64,000 bases of DNA from Moniliella sp. 'wahieum' (Eukaryota). Of this stretch, positions 1 to 64,000 are shown in pieces; within the stretch, counting starts at the first letter, position 1, and the number at the start of each line of letters is the position of its first letter. The position numbers and the translations under genes were made by a program. The notes beneath the pieces were generated by a model. That model was given only the letters and a program-made list of their open reading frames with translations, was not told the DNA's origin and made no database searches. The stretch is taken from NCBI GenBank assembly GCA_003971905.1, contig RSEE01000009.1, positions 186,001 to 250,000 of the forward strand, read 5' to 3'.

Positions 1-1443
1 CTCGACTACACCAAGTACATTTCCGACCTGGCCCTGAACTGGCCCCTCGGTTCCATCCGGGGGCTCTTCAAGCCGACCAGCTGAAGGGCAAACTTTCGTT
101 TGGGGGCGGGCTGCCAGCGTCCGAGTTGTTTGCCTTCAAAGGGCTCACCATCTCGGTCCCTGACAGGGAGGATGGGTCAACCTCACCCAACTCACGATCG
201 AGGACAAGGTCCTCCAGGGCCTGCAATATGGTCCGGCCGACGGACCTCCATCCTTCACGACTGGTTGTAAAGCACACCTCGCTCGCTCACAACCGGCCCA
301 TCTATACCGCCCCGCCACGGCAAGTCCACCCCCACACCCCTTGGGGGATTGCGTTTGGGGCTGGAACAAGACGTGATGACAAGTGTTCAAAAACCTTGTT
401 GAACAAGGGGGACACCATCTTGGTGGAGGCCCACTATCCGTACGTCCCCCCCTTTTTTTCCCCTCCTCTCGTGGTCCCACTAACAACATTTTTTTAGCGG
501 TGTTCTTCCTTGATCCTGACTATTGGTGCCGATCCTCACCCGGTTCCTACCGATGCGGGTGGACTGAGTCATGTCGGACTCGAGGCAACGCTGGCCAACT
601 GGTACACTGCTCTGAAACAAAGCACAAGCGGTTCCCCAAAGCCATCTACACGGTTCCCGTGGGTGGAAATCCTTCTGGTACCTCTGCCACGACCCAGCGC
701 AAGCGCCACATCCTCTCCCTCACGCGCAAGTACGGGTTGATCATCATCGAAGATGACCCGTACTACTATCTCGCTTTGACCAAGCCTGGGGGTTGACGAC
801 CCGGTGACCCGGCCGCGCACCAATCGTATTTCTCCCTCGAGCAAGAAGACATTGAGATTTGGGGCGACGGTCGTGTGGTGCGGATGGACTCGTTTAGCAA
901 GATTGTCTCGGCTGGCATGCGGGTGGGGTACGTGACGGGGCCGAAAGAAGTGATTGAGGCGCTGGACACGGTAGGTACCGCGTCCAGCATGCAAGCCAGC
1001 GGTCCCGCCGCGGCCATGACTGCCACCTTGTTGCAGTATTGGGGCGAGGAAGGGTTTTTGCGTTCGTGCGATCGCGCGGCTCTGTTCTACCGCAACAAGC
1101 GGGACGAGTTGAGCAGGTGGCCAGCGAGATCCTGGGCGAAAAGAGTGGGAAGGAACTGGCTTCGTGGGTCACCCCCGCGGCAGGTATGTTTCTGGCTCAA
1201 GTTGAAACTACCGCCAACCAAGGAGAGTGCAGAAGGGGACGCCAAGGCGTTCATCCAGTACGCTCTGGATCGTGGTGTGGTGGCCGTCCCAGGTTTCCTC
1301 TTCTACCCGGACCAACGCGTCTCGCCTTACCTCCGTGTGTCGTTCAGTCAGGTTGCGATGCGGCGATGGCCAAGAAAGGCCTAACCATGCTGAAACTCGC
1401 GATTGAGGATACGTGGGCGGCAGCGGGCTTGTCGCCCCCCTAG
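1..1443 (+). CDS. PLP-dependent class I aminotransferase, Aro8/2-aminoadipate transaminase-like (5' partial, frameshifted)
   Basis: Motifs PKAIYTVPVGGNPSG, IIIEDDPYYYL and VRMDSFSKIVSAGMRVG (PLP lysine), spread over several frames. Confidence 0.85.
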
Positions 1444-1926
1444 GTGTGCTTTGTTGCTTGTGAGGTTTCCTCTGCTTTGCTAGGCTCGGCCCGTCACATC
1501 TGTGCATTGAATTGATGTCGGCTTTACAGTTACCGTTCAAAAACAAAACAAAACCATGCGAATTCTTCCTACAGCGATAGTCTACAAAAAGGCATCTACA
1601 GAGTCAAGAGGTTGGTTGGAAGGGCAAATGAATACCAAGGAAGAGGGTTAATAAGGTAGCAGAATGTCCCCAAATAGATTGATTGCCCCTGGGAACCGCG
1701 GAGGGGTGAACTAACAACGCGCGAGATGGACAGTCAAATGGGACAGGGGACGGTGGGAGAGGGGGAGAGGGGGAGGGGGGAAGTGCTGTGCCATGCACCT
1801 ACTGGGCGCAGCTCACCTGGAACAGTTTTTTTTTTTCTCGTGTCAGGAGGCACAAGAGCGGAGAGCGGTCCAAAGACGCTCGACATATTGCATAAGTGTC
1901 GTACGGGACGCAAGGGCTGGAACCTG

Positions 1927-3552
1927 TCAAGCCAACTTGGTCTCCTCGAGCTTCTCCTCCACCTCCTTGGTAGCCAGTGCCTCCCAAGGAGTACGCCCGG
2001 TACCCCAAGCGCGGGAGGAGCCGTCTCCCGGGCCTTGGTCGGCTCAGTGGAGGCTTCCTTGGAAGGGGAGCCCTTCCTCGCCTGAGGAGTCTTCTTACTC
2101 GTCTCGGGCGACTTCTTGCTCGACACAGACTTCCACGGGTTGGTGGCGGGGTGCTTCGGTGCCTCCTCACCCGCCTCGGCCTCGGTGCAGGCTTGGTCTC
2201 CGAAGCCTGCGCTGCTTGCGCTCTTCTGCTCCTGACGACGACGCTCTTCCATCCGGGCGGCAATCTCCTTCTCCCGCTCGGCACTGTCCACGGGTTTGGC
2301 CGAACCAAGGGAGACGGCTTCCCGCTGTGGGGGGTCGCCTCACTCCGACGGGGGCAGGGCAGTGCTACGCGGCTGCAGCTTGAGTGCTGCCGCTCGCGCG
2401 GCGCACTGGGCGCAACAGGGCTCGAGCGACGCCATTGGTCCGCCTCCTCCCGGGGTGGCGCCAGGGGAGGTAGGGTGGCGCTCGTGCGGCGCTCAAAGAA
2501 CCCCCGCGGCGGCTGCTCCGGTGCCGGCGCGGCATCTTGGAGCCAAAGGCGGACCGGTCCAGGGTCACCTCACCCTCCGTCGAACGGCCAAAGCCCATGC
2601 GGCCAGGCCGTTCCGGACGCTGATCCGGCACAGGCGCGTGGTTGACCTTCTGCCCAAACGCCGAGCGGTCCAGCACCACGTCCTCCCCCGCCCCGGGCCG
2701 TGCGAAATTGCCGCGTGGGGCGAGTGCGGGACTCGACCGGCTTGCCCGTACGCCAGTTCGCAGCATCATCGCCCGCCGCAGGGTCAAATTCTCCGCCTCC
2801 GAAGCGGCGAGCGCGGGGAGCAGCAGCCGCGGTTGAACTTGGACCGAACCCGGCCCCACACCGCCACACATCCATCGAGTCAAAGCCCCGACGGACCATC
2901 TTCAAAGCCATGCCCGAAACCGCGGAAGAGGAGCGAGTGCTCGTTACCGCCTGCCGTCCACCGCCACTGGTCTGCACTGTCGGCAGCGGAGGAGAAGCCG
3001 CCAGAGTGGCGCGGGGGTTCAGCGACCGAGATTCGCACCGGACGGCCAGTAACCACGCCACCGGTACGGGCAAGTGCGTCCTGCAGCGCCTCGAGTGTCA
3101 AATTCGACATAGCCAAAGCCCTTGCTCTTCCCGAGAATCCTCGTCACGATGCGGATCGACTTGATCGGCAGACCTTCGAGAAGGCCTCGAGGTCAGAATC
3201 GGTCGAGTCAAAGCTCATGCTGCCCACAAAGGCAGTGAAGGAGGCTCGGTCGGCAGCGGCACATCCGGCCGGGCTCACGCGGCTCGCGCCCATATCCTCC
3301 CGAACCCCAACCACCAGCATCGCGGTCCTTGGCGGTCGGAGCAAAGTCTAGGCCGCTGCCACGAACGAAGGATCCTTGGCGGCCGGGCAGTGGGGAGGTC
3401 AAAGTCGTCATCGGCCCAGTCGTTCTTGGGGTTAGCATTGAGGAATGCGTTGAGAGAAACCTTGTTGCCCTTCTTCGGTGCTGGGGGGAGGGAGCGTCAG
3501 ATGGAGACGCGCATGCGACGGCTGGCGGGGGAGGAGGGGCGGACGTACCCAT
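1927..3552 (-). CDS. TIF3: Translation initiation factor eIF4B
   Basis: Exon ATGG, then intron 3481-3548 (gtacgt..ccccag), then APKKGNKVSLNAFLNANPKNDWADDDFDLP. RRM start FTAFVGSMSFDSTDSDLEAF and the segment DSAEREKEIAARMEE. Stop placed after KEVEEKLEETKLA. Confidence 0.8.
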
Positions 3553-4596
3553 GGTGGTGGTGATGGCGAGCAGAGCAGCGCTTGCCGGGAGCGCGGCGAC
3601 GACGACCCAGACAGCTCTGGCAAGGCCAGCTGCCCTAGGCTGCCTCGCGCCAATTTTTCTTTCCTGGCCCCGACGGACACTTGCCTAGTGCGGCCAGGCG
3701 CCAGGCGCCACGCCAGCCAACGAGGCAGGAGGAAAATATAACCCTAGCACCCGGGCACCTTGGGTGCTTCCAAATTTGTGCGGCCTGTGGGCTATGTGGG
3801 CGATTGTCAATTGCAGTGTCGCGTAACCGGCGGAAGCGACGTACCAAGGCTCTAAGTAATGCAAGGCCCAGCCCCGATTTGAAGGGGCAGGGGGGCCCAA
3901 GGGTGTTGGAACACTCCGACGGTTGCGGGGGGCGACTTGATTCTGCCCCCACCAACGGACGAATACCAATGCCCAGTATTCGTCTTTCCCCTTCTTCGAG
4001 ACGACGGCGAGCGGAGCGTCGTATATCGGCGTCTTGTTCAAGCAAGCGAAACCTGTCCAACACAAAATACCTCTTTCGACCACCTCGATACGGAGCAGGA
4101 TACACGAGTATCAAGAGTTACTCCTGCTCAAATTCACGTCAGATGCAAAGGCTAGGCATGAACGTTGAACAGGGAAAGGAAATGTTTCGTCTACTTGGAT
4201 CGCTCATCGCGCATCGGTGTTTTCTGAGCAACTCCCGAACACCCACCCAATTACGTGACCCGTGGCGTCCAATAGTATAGTATGCCGGGGGACCCAAGCC
4301 TCTCTAGATATAGCTCAATCCAATTCCGACTGGATAGGGAGATGAACGTGGTCAACGCCTATAACTATTACTATTAGGCCACACTTGCCTTCTACCTCAC
4401 TACCAAATATGTCGATGCACTTGGCAGTAATAGAAAGCGGGTTTTGGTTCAACTTGTCGTGTCGATCATTGATTCGTCCTCCAACAGGAGGTCGTCATCA
4501 CAACAAAGAGGAAGAAAGTGTCAATGGGGTATGTTCTTTTGGAAGAGAACCCGAGAGGTAAGAGCAAGAAAAAATTGTCCGGTATAGATGCGAAGC

Positions 4597-5188
4597 TCAA
4601 GAGCTAAAGTAAACCTTGCCCGTAAATCCGAGCGTGGACGCATGGGCGCCAGTGGTCTGGACCGCACGGAGCTCACCACTGTCAGCATCATGCTCCATAA
4701 GGTAGTCCCAGACAGGCGCGTCGGTCTGGGTGCTGGTGGTGGGGTTGTAACGAAGGTCGTGGAGGAAGTAGCCGCCGGCATCCACCACCGTGCCGGTGCC
4801 CCAGAACATCTGACTAGGGTACTTGGGACTGGTGTTGTCCGTCACACACGTGTCCATTTCAAAGTGCGTGGCGGGCGGGTTGGACGAGGCGGGTGACACA
4901 CTGGCCCGTACTGTCGAGTACGATCTGGCCAGCCAGTTTAAGAGTGGAACCCGACTGGGTCGTGTTCAGCACGTTGACTTTGAAGGGCCCAGTAGTGCCG
5001 GCTTGGTCGGCCAAAAGGACATTGGTCGAGGCGACATCAATGTTGTACTTCCACGACTCGCCCTCGTAGAGGACGAGAGAGGAGGGGCCGAGCACATCCG
5101 CTGCCCGGGACACCAGGGGGGCAGGCATAGCCACGACGGCGGTGGTGGCGAGGGCAAGAGCGGCGGGGAAGAGCATGGAAAAGTGCAT
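4597..5188 (-). CDS. Small secreted protein of unknown function (one frameshift near 4890)
   Basis: Signal peptide MHFSMLFPAALALATTAVVA. ORFs 4859..5350 and 4597..4899 join at GQCVT/ASSNPPATHFEMDTC. TATATAAA lies upstream at about 5326-5333. Confidence 0.65.
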
Positions 5189-5970
5189 GGTGATTCTTGG
5201 AGGCGTGTGAGATGGGGGCTTGGTTTGAAAAGGAAGGGAAAAGGGTGGTTTGGAAGTGGAAGTGTCCTTAGAAAGAGGTGAGGTGAGGTGAGGGATGTGT
5301 GGTGCTGGGTGGGCAAAAGAGGCCCTTTTATATACCTTCGCTCCCTGCACTGCTGTTTATTGCATTCGTAGTTGTATACACTGAAGAGACGCCGGAACCC
5401 CGAGGGGGGCGCAACGCAATTGGAGTATATTGAGGCGTGTCGTTTCTGTGTCGACGAGCCCACCGTGGCGCGGGCCGCAGCAGCGCCATGCAGTGCTCTC
5501 GGCAGGATGCAGTGCTCCGTGCAGGAAACCGTCCCTTTAGAGGCCATTCCCACGTCTCCTTTGGCTGTGGTGTTTGCCTCTTCTTAGCATTCCTTCATCG
5601 ATCATCCTGCATCTTACCTCGAATACAGCCCCACCCACTGCACTCCGGAGCACCGGCCGCCGCCACCGGACCCGATGCCCGGCAAGCGCGCCACCACATA
5701 ATAAGCTTGTGCCCACATCAAAAGCACTCTTGAGGGGCTTGAAGCTTGAGGATTGAGGGTGGGTGGGTGGGTGGGGGCCTTAGGAAATCAGGCCAGCGAT
5801 TTAACGTGGCGCAGTAATGGAAGGGGTGGGCCTAGGCGCTAATAGATTAATCCTGCGAAGCTACCCTATTGGAACGTTGCAGTGGCAAGACACAACGAGG
5901 AAAGGGGCAATAATTTATTTGGGAAGGAGCGTTTCGAGGAGCCATCGTTGCCCTGTTGGCGTCAGGCGCG

Positions 5971-7306
5971 CTATGACTCCTTTTTGCTTTCATCAATCGA
6001 GTAGGATCCAGGACCCATGTTGACCAGCAGAAGCAGCCCCTACAATGCTGAGCGTTTGGAAAAAGTCGTACCGAAGGAAATCCCGGGACGGGTGGTTGGT
6101 GTGCACGGACCAGAAGTTGTTCACAACCAAGTTGAATGTCGAGAGAAGCAGCACGAGGAACGAGGCGGACCAGCGCGCTTTGAATCCGACAGCCACCATG
6201 ATGCAAGCGACAAGACCCAAGACAGCCATGATGGCACGGAGGAACGTCCACTTTCCGTGGAAGATGAACCCAATAAATAGACCAATGAGTAGAACGCGTC
6301 CGGCGAGCTGGAGGTACAGGTTTCGATCAGTAGGGGAAATCGAGGGTATCCCAGCGAGGATAGGATGGTGCTTCCGTTGAGCTCGGAAAGAATCAGAGAG
6401 GCACATAAGTAGCCCTCCAATGACGGAGAGATTACGCAGGAAAAAGGTTAAATCGAGCAGCATCCCGTATCCCACAGCTTGGGAGACAATCACGCCAAAC
6501 AAAGCCACAACGGAGGCCTCGGGGAAACGCCGGACGATTACCGCAAGTGAGGCCAAAGTCATTACGACCACGTTAGTGAAAAGGAAGATATGGTTGAATC
6601 CCCAGTAAAAATGTCGGTGACGCTGAAGATAGGCCAATTGGTCAGACCATTGCGACACAATGCGGATCGCATCTTCGAGGAATGTGACAACAATTAAAAA
6701 TCGGCCGAGTGCGGGGATGTAAGGTTTGAGCGGCTGGGTGTATGTGTCAATGGCATCTCGGCTCGGGAAGAGAATTTTTTCAGCTGCTGGATGAAAGGGT
6801 GGGCGTCCGTGTTGATCCAGGGAGACGAAGCAGGGGCCGAAGAGGAGAAGGTGTTGGATCCGTAGGAGGGCATATTGAACGCTGAACCGTAGGCTGCATA
6901 GGGGGAGCTGTAGGGCGACGCTCCAGCGGAGGAAGCAGCTCGGGCATGGCCATACGCATAGGGGCTGGCAGTGTTGGCGTAGGAGCTCATGTGGGCAGGG
7001 CCATGTACCCAGGGACAGCAACGCTGGCGTGCGCAGCATGGCGGGTATGCGCAGAATTGCGCATGAGTCCCTGATTCGCGGCGTATGGGACACCGCTCAT
7101 CGAAGCATAGTTACGGTGGCCACGCGCAGGACCGGGTGCCGAGGATACGCACGCGGGGCCTGCCGGCTGAGACGAGGGCCGCGAGGGGGACGGCTGGAGA
7201 GAGAGCCGGCGCGAGTGGGAGAGGGGGGTGTAAGCGCCGCGTGGTGATCCCTGCGCTGGTAGTGCTCCGACGGGGGGGGAGCGAGATTGATGGGCTGGTA
7301 CGCCAT
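5971..7306 (-). CDS. ERV29: SURF4/Erv29 ER cargo receptor
   Basis: KPYIPALGRFLIVVTFLEDAIRI, FFLRNLSVIGGLLM, RDFLRYDFFQTLSIVG. The corrected frame ends in ...SIDESKKES* (KKxx). Start uncertain (6990 or about 7306). Confidence 0.9.
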
Positions 7307-7307
7307 G

Positions 7308-7339
<32 letters not shown>

Positions 7340-7593
7340 GGCGGGTGGAGGTGGTGGGGAGAAGACTTGCCGGTGTCGCTGGTGTAGCAGCATCGGGGTT
7401 TGTGGTCTGTCTTGCTCTTCTTACACGACTGTGCAACAATGTCGCCTATTCCCCGCTGGTCCGAGCCACGTGGTGGGGTGCAATTTCAAAAAAGCACTGC
7501 CGATCCCATATCCAATCCCCAGTCGGCCACCGCCGCTATCATCGATCATTGATCACCGCATCTGATCCAGGACTTGCTCGCGCCTCGTCCGCG

Positions 7594-8873
7594 CTACGGC
7601 TGCTGCTGCTGCTGCCGAGTGAGCTGGACCGCAATCGCAACGAGCAGCAGCAGCGCCGTCAGCAGCGCGGCCAACGCTGGCCCATGCTTGCTCTCGCCCG
7701 CTTCCGGCACCCGCATACACCGCAACGTATTGTCCGCTGAGCCAGACAACCAGCGGCCGTCGGGTGAGAAGGCGAGCGAGGTGGGCGGGAACGAGGGGCG
7801 GCAAGGATGCGCGTGCGTAGCCTCAGTGTCTCTCCATCCAGCACACTCACGCTCAAGTCTGCCCCGCCAATGGCCACAGCCCCACCCTCAGGTGCGACCG
7901 CGAACGTAGTCACAGGTTTGGCGCCGACTTTGCGCGTGTCACGTAGCGCCCACTTCTCCACTTCCCATGCCGATACAAAGCTCGTCCGCGGCGCCTTCTT
8001 ACTTGCCCCCTTGGGTGGCGTGGAATTGACCACCGTATACAGCACACGCCCATGCGGAGCAAACCGAACCGAGCGAAAAGTGCCCTTCCCTCCCCCCACT
8101 TCGGGGTTGGTGATGGACTGCACTACCGCCGGCTCCCCCCCACTGCGCTGACAATCCGCAACGTTTGGGCTGCAGCGATCGCCACCACGGCAGCCGACGG
8201 AGCAAAGTCGGCATCGTAAATCTCATCGTGCGGACCAAAAAGCGCTTCAGGCTGGCTAGGTGTCGCACTCCACAATGGTTTTCCGCTGACACGTGGATAC
8301 GGATGCACCACCACGCTTCCGTCCGTACCAGCCTCGAGCAGTGCAGGGCCAGCTGTCCTCTCCGCCCCTTCGGGAGTGAGAGCGGGAGCCAGGGCAAGAA
8401 CCTTAGGATAGTCTTCGGGGTTCGTAATGGGCAGTCCGGGGTAAGCCTCAAGAGGCTCGAGCGTTGCTCCGCCTTCCTGTGGTGGGTCAGCGCTGATGGC
8501 ATGAAAGACGAGTGAAACGTACTCGGTATCTGAGGTCTCCGATTCGCCCGTCCATGCAGAAGGGAGAGTATACCGGAACAGACGGAGAGTCTTGTTCTCT
8601 CCTTTTTCAGAGCGTCGGGGGTCGAGTTGACACCGCAAGCGATCACTCTTCCAACCCGGTCAACAGCCATGCACATGGGCGCATTTCTTCCGAGCTGAGT
8701 GTAAGCTCGACGAGTGGATGAAGCGCCTCGTCCCCCACCGCGGCAAGAACTAGTTTTCTTCACGCCACTCTTAGACTCTCCTCCACCAACATAGGCCACG
8801 ACACGAGGAGCAACAAACTCCACCGCGTACACAGGTAGCCCGACTGGCTGGCTGTGTAGTGTGCTGTACGCAT
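7594..8873 (-). CDS. SEC12: Sec12/PREB, Sar1 GEF (WD40 plus C-terminal TM)
   Basis: N-terminal PVYAVEF..VGGGESKSGVK (K-loop-like), WD40 segments VTTFAVAPEGGAVAIGGADLSV and LAFSPDG..SGSADNTLR, and a C-terminal hydrophobic segment. Frameshifted. Confidence 0.8.
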
Positions 8874-9507
8874 GTCGAGATGGTGGAGAGGAAACACATT
8901 GCTGGTTTATCACGTTCAACGTTCATATGTTCATGGCAACACAAGTAAGATTAATTGACCCCGTGGACTCGAGACACTACACTGGCCTAGTGCTGGCAAC
9001 CCCATTTCGAGCTCGAATGCGCCTTCAAGCTTCAAGCAAGCTTCACCGCCACTGGTCTGGCGAGTTTCATCTACCTTGAGCTTGACAGCCTGGATAACCA
9101 TGCCCGTTGGCGCTATGCCCCTCATCCCAACCGCGGAGAATCGACGCATGGTGCTCAGGACATGGTTGTTGGTGCTATTCTCACTGATATCCCAACTGCT
9201 TCTAAACCCTACCAAGTTGCAAGCCATGAAGCTGTGAGCTTCGGCTTCTGTGTTGATGATCAGACTGCAGCCATGCCCCCATCAATAGGAAGCCGCTGGT
9301 ATTGTTGACTTCACATTCTTTGCGCCAAGCCATCACGACACCTCCACAATCTCGTGGGGGGTAGATGTTGTGGACCCACGTACTCGTCAATCGCTTCCAA
9401 ATGCAGTATCCATGCACATGCCACCATTTCCCGAGTCAGGTCCAAGACTGTACACTTTGCACACTCATTCTGGCGACAGTCATGAAGAAGCAGATTCAAT
9501 TTGACGC

Positions 9508-10108
9508 TTACAACGGCCAAAGCTTGTCTACCTTGAGGTCCTCTGGCTTATGCGTGACCAACTGGTCCTGGATATCCAGTGGCCCAGGCTGGCCGTAAAC
9601 TCATCACCGCGGTGACGAAGTGCCCATAAATGTCACCGTGCCCATCGTCAGTCCCGTCAGCAAGGGTACGAGGAACAAGGCAGGAGTCGCCCCCTGCACA
9701 CCATGTTGTCAGAACATCGCAGAGAAACGATTAATGAAGGAGGAGGACGTACTGCGTGCTCCGATCAAAAACCCAGCAGCAGCACCACCAGAGAAGGAAG
9801 AGACAAAGTCCTCAGCCTTCTTGCCACGGGCCACACGGACCGCTGCTTGAACAAGGCAAAAAGTGGCACCAACAGCGCCATAGGTTCCAGCTGTGCGCAT
9901 CACCTGGCCCGCGCGCGCATGAAAAGGGGCGGACAACTTTGCCAGATTCCGCGAGGATCCGGTTGAAAGCGACGAGGGAGCCGACAAAGCCGGTATAGCC
10001 ACCAACGAAGACGGCCCCTTTCAGGGGCTCAAACGATGCGGGATCTTGCCAGATGGGCTTGCCCTCGCGGACATGGAAGTCTGGCAACCATTTCGGGTAC
10101 AAAGACAT
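9508..10108 (-). CDS. Tim17/22-family protein, likely complex I subunit NDUFA11 (B14.7)-like
   Basis: GTYGAVGATFCLVQAAVRVARGKKAEDFVSSFSGGAAAGFLIGAR is typical of the Tim17 family. Small size, one probable intron. Confidence 0.65.
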
Positions 10109-12674
10109 GTTGCCCTCCAGGTTCAGGTGGATGGCTCGGAGCAAGCTCCTGCCGCCGCCCAAGTGGTGTACCCAGCCGGCCTGCCGAGCCCCGCCCCGAT
10201 TTCTAATCCTTTTCCGCCGTTGTTCCGCTACGTGGAGCTTCAATTTGTTGAAATAATGCAACAATGTTTAATGATGCGTGACCGGGTGACGCGTGAGATC
10301 TGAGACCCTTGGGGTGCTGGAATGCCTCCGTCGGCCACATGAGGACGAAGAACTTGAGGAGCATAATAGAGGCGTAGGCGTTCTACAATCAATTTGTGTG
10401 GTATGTTGGGCAAGGTAAGGCAAGAAAGAGAACATACGATAGATGGATGAAAAAGAAGATGGATGCGGGGCTCGATGCATCTATAGCCACAATATTGTGT
10501 GCGCATATGTGGATACACAACTCGGTACATAATACAGGGGCAAAAAATAACGGGAAAGGGAGAGTAGGGGGGAAGCGCACAATGCAATGAACACAAAGTG
10601 CTGACCATTGCTAGCTTAACATCAGTGAACCTTGCAAAGAACCTGGTAGAGAAAGTGAATGTGGTAAGTATTGACAACTAGGACATATAATTGAAGGTAG
10701 AGTATTTGCGTACACATCTTTTATGATCAACACGACCGGATGGCGAGAACCAGAGGGTCCTGATATCCTGGCGATCCCCCTGGTTCCTTAACCTTGGTGG
10801 AGCTTCCAAGCAACCCCCGCAAGATGAACGGTTCGGTTTAGACGTAGCGATCCCCATGTCCCAGCCTTACGCCTGTCAATGATATGGACGCATCAACACC
10901 CGGCGCGGTTTGGAATTTGCAAACGGTCCTTGTGCCCCCCGAGAAGTCCATCGAGGGTGGCACCCACACAAATCATGGTGGTACATCACATAAGAGATAG
11001 GTCATGGTCAAGTCATGGGGCTCTTCCCTCCTTGGTGCGAAGCGGATGTGGAAGAAGGCTGGGGCAGGGACACTTGGGTGCATAACAGCGATTGAGGGTC
11101 AATCCCCTGGGAACTCAATAAAGCACCCGTCCCTTCACTTGTGGCCTTCGGGTGGGCCGTACGGCCGTCTTGCAGAAGCCCAGGCAGAGGTTGAGTGCGA
11201 GGCTCCATGGCGTTGCGATGCGATGCGGTGGAAGAAATAATGTGGTAATTGTACCTCCAGTGATGAAGAATGCATCCGCCCAGACACTTTCGTCTAGCAA
11301 TCTCAATGCGACTTGTTGAGTTTGGAGAGGAGGGATCAAGAACGGAAGGAGGAGAGGGAAAGGGTGCTTAAAGGGTGTCAATGCCTTTATACGTCTCGCG
11401 CATCTTCCATACTACCTCATTTGCCTTAATAGCTGTGATGTAATAGCTGTTGTATTTATCGCGCCGTTACTATCTTCAGCTCCTATATGAAGGAGTACCG
11501 ACCATTGCCTAATCCCAAGGCTGATATATTGTTGCTCTCTACAGTTAATGATGATCTCGATCGCCTCGGTCAATAATCAGGTCATGCCTCACTTGCGTCA
11601 TCTGCCGGAAGTCCATGTCCACACTGTGGTTGACAACACACAGACCAACTGTGGTGGGCCACACATTGTGGGGGAGAAGAGAGCGGATCCTTTTCCCATA
11701 TATGGGAGAAGTGATTGCGTGTCAAGGGCAATTAGTTCTCTTTGCGATCTCTCACATCGTCCCCACTGTCAGCAGCTGAAAACGCATCAGCGTCGTCTCA
11801 GCGCGGCGTGGGTCCGTGTTGAGTCGAAGAAGAGGCATTGCCGATTTTCCCGCAGCGACTTCATTGATATGGGAAACGGCGCGAGGACTGAAGACAGCAT
11901 CGGGAGCGATGCCAAACACTCATGCTGAGCACGCCAGATGGGAGTAGGGTAGATGGTTTGGTGGGGATATATTGGGGGAAGATAAGTTTCGGAGGCAACC
12001 CCTGAGATTTTTCCTGTTTGATGCCGACATGTGACGTCATCATATTCCCTTGGTTCTGGGCGGTCCTTGCTGCCTCAGCGCTATATCACCTCTGCTGATG
12101 TTGGGGTTGGCTGGTGGTAGTGTCCGGCCGGCTTGCATGTCGAAGTCAGTAGCTTGGTAGGTTTCTTCACGCAGTGGCGATGCCGTGGCACTCAGTTCTC
12201 ACTCTCAGTGGCGGAGTCGAGGACCAGGACAGACGCAGGTCGGTCGCGAGATGAGGTCATCAGTTGTTGCCAACTGTCGTCCATGCTGTGGTGAGATCGC
12301 TGAGATCTGAGATCGCGGAGAGGGAGTGGCTGCCACTGCTCTCGTCGAGAGCCTCAGCGCCTCAGCGCCTCAGCGCCTCAGCGCTGAATCAATCTGAAAA
12401 GCTTGAAGTTTAAGCGCTTGAGCTTTTGAGTACTGATGGGCACTTAGTCCCTGTTGAGTCCTGAGCTGTTGAGAGTAGCTGTTGAGACTCAGCTAGTCTC
12501 AACGCGCACGCGCCCTTACCATTGCCTCAGGCAAGCTGGGACAGCTGGCCAAGATTCACCAGCAGGCAGCTCAGCTCAGCCACACTCCTGCCTAATTGAC
12601 TTAATCCCCACAACGACGTCTGCACTTGTCCCCCCGCGCGTCACGTAGGTCCCCTTTTTCTTCAACCACCGCCG

Positions 12675-14011
12675 ATGGACGCGTCCACTGCCTTGCCGAC
12701 TCCTGGGCCCAATGGCCTGCGCGCTCGTTCCGCTCCCTTGGATAAGCCGCATGCGCTTGCTACGCCCGCAATGATTGTGCAACCGCAGAGCTCGCCCTGG
12801 CGTGCGCGGGCGCTCTGTCTGAATTTCGATCACTCCGTTGGATGGTCGATCCCTTTGCATCCTTTCGCCTATTGGCCGTCTGGTCGGGTCATGGACAGTT
12901 GCCCAGGTCTGCTGTGCCCTCTTTGACGTCCGCAACCCGCTCTCTCACCTCCTATTCATCTCCTACCCCCTCTCGCTGGAGACGGTGTTGGAGAACGAGC
13001 CAGAGTTGGACGTGATGGTCCGTGCGGGTGTGCTTCCCGTCACTTCCGCCCGAGTTGGTCCGGTACGAAAAAGGCTTGTTAGACCTTGTTTTTATTTCCT
13101 TCTACATTGTTGTCTTCAGTTTTCTGCGGCAGGGCCTTATGCTATGGGTCTTCAAACCGCTTGTTGAACCGCACTGCGAAGGAAGTACCAAGAAGCTGAA
13201 CCGTATGCTCGAGCAATGCTACGCCATTTTGTATTGGGGTTCATTTGGCCTGTTTGGATTATACGTCATGTCCTTTCAAGCTAGTAGGTTCCCTCTCCCG
13301 ACTTTGCTTAACGCCGAGTGCACTGACCTCTTCTAGGCTGGTGGTATCAATTCGAGCACTTCTGGTTGCGCTACCCCCATTGGCTTATGCGCCCGGAGCT
13401 CAAGACCTACTACCTTCTGCAAGGATCGTATTGGCTGCAACAGGCACTCGTTATGCTCCTCCGTCTCGAGGCGCCGCGGAAAGATTATACGAGCTAGTTG
13501 CGCATCATCTCGTCACCCTCTGGCTGATTGGATGGAGCTATGGGATTAACCTCACTATGATTGGCACGACCGTCTTTGTCGCGATGGACATCCCTGACAC
13601 ATTCCTAGGTTCGATCAAGCTGATGAACTATCTTGATGTGAGCCCGCTGGTGCAAGTTCCGTTCTTTGCCGTGTTCATGGTAGTCTGGACTTATTTCCGC
13701 ATCTACCTCTCGGCATTGACTCTCAAGTCGGTTTACTATGACTTTTGGTTGATCCCTGAAGACAACGTGTCTTTCGCCCACCCACAGGCGCCTGGCTCGT
13801 GTCCTGGATGCGTTGGCAAATTTTCGCGCCGCTGTTCCTTCTCCTGTTGCTGAACTGCTTTTGGTACTTCCTCATGTGGCGTATCCTTGTCCGCACCACT
13901 CGCGGCATCTATGTTGACGAGCGTGAGGTGGATGAGGTGGAGCCCATGCCCGCTGCAGCCCCTATTCCAGCCTCTGTGGTCGAAAGAGCCGAAAAGACCA
14001 AAGATAGGTGA
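12675..14011 (+). CDS. Ceramide synthase (Lag1/Lac1, TLC domain)
   Basis: YEKGLLDLVFISFYIVVFSFLRQ, RMLEQCYAILYWG and the Lag1 motif YELVAHHLVTLWLIGWSY...MDIPD. Intron at about 13283-13336. Confidence 0.92.
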
Positions 14012-14078
14012 AGCGAGCAAGCCATTATGCCCAAACCCGTCTGCAGTCATTTTGGTTTCCATGTATATGTAATAGCGA

Positions 14079-14480
14079 TCAGAAGCCCTGTTCTTTGAGG
14101 TAGAGCAAGCGTGCCGGCCCCTCGAGCTGAGCAAGACCGGGGATACAGTTAGCAGAGCTGAGGCAGGGAAGGGGAGACGTGAACATACTCTCCGCTGGAG
14201 CTCAAGGAAGCCGAGTTTAGGCTGACGATCGGGGATGACAGTGACCTTGCTCCCGTCCTGTAGTGCACTTCGATGCTGGCCTGCTTTGGAGAGGTGACCG
14301 AGGTAATGTTGATGGGCGGCATCTCGGTAAGACCGTAGGTGATGGCCGCGTTGACGGGCAGACGGGCAGGGAGGTAGGACAGAAAGTGCGCAGTGCCCGC
14401 GTGCCAGGGGACACAGGAACAGGGACCATGCGCACGTCGATCTTGGTCATGTGCTTGAAGAGGTTGAGTGAGAGCGTCAT
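14079..14480 (-). CDS. Mitochondrial ribosomal protein mL53 (yeast MrpL44)-like
   Basis: FKHMTKIDVRMVP..GTRALRTF..SIEVHY.DGSK, an intron (gtatgt..ctaac..cag) and the C-terminus PARLLYLKEQGF*. Size and pattern fit mL53; recognised from memory only. Confidence 0.55.
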
Positions 14481-14650
14481 GGCGGCGGTGGTGTGGGGGC
14501 GGGGGGTGGACTCGTGTTCGTACTCTTCCTGCTGGCTACCAAAAGCGCATGCATCGCTCAAGGCAAGCAGCGAGCAGCGGAATTCCGATATTCCGCCCGC
14601 CGTCCAGAAGAAGCGGCGGGCAGCGGAGGCGCTCCAAGCTTCTCGCAACC

Positions 14651-15157
14651 ATGGTGCTGGCCACGTCGCGTCTGCTGGCCGGGCTCAGCCTCCGCCTCGC
14701 CGTGCGTCCCGCCGCGCGTTCTGCGCCGCCGGCCCTGACTAGGGGGCTGGCCCTGTGTGCGCGTACCCGCCCTACCCTCGCCCTTCCCTCGCTTGCCGAT
14801 GGCCGCACCGCGCCCTCGGCTGGCCTGAGGATCCGTGTGCCCAAGAGCAAGCGGCCGCTCAAGCGTGGCCGCGGCAAGCAGGTGCTGCGCAAGCCGGGCG
14901 CCAACTTTAAGCCCAAAAGGATGAAGTCCAAGGCCATCGAGAGGATCAAGTTCAAGCCCCACAAAGGTCTCATGAAGCGTGTCCGCATTCTCAAGGACGA
15001 CAATGGTCGCATCATCTTCAAGCACTGGCACAACTACACGGCCTCCCATAACTATGGCATGTCCCGTGCCCGTCGTGTTCGTCTCCGCAAGCCTGCATAC
15101 ATCAAGTCCGGTGCACAGAACAAGCTCTTCCGTAAGCTGCTTGGCTTGCCGCTTTAA
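14651..15157 (+). CDS. Mitochondrial ribosomal protein bL35m
   Basis: Arg/Ala-rich presequence followed by KFKPHKGLMKRVRI...HNYGMSRARRVRLRKPAYI...LFRKLL, matching the bL35 pattern. Confidence 0.75.
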   Translation: MVLATSRLLAGLSLRLAVRPAARSAPPALTRGLALCARTRPTLALPSLADGRTAPSAGLRIRVPKSKRPLKRGRGKQVLRKPGANFKPKRMKSKAIERIKFKPHKGLMKRVRILKDDNGRIIFKHWHNYTASHNYGMSRARRVRLRKPAYIKSGAQNKLFRKLLGLPL

Positions 15158-15206
15158 TGGAGGGGAACTAAAACATGATGTTCGCATGGATTGAAACCGA
15201 GTATCA

Positions 15207-18200
15207 CTATAGCGATTTTGCTACCATTACCCCCGGCGATCGAAGCGACTCGTGCTTGGCGTCGCATCCAACGGGTTCAGTCGTTAGCTGGAACGGCGGT
15301 AACTGGCCTTGGGCGACCACAAGGGCGTGTGCCTTGATTTCTACCTCCTGCCTTGGTCCCACCTCGAGAGTAAACGTCTTGCGCCCGATCCACTGCACCT
15401 CCGACCCTCCGTCCAAAAGGGAGATGCGCACCTTACACGCTCGACGGGGAGACAGATTTTGCACCCGTATAGAGATAGGAGTGAGCCCCTCTTCATTCGA
15501 CAGAGGATGGAAGAGGAGTTGGATCGGATCTTGATCTATGCCCCATCGTGAGCGAGAGAGGTCTTTTATGACTTGTGTCAACATCGAGTCTGTCTCGGCA
15601 AACAAGGCGCGGCGACGGCCTTCCAGACTCGCCAGCACGAGAGGCAACAAACTCTCCCCTGGCGCACCAGGGATGCCGAAGAGGTACGTCCATCCTTGTC
15701 GGTCTTGCAGCCGCCAGTGAATGCAGACGTCCATCCCATACGGGTAGTGGGGGAGAAAGATACCCTCCCGTTCCCGTCGTGGGAGGGAAGGCAGAGCCTG
15801 GGCAAGCGCACGCTTGAACCACCCCCGCTTGACTAGAGGGTAGAGAGAACTCACCTCTCCCGGGAGCGGGGCACCTGTAGGGCTCGCACTACTCGTCACA
15901 TAAGGGATTGCCTTTGGTGGAGCCACGGACCGATCCAGGTGTTTCTCCTTGAACCAATGGGCAAGTTGGTGAGCAGTGTACTGCAGTGTTTCGTTTCCTC
16001 CCCTTGTTCTAGCGGGGAGAGGGTAAGGAAGGTCCGTTGCATTTGCCCAGGCGGGAGGGGGTGTTTTGCCGCTCCTAACGAGGAAAGGGGGAGGCCCTGC
16101 AAGGCCAGTATAGGCTGAGACCAGGCCCTTGTCATGGGGGGCCGTTCGGCATCCGAGCGTTTGGCCTCGGGGGTGGCAGGCGCCAGGCTGCACTACACAC
16201 CGTGAGGGCCTCACCTCTACTGCTTGGCGGGAAAGATTGCTCGTTTCGTACAGGATATTCCAATGCTTCGCGTTCCCACGGGAAGGAGAAGAAGTCACCT
16301 CTGTTCTTAGAAGGGGGCGCACGTCCATGCCCAAACTTACTTTCGCAAAGTGAGGGGACGCGTCGCAAAAGAGGAGGAGTAGATGCAGTGTTTGGATGTG
16401 GGGTAACGCCCGCACACAGACTTGGGCCTCGATGCTCTCCCCTGGTGCAAGGGAGAAGGAATGATTGCAGACGTAGGACGAGTGTGGGCTCAATGGCAAT
16501 GTTTCCTTATCCGTCTTTTGGATAGAGGTGATTAATGCGTAGTCTGGCTGATCCAGGGCGAAGCGCAGACACTCAATGGACGGAGCGCCGGAGGGGTTGC
16601 TCAAGCGGAGAGTAGCCATCACTTCTTCACCATCGTAAAGAATCTCCTCAGGCCATGAGATGACATCAACTTCCACCCTGGAGCGCGGGGGCAAACCCGC
16701 ACATCCCAAGTCCGGTCCGGCGCATACTCTCCTGGACCGAGATCATCAAAGTCTTCTCTTCCCCACACGTTCCTCCTCACCACCTTCTTTCCCTGTTTAA
16801 TGAGCGGCTGGGATATTTTCACGCCCTCGTTCCCATTGAGAGGACGGAGGATGTAGGAAATCCGGGAAGGCGGTAAGTGCCCTCGTTGCGACTCATATAG
16901 GTTTGTTTTACTGTCATCTCTCCGTATGGGGAGAGAGACACCTCTGCCTCTGGGGAAGAGCGTTGCATGCCCTCATTGTCCCACTCCACTTCAATTCGGG
17001 AAAGAATGATAGGACATGCCCAGGGGTTGCAAACAAGGAACTGGATGTCCACATTGCCCCCTGTGGTTGCAGTCGTACCCTCCACTGGCTCGACAGGAAG
17101 ACGTGCTAGCACTTTTTTCTCATCGGAGGGGAGGGAGCAATGAGGCGACTTCACCTCAGCCACCACATTCTTAATTAGCGACATCCACTCCCCTTTTCCT
17201 GGACCGCGGTGCACAGACACGTCATAGCCCGGCGCGGAAAGTTGAAGAGAGCTCTTCACGATCAGATCGATGGGGAGTGTGACCTCACCCCCTCGGGCCA
17301 ACTGGGATATGTATAGTGCAACCTCCTCCTCTGACGCATCGGGGGCAGTGAGAAGTGAGAGAAGGATGGATGCATCCCCCTTTGACATGAGACGGGAAGC
17401 GACATGGGCCATACCTCTAGGCCAACGAGTAAACGAATCGAGTGCATATGCCGCCGTCCATGCCCGCATAGCGGGGGAGGAGGCACCATATCCTTCTGCG
17501 GCAAAGACGAGGTCAAGCGCAGCTTTGCGCCGCCAAGGGCGATTTCCTGCCGGGCTTGAGATAAGGAGACGCATCAGGGCTGCTTGCTCATATAAGACCC
17601 CTGCAATAGTGCCATGCTCACCGAGGCAGGGAACTTGGGCTGCAATCAGCTCCAATTGTGTGGCCGCAGCGCGCACAAATCCCAGTTCCTGCAGGAGGGG
17701 GAACTGTTTCTCTGTGGCCCTCAGAGGAGGAGTAAGGAGGTGGAGTTCCACTGCCCGCCCGGGGGAGGTTTCCCTGGCGATAGTCAAACCCTGAGAGGCC
17801 TCTTCTTCGGTCAGAGGCGTCATGGTCCTGAGAGCAGAAGGGTTTTCCTTCCGCTCCATCTCGTTCAACAAGCGTGCCAACCCCCATTGGCAATGGCTGA
17901 GGCGGCATACACTGCACCTGCCGCCCCCAGTTCAGAGACTAGGAGGTCTTTGTGTGCATGCTCGTAGCACGTCTGGGCAAACCCATAATCATGCAACGTC
18001 CAAGCAAAGTCTCCGAGTCGACGCATCATCACGCCCCCCACTGTGGGCTGAAGCACCCATTCCTGTGGCGCGTTGGGATCGTCGAGTGCTCCAGTGTGCT
18101 TTTCTCGTACACTGCTTGTCCTTGTTACGGATGCTCCGAGTGACTTGGCTGACGACAGGGAGGAGATTGATAGAGATGTGGCCCTGCTCACACCCCAGAG

Positions 18201-19271
18201 ACGGCGTGAGTTGCTTGAGTTAAGCCCACCCCAAAGCCGTGAGGTCAGTCCTCGCTTATTGTCAAACAGCGTGGTTTGCCACTGCTGAACGCAGCGCTCC
18301 ATCCATGGCACCAAGCTTTGAGCGACGAACGTCCTTAAAAAATTCATCAGGGCATCTGTGTCTCCCAAGGAAAGACCGCGGGCAAAGGTGTTGGCGGGTA
18401 AAGGGGAGCGAAGGGCTTGGCAATATTGCTCTCCCCAAGCAAGGTGCACCTCTTCTTCTTCCACAGGGTGGGAGGTGACTTCCACCGAAGTAGCTTGCAC
18501 CTCCACTGTTGGCCCGGGAGGAGGCCGCGAGTTGACCGGGACAAGGGCCGCATTGAGTCCATAGGTAGTCTTGAGCTGCTCGAGCTGCTCCTCTGACGTG
18601 CTTAGCGGGGTATGGTGTGCGGAATCATGCAGAAGAAGGTAAAAAGCGCATTACGTGAGTACTCATGTATGCAGGCAAAACGTCAGAGGCCATCGAAGCG
18701 GTGTGCAGCTCGGCCATCGCTGCGAGGGGGTCGGCATGCCGAGAGGACACAGCGCAAAGAACTGGGAAAGGTCAGCGTTGGTCCCATATATTGAGCAGCC
18801 AAGGGAGACGCACTGGCTACCGGGTGAGTAAGAGGGTCGTAGGGAGCATTCTCTGCCATTGGATCTAGCAGTGTTTGACGAAAAATGTTGTGCCAAGGGG
18901 CGGTGGAGTGAGGGTCTGGGCCGTCCCCAGACAGATCGAGGGCAGGCATGTCCGACTCTCCCAGGGCGAGGGCAGATGTCAGGGCAGATTCCACTTCCTC
19001 CAGCTCTTTCGTGGAGGATGGTGGATGCTCTGATCCTGGATGGGGAGGGAGACCAGGCGCAGGGGGAAGGTTCCACACGTCTTGCGGCCCAGCTGGGCTG
19101 TCGTGACGCCAACGTTCCGGATGCTGGGTGTCCAGGGGAGAAGCAGCTGGGCCACGAGTCTACGCCGGCAGCATCATGCGCAAGTGCACGCGCATCGGGC
19201 GACTCGAGCGTGGCGACCGTGTTGGCACCGCGCTGTGCACCGCGTCCATGAGCGCCAACTGGGACAAGCAT
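15207..19271 (-). CDS. TRS85: TRAPPIII subunit Trs85/TRAPPC8 (several frameshifts)
   Basis: FLRTFVAQSLVPWMERCVQQWQ..NKRGLTSRL, MRRLGDFAWTLHDY, LYEQAA, RRKAA. Start approximate. Confidence 0.85.
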
Positions 19272-19677
19272 GAATGGTGGCCACGACGAGCGCCATCGGC
19301 CTGAGCCTCGGCCGGTGGGTCTCGCTGCGGTCAAGTTGAACGTTCGTTTGAACATTGCGTTGGGCGGGTTGCAAGGGAGGGTCACGTGCTAGGTGGTGGG
19401 TCCCGGTGACTAGTGACTAGTGACCTAGTGACCTAGTGACCAGTAATCTCAATGATCGATGATTAATGATTGAGGCGCGATGTTCGATGGCCGATGGCGC
19501 TGAGGGATGGAGATAGGAGCGCGTCGGTGCTTAGCACTGATTAGTAGTGACCTAACCTGCCGCAGCCACAATTGCGATTCGAACGAGTTCTGCAGGTCCC
19601 TGCCCCTGCCTCCCTATCTCCCGCTCCACCATCGCCTCTATCAGCGGCATCCCAGCCAGTCCCGCCGATACGTCGCC

Positions 19678-20999
19678 ATGGATGGCCTGTACTCCATCCC
19701 TCTCAGTGAACGTCCCGCTGCGCCCATCCGGCTGACGAAGACGGTGGCCGTTCTGGTCTGGTTCCATCTCTCATGCTTCATGATCAATGGCCTCCAGTTC
19801 CTCGTCTGGCCCTTGCGATTTGTCCTCCCCGCGCCTACTTGTGGACCATCAGTTACACGAAGCACGCATTTGGCTTGCTTCTTGTCTCCCTCAGCCAGCT
19901 CTTTGCTCCTACCAAGCTTGTCCTCAGCTTCACCGATGCCCAAGGGCACCCGGTTGATCCTTCTCCGTTCCTCCGCAAAGAGGGTGGCAAGGTCACTGGC
20001 TTTAATCTCCCTCCTCGTAGTGTGGCGATTTCTAACCACCAAATCTACCTCGACTGGCTCTACCTTTGGTGTGTCTCTTACTACGCCAACCTGTCCTCCT
20101 ACCTTTTTATCATTCTCAAAGCGTCGCTGAAGTGGGTGCCCGTCATCGGATGGGGAATGCAATTCTTCCGCTTATCTTTCTAAATCGCAACTGGGTCTCC
20201 GACCGCTCCGTCATGGCCAGCACCCTTGCCTATGTGGCAGAATCAGTCCGCCCGCAAGGCAAGAAAGACGAGAGGTCACTTGGAAAACTCATGCTCCTCA
20301 TTTATCCTGAGGGCACTTTGTTTTCGCGTGACACATGCCCGGCCTCGGCCAAGTTTGCTGCCAAGATCGGAGTGGAGAACCCAAAGAACCTCCTCCTACC
20401 CCGCAGCACGGGACTCCTCTTTAGCCTACGCGCATTGGCTGCCGAAGTGGAAGACCTATGGTTGGTGGTACGTCTCCCGATCTCCTGAGCGACTGCGCAT
20501 GTGACTTACCCCATTAGGATTACACAATTGGCTACCCCGGTGTTCCCGATGCGGGATACGGGCAAGATTATTACACCCTCCGCAGCGTCTTTGTTCTCGC
20601 CATTGCACCGCCCGCTATCCATATCAACTGTACCGTTACCCGCATCACCCCCAGTAGTAGTACCGAGGCATACAACGTTGCATCTGGTGGCGATCCGCCT
20701 CCCCTGGGAAAATTACCCCCCTCGGCCAGTAAGAGCGGGAAGACGAGTTCGAGGCTACACCTGAGGAGAAGGCTGAATTTGATACCTGGCTGCGTGCACG
20801 ATGGGCGGTCAAGGATAAGATGATGGACCGTTTTTACCGAAATGGTGATTTCGTTGGCGGGGCATACAAGTTGAATATGCCGAACGAGGCTGTAGAGGTG
20901 CCGATTCGACTTATCCACAACAGGGAATTCCTCGATGTCTTTGTATGGTTCGTCCCACTTCTCGTAGGGACGGGATGCCTGGCCTTCCTCCTCGCATGA
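19678..20999 (+). CDS. Lysophospholipid acyltransferase (Cst26/LCLAT1-like)
   Basis: SNHQIYLDWLYLW (NHxxxxD), IILKASLKWVPVIGWGMQFF, IYPEGT, NLLLPRSTGL. Confidence 0.9.
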
Positions 21000-21056
21000 T
21001 CTTGTCTGTCTGTACCTCGCTTTTGAACGATGCTCTGCTTCCTTCGATCATCTATT

Positions 21057-21948
21057 TCATTCTTCATCCGACTCGCCCGATGAGGATAGCGTCAGGTCGA
21101 CCAGGCTCGATTGGAGTTCCTCTTCCATAGGCACCTCCCACCTTTGACTCTCTGGGGACCAAATGAGGTTCGATGGTTCCTCCTTTGCATCATCGTCATC
21201 TGAAGAAGAAGGAGAAGAAGCAGAAGAAGAGTCCGGAGGCTCTGGGGCGGCTAAGGCCGGTGGAAATAGGTGTTCGAGCACGCACTTCAGCTTGGGATCG
21301 TAGCGTAGCGTCGACCACCCGATCGCCTGGTAGCATATCGGGCACACCATTCCTTTTGGACCCATACTCCGCACCAACAGGAGGAAAGAGAGGGCATCAA
21401 AATATCCCGGGTGAGTGCACTTGGTGGACCAGATGGGGTGTCGAATAGGGCCCAAGCTTAGCTGTATTGAGTTAGTTCTTTCTCTGGCGTAGAGGGGAAC
21501 AGTAACACACGCAGCATGTTGTCTTGATCACCACTTCTTCCTGTGGGGAAGGACCAGGGGGGATGAGATCTGCCAAGTAAGATGGGGAGCATTCCCTTCC
21601 ATACACCAGAGAGAGCGTGTACGCTCCCGAAAAGCTGAGAGCGATCTCATGATCCGTGCCATCCGAAACTTCGATGACTGGCGGCTTCAGTCGCTTAGTG
21701 GGGGGGTTGGAAAAGCTCACATCGAGGAAAGAGCCGTCGACATGGACCTTCAAGTCAGGAGGGTAGGAGATGTCCCACTTGGTAGACTGAGAGGAGAGAA
21801 GGACAAGGACATGGTTCGTGCTGAGCTGTGCGAGCTCGTCAGTCTCGGAAGACGTGAGATGGAAAGGTAAGTTAGGCGCATCGGCAGACGACGTGGCGGT
21901 GGAGACCAAGGTGCGCTCGACATCCAGAAACGGATACCACTCCAGCAT
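21057..21948 (-). CDS. Small SP-RING (zf-MIZ) domain protein, putative SUMO E3 ligase
   Basis: EVVIKTTC-(intron)-LSLGPIRHPIWSTKCTHPGYFDALSFL...CPICYQAI, followed by an acidic tail containing LVDLTLSSSGESDEE (SIM-like). Confidence 0.65.
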
Positions 21949-22327
21949 CGCCGTCGCGTGATGGTAGTTGACAAAACAGCGCAGAGTTTGTGCAATCTGC
22001 GCGCTCAGCAGGCTAGAGGGGCTGTGGGGGAGCGGGACGGAATACAGCAGCCGAGGCGGAATTCGATTTGCGCCGCTAAGCGATAATTGATAATCGAGCT
22101 AATCCACCCTCCCGAAGGGAGCACGCAAGCGGCCCACTTCGCCCAGCACTCGTACTCAGTATGCGTTGTGCCCAGCCTCACAGCAGTGATTGCCAACGCG
22201 CAGCGACTCCCCCGGCTGCGTCTTGAATCTTGACCGAACGTCGCTGTTTGTTATTCAGCAGGAGCCAATAGCCCGCTGGACACCTCCCGCTGCACTAGCA
22301 CGTCACTCCTCTTCTTTGGTCCCGGCC

Positions 22328-23807
22328 ATGCCGGAGAAAGCAGGCCAGGGCATGGGGTTAAAACCTGCAGCCCAGGCTCTCTGGCGTCGCCTCGTCCCCC
22401 ACCCCGTCTATACCTGATGCCCAAGCGGCTGCGCCAATCCGATCTCTTCGATACCGGGGAGCACCAGAGTAATACCGTGTCCTCCAGGCGCCAGAGACGG
22501 ATTGGCACTGGCCTCAGGATGCCGTTCTCTCTGCCGCCTATGCCCCGTCACCCCCCTCGACTGCCACCTCCAGCCAAGATTCCGACAGTGAGCCCAGTAC
22601 CTCCGCCCAAGCCAGATGGCGCTTGTGGTACATTCCTTCCATCAAGGTTGGGCTCGGGCCTTTGAGCTCACCCAATTTGCACGTCCTGTGATCCAGGGTG
22701 CGGATGAGGTGCTCCTGCGCATCCTCTGCGTGGGGCTCAACCCGTTTGATGCGCAGTCGATCCAGTTCAAGTTTGGCCCCGGCAGCTTCCCTTGGATTTT
22801 GGGTGATGTGGCGGCTGTGGTGGAGATGGTGGGTGAAGGGGTTACCTCGGTCCGTCCAGGGGACAGGGTGTGGACTGTGCCGATGCGCGTACGGTGAGGG
22901 GAGGAGGGTACCAGCAATTTGCGATTGCCCATGAATCTACCCTAGCACGCACGCCTGCCATGGTATCCGACATCCAAGCGGCCACTCTTGGAACAGGTCT
23001 CATCACCGCCGCAATTGCGCTATATTGGTTTTTTGGCTTGCCTTTCCCCCCAAAAAAGTCTCTTCTGAGCATTGGATGGTGTATGTTCTTTTCGCTTTGA
23101 CATGAACGACGCTGACAGGTTTCAGGATCTATGGTGGTGGTGCGGTGACAGGCATCTATGCCGCCCAACTCGCCCGTCAAGCTGGGCTGAAGGTGATTGC
23201 CGTTGCTTCTCCCGAACGGGCGGCCTACCTCGGCTCATTAGGGATCAGTACCGTGGACCGTGGTCAAGCGGCCGGGGATATCGTCAAGCAAGTTGTCAAT
23301 AGGGTCACCGAGGCGGGAGGGACGCTACAGTATGCGTACGACTGCGTTGGTCGAACTACTGCGGGTCTTTGCGTCGATATGCTCCGTCAGTCACGGTCGG
23401 AAGAGCCGGCTCACCTCGTGGGTCTTGTTGGTTCCCCCTCTCCTGCACCGGAGGACATCCAAGTCCATAAACTCAGCTTTAGCACCACAGTATGTTGTTG
23501 TCCTACCGTTTCCATGCCTCTACACACGCTTGAGACGCATATTGACGTGGATGCAGTTTTATGGTGATTCCGTTTGGGCAAGGAAAGTGGCTTCGATCCT
23601 GACCAACCTCTTGGAGGGCGGAAAGGTGGTTCCGGTTCCAGCGGAGCTACTTCCTGATGGGCTTGCGGGAGTCCGGGGAGGATTGGAACGGCTTCAGTCC
23701 CCACTGGCCCGAGGGCCAAGAAATTGGTGATTCGTTTGGACGAAACGCCGGCTCCTGATGTCACACTCCTAGGACAACGATGTGAACTTGATTGGAACGG
23801 CCACTAA
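22328..23807 (+). CDS. MDR-superfamily oxidoreductase (enoyl-reductase-like)
   Basis: EVLLRILCVGLNPFD, GDVAAVVEMVGEGVTSVRPGDRVW, AATLGTGLITAA, IYGGGAVTGIYAAQLA, YDCVG. Start uncertain. Confidence 0.85.
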
Positions 23808-24218
23808 CTTGTTATTCTTGTTCATTTCTTACGCGTTCGTTGGCAGTTATGTGCAGCAGCCACTTGTGACCCTTTAATAACACAAACGAACAGTTTGTAA
23901 CTCAACGAAGGAGTGGTATACAAAACGCGTTTTCTCTCCTTGCAGAGGAATGGAGTGGCCGTACCTAATGTAGAGCAGGCAGAAGAAGTTTTTGCTCACT
24001 GCACAAAGTTGCACCTGTTGCACCCCCCGTTCTCTAGGCCGTACTGGCATATGTGTTCCCCAACCAGGAGTAGGAAAAAGACATATTTGCATCTTGCCTG
24101 CACACTTAGTGATACGGAGTCATTGAAACGCAAATGTTTGGTAATCGATCTCTTAACTATACTACTGGAAAGACATGTCACAGGCGTCCACATGCTCCAC
24201 TCAGGGAGAGGGTAAATA

Positions 24219-25819
24219 CTAAGACTCGAGCCAGTCGGGCCGGGGGGAATAGGTGTGCCTAGGCGCAGGCAGGTCGGCGAAGAGGCGGTCGGGTGGTGCC
24301 AGACCCAATCTTGAACTTGTGGCCTGGGCAGTGCTGAGGAGTCGCGTCCACTGGGCATCCCTAGCGACAAGGAGCTCGGGGAGACTATACAAGTGGTCAA
24401 TAGGGCAGAACAAGGAAAAGGGGGGAAAGGGGGGGGGGGGGACGCACGCAGCCTGGTGGTTCGTATACGCAGTCACGCACTTGTCGAATACAGTGGGACT
24501 CATTTCCATAAAGATCTTGAGCGCATGTTGAACCAACGGTTGGATCTGTTGGTTCCAGTACCCCCTCCCATTCTGGTACAGCGCCGGAAAGACGAGCGGG
24601 AGCACCACGTCAACGTGTTCGGCCATAAGGTTGACAACATATTCGTTGCTCCAAAAGTATAGCGCGCGCTCAGCCACTTGAAAGTTGAGTGAGCCAATGC
24701 AGTGTCCCAGAAGACCAAAAAGCGGAACCTGCACCTTGACGAATTCGCTCGGTTCCATAATGTCGAGGACCTCCTCAAATTCGGACAGAAACATGATTTG
24801 CTTAGAAGAGGAAACCTTCGGCCAGAGGCGAAGGAGACCTACAACTACCGAGGGCGCTAACGTCGGATCCTTTTCGAGAAACTGGACAACGCAGTAGGCC
24901 AATTGCGGATGGTAAAATGCCAGCGAGCGGGCCTTGTGCAGAGGTACCAGTACTCTCAGAAGGAAAGTCTTGTGCTCCTGTTTGAGCGGTACGGCAAAAC
25001 CGTTAATGATGCTCCCCATAATCTCGAGAAGCTCCGAAATCCCATGGTGCTTCTCTTTCTCGAAGAGGAATTCGAAAAAGACGTGGTTGATGGATCGTCG
25101 GATGAATGCGCGTAGGTTCAAAAACTTGCCATAGATCCGATGCAGCGTCGTCTTGAGCAGGTCCCGTTCCCTGGGGTCGTCCGAGTCGAACAGCTCCAAA
25201 TTCGAAGAACAAAGGGGGGGTCGATCACCCTCCTTCCCAAGGTGGTGACGAACAAGGGGCTCTCCAAGAAACGGAGGAAGAGCTCATAAACCAGTTGGAG
25301 ATGCGGCCAAGCAAGCTCCAGTATGGGCTCCTCTTCGTCCATATCAAATACATCTGCCGCAGCGGGAGGATACAGGTTGGGCGGGGGCGGAGGCATGGTG
25401 CGGAAACAGTTGGCCGCGACCATAGCGGTCATTGCGGGATACAGTTCCTGGGGAAGATCCGAGAGATGGGCGATGTACTCTCCCAGCTCGTGGAGGGCGT
25501 TGGTCTTGACCTGTTTCGAATCCAGGTCGTTCAGGGGATCCGAAAAGTCACAGATCACGGATACTTGCTCCAGCTTTTGCAGGGCAAGAGGGAGTTGTGC
25601 GTCCAACGGGGCATCTTTCAATAGGGGAAGCCGCTTGAGCTCCCTTCGCCCATGCTGAACAAGGGAGCTGCGCTGCCTTCTCACCTTTGGGCGCGGGTCC
25701 ACTTCGTCCACCGCCGGGTCGATGTCCATGCTTAGCATGGGTGGGATGGATGTTGAGGCAGGCGGAACACCCCCCGAGCTCCTCCACATAGCGGTGAGGG
25801 AGCTGGCGATGGTCGTCAC
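24219..25819 (-). CDS. PP2A regulatory subunit B56/B' (Rts1/Par1 family)
   Basis: [60 protein letters not shown]. One frameshift near 25200. Confidence 0.95.
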
Positions 25820-26041
25820 GCGTCAAAGGCGATGGGCCGGTGTGGGCTACAAGCCATGCCTAACAGTCAACCATGGTCGATCGATGATCGTCCCGTTTCC
25901 ATTACGTAATTCATTGATGCTCCCTGTGGTGTTGTAGTCGTACAATCCCTCAGGCTTACAATCCTTACAACGCCAAAAGCAGTACTCACTCGTGACTTCG
26001 CTCTGCATCTTAACAACAGTTCAGCACCTTCTCTACTATGA

Positions 26042-26441
26042 CTAGATGACTGCATTAGTGCGCAAAGTCAAGGCATGCGCGGGTGCAATGGATAGGATGC
26101 AAGATAGAGTACAGCAGGCATGAGTCTCATGGGGGCAGCGCAAGTTACAGCTTACCATGGGAACACTTGCACGATGAGCCACAGTTGCACTCCTCATCAC
26201 ACCCGCATGAACCAAGGTTGGCCATCTGCGCAGGCTCTGCGACTGGCTTAGAGGCCATGTCTACTGGCACGGCAGGGGTAAGGAGGGGGTTAGCCTTCGT
26301 GGCGCAGCAGCTCGGTGTGCTGGGCTCGCTTGGCTTGGAGCAGCACTTGGCGGTGGGTTGAGGGGCGCAGCGGCACTGTTCGCAGTGTCAGCATGTCGGT
26401 CTCCGAGTGGAGCGGGGGAGTGGAGAGTGACGCACAGGCAT
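26042..26441 (-). CDS. Metallothionein-like protein, 77 aa, 12 Cys, three exons
   Basis: Exons 26441-26436, 26375-26156 and 26049-26042 with canonical introns give MPCRCAPQPTAKCCSKPSEPSTPSCCATKANPLLTPAVPVDMASKPVAEPAQMANLGSCGCDEECNCGSSCKCSHVI. No aromatic residues. Confidence 0.8.
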
Positions 26442-27527
26442 GATGGAAAGATGGCGGGCGGTGGGGGGGCGGTGCGGTTGTCCAATGGAGTGTGGGTACT
26501 GAGTAGACCACGGTGGGAGACGAAGAAGAAGAGGGTGGAGGAAAACGCTTCGAGCTTATAGCTACGTGGGCGCCGTGCTAGATAAGATTACGTCGCTTAC
26601 GAGAGCCACAGTTACTCCGCGGCTGGGCCTCCGCAGTGAGTGTGAGCTGCCCAACCAGGCCCAATCAGGTGCGCCCGGGTGCGGCGCCGCGGCAAGCGCG
26701 CCTTGAAGCTTGAAGCTTGACTATCCTAAGTCTGAGATTCTGAGATCGGAGATTCGGATCGATGATCAATGATTAATCACCCGAATCTGAGATGGCACGC
26801 CTGCTCCTTTTGGCGTACGTAAGCGGGGCAATCGCGCCTCGAGCGCTCAAGCTCAAGTCCGCCGGCACAGCGTCAGTGCAAAATGCATCTCTCCGTCCAC
26901 AACAGAAATACACTCTCTGGGCCGATCGTCGTGTTCCCACCACCTTTTGGCCACCAACAATCCTCACCACACGGTGTAACCAACCCACTCTCACTGCTCA
27001 CAGTTGAAGACGAGGCTCTCCGGCTCCCTATTCAAATGATGCCTAGCCACTGTGGCTAGGCATGCGTCGTTCGATCCCCAACACCAAACAGGTGGGCACT
27101 GAGCCTCTGCAAGTGTCAGCTCAGCCGCTCAGCCTGCACCATGCAATGGCGCCAACAAGCGGCTGGCTGTTCTGTATTTCTGAAGTTGGCAACCATGCTC
27201 AGAGGGCTTATGAGTATGGGCATAATACCCCCAATGAATCCGCTTGTGCTCGCCTCGTTCTCGCGTTGTGGCGAGGGTGGGGCACAGATGGAGGTGCAGG
27301 CGGGATTGTCGATCACCGATTGCCCTCGACGAATATGAAAGCTGGGCGTCGGTGCATCCTGTGGTGCCAGAAGTAATTTAATGAGACGGTCGTATGAATG
27401 TAGGGTTGGGTGGGCCAAAAGTCTCGCTTGCGCTGACGTGGAAAGACGCGTGGTGGCTTTGCACGTGAGCGGGACAAGCACCATCATCACTCCCACCATC
27501 TGATCGCTTGTGGAGTTGTCCATTGTG

Positions 27528-30500
27528 ATGGCTGCGGGGAAGCTTCGACCCCGCCGAGGAGCTACCTCCGCACGATTACGCCTGTTTCGTTGGCCATTGC
27601 TTCTTCTCTTTGCTTCCTGGCCCTCTTTCCTCTTGCCGCCTCGGCTGTATCCCCTAACCCTCACCTCGCCCTCGAGCCCGAGGGCAATGTTCAGCCTGAG
27701 CATTACACGCCCGACGAGGCCTATGACCACGCCCTCGCACTTCTTCGAAGTGTTACTCTTGCTGAGGTAACTCCCACTCCGTCGCCTGCGGCAGCGGCCA
27801 GAGAGGAGATGTGCGCTCGAGCGCGGTCGGTCGGTTCGGGGCCTCGATCCGGGGATCGGGTACAGTCCGGTCGATATCACTCTTTATGATACGGGGCCTA
27901 TGGGGCAACTGGCCAACTGGGTAAGGAAATGGTGGCGATCCCCCCCGCCTACCCGACTGGGACGATGGAAACGCCGACCGGACTTGCTGGAGTTGCGCGC
28001 TGCATCTCGAGATCACCAGACACGCACCTGGCCCGGCGCTCAGGCACGACCTCTCTGGCCGCATGGGAAGCGTACCCAGATGATGCACTTCTCGGACCAT
28101 TTTTGGGCGACGACCAGCCCTCTGAGGAGAAAAGCTACACTGACCGTGCTGCTGGGTACGTTAAGCGGGCTGTGCTGGGTCTGTTTCAGACTCGCGGCGA
28201 GGTTGAGGTGGAGACCGAAGCGAAGTGGACCCCACTTCAACGCAGGAGACAACGCGTGGCGAGTGCGGAGCGGCTCCTGTTATGGGTTGCTGCTGACCCA
28301 TTGGACGGGCCTCGGCCTTCCGCCCAAGCAATCGTGGATGACGCTCTCTCTCATCGCACCAATAGGGCTGCAAATGGCACGCTCCTTGATCCCTCTCCTA
28401 GTCTTCTTGTGCACGAACTGAACGACCGACAGTCCGATGCCTTGTGGGTCTTGGGCGAACATTTCCTCTGGGAAGCCATGGGGTGGAGGCCAATGCATCC
28501 AAAGCGCAAGCGTGCTTTGCTCGCCTGGCCGATTGACCGCAATAGTTCGGCCCATTCCCGTCTAGGCTTCCTCCATGCCAGTCGTTGGACCTCCTCGACG
28601 TCCCAGCTGGTCCACGAGGACGACGCCTCCCTCTCCACCAACTCGACTCTGATTGAGTCGGACGACGTTCCTCACCCCCAGGCCTTAGCCAACTTGCATT
28701 TCGCCACTGCCGCACGACAAGGCGACTCGGAAGGACAGATGTCACTTGCCTATCGCCACTATGCCGGTATTGGCACCAGGCCCTCGTGCTCCCTCGCCAT
28801 GCATTGGTACGAGCACGCGGCCCGACCAAGGTACGATCCCTCCGCTGTTGTTTCAATGTGGGTGACTGACCCTACCTGCAGCCTATGCGCGGTTCATATC
28901 GGGTCCCCGGGGGGACTCTCCCTGCCCCCTAAAAAGGTGCGTCTTTCGGACTTTGCTGGGGGGGTGTATGGTCCTGGAGCGTGTGGCTAGTTCGGGGTTG
29001 GAAGCCCGCAAACCTCTTATGCGAGCCATCTTGGGCAACCATCCTGGACTGGCAGGACACTGGCAGCGCCCGGGCCTCACCGATTTGCTCGAATTTTACG
29101 AGTACCATGCCAACCATGGCGAAGTCACCTTCCTCCAGCTGTTGGCCCAAATGTACTACTACGGCAGCCTCTGGGGTGGCGAGGATGCCGGTCTGATCCC
29201 ACGGGACTACAGCGAGCGCTCGAGTACTTTGTCAAGATTACCACCCAAGTCTGGCCGCGGGATAGCGGTGTGGTGGCCAGCGCCATCTCGCCGGGGATGC
29301 AACTGGACGAGAAAACGGTTCGGAGGGTCGATCCTCGCGTGGCAGGGGTGAGCGTCGAGTTGGGCAAAGAAGCTGCTCTGGCTGCCGGCAAAGTCGGCAG
29401 CATGTACCTCCGAGGCGAAGGGGTGAAACAAGACTTTTCTCGTGCCTGGGTCTGGTTCCGTCGCGGGATGGAGTGGGGCGATGCCAACTCGGTCGTGATG
29501 ACGGGGATCATGTTGCGCGATGGGCTGGGGATGGCGAGCCGAAACGTCTCCATGGCCGCTCGGTATTTCACCAAAGCCACAATGCAGTCGCGTCACCCGC
29601 GCGCCGGTCCAACTGGGCAAGATCCTATTTGACATGGGCGAATTTGCCGAGGCCCGCGAAAAGTTCCAGGCGGCGATTTTGCTTGGCAACAATTTTGAGG
29701 CGCGCTACTTTATGGGCAAGTGGACGCCGCTGCTGCACGTGCGGGCGGGGCCTACTGCCGCTCGGCGGTACAAGCATTCAAAACGGTCGTCGAAAGGGGC
29801 GATTGGGAAACTCCAACCTATGCCTTGCCCGAACGAGCCTGGCGCTTCCACGACCGGTCGGTTGCGTTGCTCGGATGGACCATGGCGGAGCGGGGGTATG
29901 AAACTGCCCAAAATAATCTCGCCTGGATCTTGGACCGAGACAAGTCCCTCCTTTCCCGTCTTCTCGGGCGAAAGGAGCAAGACGGGCGGGCGGACCGTCT
30001 GGCGTGTTGCAATGGTCCCGCTCGGCAGGCCAGGGGCAACATTGATTCGCTCGTCAAGATGGGCGACTATTATTTCCGTGGTATGGGTGCACCTGTAGAG
30101 TACAACAAGGCGGCGGCTTGCTACCAAAGTGCTTTGGACCATACTTCTTCGCTTGCCTATTGGGATATGGCGTGGATGTACGAGACGGGGCTGGGGTACC
30201 AAGAAGGAACTTTTACTTGGCCAAGCGCTATTACGATATGGCCTGGGAAATCAACCAGCAAGAACCGTATCTTCCCGTCTTCTCTCTCTCATCCGACTCC
30301 ATTGGCGCGCCTTTTGGGCTGCCATTTTGGAACGGGACACCTCGGCATTGCATCTATGGTCCCAGTACTCCTGGGGACAACCCAGTGGCAACTTTGCCTA
30401 CACGGAAACAGGAGGAACAAGCTCTTCCACCCGCCCTTGTCTCCCGAGTCTACCACCCTTGAGCAGCCTCTCGAACCCAATCCTGGCCCCGAGGACGAAT

Positions 30501-30757
30501 GGGAGCTGGAAGATGTGGAGGAAGTATCTTGGGAAGGTGTGGTGGCATTCTTGATCGTAGGCGCCTTGTCCTACCTTTACCTTGTTCGAAGAAATGTGCA
30601 AGCCCAGATTGCTCACATTGATCAAAACCTTGCCCAAGCACCGAGAGACGAAGCTGCACGACAAGATCACGAGGATTTTGAAAGCACGCATCTTTGCCGA
30701 TGCAGCCGCCAACTTGTGATGCCATCGGACACTTTTTTTGCTCTTTTGCATATGTAA
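27528..30757 (+). CDS. HRD3: Hrd3/SEL1L ERAD Sel1-repeat protein (frameshifted)
   Basis: FATAARQGDSEGQMSLAYRHYAGIGT..C..A..WY, MYLRGEGVKQDF, FKTVVERGDW, MAERGYETAQNNLAWILD, NIDSLVKMGDYYF, and a C-terminal TM. Confidence 0.9.
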
Positions 30758-30911
30758 ACGGTACCGCGCGGGTGCCTGGCCCCACCCAGTCGTCCCAACA
30801 AGGGATTCGCCCGGTATTCGTGATCTTGTCGTGCTTCGTAGCCGCCGCGTATATTCCCTATTTTACCTCTCAATCCACTCTTCCATGACGCATCATTCGT
30901 TGTCCCCACCT

Positions 30912-30953
30912 AAAGAACCAAGTATAGAACCAAGTAAAGAACCAAGTAAAGAA
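30912..30953. repeat. 12-bp tandem repeat (AAAGAACCAAGT) x3.5
   Basis: aaagaaccaagt atagaaccaagt aaagaaccaagt aaagaa. Confidence 0.85.
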
Positions 30954-31397
30954 CGATGGATGGGTAGTGTTCGTCGCAATGGTTCGGGCCTGGCAGGCGT
31001 AGCATAATATGGATCATGGAACCAGCACCCTTGCATTTTGGCCCCGTTTCCTCGTTGCTCGTCGCGAACACAGTGCTGTTGTCCATCCTACTGTTTCGGC
31101 CAAGCCCAAATATAGGACAGCCTCTCTTCTCTCTTCGATCGATAGTTCCCGCATCGAACGTCACAAGACCAGCGCCCCTCCGTTGTCTCTCACTTTCGAG
31201 GGACAGCATGGGCGCATCTAACTCACGGATACGCCCGCTCTCTCTGAAAAGGCTGTGGGGACCGGTTATGCCACACGCTGACATCAACGTTCAACGTTCA
31301 GCGCTCAGCCGAGATCATGGTCTGATACGTTGAAGGAGAAGGAGGGGGTAGGTGGGTTGAGCGCGTTGAGCGCCGTTTGAGCAAAGGCTGGCGGGAT

Positions 31398-31886
31398 TTA
31401 GCTGTCATTGATGACAGTGGGGCAGCATAGAATTAACGTAGCCACGGTTTGAGCCAATTTTTGTGGGTCGATGGGCTGCTTGGCTTCTTCTCCCCACATC
31501 CCACGCGCAGGTAATTTTTGCGATGAGGGACTTTCTTGCGCCAGCGAGCGACTCGGGGCCTGCCATGAATCGGGTATGCTATACGTCGCCCCTGCATCGC
31601 GAACCGCTGTGCTGTACGCATCTTCGTTTGCGGGGGAGACACCTGGGGGAGAGGGCTGAGGCTGGGGGAGCGCTGAGCGCCGATAATGGGCTATAGGATC
31701 ATGGCTTGGCTGAGAGACAGCCCAGGGCGTTGGGTACGAATGCTGTTGCGTGTATGGAGAGCCGCGGGGAACGGAGGAAGAAGAGACGCCGAGAAAGGCG
31801 CTAAAGCGGCGAGATGCTAAGGAGAATCGAATTGTAGAGAGGACGGGTAAACAGAGTGTGGTTTTTGGGCGACTCTCATTCAACAT
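31398..31886 (-). CDS. Hypothetical protein fragment (probably spliced onward)
   Basis: 162-aa Pro/Ser-rich ORF with a possible acceptor (ctaaatcccgccag) at about 31388. No recognised motif. Confidence 0.3.
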   Translation of the reverse strand: MLNESRPKTTLCLPVLSTIRFSLASRRFSAFLGVSSSSVPRGSPYTQQHSYPTPWAVSQPSHDPIAHYRRSALPQPQPSPPGVSPANEDAYSTAVRDAGATYSIPDSWQAPSRSLAQESPSSQKLPARGMWGEEAKQPIDPQKLAQTVATLILCCPTVINDS

Positions 31887-32088
31887 GGCAAGCTGGGGGC
31901 AAAGGGATCCCCATGCATGCTAAGGAGGTGTGGCGTTGAGGGTGGGGCATCCTGGAGGGGTGACCAACTGGAATGGTATGGAAAAGACGTTCGGATGGTG
32001 GAAGCAGACGAGATGATGGACAATGGAGAGTTGGATTCGGCACTCGTTCTCCTGGTTGGCCTGACATGTGAACGTTGTGATCATCCGA

Positions 32089-33485
32089 TGTTGACTGTGA
32101 TCCTCTGGCTCCCAGTCGGTAGACCAGGTTCGCCTCGGTTCCATCGGCTTCCACGCTGACGTCCCTGCGTGTCACTGTCCCTGTGCCCTGCACTCTCTCC
32201 TGTGTGACTCACTGTCCCTGTGCCTAGTCCAGCCTCCTATATAGATGCCTCTGTACCCAGACCCAACTCTGGCTCCAATCCATCACCTTCTCCTCATCCT
32301 TCTGCCCGTCCGGCTCCCTAGGCCAACAGAGCTACAATCTGATCCCCCCGGAAGGGGAGCGCTCTTCAAGCAAGCCCACCCCCAAGCCTACAAGCCAAGC
32401 TAAGCCGCCAAGCCCACAAGACACACCCGTCCTCCCGCCCAACAACACCACCGCCACAATCGGCGCCTTACCGCCACAATCGGCATACTACCGCCACAAT
32501 CGGCATACTACCGCCACAATCGGCACACTCGTCCCCCACAGATGGGGCAATGATTTTTAGGGACAACACACGACGGAACAAAACGTGTCGGGTATCGTCA
32601 ACGAGACGAAATTCCTCCAACGACAAAACGGCGCAGGCGAATCGCAGAAAGCGGGGGTGGCTGCTCATCAAGTGCCCCACCCACGGCTACACGCCCGGAT
32701 TGCCAATTCATCCGGGGCACCTGGGGAAAGGATGGGGGGGGTGGTCACCCAACTTCTTCCACTCCTCTTTTTCAACAACAAGAGAACCCAAACAGATCAA
32801 GACGGTTGACGCATAGCGCCCGTTCATTTCCCATGCCCAATGGACCCCACTGGCACCAGGCATGCGGAACCAAACAACTACCAAACGCATCCAATTTTGA
32901 TGCCAAACGACCTTGGACCGCATTTACTCCAAGTTTCCAATTTTCTTTCACTACACCCTATAACTGGTGCTTTTTACTTTTGCCCACCAAATCGCTTCGG
33001 GGCGCAACCCCTACTACTTTTACTTCTAAGACTTCTACAAGCATCTGGCGGTCGCACAATACACCAACCACAAGCGCTCGGCTCGTTCAGGTGTCATCCT
33101 GGACAGCGGGGTGTAGGCCAGTCGTGTGGCCATGCACAACTCCAGGCCATTCGTCCCGGTTGCCACTCAAGTCCTCCCCTCTCTACATCCACTGGCAGGA
33201 GCTCATCCCACAACCGATGTCTCCGGGTTCCCTGGCCAGCGGGGGTGTTGACTGTGATCCTCTGGCTCCCAGTCGGTAGACCAGGTTCGCCTCGGTTCCA
33301 TCGGCTTCCACGCTGACGTCCCTGCGTGTCACTGTCCCTGTGCCCTGCACTCTCTCCTGTGTGACTCACTGTCCCTGTGCCTAGTCCAGCCTCCTATATA
33401 GATGCCTCTGTACCCAGACCCAACTCTGGCTCCAATCCATCACCTTCTCCTCATCCTTCTGCCCGTCCGGCTCCCTAGGCCAACA
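32089..33485 (+). mobile_element. Non-autonomous LTR retroelement (TRIM-like), 1397 bp
   Basis: Identical 240-bp LTRs at 32089-32328 and 33246-33485 (TGTTG...CAACA), 5-bp TSD TCCGA (32084-88 and 33486-90), PBS-like GAGCTACAATC, G-run before the 3' LTR, no intact pol. Confidence 0.93.
32449..32528. repeat. 20-bp tandem repeat x4 inside the TRIM-like element
   Basis: (TACCGCCACAATCGGCATAC)n with variant first and last units. Confidence 0.9.
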
Positions 33486-35371
33486 TCCGAAGCTTGGCCT
33501 GCGCCGGCAGCCGCAGGCGCATATACTGATGAATGCCAGCAGATGCGTACCCCGCACTCGTCAACAGAAGACAGCGGGGCAGGGCCGCAGTGAGCTGCTT
33601 GCTCGGTGGCCTGCCTGGGTGGGGGCGGTGACCGGTGATATGCTTCTCGTTTGATGCATGATGCATGGTGCAGGATGCCAAGGTTGAATATTGAACGATG
33701 GTCGATGAACGTATGATGTGCCGGATAGTTGTGCGGGCTGATGCACTGCTGCTGGGGGGCCCTGCGGGAATAGCGAACGTACTGGAGTCGTGAGCTTGAA
33801 GCTTGAAGCTTGAAGCGTGCCTTGCACGTGACACGTTTGCGTCACTCCTGTAGCGGCAAAGCAGGGCAAAGCCGTGGCAAACCTAACCGACGAAGATGAC
33901 AGGGACGAAATGACCAGTGAGATTGGTGAAATTTGATCGATCGGAGCAGAGGGGCAGGCCACGGATCACTGCCTGGGAACTGGGAAGCGGTGCCCGGGTG
34001 GAAGGAGTATAGCCGATGGTATACCCGTCTGCCCAGCAACCCAGAGCCAACGCGGGGCGCCGGGGGCCGCGACGCTTGCCATCGGAGAGAAGGAGACGCA
34101 CAACAGAAAGCTGAAGGGCGAAAGCGTAAGCGCTTGAAGCTTAACTGCGCCTGTCCCGGCTCAGCCGGCCCAGGCGCAGCGGGAATAAGCGTGCTGGTGA
34201 GCCGAAGGCGTGGCGCGGGGACAGTGCGTGCTGCGGGGGCGTTCAGCCGGCGGGACCATTCTGTCGGCAGCAAGCATGGGCGGGAGCCGCAAGCGGCGGG
34301 CGTGGGGCCTGGGGCAGCACAGCGCTCTTCTGGCGCGTGTCCATGTCAAGCGACGCTTGAAATGTCTAGCTCCACGCCCCAGGCAAGCGCACCATTCCGA
34401 GTACTCATCAGACTGAGTACGTCAAGTTGAGCGCGTGGAGTACGTTGAACTCAACTCAGCGCTGAGCCTCAGCGTTCGCTGCAGGCACAACTGCGTCCAC
34501 CATACAGCCCCCTCGCCGTCTGATGGCCCCGTCTCTCTGGCCGTTGCGACGGATGGGACCACCATCGACATCATCCATCGTCCCAGATAGAGGCACCGGT
34601 GCGCGGCACTCTGTTGTACAGTACTGCCCCACCAGCCATCCCTTACGACGACGGTTGATATCGAGTCAGTGAGACCGGTGCAGATACAGAGCCCCCCTGT
34701 GGGGCATCCTCTGTTGTTCCCGCCCCTCCCTCGGACCGGCAGCTGCTCCATGTCTGACCGGCCGATGACCGACCTCGATGACCCGACGACGAAGGCTGCC
34801 ACGACACAGCAGGCCTTCTTCGGCGGCTTTTGGGCAGCAATTCTGTCCAAGCCAGTTGGGGAGGAGCCACCCACACCAGAAGACCAAAGCGCTGCCTCTG
34901 GTGGTGCGCTCAGCGCTCATGCCTGCTGGGCCATCGCTAGTCACGGCAAGTCACTCGTCTGGATGGGCTGCCATGGGTGCGTCATCTGCGCTACTCTCCG
35001 CTGGGGCCGAGCCTCAGGCCTCCGGCGCCTCAGCACCTCAGGGCCCCGGCTCAACCTCCAAGGCAGGGGCCTCCATTGCCTTGGGTGCGCTGGCCAGCAC
35101 ATGGGCGGGGCAGGCTCCCTCATGGCTTTTGCGTGTCCATGTCCCCCCAACCCATTTGTCTATTCACTACTGTCAGTCTGCAGCAGGGACTGACAATCGA
35201 TGATCGATCAATTGGCCCTAGTACCTAGTCTTCATCAGCGCAACACCCCTCCCCCCTCTCCCCCACACACACCTACAGGTATAAAGACTCATTGCCTGCT
35301 CTGCCGTCCTTGTCGATCGCCTGTCTTCATCCCCACCCACACCTGTCCAACGCCTTCTTGCCTCCTTCCTC

Positions 35372-36482
35372 ATGAGCTCCAGCCACGAAGAGATGAAGTC
35401 CGCCGCGGCTGGGATCCAGCACTCCACCGGCGACATGCACACTCCACCAGCAACCGATGCGGGCCATACCGTGGCAGATGCTTCGCACACCAGCTTCCCA
35501 GCCTTGCTGCGTGCCGGACCGCAGGCGGTCACACGGTTGACACATCTCAGCCGGCATTCCCCGTGTACCATCGGTAAGCATTTGTGCCATTCCTCCATTG
35601 TGTCTCTCCACCCTTGCTCTGGTACTCCATGAACGACCAACAGAACTGACCACGGCGCGCATACAGGAAGTTCGGTTCGCCCTCGCCGTTGGGCCTGATG
35701 GGATTCGCTTCGACCACCTGGGTTCTTTCTCTGTTCAATGTCGGTACTCGGGGCGTTTCCCATCCTGAACTCATCGTTTCTCTTTGTGTGGCCACGGGAG
35801 GCGTTGCGCAGTTTGTTGCGGGTGTGTGGGAGTTTGCCTGTGGTAACACCTTTGGTGCAGCAGTTTTCGTACGTTTTACCAACCATACCCCGTCTTGTCA
35901 TGCCTCTCTTCGGCACGCCCGTCAGTTGCAGCCTTTACTAACTCACCATCTTTCGTCTCGTCCTCTTTTTCTTCATCGGCTCTCGCTTTATTGAACAGTG
36001 CATGTGTACGTGTTTGTTAATCGACCCATATGGCAAGATGCTGCCATTGCCGTCCACTCCACATATCTTGCTGTATTAGGCATGTGCTGACTGATTCCTT
36101 TCTCTCCTCACGACGGCTCCTTCTGGTGGGCCTATGCGTGCATCTTTATTCCCTGGTTCGGCATCCAGGCCGCGGTTCCTCCAGATGAGCTCCCAAACGC
36201 GATTGGGATCTTCCTCAGTGCCTGGGTAATCGTGACATTCATCTTCCTTTCGGCGTGCATCCGAAGCTCTGTCGCGCTCGTCTCCACCGTCTTTTTCCTC
36301 TGGCTCACCTTCATCCTGCTGATGGCGGCCGAATTTTCTGGCAGCTCTCATGTTCAACGGCCGGCGGAGCGATAGGAATCGTCACTGCCCTCTTGGCATT
36401 CTATACCGCGGCCTGTGGTCTGTGCGATGGAACTACCTCAATCTTCCGTCTCCCTGCCGGCGACCTGACCCGCTCGGATTAA
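35372..36482 (+). CDS. Gpr1/Fun34/YaaH (Ato/Ady2) acetate transporter
   Basis: SQPAFPVYHR-(intron)-KFGSPSPLGLMGFASTT, GGVAQFVAGVWEFACGNTFGA, YGSFW. Two introns. Confidence 0.92.
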
Positions 36483-36972
36483 GCCTTCTTCATCCCCTCA
36501 GTCCCCGCGGTTCCTCTTCCTCCTCCTCCTATCCCTTTTGTTGGCCCGGCTTTTCCCTATCGCACACCCTTTTCATCGTCTCTGCTCACGACCTAACCTT
36601 CGAAGACGAATAAGATACATTTCACGAATGTACAAAAAAATCACATTCTGATGTGGAGCAGTGTCTTCTTTTGATCGTCCGTCGTGACGTATACGACGCC
36701 ACAGGAGTAGTACTATGCATAGTGAGAGGGGCATGAGGTTCCCCAGATTCTCGCTCGCATTCTTAATAGCGCGGGCCTACTATGTAACATCGGATATGAC
36801 ACCCTGCAGGATGGCGTCCCTTCAGCAATGGTCTGGATGGTCACGGTATGCTGATGGTATTACGATGAGAATGTGATTGGTGCCTTGATAGTAAAGGAGT
36901 CTTGTCATGCATCATGGGGATGCCGTAGTATGTATAACCGGTGAAAAATGGTGTACTACTGCGGCCTCAGAG

Positions 36973-38757
36973 TTATTCACGCTTCTCCCAATCCTGAATT
37001 TTCTTGGGGTCTTTGCTTGCAGTTTCATCCTCCATCGACGTACAATAAGGAGTGCTCTTGTCCTCCCATATTTGCTTTGCGAACGGCGAATGAGTTCGTA
37101 GGCGCTGGCCGTAGACCAAAAGGGCAAACGGGACCAAGCCCAGCTACTACTACTCCGATTCCGGCAACGATACTGGTTGCCACCTGAGATTTGAGGTTGG
37201 TGTACATAGCCTCTCCGATCAAGGGCACGACGGCTGCACCTATATTGCGAGCCCACGAGTTGGCTGCCAAGGCGGAGCTGGAAAAGTGTTCGTAGACGTC
37301 CGACAGGTAGGAAAAAATGCCGACATAGATCAGGTAAATCCCCACATTGCCCAAGGTGAAGCCGACGATGCCGACAGCTGCGTTGGTGTACGGCTTCTGA
37401 CCATCCAAACCAGAACATGGATATGGGAAACACGATGGCCCCAGCGCAAGGGTAAAGCAAACGAGCTTCCGGGGGGGTCTGTCCAGCTTCGTCTTTCTTG
37501 TAAGTGCGGTAGAGGTAGTCCTGGTGCCAGCCAGTCCCCACCCGATCACACCTGCAACCCCGACGGCGAGGAGGACAAGGCAGGACTGGATTTGAGTAAA
37601 GCCATGCGCTGCGGCCATAGTGACAGGCACACTGGAAAGAAAGAGAAACACGATGCCCCAGATGAAGGCAAGGTAAACCGAGGTCGACAAACAAACGGGT
37701 TCAAACAAAAGAAAGACAAACGGACGGCTTAAAGAGGTCCACACCATCCTCATCACGCTTTCCCCATCGTCCCCCTTGGCGTGGTAGATTGTGCCGTCGC
37801 CTTCCTTTGTCATCTTCTTGGCCCTGCGGCGCAAGATGATCAGTCCCCGCGTCTCTGACATAAAGAGCAGCATCAGCACACCGCATACCCCATTCGCGAT
37901 CGCTTGCGTCCAAAATCCACCTCCAATTGAGTTTGGCCAGCCCGGCGCCCATGATGGGCCCGATGCCTTGGCCGAGAAAAACTGCGAGACTAAATAACCC
38001 CACATACAGGCCTCGGTCTTTGGACTCGAATAGGTCCGACACACACCCAGCCACCATGCTGTTCCCAACGGAGCACTGTGACACACTGAAGTTGTTAACG
38101 TCTCCTTCTTTCGGTTGGTGGATACCATGGGAAGAAAGGCGAGGAAACAAGACGTACAGCGAGGCCATGAAAAATGCGCGTAACGAAAAAAGTAGTGATG
38201 TTCTTGGCCAAGGCTTGTGGGATGAAGGTCACGACATACAACCAGATGGAGGCGGTATAGATCGGCCGCCTACCTAGCACCTCGCTGAGTGGGGCAAGCG
38301 CCATGGGGCCAAAGGCAATGCAAGTAAGGGTAACTGTGATGACCAGTAGGTACACATACACGCCCACAGGGATATCTTGGATTACCCCCAGCCTGCCATC
38401 CGTATAGCTTGCCCCATTCAAGCCGACCAGAAATGCATACAGAAAACATATTCCAAGCACTACATGCTTCTTCCCTGTTAGGAACCAACATAAGACCAGG
38501 TCAGGATAAAGGAGGCGCAGGAGGTGGAGATAGAGGCGGGGACATACACAATGGCCAATTCATCGGGTTTTCCTTATCCCCCACTGGGAAACTGATGGTC
38601 ACATAGCGTTGACCATCTTTCACCGCAGGATCCAGCTCACCGGCCTCACCGTTCACCAACTGTGCGCTCCCGCCCTCCTCGGCGGCAATGCTGAAGGCAG
38701 CGTAGGTTCTTCTGCATCGGCGAGAGGTTCAGGTTTACCGCCTGAGGTACAGGTCAT
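36973..38757 (-). CDS. MFS transporter, DHA1 (drug:H+ antiporter) family
   Basis: DKENPMNWP, GPMALAPLSEVLGRRPIY, MSETRG, SLSRPFVFLLFEPV, YLSDVY..SSSALAA. Frameshifted. Confidence 0.9.
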
Positions 38758-40438
38758 GAGGGAGAAAAAGAGAATAACGGGGTGGGGGGGTGGGGGAATT
38801 GAAGAACGGCACACTTTTGGTTGAGAAAACGATTTTATTGCCAGTGGGACACGATCCCCATGATCAAGACGTGGCTGCCAAGATTAGATCCTCAGTATCG
38901 GACTTAAGCGTTACGTTTGAGGCTTGAAGGTTCTGAGGCCTTGAGGAGTCACTGGTACTATGACTGGTCAGATTCTCAGACCTCAGATGACCATCTTAGA
39001 AATCACTAGCCCGAAGGCAGATCTCAGAGGCAGAGCGGAGATATGCGTCACGAGCCATTGCATCTTCTCTTCAGCAACCCAAGATGTTTTTGAAACATCA
39101 AAATTTGGTGCAGATCCATGATGGGTGATGCACGGATGATAGTAGTATTCCCGAGACAGGCAAGCAGCCCACGTTCTCTGCCGGTTTTTCTGGTTGCTTT
39201 CACCAGCGTAAGCACCACGCGGGTTGCTACTGGGCCACCAGGCGGGGCACGGAAGGGAAAACGACACCCTCAAGCCTGAGCTGAGTCCCTAGTCATAGTC
39301 AAGCCTGCCTGAGGCCTGAGGGCCTGAGGTTCAGGCGCTCAGGGCTCAGGACGACTCAGTACTCAAGGCCTCAGTGTCACTGTGACCTGTGAGTGCACTG
39401 AGTGTGAACCCCACACTGCATCGGACTTAGGGCCCGCACGATGCCAGTCACTAGCTAGTCATTTCAAAAGCAATTATATCCTCGGGGTATTTATAGTACG
39501 CGCGTATTGGCGTGACCTCATCGCACCCCTGTCGTCGTAGAAGAGAATTTCCCGGTTATGCATTATCCGAAGAAGAGACTGCTATCGCTTCGATGGGACA
39601 TCGGATCCCGGCTCTTCGTTGTGTTTTCAGTTGAACGCTCTCATAGTAGTACTCTCTCTCACTGTCTTATATTTCACCCCATCTGAGAGGTATATATATA
39701 CTCCTGGTAGATGGGATTTCTACGTTCGCCGTGGAGACAACTCGAAGCCGGACTGGTCACAGACCTCTCCTATTGTGAAGACGTAGTAGATGGATAGCTT
39801 GCCCAGGCTGCATGGTACAGTCGATACAATGCGCTTCTTTCTCGGCGCACCGGGGGGCGCACGGCGGGCAGCCCGCACGTCCTGTCCTTTACTCCTCTCT
39901 GTGTTGCGACCACACCACTCCTTGCTCTTCGCTCCAAAACACTCAATACATTCTCTTGCAACGCTCTTTTCTCCCCTGATCTGCCCTTTCATCACGACAC
40001 TATTCGAGGGTGCCTCTTGTATGATATCCACGGTGCAAGACTCTGTCACAGTAACCTCAGTAGCCTCTCGACACCCTCTATGGGAGTATCCTATAGCATC
40101 CTTCTCTCTTCGCACCACAATTATATTATTCAGCGCACCATGGGAGCTAGGCTCTTGTTGTCCGTATAATAGGTAACCCATATCCAAAAGGTATTATCAT
40201 GACTGATTTAACCGCACCCGGATATCCGTTTCCATATTCACAGAAAACGTTGTGAATAAGGAACGGGTCGCAACCATCCATAAAGTTGCATTTTCCCACC
40301 GGATTGAGGAAACATTCGACCTATACAGGTGTTCATTATCGGCCCCACCATACATCCATACTATCATGATAGAGAACTGCCACCAATAAGAAGGCACAGG
40401 AGAGGGATCAGCATAGTATATAGATGTGTATTGCTCAA

Positions 40439-41780
40439 TCACAATCCATCATCTTTTGCAGGCGCCTTCTTTCCGTCTTGTTCTTCCCCTGCCCCACGCT
40501 CGTACTTTAACCGTTTTCCTGTGGCGTTAAGGTGATCTTCGATTTCCTGTGCCCGGATCAGCATGTCCTCCCGCATCGCCTGTGCCTCTTCCAAATCCAC
40601 CTCGCAAGGTATACTCTCTCCAAGGTTAGGCTGTTCCTTTAGCCCATAAATCCTGGCGAGATCAAACACCGCTTGCTCTTTCTCCTTGGCCTCGACCATG
40701 AGGTCAGCTCCGGGTGGCAGGGGGGGAAGAAACAAACATCTTCCCGCATGTGCCCGACGCTCTTTGAGTGATACTCCACCCCTGGTCACTGTGGTGGTAC
40801 TTGGGTCTGATTCCCCTTTTGGCCCAGAGGGCTTCAACCTCAGGTAAGAGTTCCTCGGGCGTTTGCCGCGATGGACGTAGCAGATCATCTGATTTTCGAG
40901 TTAGTATGACCACATCTGAACACACCCCTTTACAATGCGATCTTGGATAACAAAATTCAGAAAGGGATGAAAGACGTACGATGAAAGTCGAGGACGAGTG
41001 GCACATCCAACTCTTGCATGCGGTAAAAGCTCCTCGACGGACCAGCTTATTTCATCATTTCCCACGATTTTTTCACGTACTGCCGAAGCGAGGGATGCGA
41101 TCTCCCCTTCTAGTCTCTTGAGAGCTCCCGCACGGTTACCATACACCCCTCCTCCATGAATCACGATTACTACCATCCTGCACCCAGCAGATCGAGAATG
41201 AAGGCATGCATCTCCAACTCCCGTCTTGCTGCTGCACCACACTTTCTCGCGGGCTGCCGAGCTGGGTTGTATTGTCCTGGGTGCATGGTGAGCCGCCCCC
41301 CCCACGCTTGGACGCGCCACGAACAGGGCAAAGTCACTTTCGAGTTGACGCACATCGTACCCCACCTCCTCGTGCGAGCAAACGGGCAAAAGTCACTGGA
41401 GATCCGCATCAGGCCAATCGAGTGAGCTTCGTTCCATCCGATCCACCGGGAGCAAATCACGGATGTTTTCCCTCGCCACGCGAAGAAGCGTTTTCTCGCC
41501 CACCTGCACGGGCTGTCGCTAGACGCACAGTGCGGCTGTTGAACACTGGTGGTTTGGCATTGCGCAAGAGCGTGTTGATGCATGCGTACCCCAATCGGCC
41601 ATGGAAAGGGGTAGGTGATCCAACTCGTGGGGGTGCAAGCATTTCCCCTGATACGATAGGTCCCGGTTCAGGAGAAAGTTTGCTTCGTTTATTAGACACA
41701 CGTCTCGGGGTCCGTGAAGACTTGTGTACGCGTTTAGGTGGTGCAGAAGGGGACCGTGTTTTACCCTTGGTGAGTGTCAT
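40439..41780 (-). CDS. uve1: UV-damage endonuclease UVDE (Uve1/Mus-18)
   Basis: GRLGYACINTLLR..PPVFNSRT.R, MRISSD, RLTMHPGQY, VIHGGGVYG, KYHHS, DLMVEAKEKEQAV. Confidence 0.92.
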
Positions 41781-44700
41781 TGGCTGCTGAGGTTATCGCT
41801 CACAGGGATGAGAATCCTCTAGAACCCGCTTCTGAATAATAGGGGAGTAGGAGAGATCTTGGATGCTGCCAGTGGTGGGTGAATGAAGTAGGTGCCTTGG
41901 GATAAGAAAAAACATAGCAAAATCCAGATGGATCAGTCGGTTGCTGGATTTCATGGAAGAGAATCGATGACATCGAGATGCCACCGATTGGGTGACGTCA
42001 CAAAGTCACTCTTGATCAACCTGATCGATCGACCTCATATTTCCTTATCGGCCCTATTCCACCTCATTTGCATATGACAAAAGCTGACCGACCACATTTG
42101 TGCCGATCTCCAAGTTCAGGTGTGGCAGAAGATTTAGACCTGAACCACCACACACCCCGCGACGGCATATATTATTGCTCTACCTTTTTCCAGGGGCTCA
42201 TCTCCACCCAATTCCTGGTGTTCCTCCCGTCTCACACTTTACGTTAGACGGAGGAGGGAAGCTGAGGTTTAGCATGCACGTGGAGAGTACAACACATCGC
42301 GCACACACCCTCAAAAATTTTGCTTTTTGTGTGAACCACACACACATGATTACTGATGGGGCCTCTCTCACAACAATCCGGTTGGAAAGGAGATCAACGT
42401 CCTCAACACACAGAGACAAAAAAGGCCAACTAACTGATACTGCTCGAGCGTCATAACGTCCAACAACAGGGTGGGATGTGGGTTTTGGTAGATCGCGCGC
42501 ATGAACAAACTATAGCGTTGAAGCTATATAGAGGCTATATATACGCTGTCGAATGAAAAGGCTTGTGATGTTGAACGTTTGGGCACGTGTGTCACGTGCT
42601 AAGGATATAGTAGGAGACATGGATGGCCGATCTCTAGCATAGCTCCAGCGCTTCAGCATCAATAATCGACCATTGACATGGTGGGTATCTCTGTGACATG
42701 TGACAGGCTACGGTCACAAATGATTAATGAGCGCTGAGCAAGAGCGAACTCTGAGCTAGTGAGATCTGAGATGTGGACAGGTGACACCGGTGACACCGGT
42801 TACATGTTGTGACATGTGACCATGATGCGAGTAGCCTCTGTGCGCGCGCAGCTATGTGCGCGGGACTATAGTAGAGTGACTGTTGTTACAAGTTAAATTG
42901 TTGTTGATTCCAACACTTTTTCCCTCCCTACTTGTGGGATTCGGGTCGCTCTCTCCAAGTCTGTTGGAGCGAGGCTTTTACTCTCGAGTACAATTGCCCG
43001 GCGAAAAGGCATAGGCTATACTCACTTCCCTTGTGAATCTTCCTCCAACTAGAATATTTCTTGGCCCATATTATGCCCTCATCTCGATCCTTTTCCTATG
43101 CCCTTTTACTGTCGTTCCAATAGCTCTCATCAGTGAACAGGAACTCAAGAGTCACTATGGTTATAACACTGTTTAAGTCATTAGTAATAGCGACACTATT
43201 AGCCCCTGAGTGAGAAGTCTTCTGAGTCCATGAGGGGAATGTAATGATGTTGTGGCTGGGTGACTAATTGCGCACCCCATATATATCTAACGGGTGACGG
43301 CAGCGCACATGCATGCCACAAAAAGAGAAGTGTGTTGTGTCGAGTTGTTAGACACTGTAAACAGGCTCAGGTGAGGCTACCCACACTCGACAGCGATAAA
43401 GTGATGCGCCGGGCACGCATATAGCCCGAGGTGAAGTGGACGTGCGGCTTGAAGCTTAAGTACGCAAAGACGGGACGTGCTTTTGGCCTGGAACATGTAA
43501 GCTGTAACATGTTCTAGTACCGGTAACGCGGTAAAAAGCGGTGACGCGGTAACGTTGGACTTGGAGCTTGGAGGATGAAGTTCTGACGTCATTTTTCCGA
43601 GCGTATCGAAAAGACAGGGGCTACAAGCTTCAAGCTCACTCTTGCTGCCCTCTGCTGACTTTAAACAACGGTTTGGGTTAAGAATTTTAGTCTGGGACCA
43701 AGTGGGTACCTGCAAATGCTGGTGTCTCATATGCCAGCCACGTACTATGTGGTAGAAGGGTTGCTGTCAACATGTCAACAGAATGGCTTGTAGCGCCCTC
43801 AGTACGTACTCAAGAGTAGTGCGGGTCGAGGACCGTCGAGGAGCTAGGAGCTATCGAGACTCAATATTCAATCGCATCAATGGATGCCATGTCATTCGAT
43901 GACCGCAGACGGTCATCTCTCCGACACAACGCTCTGGAAGAGTAGTTGCCTCTACAATGCATTCGATAGGGGGGTGGATGAAAGCCATTCAGCGATACTC
44001 AGCAGTATTACCAGCGTGAAACTATAATGCTCAGTACACTGAACTCAGTACTCAGTGTTGGACGTTTTGGACGTTGGACTCTCATCGATCATCGATCTCA
44101 GATCTCATTGTCGCGCTGAACACGGTCGATCGGCTTGTGTGTGCCCCGCACCGTTCGAGCCGACCTTAAATACCTATTAGCCGGCCTAAAGCGAGAGGCG
44201 ATGAGAAAAGGGCGGAGAGAGGTCAGACACATACCATGCGAATCAATTCACATTTACATGGGAGCAACGGCTCGCATGTCGATGGATCTCAAGCGCCACG
44301 CCCAGTGCAAACCCCTGCGAGCGTGTTGTGTACTGGTTATTGGCTGGAGCTTCCTATACACGTCGTTTTTGAGCACCACTGGTGCGCGCAGGTTCTAACC
44401 TGTTCTACCCCCACCACAGCCAATGCAGGCCCTATGATATGGCAGCAAAAACGTGGAGGCACGGCCTTGGTCTCTGTCACATGAGGACACGGTGTGCACT
44501 GTGTACTGCGTCCGAGGACTGATGTTCTGTACGACCGGCGCATCGGACCAGTGTGTGTGTTGAACCAACGCTCGCTCAGGCAGTGGATCCCCACCATGCA
44601 TCACACATCACACATCACATGTCACAGGTCGCACATACTGCTGGCGACGCAAGGCTATGCTCCCAGGGGTGATACCGGTGGTGCATGGGTGGTGCTGATG

Positions 44701-45166
44701 ATGGGCACAAGGCCAGTGACCAGGCGACTAGGCACTAGGGACTAGCGGTGTGTGATGCCTGTGAACATGCGAATGGAATGCGTGATGGATGATATGCGTG
44801 TCGGTGATGCCGACGGCGCTGCGGTGGCCGGTGGGGCTGGTGGGGCAGGCGGGGGCAGCAGCAGGCAGCAGCCCAGTGTCCAGCAAGCAACACCACAATA
44901 AGCTCCACCGCCGCTCTCAAGCGCCGAATAGCCCGTCATCCATCCGCATCAGGCCAGGTCCGCATCCAGCCCAGCCAGCGCTGGCCATCGAAGCCCACCC
45001 GCATTCCCCTCGCCCGCCGCCCGCCGCCTGCCTCCTGCCCTCCATTGCCCATGCGGCTCCCATGTGGCCATGACAGTCCCCTCCCAGCCACTGTCCTCCC
45101 CGCCCAACCCCCCCTCTCATCCCTTCGTCGGCAACACGCGCCACCCTCACGCCCTCAGTCGCCGGC

Positions 45167-48100
45167 ATGGCTTCCAGCTCGGCCATGGCCGAGGGCAGCG
45201 GCAGCACCGCGTCCGACAGTCGCTCTAACCCCGATGCTATGCGCACCTTGCCCTTTCCTCCACACCCGTACCGTGGCTCGCTCCTCCCTGCACATTCCCC
45301 ATCACGCTCCCATTCAATGCAAGCGCCATGCCCTGCCTTCGATCGTGGTGCCGCACCAACCCAGCTCGCCTCTCTCCCCAGATAACCCTTTTCGCGCCCG
45401 ACATGCCTCGGCAAGCTCTTCATATGCGCTCCGCTCCCCCCGCACCAGTCTTATTGGGCTTGTCGAGCCCTCTTGGCCCACTCCCTTTCCTCGTCGGATT
45501 GCCTGGGGAGTCCCTGTTCTCCTTCTCCATCACGCAGTGCAACTCCTCGAAAGATGCACCGCCATTCTACAGCTGTGGGTTCACACCCAGCAGCTCATTC
45601 AACGTGATTGCACCCTCGTCCCAGTCTCCGATCCCCATCGCTCCAACACCGTCCCTTACTTCGCCATTGCGACCGGCCGCAATTGGTCTGTGGCATCTCC
45701 CCCTCGTTATGGCTCCGTCCAGGGAACTTCATCCATCTTCCATGCGAGATATGCCTACAAGAGGGCCACATTTGTATCAACCCCCCGATCGTTCCCTCCC
45801 GGAGATGGAAGGGGTGGCCATGCTCAGTCTGACTCCGTCGATTCTCGTATCCCATTATGGTCCAAGGGAAGCACCAGCGTATCTACATCAACGTCTCGTT
45901 CCAGTGCTGGATCTCTCCCTGTCTCTTCTTCTCCGTTTGCCACCGCTTCCACCGAGCCCCTTGCCCCCTGCCTCGGGCGGTAGGGAGAACCGGCATTCAG
46001 TCCTGTCCTCCACCAGTGTGGAGTCTGGCGCTGGGCAGTCGGATTGGTCATCTTCTCATCCATACTCCTCGCCTACCCCTCCATCGAGAGGCACCCTCGT
46101 CCCCCCGCACCGCGATGCCTCCCTGGATGCGTCCCCTCGGGAGAAGACCCTACGGCACCGCCGCAGGCGAATGACCAAGGCCGAAGATAAACGTATGCAG
46201 CAACGACATCGCATTGCACTTGAGCTACTCGAAAGTGAGAGACGCTACGTTGATGGGCTCAATCTGATTCAGGAGGTAAGTCTTTACTCTCCTACTGAAG
46301 GCAAGGTTATACTGACTGATTTGATAAAGTTTTCTACAAACCCTTGTATGATGCTGCTAGGCGCCGAGGAGGCCATGAGAGCCATAATTCTCTCAGCATC
46401 CTGACCTCCGACTCGGGGAAGTTTGCCTTTCCCCTATTGGCTCCGCGGGAACACAAGGGAGAAAAACCGTCGGGCACTGGATCGCGCCCCACCCCTCCCG
46501 CTCTCACGCGCCCTGCACTGAACGAGATGTTCTCCAACTTTTCGCAGATTTTGCACCTCAATGCTGAGCTCCTTGCTCTTCTTGAACAACGGTTAAGCCC
46601 CAAGAGCAACCCACCATGGGACCCAGCGCATGACGAGGTAGGGGACATTCTCGTTTCCATTGCGCCCTACCTCAAGTTGTACCTTTTTTATGTCAAGAAT
46701 TTTTCCGCTGCCCTGGAGAGGATTGAACATGAACGTCGTGTCTCCTCGGCTTTCGCCAATTTTCTCCGTGACGCAGAGAAGCTTGCTCACGCCATCAAGT
46801 TCAACACACTTCTACCTCCCAACCTGCCTCCTCCATCCTTGGCTTAGGCCTCCAGTCGTTCCTTTTGTCTATTGTGCAGCGCATTCCACGGTATAAGCTG
46901 CTTGTGGAAGAGCTGGTGAAGTCTACGCCTCTGAACCTACCAGACTTCTATCACCTCCAAGCTGCTGACTGAAAGTCATCGTATCTGTCGCGACGGGGAT
47001 CAATGAGAGTGTTCGGCAGCATGAGGCGTCTCTTGTGTTGCTCGCCGTGCAACGCGCGCGCTGCATACCCGCCATTTCAGTTGGTCACCCCGGGTCGAAC
47101 CCTGCTTCGCTCAGGAGTGCTGGGCAAGTCCACTCGCCGTTCGGTCCAGGAACGAACATTTTTTCTCTTCTCCGATTGTCTCTTGTATGCGGCCCCCGTC
47201 GAGACTCAAAAGAAGAACCCGGCATGGTCTCGGTTGGCTCAGTACTTGCTTCCCGTGCCTCCTTTTGAGTCAGAACCCCAGGCGTTTCCTGACGAATTCG
47301 GGGTGGTCTGGACTGCCCCTTCGGCGAATGCTGCTTCCTCGTATGAAGTGCCAGGGCTAGAAACACCACTATCTTCCCTGGCCTCCGAAAACAAGAACGA
47401 GCGCAGGGTGGAGCTGGCACCCCATTCACTCGTCTTTCGGGCTGCATTTGACCTTCGGGACTTATTATGGTGGTCAATAATGACCCTATGGCACTACTGG
47501 CCCGGAGACATGGGCATGACTCTTTCCCCAACTCTTTCTCCAAGACATCGAGTTCTTTCCCCTTTCCCCGTCATGGGTCGTCATCGAGTGTGTCAGACCT
47601 TGTGGGAGTGAGGCATGCATTCGAGATCCGTACCCCCACCCGAAGTTTCGTCCTCTATGCCGCGGATGAGGCCAGCAAGGAGCGCTGGATCTCCTCCATC
47701 CGTGACGCAAACAAGACTATCTCACTTCCCGCCGGACCCTAAATGAAAGCGAAGAAGCAGTCGTGCACAGAAAACATGCATCAGTCTCTTCAATCGAAGC
47801 ATTACGGGCAAGGAGACATTCGCTTCTTACTCCTCCATCAGGGCAGATCGCACCCGCAACAGCACCTACACTCATGGATGCTGAACAAATACCTTCCTCC
47901 CCTCCTTCTCAGTTTGAGGTGGAGGAGGAGCAACAGGCTCTTCCCATTCTCGAAGAGTACAATGCCCCCATTTGGATCCCGATAATCATTGCACCCTCTG
48001 TTCCCGTTGCCAAGAACCTTTCACTCTGTTCCGAAGGAAACACCATTGCCGCCTGTGTGGACAAATTGTATGCTCGCCCTGTTCCAGCGCACGCTTCCTC

Positions 48101-48424
48101 ATTCCTCTTGAAATGGGGGGAGGACACATGCCTGCACGCGCTTGCCAGGCCTGCTTCCACAACGTCTTTGACCCTCTCCCCCCTACCTCCTGCCCCTGCC
48201 GTTGACGTGCCCGATTGGGAATGAATGGGGGCCAATCCCAATACACGACTTTTCCCCTGCCATGGAGAGCGAGGGTGCCAGCTCGTTGGACCGCGCCTGT
48301 CTCCCCCCCGGACGGGGAGCGGTCCCAACGGTCCCTGTGCTCTCTCAAGTCGGAACGCTCTGAGCGCTCTGAAACAGAGGGAGATGCAACTGTGACTTCG
48401 GTCTGTCGGTCCACGTTCGTTTAA
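45167..48424 (+). CDS. DH-PH-FYVE Rho/Cdc42 GEF, Don1/FGD-like
   Basis: DH domain (IALELLESERRYV, APYLKLY..YVKNF, VQRIPRYKLL), PH domain (ERTFFLFSDCLLY, FEIRTPTRSF..W) and FYVE domain (CSRCQEPFTLFRRKHHCRLCGQIVCSPCS). Start approximate. Confidence 0.88.
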
Positions 48425-48790
48425 TAACTCTGATGCGGTGCGCCTCATGCCTACTCCCCTCGTGCTATTCGTGCCTCTTGACTTCATCCTCTTCCTATTC
48501 CCTTCGCCTGCGGCGAGGCGCTTGCTCTCTTACCATTATGGTTACCCACTTTGCATTCATCTTTTGTCATCCGATACGATTTCTCAGATCGCCCTCTTAC
48601 CGTTGCTGCTGGCTTGCTTGCGTGCGTTTGTGCCTGTAGAAAGGGAATGATATACGTGAGCTGTGTCTTCCTATTGAGCATTGAATAATTGAGCTGATAT
48701 GTTGAAGCAGCTCAATTTCACTCCTTTCACGCCAGCAAGTGTAGGTGCGCAGCTACGAACTTCTACGTACACACACATGCGGAATGATTA

Positions 48791-51700
48791 ATGAAGCAGG
48801 CGGAACACCCGACGCGTCTGGTGTACTTAAAGGACGCGTCGGCCAGGATGCGGGGCCACCCCAACGCCAATCCACCAACACCACCATCACCCATGGCGAC
48901 CAGTGAATGCGCAGCGGCTGCTCCATCCCCCGAAGCAGAGCGGCGGCTGGGGCTACGTAGCAAACTTGCGATCCACGTTCACTTTAATTCGTCCTGTGCC
49001 GACGTGGCCCTATACTACCGCGCATCGAACTCGGCGCGGGCGCCATTAGTCAGATCCACCGTCTCCTCACCCTGTCTGCTGCCACCCGCCTCACAAAACT
49101 GAACACGATCATCGAGCCAGTCACGTATGAGGGTCGTGTTCACGTTAGCAGCAATGGTGCACAAGGCTGCTCACGTGCTGGGCCTTCGCTTGACAGACCA
49201 GTCTTGGGGCGAACGACTATGGGTGGAGCCCACCAATACTGCCCTCCTCTTACATGTGCCGCCCCTGGCGCCTTATGTTCAAAGAAGGAAATTTCTCGTA
49301 ATACTCCATGGTGCGGCGCCCTACATTCGCACGCCACCTCGAGACGTTTATGCTGTCCACATCCCTCGTCCCTACTCACTCAACAACCGAATTCGCGTTT
49401 CGGCCTCGGACGCGGTCCTGGATGCACACCAGGTGCATGGACGGCCAGCGATGGGCTTGGAGTCGGTATGGCTCGAAGCAGCGCGCAACATACGTCGTAT
49501 TCATGACGGAGAAGGGGATGATAATACGACCTACCGTGGTAGTGAGTATGGGAAGACGAGTTCGACGACGGTATTTCCTTTGTCGGCGGTTCCAAGCCGG
49601 TCATGATCCCATCACTATCCGCTGGGGCCCCACGCCTGAAGGATCACTGGGATCACCTCCTCCTATGGACGTGGACAAGGTTGAAGCTCATTTGAACTTG
49701 GCCCCAGAGGGTGATGTGGCCTATCCCACTTACTTTGCTTTTGAATGCACCATCCGGTTGATGGACTTGCATTTTCCCTGGGTCACAGAGGGCGGGGTAG
49801 TGAGGTACATGTTTCCTCCTCTTTTTGACAAGATGAATGCTGACAGACTGGCTTGACGAATGGTGAGGATAGTGTGGACTTTCTATTTGCTCATGAGGCC
49901 GAGCGGATTGTCCGCTTTTTAGAGAATAGAGTGACCGTCACGCCCCCACACCCACACGACCAGACGCATACACGAAGTGCAGCAGAAAACACCCTTCCTC
50001 TACCTAGGCACATACCCTCTCTCCCCTCCCTCGCCTCGAGCTCGAGTGTGGACGAAAGTGATCTGATCCATGTCCACCCCCCCCCTAATCTGGATGCAAT
50101 GGACGGATCCACAATCTCTCTAGCGGCATGGGACCCTCCTCCAGGTGAAGGAGACGACGGGTGTGATTTTCGACTCGACTCACATCGGGTCTCTACTCCC
50201 CATACTAGTGCCAATGTGAACGTGCGAGGTATTTTGAGCCTTGCTCCACATCACACCTCCTCTCACGCTGGGAAAGAGAGATATGTGACTTTCACAGCCC
50301 CTACGGTACAAGTTCGTCAAGCACAATCGTCCTCTGTCTTGACATTGCAGCTCGCCCCCCCACTTTTGGCCGACCCAGACCAGTCAAATGAAGTTCTTCG
50401 ATTTTTGTTTGGAACGGGACATCTGACTCTACCCTTACTCCTAGAGAATGGAGACCGCCAAAGGAGTTACCTGCTTTACCTGACCCCCGAACGTGATGGT
50501 TTCAGTGCCAATGGATGACGGAACGGAGGCCGATGATAGATCCCACGTCTCCCTCACACCCACTACCAAGCCTGAGCAGGAACTCCACATCCAACCTAAT
50601 CTAGAACCTCCATCTTGTCTATCGAAAACTTGGCTCGATACAGGGAAGGTTGAGTTGCTCCAAGGTTTATCGGGGGCTTTCTTGGGCCGTCTTACCCTCC
50701 CCTCTAGTAGGAGCAAGGTAACGCTTTCATTCCCCCACAGACAGGGCAGGTTCGCACCCTCACCCAACACCAGCCCCTTTCTTGTTCTCCTTCCGGGGAA
50801 CTAGTCTATCCCATCGCAGGAGTGGAGTGGACGTTTCCGCCTAGTCCCACCATGCCGCTCCCTATCATTTCCTCCGGTGTGAAGAAACTCGAAGTCTTGT
50901 TTCGAAGGGAATTCACTCTCCAACCCAAGGAAGTGGTCTCTCTCCCCCTCCCCGGTAGGGTGGAAATCCACACTCTTCCTCCCTCGATTGCTCTCGTATT
51001 CATTCCTGCCCCCAAGCAAAAGGGGAGGTGGAAGGATGCATTTGTACTTGTGGGAATTGTGGCTCTCCTGGCGGTCATTAAACTCATCCTGCTCGATTCG
51101 GGCCTCGCAAAGCTGCAGCACCGTGTCCACCTGCTCACACTCGCTGCTAACCTCGATACGAGTGATGGTTCTTGAACGCCCGAAACTGTTGCCACCCCGC
51201 CGCTTACCCAGTTTCCCCACCACAAAAAGCGCCGGTAGTGGATCTGCCTTCGTCATTGCTGACCGGACCAGAGGAAGACCTCACCTACTACTATCGCACC
51301 GCTCCCACTCATCTCGCCTTGGATTCCACAGAAGCCAGAGAGGCTGTGGTTGTGTAAGACCGGAGGAACCCAAGGGATTGGGTGAAGAACCTCTGGAAAT
51401 GTAGAGCAATGCAATCGCGATGGTGGTGGTTAAGGTCTAAGCCTTGTGCCACACCTAGAGACAGGGGTTCAGACAAGCCTGAGTATACACGTGGAGGCTT
51501 CGGAGGACAAATCAGGGGTGAAGGGTGATGAGGCGCCTTGGCCTAAGTACGGGACCACGGGTCCCAACACCCCCCCGGGCCAAGGGAACGAAAGAAGCCC
51601 GTTGGCCATCAACAAAAGAAAAGTAGAAAGGGGATCAGCGCGAAGAAAGAGAAGCCAAATCGAAATTGTTACGCGCAGAAATGATCTTGGGAAGAGAAAG

Positions 51701-54700
51701 AGGTTTGGTGAACCAGTCAGGGAGATGGTGTGCACCTGGAGTGTAGTGGACTTTAATTTCGCCTCGGTGGATGCGTTCCCGCACCTCGTGGTACGAGACG
51801 TCAATCTCCCGTATTTTGCCTAGGCTGCCGAGCTTTTCGGCCAACGCTTTGGCAGCGGTGTTGTCAACAAAGAGCTCAATCGGGTGATTAGCCTTGCAGA
51901 CACCAAGTTCAAACAGTATGTTGCGAATGAATAGAGCATCTCGAAGGCCATCTCCCATGGCTAGGTATTCAGATGCTGCTGTGTTGCTCACACCTTGATT
52001 TTGGGACTTGGAGCCCCAGGATACAGGCACACCGAAAACAAAAACAACATGGCCCGAAACGGAGTGAGAGTTGCTCTTGTCTGATGCAAAGGAGGCATCG
52101 GTGTGCAGCTCGAGTAGAGGGCGAGATCGGTTGGGTGTGAGGCACAAAGAGTAGTCAGACGTACCGGCGAAGAAACGTAATAGGTCCTCCGCTGCGCGTC
52201 GGTGGGCGGCGGACGGGTCGTCCATAAACCGCGCTAAAAAGGTAGCCGCAAAGAGGGCATCAGGCCGGGACATACGAGCCGCCCACAAGCTGGATCCGAC
52301 AATAGAACGGTAGGCACGGTGCTCGTCTCGAGTGGCACGCTTTTCGTGTTCGGGTCGCTTGGGAGGCGGAAGTTGGTGGCCGATTGGAAGGTAGCGGGGC
52401 CGGTGAGGTGATATGTCATGCGCGGCAAGCGTCTCAGCGATGAATTTGGGTTGGCTGATGTACAGTCGTCCATCGATACGGTCGTATTGGCAGCCGAGAT
52501 GGAAACGTAGGGGGCCGTTGGACTTAATTTGGATGCTGCGCCTTAATTCCACTAAGAATTCATCATACGCTTCTTGGGACCGACACGCGACCAAAAAGTC
52601 GTCAGTGTGGACGGCGATTAGGATCAGGCCAAGAGGTTCGGTGCGACGTATGAACAGGCAAGGCTCTGATTTTAGGCTAGTGAAGTGGAGTCGGTCGCAA
52701 AGGAAAGTGCGGAGCCAATCTCCAAAGTTGGCCCCGCTCTGGTGCAGGCCATAGAGACTTTTCTTGAGTCTCCAGCAATGACCGGGCGCTTCTGGGAAGA
52801 AGGGGGGTGGTCGAACATAGACGAGCTCGTTGATATCGGCATAGAGGTAGGCAGCTTCCACATCGGCAGAAAATAAGTGGAGGCCATCAGCTTCGGCCAA
52901 CGCAATTAGCGTGTTGACGGCAGCAGTACGAACGGCAGGAGCAAAAGATTTCGCCCATGTGCCAGGAACTTGCCGGTGCCCTCCCACAACGTAGCGGGCA
53001 CGGTACTTGAGGAAGTTAGCATCCGCATCCGTCTTAGTACCTATGACCCACATGCCGGGAAGGGGTTTGATCCCTGGGGGGATGGGTACAACTTCCTTCA
53101 CGTCACGCTCGTCAAAACGCCGAAGCTCGAGGCGCATTGCCTCGAGTACGCCATCAAAGGCAGGGTGACCCACCAACTTCTTGATGTTCTTGGGGGCCAC
53201 CGGGACCCCATCGGTGGTCAGTATGACCTCGGTGTCACTTGCCGCGGATTCGATTGCGAGTGCAATGGGGGGCGAGCTTGGCTCCGAAGCAGGTAGCATG
53301 GATGTGTCCGGCGCTGGTCCGAAAATACTCACCAAAGCCTGCATTCCTAGGGCGGAGAGGGCGGCCGGGTTGCCAAAGATGCTAGGGGCCTTGTTGACGA
53401 GCAGGGAAAAGGTGCCATCGCGCAAATTGTCGTTGGCTGGAATGGACAGGTCGAGGGGTGGAGCGTTGATACGCGCTTGGCGAACGGGATTGCGACGCAC
53501 GAGTGCGGGGACGGCTGTATCGGTCAGGGGCACGGTCACGGGGGCGAGCGTGTCGGTGGGGGAGAGAGGGGAGGGGGATAGGGCGGGAGAGGAAGGGGAA
53601 GTGGAAGAGGGAGGGGAAAGCAGGACTTGGTGGCCAGTGTCAACGGCATCTTCTGTGATAGTTTCATTTTCTTCGGCTTGCTTTGCCTGGCGTTGTGCCA
53701 TGCCTGCGGGGTCAGATGCAACAGGTTGGGGGGATACATGTGGGGGGTTGGAGTTGGTGGGAGTGGGGCCAGGCTCTGAATTCTCATTTTCGTTGGCTTG
53801 AGCCGGGCGATGTGCCTCTGTTTTTCGTTCTTTTAATTTTCTTTTTCCATGGGGGGCATTGTCTTTCTTACCATTAGTATCGCGGGTCAGTTCATCTATC
53901 GCAAAACGCACACGCCGGGGTGGGGAGCTGTCTGACTTCCCACCAGCACCCATTTCTCCGCCCCCCCGCACCTCTCCGCCACCAGCAGGGACAAGGGGGT
54001 CCAGATGAAAGTGCGTGGGATATTCGGTGGTGTACGGGACATGCGTCCAGGTGGACGGCTTTTTCCAACGGAATCCAACTTGGCCGTCGTCCTGGTGGAT
54101 GGCAAAGAGCCACCCCTTCGAACCGCGGCCGTGCCCGTAACCCACCAACATTGCTGGGACGGCCCGCGGACCAAGTTTGCCGCCCTCGCGTTGGTTGGGC
54201 AATAGGTGCAGGTAGGCAAGAGTGCCAAAACCGCGCATGCGAAGGGAGGGTTTGAAGCCATGGTACCGGACAAATCGGCTGTCCCCACCCAGTGCTTTCG
54301 GCGGCGACTGGTTGTGTGCATATGTGGCCGCCAACAAGCTGTGTTCCCACCACTCGTCGGGAGTCAATCTGTTGGCGATTACCATGAGTCGAGCGCGATC
54401 CGTAATCGATCTTATGGCGCGTTCGGCGACCCCATTGGACGCACTTTCGCCAGGATTGGTGCGCTCGCTCACTACTCCCAGCTCGCAGTAAAACTCGTCC
54501 ATTGCGGTGGTGAGTTCAGGCGCATTGTCAGAGCGGACCGTCTGAAGGGGGCGGTCGGGATGTTGGCGATGCTCGCGCCGGATGAAGGCTTGAAGTTCGG
54601 CTGTGGCATCACCCTTGGACACCAGGGGTAGCGTCCAGGTATACCGCGTAAAGTCGTCGACAATGATAAGGGCGTAAGTATGACCCCGCCGCCTTGGCGG

Positions 54701-57336
54701 GATATGTCAAGGACGTCGAGGTGGAGGAGAGAGAAAGGGCGAATGGTTCGGATTGGGCGTCCAGTCGTGGCGTGGGGTGGGGCAGTGGCTCTGCTTAATG
54801 CGCATGGTGCACAGTGCCACGAGGACCGGACTAAAGCGATGTCGCCACTGTTGACCCGTTCGAATGCTGGGTCATCCGACGTGAGGGATGAAAGTTGATC
54901 TAGAGGTGCATGATTCCATCGGATGTGGGCGTTTTTCACCTTGACCAGGGTTGCATCAAGGTTGAGTAGCGAAGTGGCGCTGTTGGCTGTGGCTGTCGTA
55001 TTGGGCGCCAGAGTAAGGGAATAGCTTGAGTCGGCGGCGAGACGAAAAGGTTCGCCGTGTCGTCCGAGATAGAGACCATGGCCACCTGGAGGGATCCAGC
55101 TGCCAATGCCTGCGATAGATAGATGGTAAGCGCTGAGCAGGTTGGTCGGGAAGGTGGGGCAGTACAAGCTGCCGGGTAGGTGGATGCGGATAGGGGCTCC
55201 GTTCTGGGTTTGAATGTACATAGAGATGGTGCCAATGCCTTCAGTGTATGCGATCTGTCCGTTTGCCACTGCTATGGGCTCGCGGTGTGGACGAAGATTG
55301 ATAAACGCACTTCGTTCATTGAATACGGATGGTCTCGCACCTGAATCGTGTTGCGCAGGGAGGTTGGCTGGCTTGGGTGGTGTAGTGGCTGCCATAGGGG
55401 TTACTGCATGGGCAGATGAGGTGGTCTGGGCTGTCGTAGCCGGCCGGCTAAAGTGGCCGCCACGTTGGCCACCACGGTGACTTCCTCTGTACCCGCTGCC
55501 ACCTCGGCCTCGTCCGCGGCCTGTCACCGTACTGCTTGTTTGGCTGTGCGACGTGGCTTCCGAAGGGGCCGTACTGGAGGGAGCTGGGCTTGAACTGGAG
55601 GTACTGCCGTAGTTGGAGCCTTTGAGTTCGCTCACTGCTCGGCGCAATTCGGCGTAGCTGCTGTTACGATGGAGGTGCAACCACCCCTGATCAGTAACGC
55701 CTTTCCGTAGCATCTGTGCTAGACCAATCTCGTCCAGCTTGGACTTGGACGTCATCTCGTACTGGGTTACCGCCACAGTGAACTCATTCAGGTATTGGCG
55801 GCCCGACTTGGTGCCCATTTTGAGAGTGAGAACCTTTATGAGGATATCACAGATCTCAGTGTCTGAAACGGTGCCGTACAAATCACGCAGAGCATGATAG
55901 TATGCAGACCCTAGAGCCGGCGTGCCATCGCCGGTGATCTGCTGGACGACGTCGGAGTCTATCCACGGGAGTAGAATGTTGGCCAAGTGAGCGTCCAGTT
56001 CTGCGTTATACCCGTCCAGGGCCTTGCCCTGTTCCAGATGCTCACGCGCTCCAGGGATAATCTGGATACGAGGGAGGAAGATCCGGGTCCATAACCAAAA
56101 CGAGCTGTTGTTGTGGAAACGCTCGTGGTACGGCACGTTGCTGCGAGTGGCACTACGGAGGAGCTTGTCGGGAGTCAAAGCCCACGGGTTGTCGTCGACG
56201 GCCGGAGTTGACGATAAGGCACCTTCGTTCTTGCTAGCATTGGGTGGATTCTCACATGATAACATGACAATGGCTTCTGTGGTCGTCTTTTCGCTGTACC
56301 CAAGCTTGATACCAGTGTCCTGTAGCTGTTTGAGGGTGATGTGTTCGGGAAACAATTTGAACATGTTGCGAATGCGGTCGGCGAGGGTGGCGACGTCGTT
56401 CGCGGTGTTGTCGGGGCCCACGGGGGTGGGTTGAGGTGTAGGGGTAGATTCACGCGATGGTGTCAGCGGCGGGGAGGCGTGGTCAACTCCGACGGGAGTG
56501 GTGCTCTCTTCTGCTCCGGCAGTTGGTGAAGTAGGGGTTGAGGAGTTGAACCAAGACTCCTGAGTCTGAGAGCTCATGATGCTTGCCATTAGCTTACGCA
56601 GTTCGAGCAAGCGCTTGTGGATAGGGCCGGCAGCGGAGGACCGAAGAGTGTAAGAGTGGAAGGCTCAGGGCTGAGCGTCAAGAGGATTGTAACTCTGTAA
56701 GACCGGAGGAACCCAAGGGATTGGGTGAAGAACCTCTGGAAATGTAGAGCAATGCAATCGCGATGGTGGTGGTTAAGGTCTAAGCCTTGTGCCACACCTA
56801 GAGACAGGGGTTCAGACAAGCCTGAGTATACACGTGGAGGCTTCGGAGGACAAATCAGGGGTGAAGGGTGATGAGGCGCCTTGGCCTAAGTACGGGACCA
56901 CGGGTCCCAACAGGTTGCGGTAAAGCAGGATGCGGGTTGGTTGGATGAGTTTATCTCACGCCCAAATGGGGAGGTCGAGTTGGTTTCGCGCCCGCCAACG
57001 ACGAATATCGGTTTTCGTCGCTCCATGTTGCGGATTATATATTTGCCCCCTTGCGCTTGGTCCTGGCTAGCCTTGTGTTCCTGCTGGACCGTCTTGTGCT
57101 CTACTAGTTCGGTCTTCGCCCAGCGCAAGTGTCTTACCGTGATTGTAACGCAATACCCACGTGTGTGTGGCGTCCGACGTCCTACTCTGCGCCCTACAGT
57201 GGAGGGAGACGCAGCCGGTCGGTGTAGCAAATGTCCGAATGTTCAAGCTTCAAGGCTTCAAGCTTCAAGCTTCACTGGTGACGTCACCGGCCGGATCCAA
57301 ATGTGGGTCTGCTGTATGCAATTTTGCAACGACTGA
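48791..57336 (+). CDS. Hypothetical (membrane?) protein interrupted by the Copia element
   Basis: Chain of + strand ORFs over 48791-51357. Removing the element and one TSD joins ...EAREAVV to AVKQDAGWLDEFISRPNGEVELV in frame with ORF 56941..57336. Confidence 0.45.
51353..56912 (-). mobile_element. Full-length Ty1/Copia LTR retrotransposon, 5560 bp
   Basis: Identical 217-bp LTRs at 51353-51569 and 56696-56912, TSD GGTTG (51348-52 and 56913-17), domain order gag-PR-INT-RT-RH, G-rich PPT at about 51570-51577. Confidence 0.97.
51635..56610 (-). CDS. Copia Gag-Pol polyprotein (one frameshift in a G run near 54685)
   Basis: PR DSGA; integrase HIRWNH..CAPC, LHLDV, IVDDFTRYTW, RSDNAPE, NGVAERAIR; RT KYRARYVVGG, LKKSLYGLHQSG, HTDD; RNase H HTDASFA, VDNTAA. 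Confidence 0.95.
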
Positions 57337-57534
57337 CTCGGGAGTAATAACGCCACCTTTGGATAAAGCACAGTTTGAGGTGCTAGGGTTAGCTGTGAAT
57401 CGCCAGACTTTTTTTTCCGCTCCACGAACTTCTCCGATGCGGACTTAGAGCGCTTAGCCTGCAAGGTTGTGAGGACAACTTGCGTCTCCTCGGAGCTCTC
57501 AGATCCAACCCCTTTGCCTGAACCCACCACCACC

Positions 57535-59370
57535 ATGCCCTCATCACCCCTTGCCACAAATCCGCCCTCATCCTGGATCGTGCAGAAGTACGGAGGAACA
57601 AGTGTTGGCAAATTCCTCCCCACGATCGTTAGGGACATCGTGCCGTCTTACCGTGCTTCACACCGTGTGGCCGTGGTCTGCTCAGCTCGCTCGGGCAAAA
57701 CCAAGGCACTCGGGACGACCAACTTGCTTCTCCAAGCTGCTCGCCAGGCCCTGGAAGAAGAAGACAACGACCCCCCCTCGCTTTCGGCCTCGTTTGCCTC
57801 GCTCGGATCTGTTCCCTCCACACCGGCACGCCGACCTTCGGCGCGTGGGCTGGAAACGCGTCTGTCACATCTAGCTAATGCCTCCCCCTCCCCCTCCCCT
57901 TCTAGGGGCGAATCATCCCCCGCGGTGAATGTGCCTGCATATCAGGCCACGGTCGACCGGATCCTTGAGGATCATCTTGAATCTGCAAGGGCCAACGTAA
58001 AGAACCCAGAGCTGCTCGCGCAGCTCGAGCAGGACCTTACGGAGGATTGCTCACGTCTGCGTGACTTTTTACTTGCTGCCCGTGTATGTTTTTTCACTTG
58101 TTCTGTCATTGACGGTCTTATTTCTGTTTGGGACACGAGCTGACGAGCGTGGTAGATCATTGAGGAGATTTCGCCCCGGACCAAGGATGTGATCATGGGC
58201 TTGGGCGAGCGGCTGTCCTGTCGCATCGTTTCATATGCGTTGCAAGACAGCGGTGTTCCCTCGACGCTCATCACGCTGGAAAACGTGATTGATCACCATT
58301 TCATGGAGGAGTCGGGTTTGGCCAGCAAAATTGAGGCGGCGGGGGGGAGGTGTTCTTGGATCACACGTTTTACTCCCGTCTCTCTGCGCGGTTGGGTGAG
58401 CTGCTGCGGGAGGTGCCACCGGGCCATGTTCCTGTTGTGACAGGGTACTTTGGCAATGTTCCAGGCTCAATTCTAGCCCAAGTGGGCAGAGGGTATACCG
58501 ATCTTTGTGCGGCTTTGTGCGCTGTGGGTGTGGGGGCCGAGGAACTTCAGATCTGGAAAGAGGTCGACGGTGTATTTACCGCGGACCCAAGGAAGGTGCC
58601 CTCGGCTCGTCTTATCCCCGCCATTTCGCCCGAAGAGGCAGCCGAGTTGACTTACTACGGATCGGAGGTCATCCATCCCTTCACCATGGAGCAGGCCATC
58701 CGAGAGGCCATCCGATCCGCATCAAGAATGTGGAAAACCCCAAGGGACAAGGGACGGTGATTGTGCCCACTCCGTCGCAGGACCATGGTGTGGATGGCCA
58801 TGTGACACAGCCTGCTACACCATTGGCCAGTGGTGCCGTTACCCCCACTCACGCTTTACCCCCTCCCTTCGAAGGAAAACAAGCGCAAACTCCTACGGCC
58901 GTTACGATCAAGGATGATGTTGTGGTCCTCAACGTGCACTCTAACCGTAAGACCATCTCGCACGACTTTTTCGCCCGCATCTTTTCGGTTCTCAATCGGT
59001 ACGGCGTCGTGGTCGACCTGATTGCCACCTCAGAAGTTCACGTCTCCATGGCTATCTCGGGCACGACGCGCCACCTTAACCGGGTCAAGGCGGATCTTTC
59101 CCGATTGGGAATGTGTCGGTGATCCGGGACATGGCATCGTATCCCTTGTTGGCAAGGAATGCCGAGCGCCATCGGTGTGGCAGGCAAGATGTTCACCACC
59201 CTCGCCGAAGGCAACATTAACATTGAGCTCATCTCCCAAGGTGCTTCCGAGATCTCGATCTCAACGGCCATCCACCGCAGAGTGCGCTCAAAGCGGTCAA
59301 TCTGATCCACTCCGCAGTACTAGAGGTTGATCCACCGGAAGCCGAGACGTCCGGGCGATCTGTCTTCTAA
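57535..59370 (+). CDS. HOM3: Aspartokinase
   Basis: WIVQKYGGTSVGKF, VCSARS, GLGERLS, GRGYTDLCAAL, IWKEVDGVFTADPRKVP, ELTYYGSEVIHP, and ACT domains. Confidence 0.96.
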
Positions 59371-61108
59371 ACTAAAACATACCCTCTCTTGAGGCCATGG
59401 TGCTTGACAGCAATAATTAATGACGATGATTCTCTCCAGCTCTGGATGAGCACATTTATGCATCGTTCACACCGGCGAAGAACGCTAAGCGGTAATTTGT
59501 TGCGACGGTTCGGACTAGTGACTAGCGCCGGAAGCTTCGCCCTTCACCAGTCTCGCAGCCATTCCAGTCTCAGGGCTCCAGCCCTCAGTGCCTCAGCCTC
59601 ACTACCATCTATAAGACTCCGTGGACTCCGAAGGGTGTTGTGAGATGCGCGTGGCCGCAGCATAAGCCAGCCACTGGTAGCCTTTCCTCTTTTTATGGCT
59701 CTCCGTCCCAGTGCTTATTATCACCAAAACGTCTCTCTTTCCTCGCCTGCAATCGATCACCTACAATATACGCTACTGTCCTATACCAACAGCTTCACCA
59801 TCGACACAGGTTAAATGATGTTCTGTACGGATGAGGCTCGTGGCTGTTATTTCGCTAGCCCTTCATGGAACGCATGAAACAGACTGTGAAAGTGGCGAAG
59901 AAGACGACGGTGCAAATGAATCATCGAGAACCGGCCAAATATACTGAGGTACAGGGGGTGGATAGCCAACGGCAGAGTGTGGGGGGTCATTTTTCGAAAG
60001 GATTGCAAGCCTGCGGATAATAGTACTAGAGGTTCTTCCGACCCTTAGCCCTCTCCAGGTCAAGGACCACCTGAGGGCCTACGTGATGTTTGCACGTCAG
60101 CTAAGAATTGATGAGAGCGCGAGCAAGAGCGAGCACCCGCGAGTGAGCGCGAGCGAGGCCACGATACCACAGGAGCACTGGGCCGCAGACAAAATATCAC
60201 AATCCGCCGTGGCGTTTTATTGCTGCCTACTAAGTACTACCATGATGCAGTTACAGTTGCTGTTACGCCTTAGTCCACCTGCTGTACCGTACCGATCAAC
60301 ACGGCCGGGCGGGGAACAGGATCGTCTTTGCGGCAGCGCACACCAATGCATTTACCACTCGCTCCTTTCCTCTGTGGAAACAGGGCCTCGTCAGAGTAAT
60401 GGCTCTCTCGGGTAAAAGGTGAGCTCACTCTGTTTTTAGAAAAAGGGGGGGTGGGTTTGTGTAACGATAACTACTAAAAAGAATATGCATTTATGTGCAA
60501 CTCCGATCGAGAAGAAGCAGCGACATTGACGGATCACACACATTCCCACAGGATGTGGGTATGATCCTTGCTCTAGATCTTCCTTGCCCCCTTTGTGTCT
60601 CTTTCCCCTCATCACGCGTGGTCTACCGTGTGATAGCTTCTCCTTCTCCTCTGGTATATAAGGCGCCATTCCATGCAGCCTGAATGAATACCTGTCGGCA
60701 TCCGAAGCAATCTCCCTCCCACAGACATCCAACACAGGATGTGGTGTGACAGATAGTCAGGGACGTTGATCAAAAGTTTGCATTTCGCCCTTCCACCCAG
60801 AATGGTACATAGGCGGATAATACATATATGCCACGTTGTGCATGATGGGGGGTGCAGATTCATGTTGGAGATGCAGCGTTCTGTTGGGTAGGTCGTTTTG
60901 CATCCTTTGACAGTCGATATGATCGAGATGATCGGCGCACACAGTTTTAGTACCCACAGTGTCGCCTTCGCCATTCCAGGGGGAGCACAAGCATATAAAT
61001 AACCACAGGCTGTACCCACAAGCATTTAGTACCCCAACTAAATTTTTCCCTTCACTCCTCCCCCACACACTGCACAGTAAAATATCTCAATCCAGTGTCT
61101 ATTCCGCT

Positions 61109-62020
61109 ATGCGTTTCACCTCACTTTCTTTGTGTCTTCTTGCCATCGCGTTGGCCGCGAGTACGTTCAAACGCCTTTTCTTGATCAACCCGAACGAGAA
61201 TCAAGAAGCTGATATTGGTTCAAACAACAGAGGCCCAGCTGGATTATGAAGATCCGCTTCTGGCAGCCGCCCAAGGGGCGAGCTCGGCCGTGGCTGCCGC
61301 CACCACCGTTCTTCCTCGCCAACACAATTGGTTCCACGGTGTAGGCCAGCCGCTCCACCGTCGACATGGGAGCAAGATTGGGGTACAAGTGCCATCCCCT
61401 CCTCTTGCGCGTGATGGATTCCAAGCCGGAGGAAGCGTCAGTGCCAGCTTCCCTTCCATCTCGCAATTAACGTCGCAGATTCTGCAGCAGCTGCCCAAGT
61501 CACCCTCTCTTGATGATATCTCTTCTGCACTGCAGAAGACACTGAGTAACTTTGAGGGAATTGCTCCTCAGCCGGGCGAGATCATATTTTCGGTTCAACC
61601 CGTTGTGAGCCAGGCAGGTCAGAACGCTTCCCTGCCCAGGTTACATCCATTGTTCAGCAGGCCATCACTTCCCTTCCGTCAGATGTTGCTTCCAAGTTCC
61701 CCCTTCCGTCACTGAGTCTGGCCAAGCGGGACTTGAAGGCGTCCTTCTCTTTCTCCGCGAGCGGGGATTTCTCTCTGCCCACCCAGGTGCTTTCCATGGC
61801 AGAAGGCATCTCTTCGTTGGGAACCGAAGCTGCTGCTGCTCCTACCCAGGCCGCTTCGTCCGTTGCGGATGTCCTGTCTTCTCAGCTGGGCAAGCTTCCT
61901 GCCCCTTCAGTTGTGGCCTCCGTCGAGGAGAGATCATGCCCAAGATCTCGGTTTCGGCGCTTTCCCCCAATCAGATTCTCTCGGCCGCTTCAGCCGTCGT
62001 ACCTCAAGCTTGAGGCTTGA
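61109..62020 (+). CDS. Putative secreted Ser/Ala/Pro-rich protein
   Basis: Signal peptide MRFTSLSLCLLAIALAA, intron gtacgt..gctgat..aacag, TATAAAT at about 60994. 3' end uncertain. Confidence 0.5.
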
Positions 62021-63515
62021 AGTTTGATCATCTTTTCATCTATTTTCTCCCCTCTGTTTTCTTTCCATTTTTCGTCTACGAGAAGTACCACTCTGTGAGA
62101 GGGTAGTGCTGTGGTTTCCCTGCACAGTTCTCAAGTTGGTTGTTGATGTTCGCCTAACTGTCGGCTCAAAGGGTTCTGGTCGCAGGCTGATGTACACCCT
62201 CTATTACTCTTACTCGCTCCATCTCCTGCCTCTCTCTTCTGTCTCCTTTCCGTCAGACAGGGTTGCGGCACCCTCTTTTGCCTTAACGCCTTGTTTTGAA
62301 GGCTACTTCGCAGCTGACCTTGTACGATCCTCTCCGTCGAGTGATCTCAAAACATTGCACTCCACCACTCTCCTACTGTTGTTTCCCACGTCTTTTCATT
62401 GATCCAATTTAAAAGCATATCAGGAGTACGCATACCGGCCGTAGGCCCGGGTGGTCCTCTAGTACTCTCATATCTCCACACGCGAGCTCCACGTCCACCT
62501 ACTAGTATGATAGGTTTGTGGTTTGTGTGGTGTTAATTCAATGTGGCGAGAGAAAGAAGCTGGTGCCACGGGATCTGTGCGCATTTGAGATGTGGCTGGT
62601 GGCATGTGCCGACCCTCAGCAACCACATGGAGCAGGGACTTCGTTGGACGTTGACGATAAAACCAGCTTGGGACGCAATTAAGTTGACATTCGTTGGGCG
62701 AGTTGTGGATGCTTTGGGGGTCAGCTATATCGACAGTTAGATGTTACAACCCGCTTCATGCTAGCGTCAGGCCTCGGGCTCAGGCTGTGGCCTCGGGCTG
62801 AGGTCGGCTGCGCACTCGGATGCAGCTGACGCTTCAAAAGCTTCAAGCTTCAAGAGCTTCAAGGCTCTTGAAGCTTCAAGTGTCAGATGTGACATGTGAC
62901 ATGCCCCATGTGACATGCCATTTGTCACTAGGTCGCAGGCGAGCTCAGCCTCATCGGCCTCGCGCCTGAGCCTCAGGCGGTATAGGGTACCCTGTTGGAT
63001 CGGCCGGATGCAGCACACTGCCCCCAGGCGAGGTGCTTCTTGCGGGCGCCTGCCTGCGTGCTTTACGCCGGGCCTCCCACTTCAAGCTCCAAGCTTCATC
63101 GATCATCTCACAGCCCCCCTGGGGGTGGCTCTGTACACTCCGCGCACACTCAGTACTCACGGCAGCACTGCGCTGAGTTGAGCGCGCTGAGCGCAACATG
63201 CGACACTCGGCCTTAGCGCTTAGCGCCCTTGACTTCGCAGCAGCCTTGCCGGAGCGCAGTCACTAGTCAGCTAGTCAGACGCCAAGAAGGCTTGGCGCTA
63301 CCCCGCGATGCTGATGAGCACACGTGACGCGTGCCGAGGGCTTTTCCACAGCACTGAGCGCGGGACACATTATGGCCGCTGCAGAGACCAACCGGGGTCC
63401 GTCATCGATCCGTCATCCGTCATCGAACCATAAACACTTTAACCCCTTCTTCGCCAGACCTTGCCCGCCCAGTCACTGTCGCCTCGTTTCCCCCCCGCCA
63501 ACTAGGGCAGAGAAG

Positions 63516-64000
63516 ATGCGTCTGTCGATTCCACTGGTCGCAGTCAGCCTCGCTGCAGCGGCAACCCGTGCCCAACCCGTCCAGCATGTCTCGCTTGCCC
63601 GGCAGAGCGGGGCTGACCCTCTGGACCCAGCTAGCTACTTGGCCACCAAGTTCAAAAACGGCGATGCCCCCCCCGGCGCCCGCCCAGGCGACGCCGCAGG
63701 CAAACCGTCATTCTTCAAGGCCAGGACGCAGCGCAAAACTCCCAAACAGACTGGTGCAGTAACACCATCTTTATTGGTTCGCCTCAGGTGGGCGGGAGCC
63801 AGACCACGGGCTGGACCGAGCTTCCCCAACTGCTCGGCTTTGACCTCAAGCGTGATCTCTACGTAGGCGACGCCAACCAGGGCGGCATCCTTCCCTACTA
63901 TGTCGAGACGGGGAAAGATCCAACCAAGATCAAACGCGTCGTTATCATCCAGCCCGGCAAGCCCCGTGATAGTTGGAAGTACGCCAGCCTGGCCCGCAAC
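63516..64000 (+). CDS. Secreted protein, possibly alpha/beta-hydrolase-like (3' partial)
   Basis: Signal peptide MRLSIPLVAVSLAAAATRA. A downstream frame reads LPYYVETGKDPTKIKRVVIIQPGKPRDSWKY. Confidence 0.5.

Follow-up and report, generated by a model that had tools for sequence, protein, structure and literature searches.

Palindrome-cored TGA/TCA units in non-coding DNA of Moniliella sp. 'wahieum' and their possible origin as transposon excision footprints

Hairpins on the flanks of excised elements have been documented for hAT, Transib, MULE and RAG (excerpt of PMC5499845). Transposon footprints carrying P nucleotides have been observed in a fungal host, and the palindromes of hAT footprints are described in the same excerpt as centring on the complement of the element-adjacent base (PMC5873905). 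In basidiomycetes, DNA transposons with 7-bp target-site duplications (TSDs) are known, including a hAT lineage, according to an extract of PMC12730594.

The window analysed here, namely the whole 64-kb stretch of contig RSEE01000009.1, contains 50 same-orientation units in which two TSA triplets (S = G/C) enclose a palindromic tetramer, against about 1.9 in shuffled sequence (1.82±1.21; 50 dinucleotide-preserving shuffles), and the strands are used evenly (27 TGA, 23 TCA). By eye, an earlier note on this DNA had counted 14 cores and upwards of 40 units; our recount raised these to 15 and 50, and its 20 example units were all found where it had placed them, save one that moves from 33684 to 33685. 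The comparison with non-palindromic cores that it had proposed revealed no excess among the latter (43 observed, 34.1±6.1 in shuffles). When all 64 trinucleotides were compared, only TGA (27/51 palindromic) and TCA (23/42) were exceptional, the next being TGG with 5/36. Enrichment was limited to a spacing of k=4: k=0 (38 vs 38.2) and palindromic k=2 (8 vs 7.9) were not enriched, palindromic k=6 gave 2 vs 0.5, and the mixed TGA..TCA orientations gave merely 4 vs 0.9 each. The excess is therefore real, very strong, and specific to TGA/TCA in the same orientation with palindromic cores at spacing 4.

As the note had claimed, it is the symmetry that is conserved and not the core sequence, since 15 of the 16 palindromic tetramers are used (only TATA is absent) and the core is copied from the flank. 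One half of the core, the first or the last, repeats the dinucleotide on the outer side of the opposite TSA in 43 of the 50 units; 17 units fit the right flank only, 16 the left only, 10 both and 7 neither, compared with 0.20, 0.13, 0.00 and 1.67, respectively, in shuffles. The two mirror forms are thus equally frequent, as a symmetric process predicts. This flank rule indicates that an empty site abTSAxy was lengthened by exactly 7 bp, to abTSA-xyy'x'-TSAxy or to abTSA-b'a'ab-TSAxy. In 16 single units the stretch of period-7 identity is exactly 12 bp long, as against 14 bp for a simple tandem duplication, and the minimal structure is 5+2+5, in agreement with the earlier parse of a 5-bp duplication with a 2-nt inverted filler. 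An unbiased scan for W5 + reverse complement of 2 nt + W5 found 79 matches vs 9.4±2.6 in shuffles, and in 53 of the 79 W was TSAnn, so that TSA was recovered without prior specification. Nine decayed units with a one-mismatch core also retain the flank rule (1.4 expected), while three chains require one extra substitution. No target preference beyond TSA was detected at the units. The units and related repeats are given below, where footprint stands for a putative excision footprint and p for the number of nucleotides between hairpin tip and opening in the model described afterwards.

4159..4170, +, single footprint TGAAC-GT-TGAAC, core from right flank
5595..5606, -, single footprint TCA-TCGA-TCA-TC
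5737..5749, +, single footprint CT-TGA-AGCT-TGA, core from left flank
7538..7549, -, unit TCA-TCGA-TCA, flank rule half met
8912..8925, -, footprint ACGT-TCA-ACGT-TCA, 14-bp span
9023..9037, -, footprint CT-TCA-AGCT-TCA-AG, fits both flanks
10286..10305, +, chain TGA-CGCG-TGA-GATC-TGA-GA; core 2 fits right flank, core 1 one mismatch from left
12300..12314, +, footprint TGA-GATC-TGA-GATC
12351..12384, -, period-8 array (TCAGCGCC)x4, 7+1 derivative
12427..12436, +, unit TGA-GTAC-TGA without flank rule
17347..17360, +, plain 7-bp duplication AGTGAGA x2, centre TGA, p=0 class
19406..19441, +, array TGA-CTAG x2, then period-8 TGA-CCTAG x3
19452..19471, +, chain TGA-TCGA-TGA-TTAA-TGA-TT
25814..25825, -, single footprint CG-TCA-CGCG-TCA
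26702..26720, +, array CT-TGA-AGCT-TGA-AGCT-TGA
26731..26746, +, 7+1 class TCTGAGA-T-TCTGAGA
26768..26781, +, minor class AA-TGA-TTAA-TCA; putative hairpin opening 4-5 nt; second-site central base flipped
27119..27134, -, 7+1 class GCTCAGC-C-GCTCAGC
31284..31309, -, chain TCA-ACGT-TCA-ACGT-TCA-GCGC-TCA-GC
32062..32071, +, unit TGA-CATG-TGA without flank rule
33626..33638, +, single footprint GG-TGA-CCGG-TGA
33652..33667, +, footprint TGA-TGCA-TGA-TGCATG
33684..33695, +, unit TGA-ATAT-TGA, flank rule half met at both sides
33793..33816, +, array AGCT-TGA x3
33927..33936, +, unit TGA-AATT-TGA without flank rule
34454..34467, +, minor class TCA-GCGC-TGA-GC, putative 4-5 nt opening
34906..34919, -, footprint GCGC-TCA-GCGC-TCA
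35199..35212, +, minor class GA-TGA-TCGA-TCA, putative 4-5 nt opening
36905..36916, -, single footprint TCA-TGCA-TCA-TG
39307..39329, +, footprint CC-TGA-GGCC-TGA-GG, then 7+1 copy TGA-GGGCC-TGA
39337..39350, -, plain 7-bp duplication GCTCAGG x2, p=0 class
39354..39365, -, single footprint AC-TCA-GTAC-TCA
42692..42705, +, footprint TG-TGA-CATG-TGA-CA
42719..42739, +, chain AA-TGA-TTAA-TGA-GCGC-TGA-GC; putative ancestral AATGAGC site, both flanks mirrored, two visits
42760..42772, +, single footprint TGA-GATC-TGA-GAT
42780..42800, +, period-9 repeat GGTGACA-CC-GGTGACA (7+2+7; alternatively simple 9-bp tandem repeat)
42808..42820, +, single footprint TG-TGA-CATG-TGA-C
43765..43780, -, 7+1 class TGTCAAC-A-TGTCAAC
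43861..43872, -, single footprint TCA-ATAT-TCA-AT
44043..44056, -, footprint AC-TCA-GTAC-TCA-GT
44082..44107, -, adjoining footprint pair TCA-TCGA-TCA-TCGATC and GATC-TCA-GATC-TCA
44599..44626, -, plain 7-bp array (CATCACA)x3, then footprint TCA-CATG-TCA-CA
48783..48794, +, single footprint AA-TGA-TTAA-TGA
57242..57274, -, TCA-AGCT unit array including one 7+1 copy (TCA-AGGCT)
62838..62880, -, TCA-AGCT array with 9-bp variant (CTTCAAG-AG-CTTCAAG) and inverted copy TGA-AGCT-TCA (long-opening class)
62887..62903, +, footprint ATG-TGA-CATG-TGA-CATG
63096..63107, -, single footprint TCA-TCGA-TCA-TC
63148..63159, -, single footprint AC-TCA-GTAC-TCA
63258..63278, -, footprint AG-TCA-CTAG-TCA, then 7+1 copy TCA-GCTAG-TCA
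63408..63424, -, plain 7-bp repeat (CGTCATC), 2.4 copies, p=0 class

The reading towards which we lean is that the units are excision footprints of a cut-and-paste DNA transposon, or of a small group of such transposons, absent from this window. Such an element would insert at NNTSANN, where only the central T-S-A is specified, a small odd palindrome of the kind expected for a symmetric transposase dimer, and would generate the 7-bp duplication abTSAxy...abTSAxy. When the transposase excises the element, each flank would be sealed covalently into an even-ended hairpin, as with RAG, Transib and MULEs, and a host nuclease would nick each hairpin 2-3 nt 3' of its tip (P nucleotides); this would transfer 2 nt between the strands and leave a self-complementary 3' overhang, xyy'x' on the left and b'a'ab on the right. 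Untrimmed ligation followed by replication or repair would yield either mirror form, always with the same gain of exactly 7 bp and with the core copied from the flank that supplied the overhang. Because each footprint holds two TSA targets, re-visits could build chains (different cores) or arrays (same core), which replication slippage might then expand into 7-, 8- and 9-bp mini-arrays. If this is true, the units in non-coding DNA are a readable record of the element's earlier visits.

An explicit model, in which the TSD is 7 bp long, each of the two hairpins is opened at a distance of p nt from its tip and the ends are ligated directly, fits 53 14-mers in the window vs 1.1 in 40 shuffles. The p=2/3 class predominates (27 exclusive, 6 also fitting p=1, 10 ambiguous), and no product exclusive to a 1-nt opening occurs among the fitting 14-mers of the window. 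The p=4/5 class, with the second-site centre base flipped and the flank rule kept, is seen at 26768, 35199, 34454 and 62867, and the p=0 class, a plain 7-bp duplication centred on TSA, comprises five 14-mers at four loci; each minor class is expected at most 0.2 times in shuffles. Three 7+2+7 loci are equally readable as simple 9-bp tandem repeats. The product spectrum, which counts against the excision reading, is markedly more uniform than that reported for Ac/Ds hairpin repair in fungi, where 28 footprint types from 128 events are given in the excerpt of PMC5873905.

With RAG/V(D)J, Transib and the MULE Muta1, which form even flank hairpins, the units share an even-centred palindrome copied from the flank end, a typical addition of 2 nt and opening positions from 0 to a few nt; they differ in being T-S-A-centred and unusually uniform and in a duplication of 7 bp rather than the 5 bp of Transib or the 8-10 bp of MULEs, and neither an element nor an RSS-like end nor a transposase was seen with them. 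As in hAT elements (Ac/Ds, Hermes and the rust-fungus hAT7 with a 7-bp TSD), cut-and-paste via flank hairpins would place palindromic insertions at the rejoined duplication. However, the units are centred between two bases and leave the neighbouring bases unaltered, unlike the odd hAT geometry described in the excerpt of PMC5873905, and hAT-type products derived by hand failed to reproduce the units. Between the hAT-type and RAG-type P nucleotides that the earlier note had offered, the even-centred palindromes thus fit RAG/Transib/MULE-type hairpins and not canonical hAT geometry. PIF/Harbinger elements, which make a 3-bp TWA duplication, likewise target a three-base odd palindrome T-N-A, but here the centre base is S and not W. 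A 3-bp duplication is disfavoured because the same hairpin chemistry would yield TGATCA and TCATGA, neither of which is enriched (18 vs 17.7 and 12 vs 18.7); the suggested TSA target is thus retained as the centre of the target, while a duplication of 7 bp (NNTSANN) suits the units better than one of 3 bp (TSA) or 5 bp. Tc1/mariner footprints (TA, element-end bases, TA) also consist of duplication, short palindrome and duplication, but their palindrome comes from the element ends and is constant within a family, whereas that of the units varies freely and copies the host flank. We know of no described superfamily that combines a 7-bp TSD, a T-S-A target and even flank hairpins.

A variant of the footprint idea assumes a 5-bp duplication (TSANN) as in Transib, with P nucleotides on one flank only and asymmetric target recognition. 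The minimal 5+2+5 structure is literally that, and Transib and RAG make both 5-bp duplications and even hairpins. This version, however, requires processing on one side only and an asymmetric target that has TSA at one of its ends; its 1-nt variant (82 vs 32.5) and 3-nt variant (8 vs 2.1) are not TSA-enriched, with only 3 matches headed by TCA in the former and only 2 by TGA in the latter, and the variants observed, namely the flipped centre base and the plain TSA-centred 7-bp duplication, match the symmetric 7-bp model instead. We therefore regard it as quite unlikely. A transposon-free origin, in which a replication or repair error at T-S-A (a short template switch or fold-back, with the central G/C as a recurrent lesion or nick site, for example) inserts 3 inverted and 4 re-copied bases, is unlikely as well. 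In formal terms, a template switch with two jumps would produce TSAxy + y'x'T + SAxy, and the highly uniform product resembles one stereotyped reaction more than end joining. The search for a transposon that the earlier note had called for counts against the excision reading and leaves room for this one: neither the 64-kb window nor the 121 metagenome loci yielded an element that has inverted ends and is bordered by a TSA-containing duplication of 3, 5 or 7 bp, and the 150 longest ORFs gave no transposase domain. On the other hand, a loopless fold-back with return on 1-nt homology is, by reasoning, sterically and energetically implausible, T-S-A as universal switch point has no known cause, the minor classes follow from variable hairpin opening and not from a fixed switch, and neither palindromes of 4-12 bp (z<1.5 for every length) nor small quasi-palindromes show a general excess.

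Selection for functional cis-elements, be they binding sites in which TGA half-sites recur every 7 bp or three-frame stop cassettes, is highly improbable, even though the units cluster in promoter-like and downstream intergenic DNA and the 7-bp TGA period puts stops in different frames. The core lacks sequence preference and is copied from the adjacent 2 nt, a pattern for which a protein-binding code would not account. The units are also spread evenly over the two strands, decayed copies are present, and the unit-bearing stretches are the least conserved parts of a near-allelic pair of fungal contigs (L002/L067); the dispersed binding code once suggested for these units is thus not supported. 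Equally remote is the birth of heptamer microsatellites by slippage, with palindromes as by-product, or an assembly or base-calling artefact. Arrays of 2-4 copies with 8/9-bp derivatives exist, and array copy number differs between related contigs. Slippage nevertheless accounts neither for a minimal span of 12 bp and a palindromic core nor for the flank rule and the TSA specificity, which upholds the earlier judgement that this is not an ordinary microsatellite, and the presence of the grammar in independent metagenome assemblies and its exclusion from coding DNA argue against an artefact.

Returning to excision footprints of a transposon, the anatomy and the coding-DNA exclusion bear out in outline the hairpin/P-nucleotide excision proposed earlier, while its proof, a transposon copy or an empty-site allele, was not found; the pair L002/L067 differs solely by copy number and complex changes. 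What the sequences show directly is the anatomy of the units with its statistics, their clustering, their absence from coding DNA and the occurrence of the grammar in other fungal contigs. The mechanism is therefore inferred, from the sense of the change (a gain of bases) and the hairpin chemistry to the transposon itself and its family.

Not one of the 50 units falls inside Pfam-supported ORFs, which make up 27.9% of the window and contain 470 of its 1974 TSA sites, consistent with the placement outside exons noted before. The units are clustered (17 gaps <150 bp vs 6.2±2.1 expected), and the chain at 42719 can be derived exactly from two visits to a single AATGAGC site. Metagenome loci totalling 407 kb contain, apart from the seed, 29 flank-rule units vs 2.25±1.7, and 19 of these units have a core that differs from the seed's. 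The grammar-positive contigs that could be placed are fungal, one of them Agaricales-like, and one locus (L004) carries a two-visit chain pattern like that at 42719.

The earlier note had described, in the non-coding DNA of the window, units in which two TSA triplets (TGA or TCA) in the same orientation enclose a 4-bp palindromic core. All 20 of its quoted examples were found in the sequence, with the one placed at 33684 corrected to 33685. Counting bore out the excess that it had estimated, with 50 units (27 TGA and 23 TCA) against 1.82 ± 1.21 in 50 dinucleotide-preserving shuffles, and this excess was indeed confined to palindromic cores, as TSA-N4-TSA with a non-palindromic core occurred 43 times versus 34.1 ± 6.1 in shuffles. 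Fifteen of the 16 palindromic tetramers occurred as cores. Among all 64 trinucleotides, only TGA and TCA showed the palindromic-core excess: palindromic cores made up 27 of 51 TGA pairs and 23 of 42 TCA pairs, followed by TGG with 5 of 36. Comparison of other spacings with shuffles limited the effect to a spacing of 4 (k = 0, 38 versus 38.2; k = 2 palindromic, 8 versus 7.9; k = 5 with an odd-palindromic core, 9 versus 2.0; k = 6 palindromic, 2 versus 0.5), and mixed TGA/TCA orientations at k = 4 numbered 4 versus 0.9 each. A general enrichment of palindromes was ruled out, since palindromes of 4–12 bp were not above shuffles, and period 7 was the short period with the strongest identity enrichment (170 versus 17.2).

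The exclusion of the units from coding DNA also held. None of the 50 lay in Pfam-supported ORFs, which cover 27.9% of the window and contain 470 of its 1974 TSA sites, and 2 of the 50 were inside ORFs of at least 200 codons (49% of the window). The units were clustered, with 17 neighbour gaps below 150 bp versus 6.2 ± 2.1 under random placement outside long ORFs; the densest patches were the divergent intergenic regions at 19.4 kb and 42.7–44.6 kb, and also 33.6–33.9 kb. Pfam analysis of the 150 longest ORFs of the window (64 kb, 56% G+C) identified ordinary fungal genes split by introns (B56, Trs85, UvdE, MFS, RhoGEF, Sel1-repeat and others) and one Copia-type retrotransposon, and no DNA-transposase domain. 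A SURF4/Erv29 gene had its top matches, at 72% identity, in Ustilaginomycotina (Violaceomyces, Kalmanozyma and Pseudozyma), its own protein being absent from the database.

The 50 units correspond to 45 period-7 runs, in which the identity typically spans exactly 12 bp, beyond the 10-bp unit and short of the 14 bp of a tandem duplication. In TGA orientation, the extensions (left, right) were (0,2) and (2,0) in seven cases each, (1,1) in two and (0,0) in three, the others being longer. This anatomy follows a flank rule, by which half of the core copies the 2 nt beyond one TSA triplet: the first half of the core matches the 2 nt that follow the second TSA, or the second half matches the 2 nt that precede the first TSA. 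The rule was obeyed by 43 of the 50 units (17 right only, 16 left only, 10 both and 7 neither; shuffles 0.20, 0.13, 0.00 and 1.67, respectively), so that TSA and 2 flanking nt are duplicated at a 7-bp period in these 43. With the flank written as xy, the core is xy followed by its reverse complement, which makes the palindrome even-centred. A search blind to TSA, for any 5-mer W repeated after 2 nt that are the reverse complement of either its last or its first two bases (W5+P2+W5), gave 79 matches versus 9.4 ± 2.6, and W was TSAnn in 53 of them; the other 26 include the same arrays read out of phase, and their remaining centres were scattered (TGG three times, CAG twice, TTA once). No base preference outside T-S-A was observed in the reconstructed empty sites. 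Nine units (1.4 expected) had one core mismatch yet still obeyed the flank rule, beside 43 perfect ones, which roughly suggests a mean unit age of a few percent divergence and, therefore, a process that is recent or still running.

These features can be generated by a simple footprint model. A transposon with a 7-bp target-site duplication centred on T-S-A would occupy a presumed empty site abTSAxy, and its departure would leave both flanks as perfect even hairpins. Each hairpin would be nicked 2 nt 3' of its tip, with 2 nt passing between strands. The top strand of the left end would then end in xyy'x' (primes denote complements), and that of the right end would start with TSA, ab being lost, while the bottom strand would mirror the top. 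Top-strand ligation would give abTSA-xyy'x'-TSAxy and bottom-strand ligation abTSA-b'a'ab-TSAxy; neither trimming nor filling would be needed, and both products would be 7 bp longer than the empty site with the outer flanks kept. The two mirror products were equally common, as the model expects. As T pairs with A, a 3-nt opening yields a sequence identical to that of a 2-nt opening.

An explicit generator (site, opening at p = 0 to 7 nt from the hairpin tip, either strand) was scanned across the window and recovered 53 model-fitting 14-mers versus 1.1 in 40 shuffles. Of these, 27 fitted only p = 2/3, 6 fitted p = 1–3, and 10 belonged to ambiguous arrays. Five 14-mers (versus 0.07) at four loci (17347, 39337, 44599/44606 and 63411) fitted only p = 0, a plain abTSAxy duplication. 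Three or four loci (26768, 35199, 34454, 62867) fitted p = 4/5, for which the model predicts a second site with its centre base flipped and the flank rule kept, as matched by TGA-TTAA-TCA, TGA-TCGA-TCA and TCA-GCGC-TGA-GC. One or two cases fitted p = 6/7, and the scan of the window gave no product specific to p = 1. Beside the 7 units that are exceptions to the flank rule, the chains at 10287, 19453 and 31284 each require one extra substitution. A 5+2+5 parse is possible, the minor product classes fitting a symmetric 7-bp duplication better; a one-sided 5-bp version predicted 1-nt and 3-nt variants, which showed no TSA enrichment.

Two further arrangements were observed. TCA-[palindrome][palindrome]-TCA occurs at 12075, 39448 and 43799 (3 versus 0.0), with a doubled core in two of the three (CTAGCTAG, GTACGTAC); its reading as a product in which both overhangs are kept found no support, since the flank rule fails in all three, and the arrangement is not accounted for by the model. 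In addition, a single TSA stands between two copies of one 4-bp palindrome at 31675, 43631, 59520, 62912 and 63189 (for example, GCGC-TGA-GCGC and CTAG-TGA-CTAG), five cases against our rough expectation of about 0.5. They could be the remains of decayed arrays, or products of a further class; the outer triplets at 31675, GGA and CGA, both differ from TGA by one base.

The chained units can be read in the same terms. A single AATGAGC site and two events, one of each kind, suffice to derive exactly the chain AA-TGA-TTAA-TGA-GCGC-TGA-GC at 42719, and the same double pattern was found in two metagenome contig loci (L004 and L017). After a first event, three of the four possible next events would repeat its core, which, together with slippage, would account for arrays such as (TGACTAG)n, (TGAAGCT)n and (TCAACGT)n. 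Forms with a period of 8, such as (TCAGCGCC)4, (TGACCTAG)3, TCTGAGA-T-TCTGAGA and GCTCAGC-C-GCTCAGC, are 7+1 derivatives. The 7+2+7 loci at 31356, 42780 and 62848 are compatible with the model and were left out of its support because they are also simple 9-bp tandem repeats. As in micro- or minisatellites, the arrays of the window have 2–4 copies, and copy number differs between the metagenome loci L002 and L067; slippage describes how the arrays grew later, not how the units arose.

When metagenome contigs were scanned with one 17-base array of the window, at least 121 loci were obtained. Among the matches listed, after exclusion of 60 bp around the seeds (407 kb left), palindromic units numbered 41 versus 15.5 ± 3.1 and flank-rule units 29 versus 2.25 ± 1.7, of which 19 (versus 2.25) had a core unlike that of the seed. 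The signal, among these matches, comes from a subset of contigs (e.g., L001, L004, L009, L017, L036, L047, L062 and L067). L009 carries a peroxygenase gene whose top named matches are in Agaricales (62–67% to Marasmius, Psilocybe and Gymnopilus), and L067 encodes a fungal AreA-type GATA domain; L033 is a bacterial contig with a single unit, probably due to chance. Four AT-rich loci (L010, L023, L046 and L096; 33–39% G+C) share a 100–270-bp repeat around the seed array at 87–92% identity, a repeat that probably represents an unrelated family from a different organism.

L002 (1–1325) and L067 (450–1850, minus strand) form a near-allelic fungal pair; BLAST gave 88% identity over 1277 bp, and column identity in the alignment averaged 89%. 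The unit-bearing stretches are the parts with most differences: a 61-nt patch differs in unit content, a TCAAGCT array has 4 versus 3 TCA, and one unit is disrupted by a substitution. This argues against conservation of the units by selection, and the dispersed binding code that the earlier note had offered as an alternative is not supported. In this sole near-allelic pair, array copy-number and complex differences were found and no clean empty site. The pair also shows many indels of 4–25 bp besides the unit differences; one 7-bp insertion (TCAAAAC), which lies away from TSA sites, could not be matched to the model whichever site and opening were taken (best, 2 mismatches).

The units were compared with known transposon systems. 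PIF/Harbinger elements make 3-bp duplications (TWA) and have in common with the units the idea of a T-N-A target. However, the centre base of the units is G/C, TTA/TAA-centred units are rare (for TTA, 2 of 7 TSA-like pairs and one W5+P2+W5 case), and the products derived by hand for a 3-bp duplication with hairpins, TGATCA and TCATGA, do not reproduce the units and are not enriched (18 versus 17.7 and 12 versus 18.7). Footprints of Tc1/mariner elements have constant, element-derived cores and a TA duplication, whereas the units have 15 different cores, copied from their flanks; element-end-derived (Tc1-like) cores, derived by hand, did not reproduce them. PMC5499845 documents flank hairpins in hAT, Transib, MULE and RAG systems, the one of Muta1 being even (43+43 nt). 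The units resemble RAG/Transib-type flank hairpins with P nucleotides in that their palindromes are even-centred and copied from the flank end. In Candida, according to PMC5873905, the P nucleotides of Ac/Ds footprints have as their centre the complement of the base adjoining the element, and the footprints are heterogeneous (28 types in 128 events), unlike the even-centred palindromes and narrow spectrum of the units. By hand comparison with that text, a hAT origin agrees with period 7 but not with even-centred palindromes and unchanged adjacent bases, and the units were not derivable by hand from odd hAT hairpins with 7- or 8-bp duplications. The hAT7 families of rust fungi have 7-bp duplications (PMC12730594), and the text and supplement searched state no target preference for them. 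No description of the TSA-palindrome grammar was found in the literature searched, largely at abstract level and with most subscription journals and Repbase outside the search.

Based on the flank rule and the model fit, the hairpin and excision process proposed in the earlier note stands in outline and can be stated more precisely, with a 7-bp duplication of NNTSANN, hairpins that are even and an opening of 2–3 nt. The transposon that it envisaged did not appear: neither the window nor the loci among the matches listed (about 0.5 Mb) yielded an element with inverted ends and a duplication of TSA (3 bp), TSANN/NNTSA (5 bp) or NNTSANN (7 bp), the only candidates being array artefacts. Since neither an element nor a clean empty site was found, the transposon itself is inferred, and so are its hairpin chemistry and the direction of change. 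The chief competing explanation is an insertion process that is site-specific and independent of any transposon; of the element-free schemes derived by hand, staggered cuts with fill-in and Top2-type 4-nt fill-in did not reproduce the units. On balance, we lean towards the units being transposon excision footprints. Should this prove wrong, the units would still call for a site-specific process that inserts 7 bp, and that would be even stranger.

More tentatively, basidiomycetes, in both smut-like and mushroom-forming lineages, could harbour a cut-and-paste system that is highly mobile and as yet undescribed, either a family of transposons or a domesticated transposase. It would target NNTSANN (7 bp) and form even flank hairpins like those of RAG, and its repair would be so stereotyped that each visit leaves a readable 7-bp scar. 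Such scars would make up about 2% of the non-coding DNA of the window, seed heptamer mini-arrays, and form a genome-wide fossil record of visits and of the hairpin-opening rule of the host. If this is true, a simple pattern search would count, and roughly date, every past DNA-transposon visit in a fungal genome, which heterogeneous footprints normally prevent, and the scars would disclose the host rule (a nick 2–3 nt from the tip) without an experiment. Elements that combine a T-S-A target with a 7-bp duplication and even hairpins would then form an unrecognised transposon type; within transposase evolution it would belong on the RAG/Transib/MULE side, and it would come from a phylum with few studies of such elements. 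The scars would also show how transposons give rise to new short tandem repeats and to turnover of promoter sequence.

The window also contains two LTR-type elements:
51353–56912, minus strand, complete Copia-type LTR retrotransposon (domains RVT_2, rve and Pol_BBD) with two 217-nt LTRs, 100% identical, TG...CA ends and a 5-bp target duplication GGTTG
32089–33485, TRIM-like small LTR-type element of 1,397 bp with two 240-nt terminal repeats, 100% identical (TGTTGAC...CCAACA), and a 5-bp duplication TCCGA

The Copia-type element looks very young, and TSA-palindrome units are absent from it. The smaller element has no long ORF with a Pfam match and carries a 20-bp tandem repeat at 32447–32526. 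Finally, two 30-nt stretches upstream of two different genes (25743–25772 and 48781–48810) are 80% identical and have GCAGGCGGAACACCC in common, with the unit AATGATTAATGA in one copy and GATGGATGTTGA in the other; the shared stretch may be a promoter motif.
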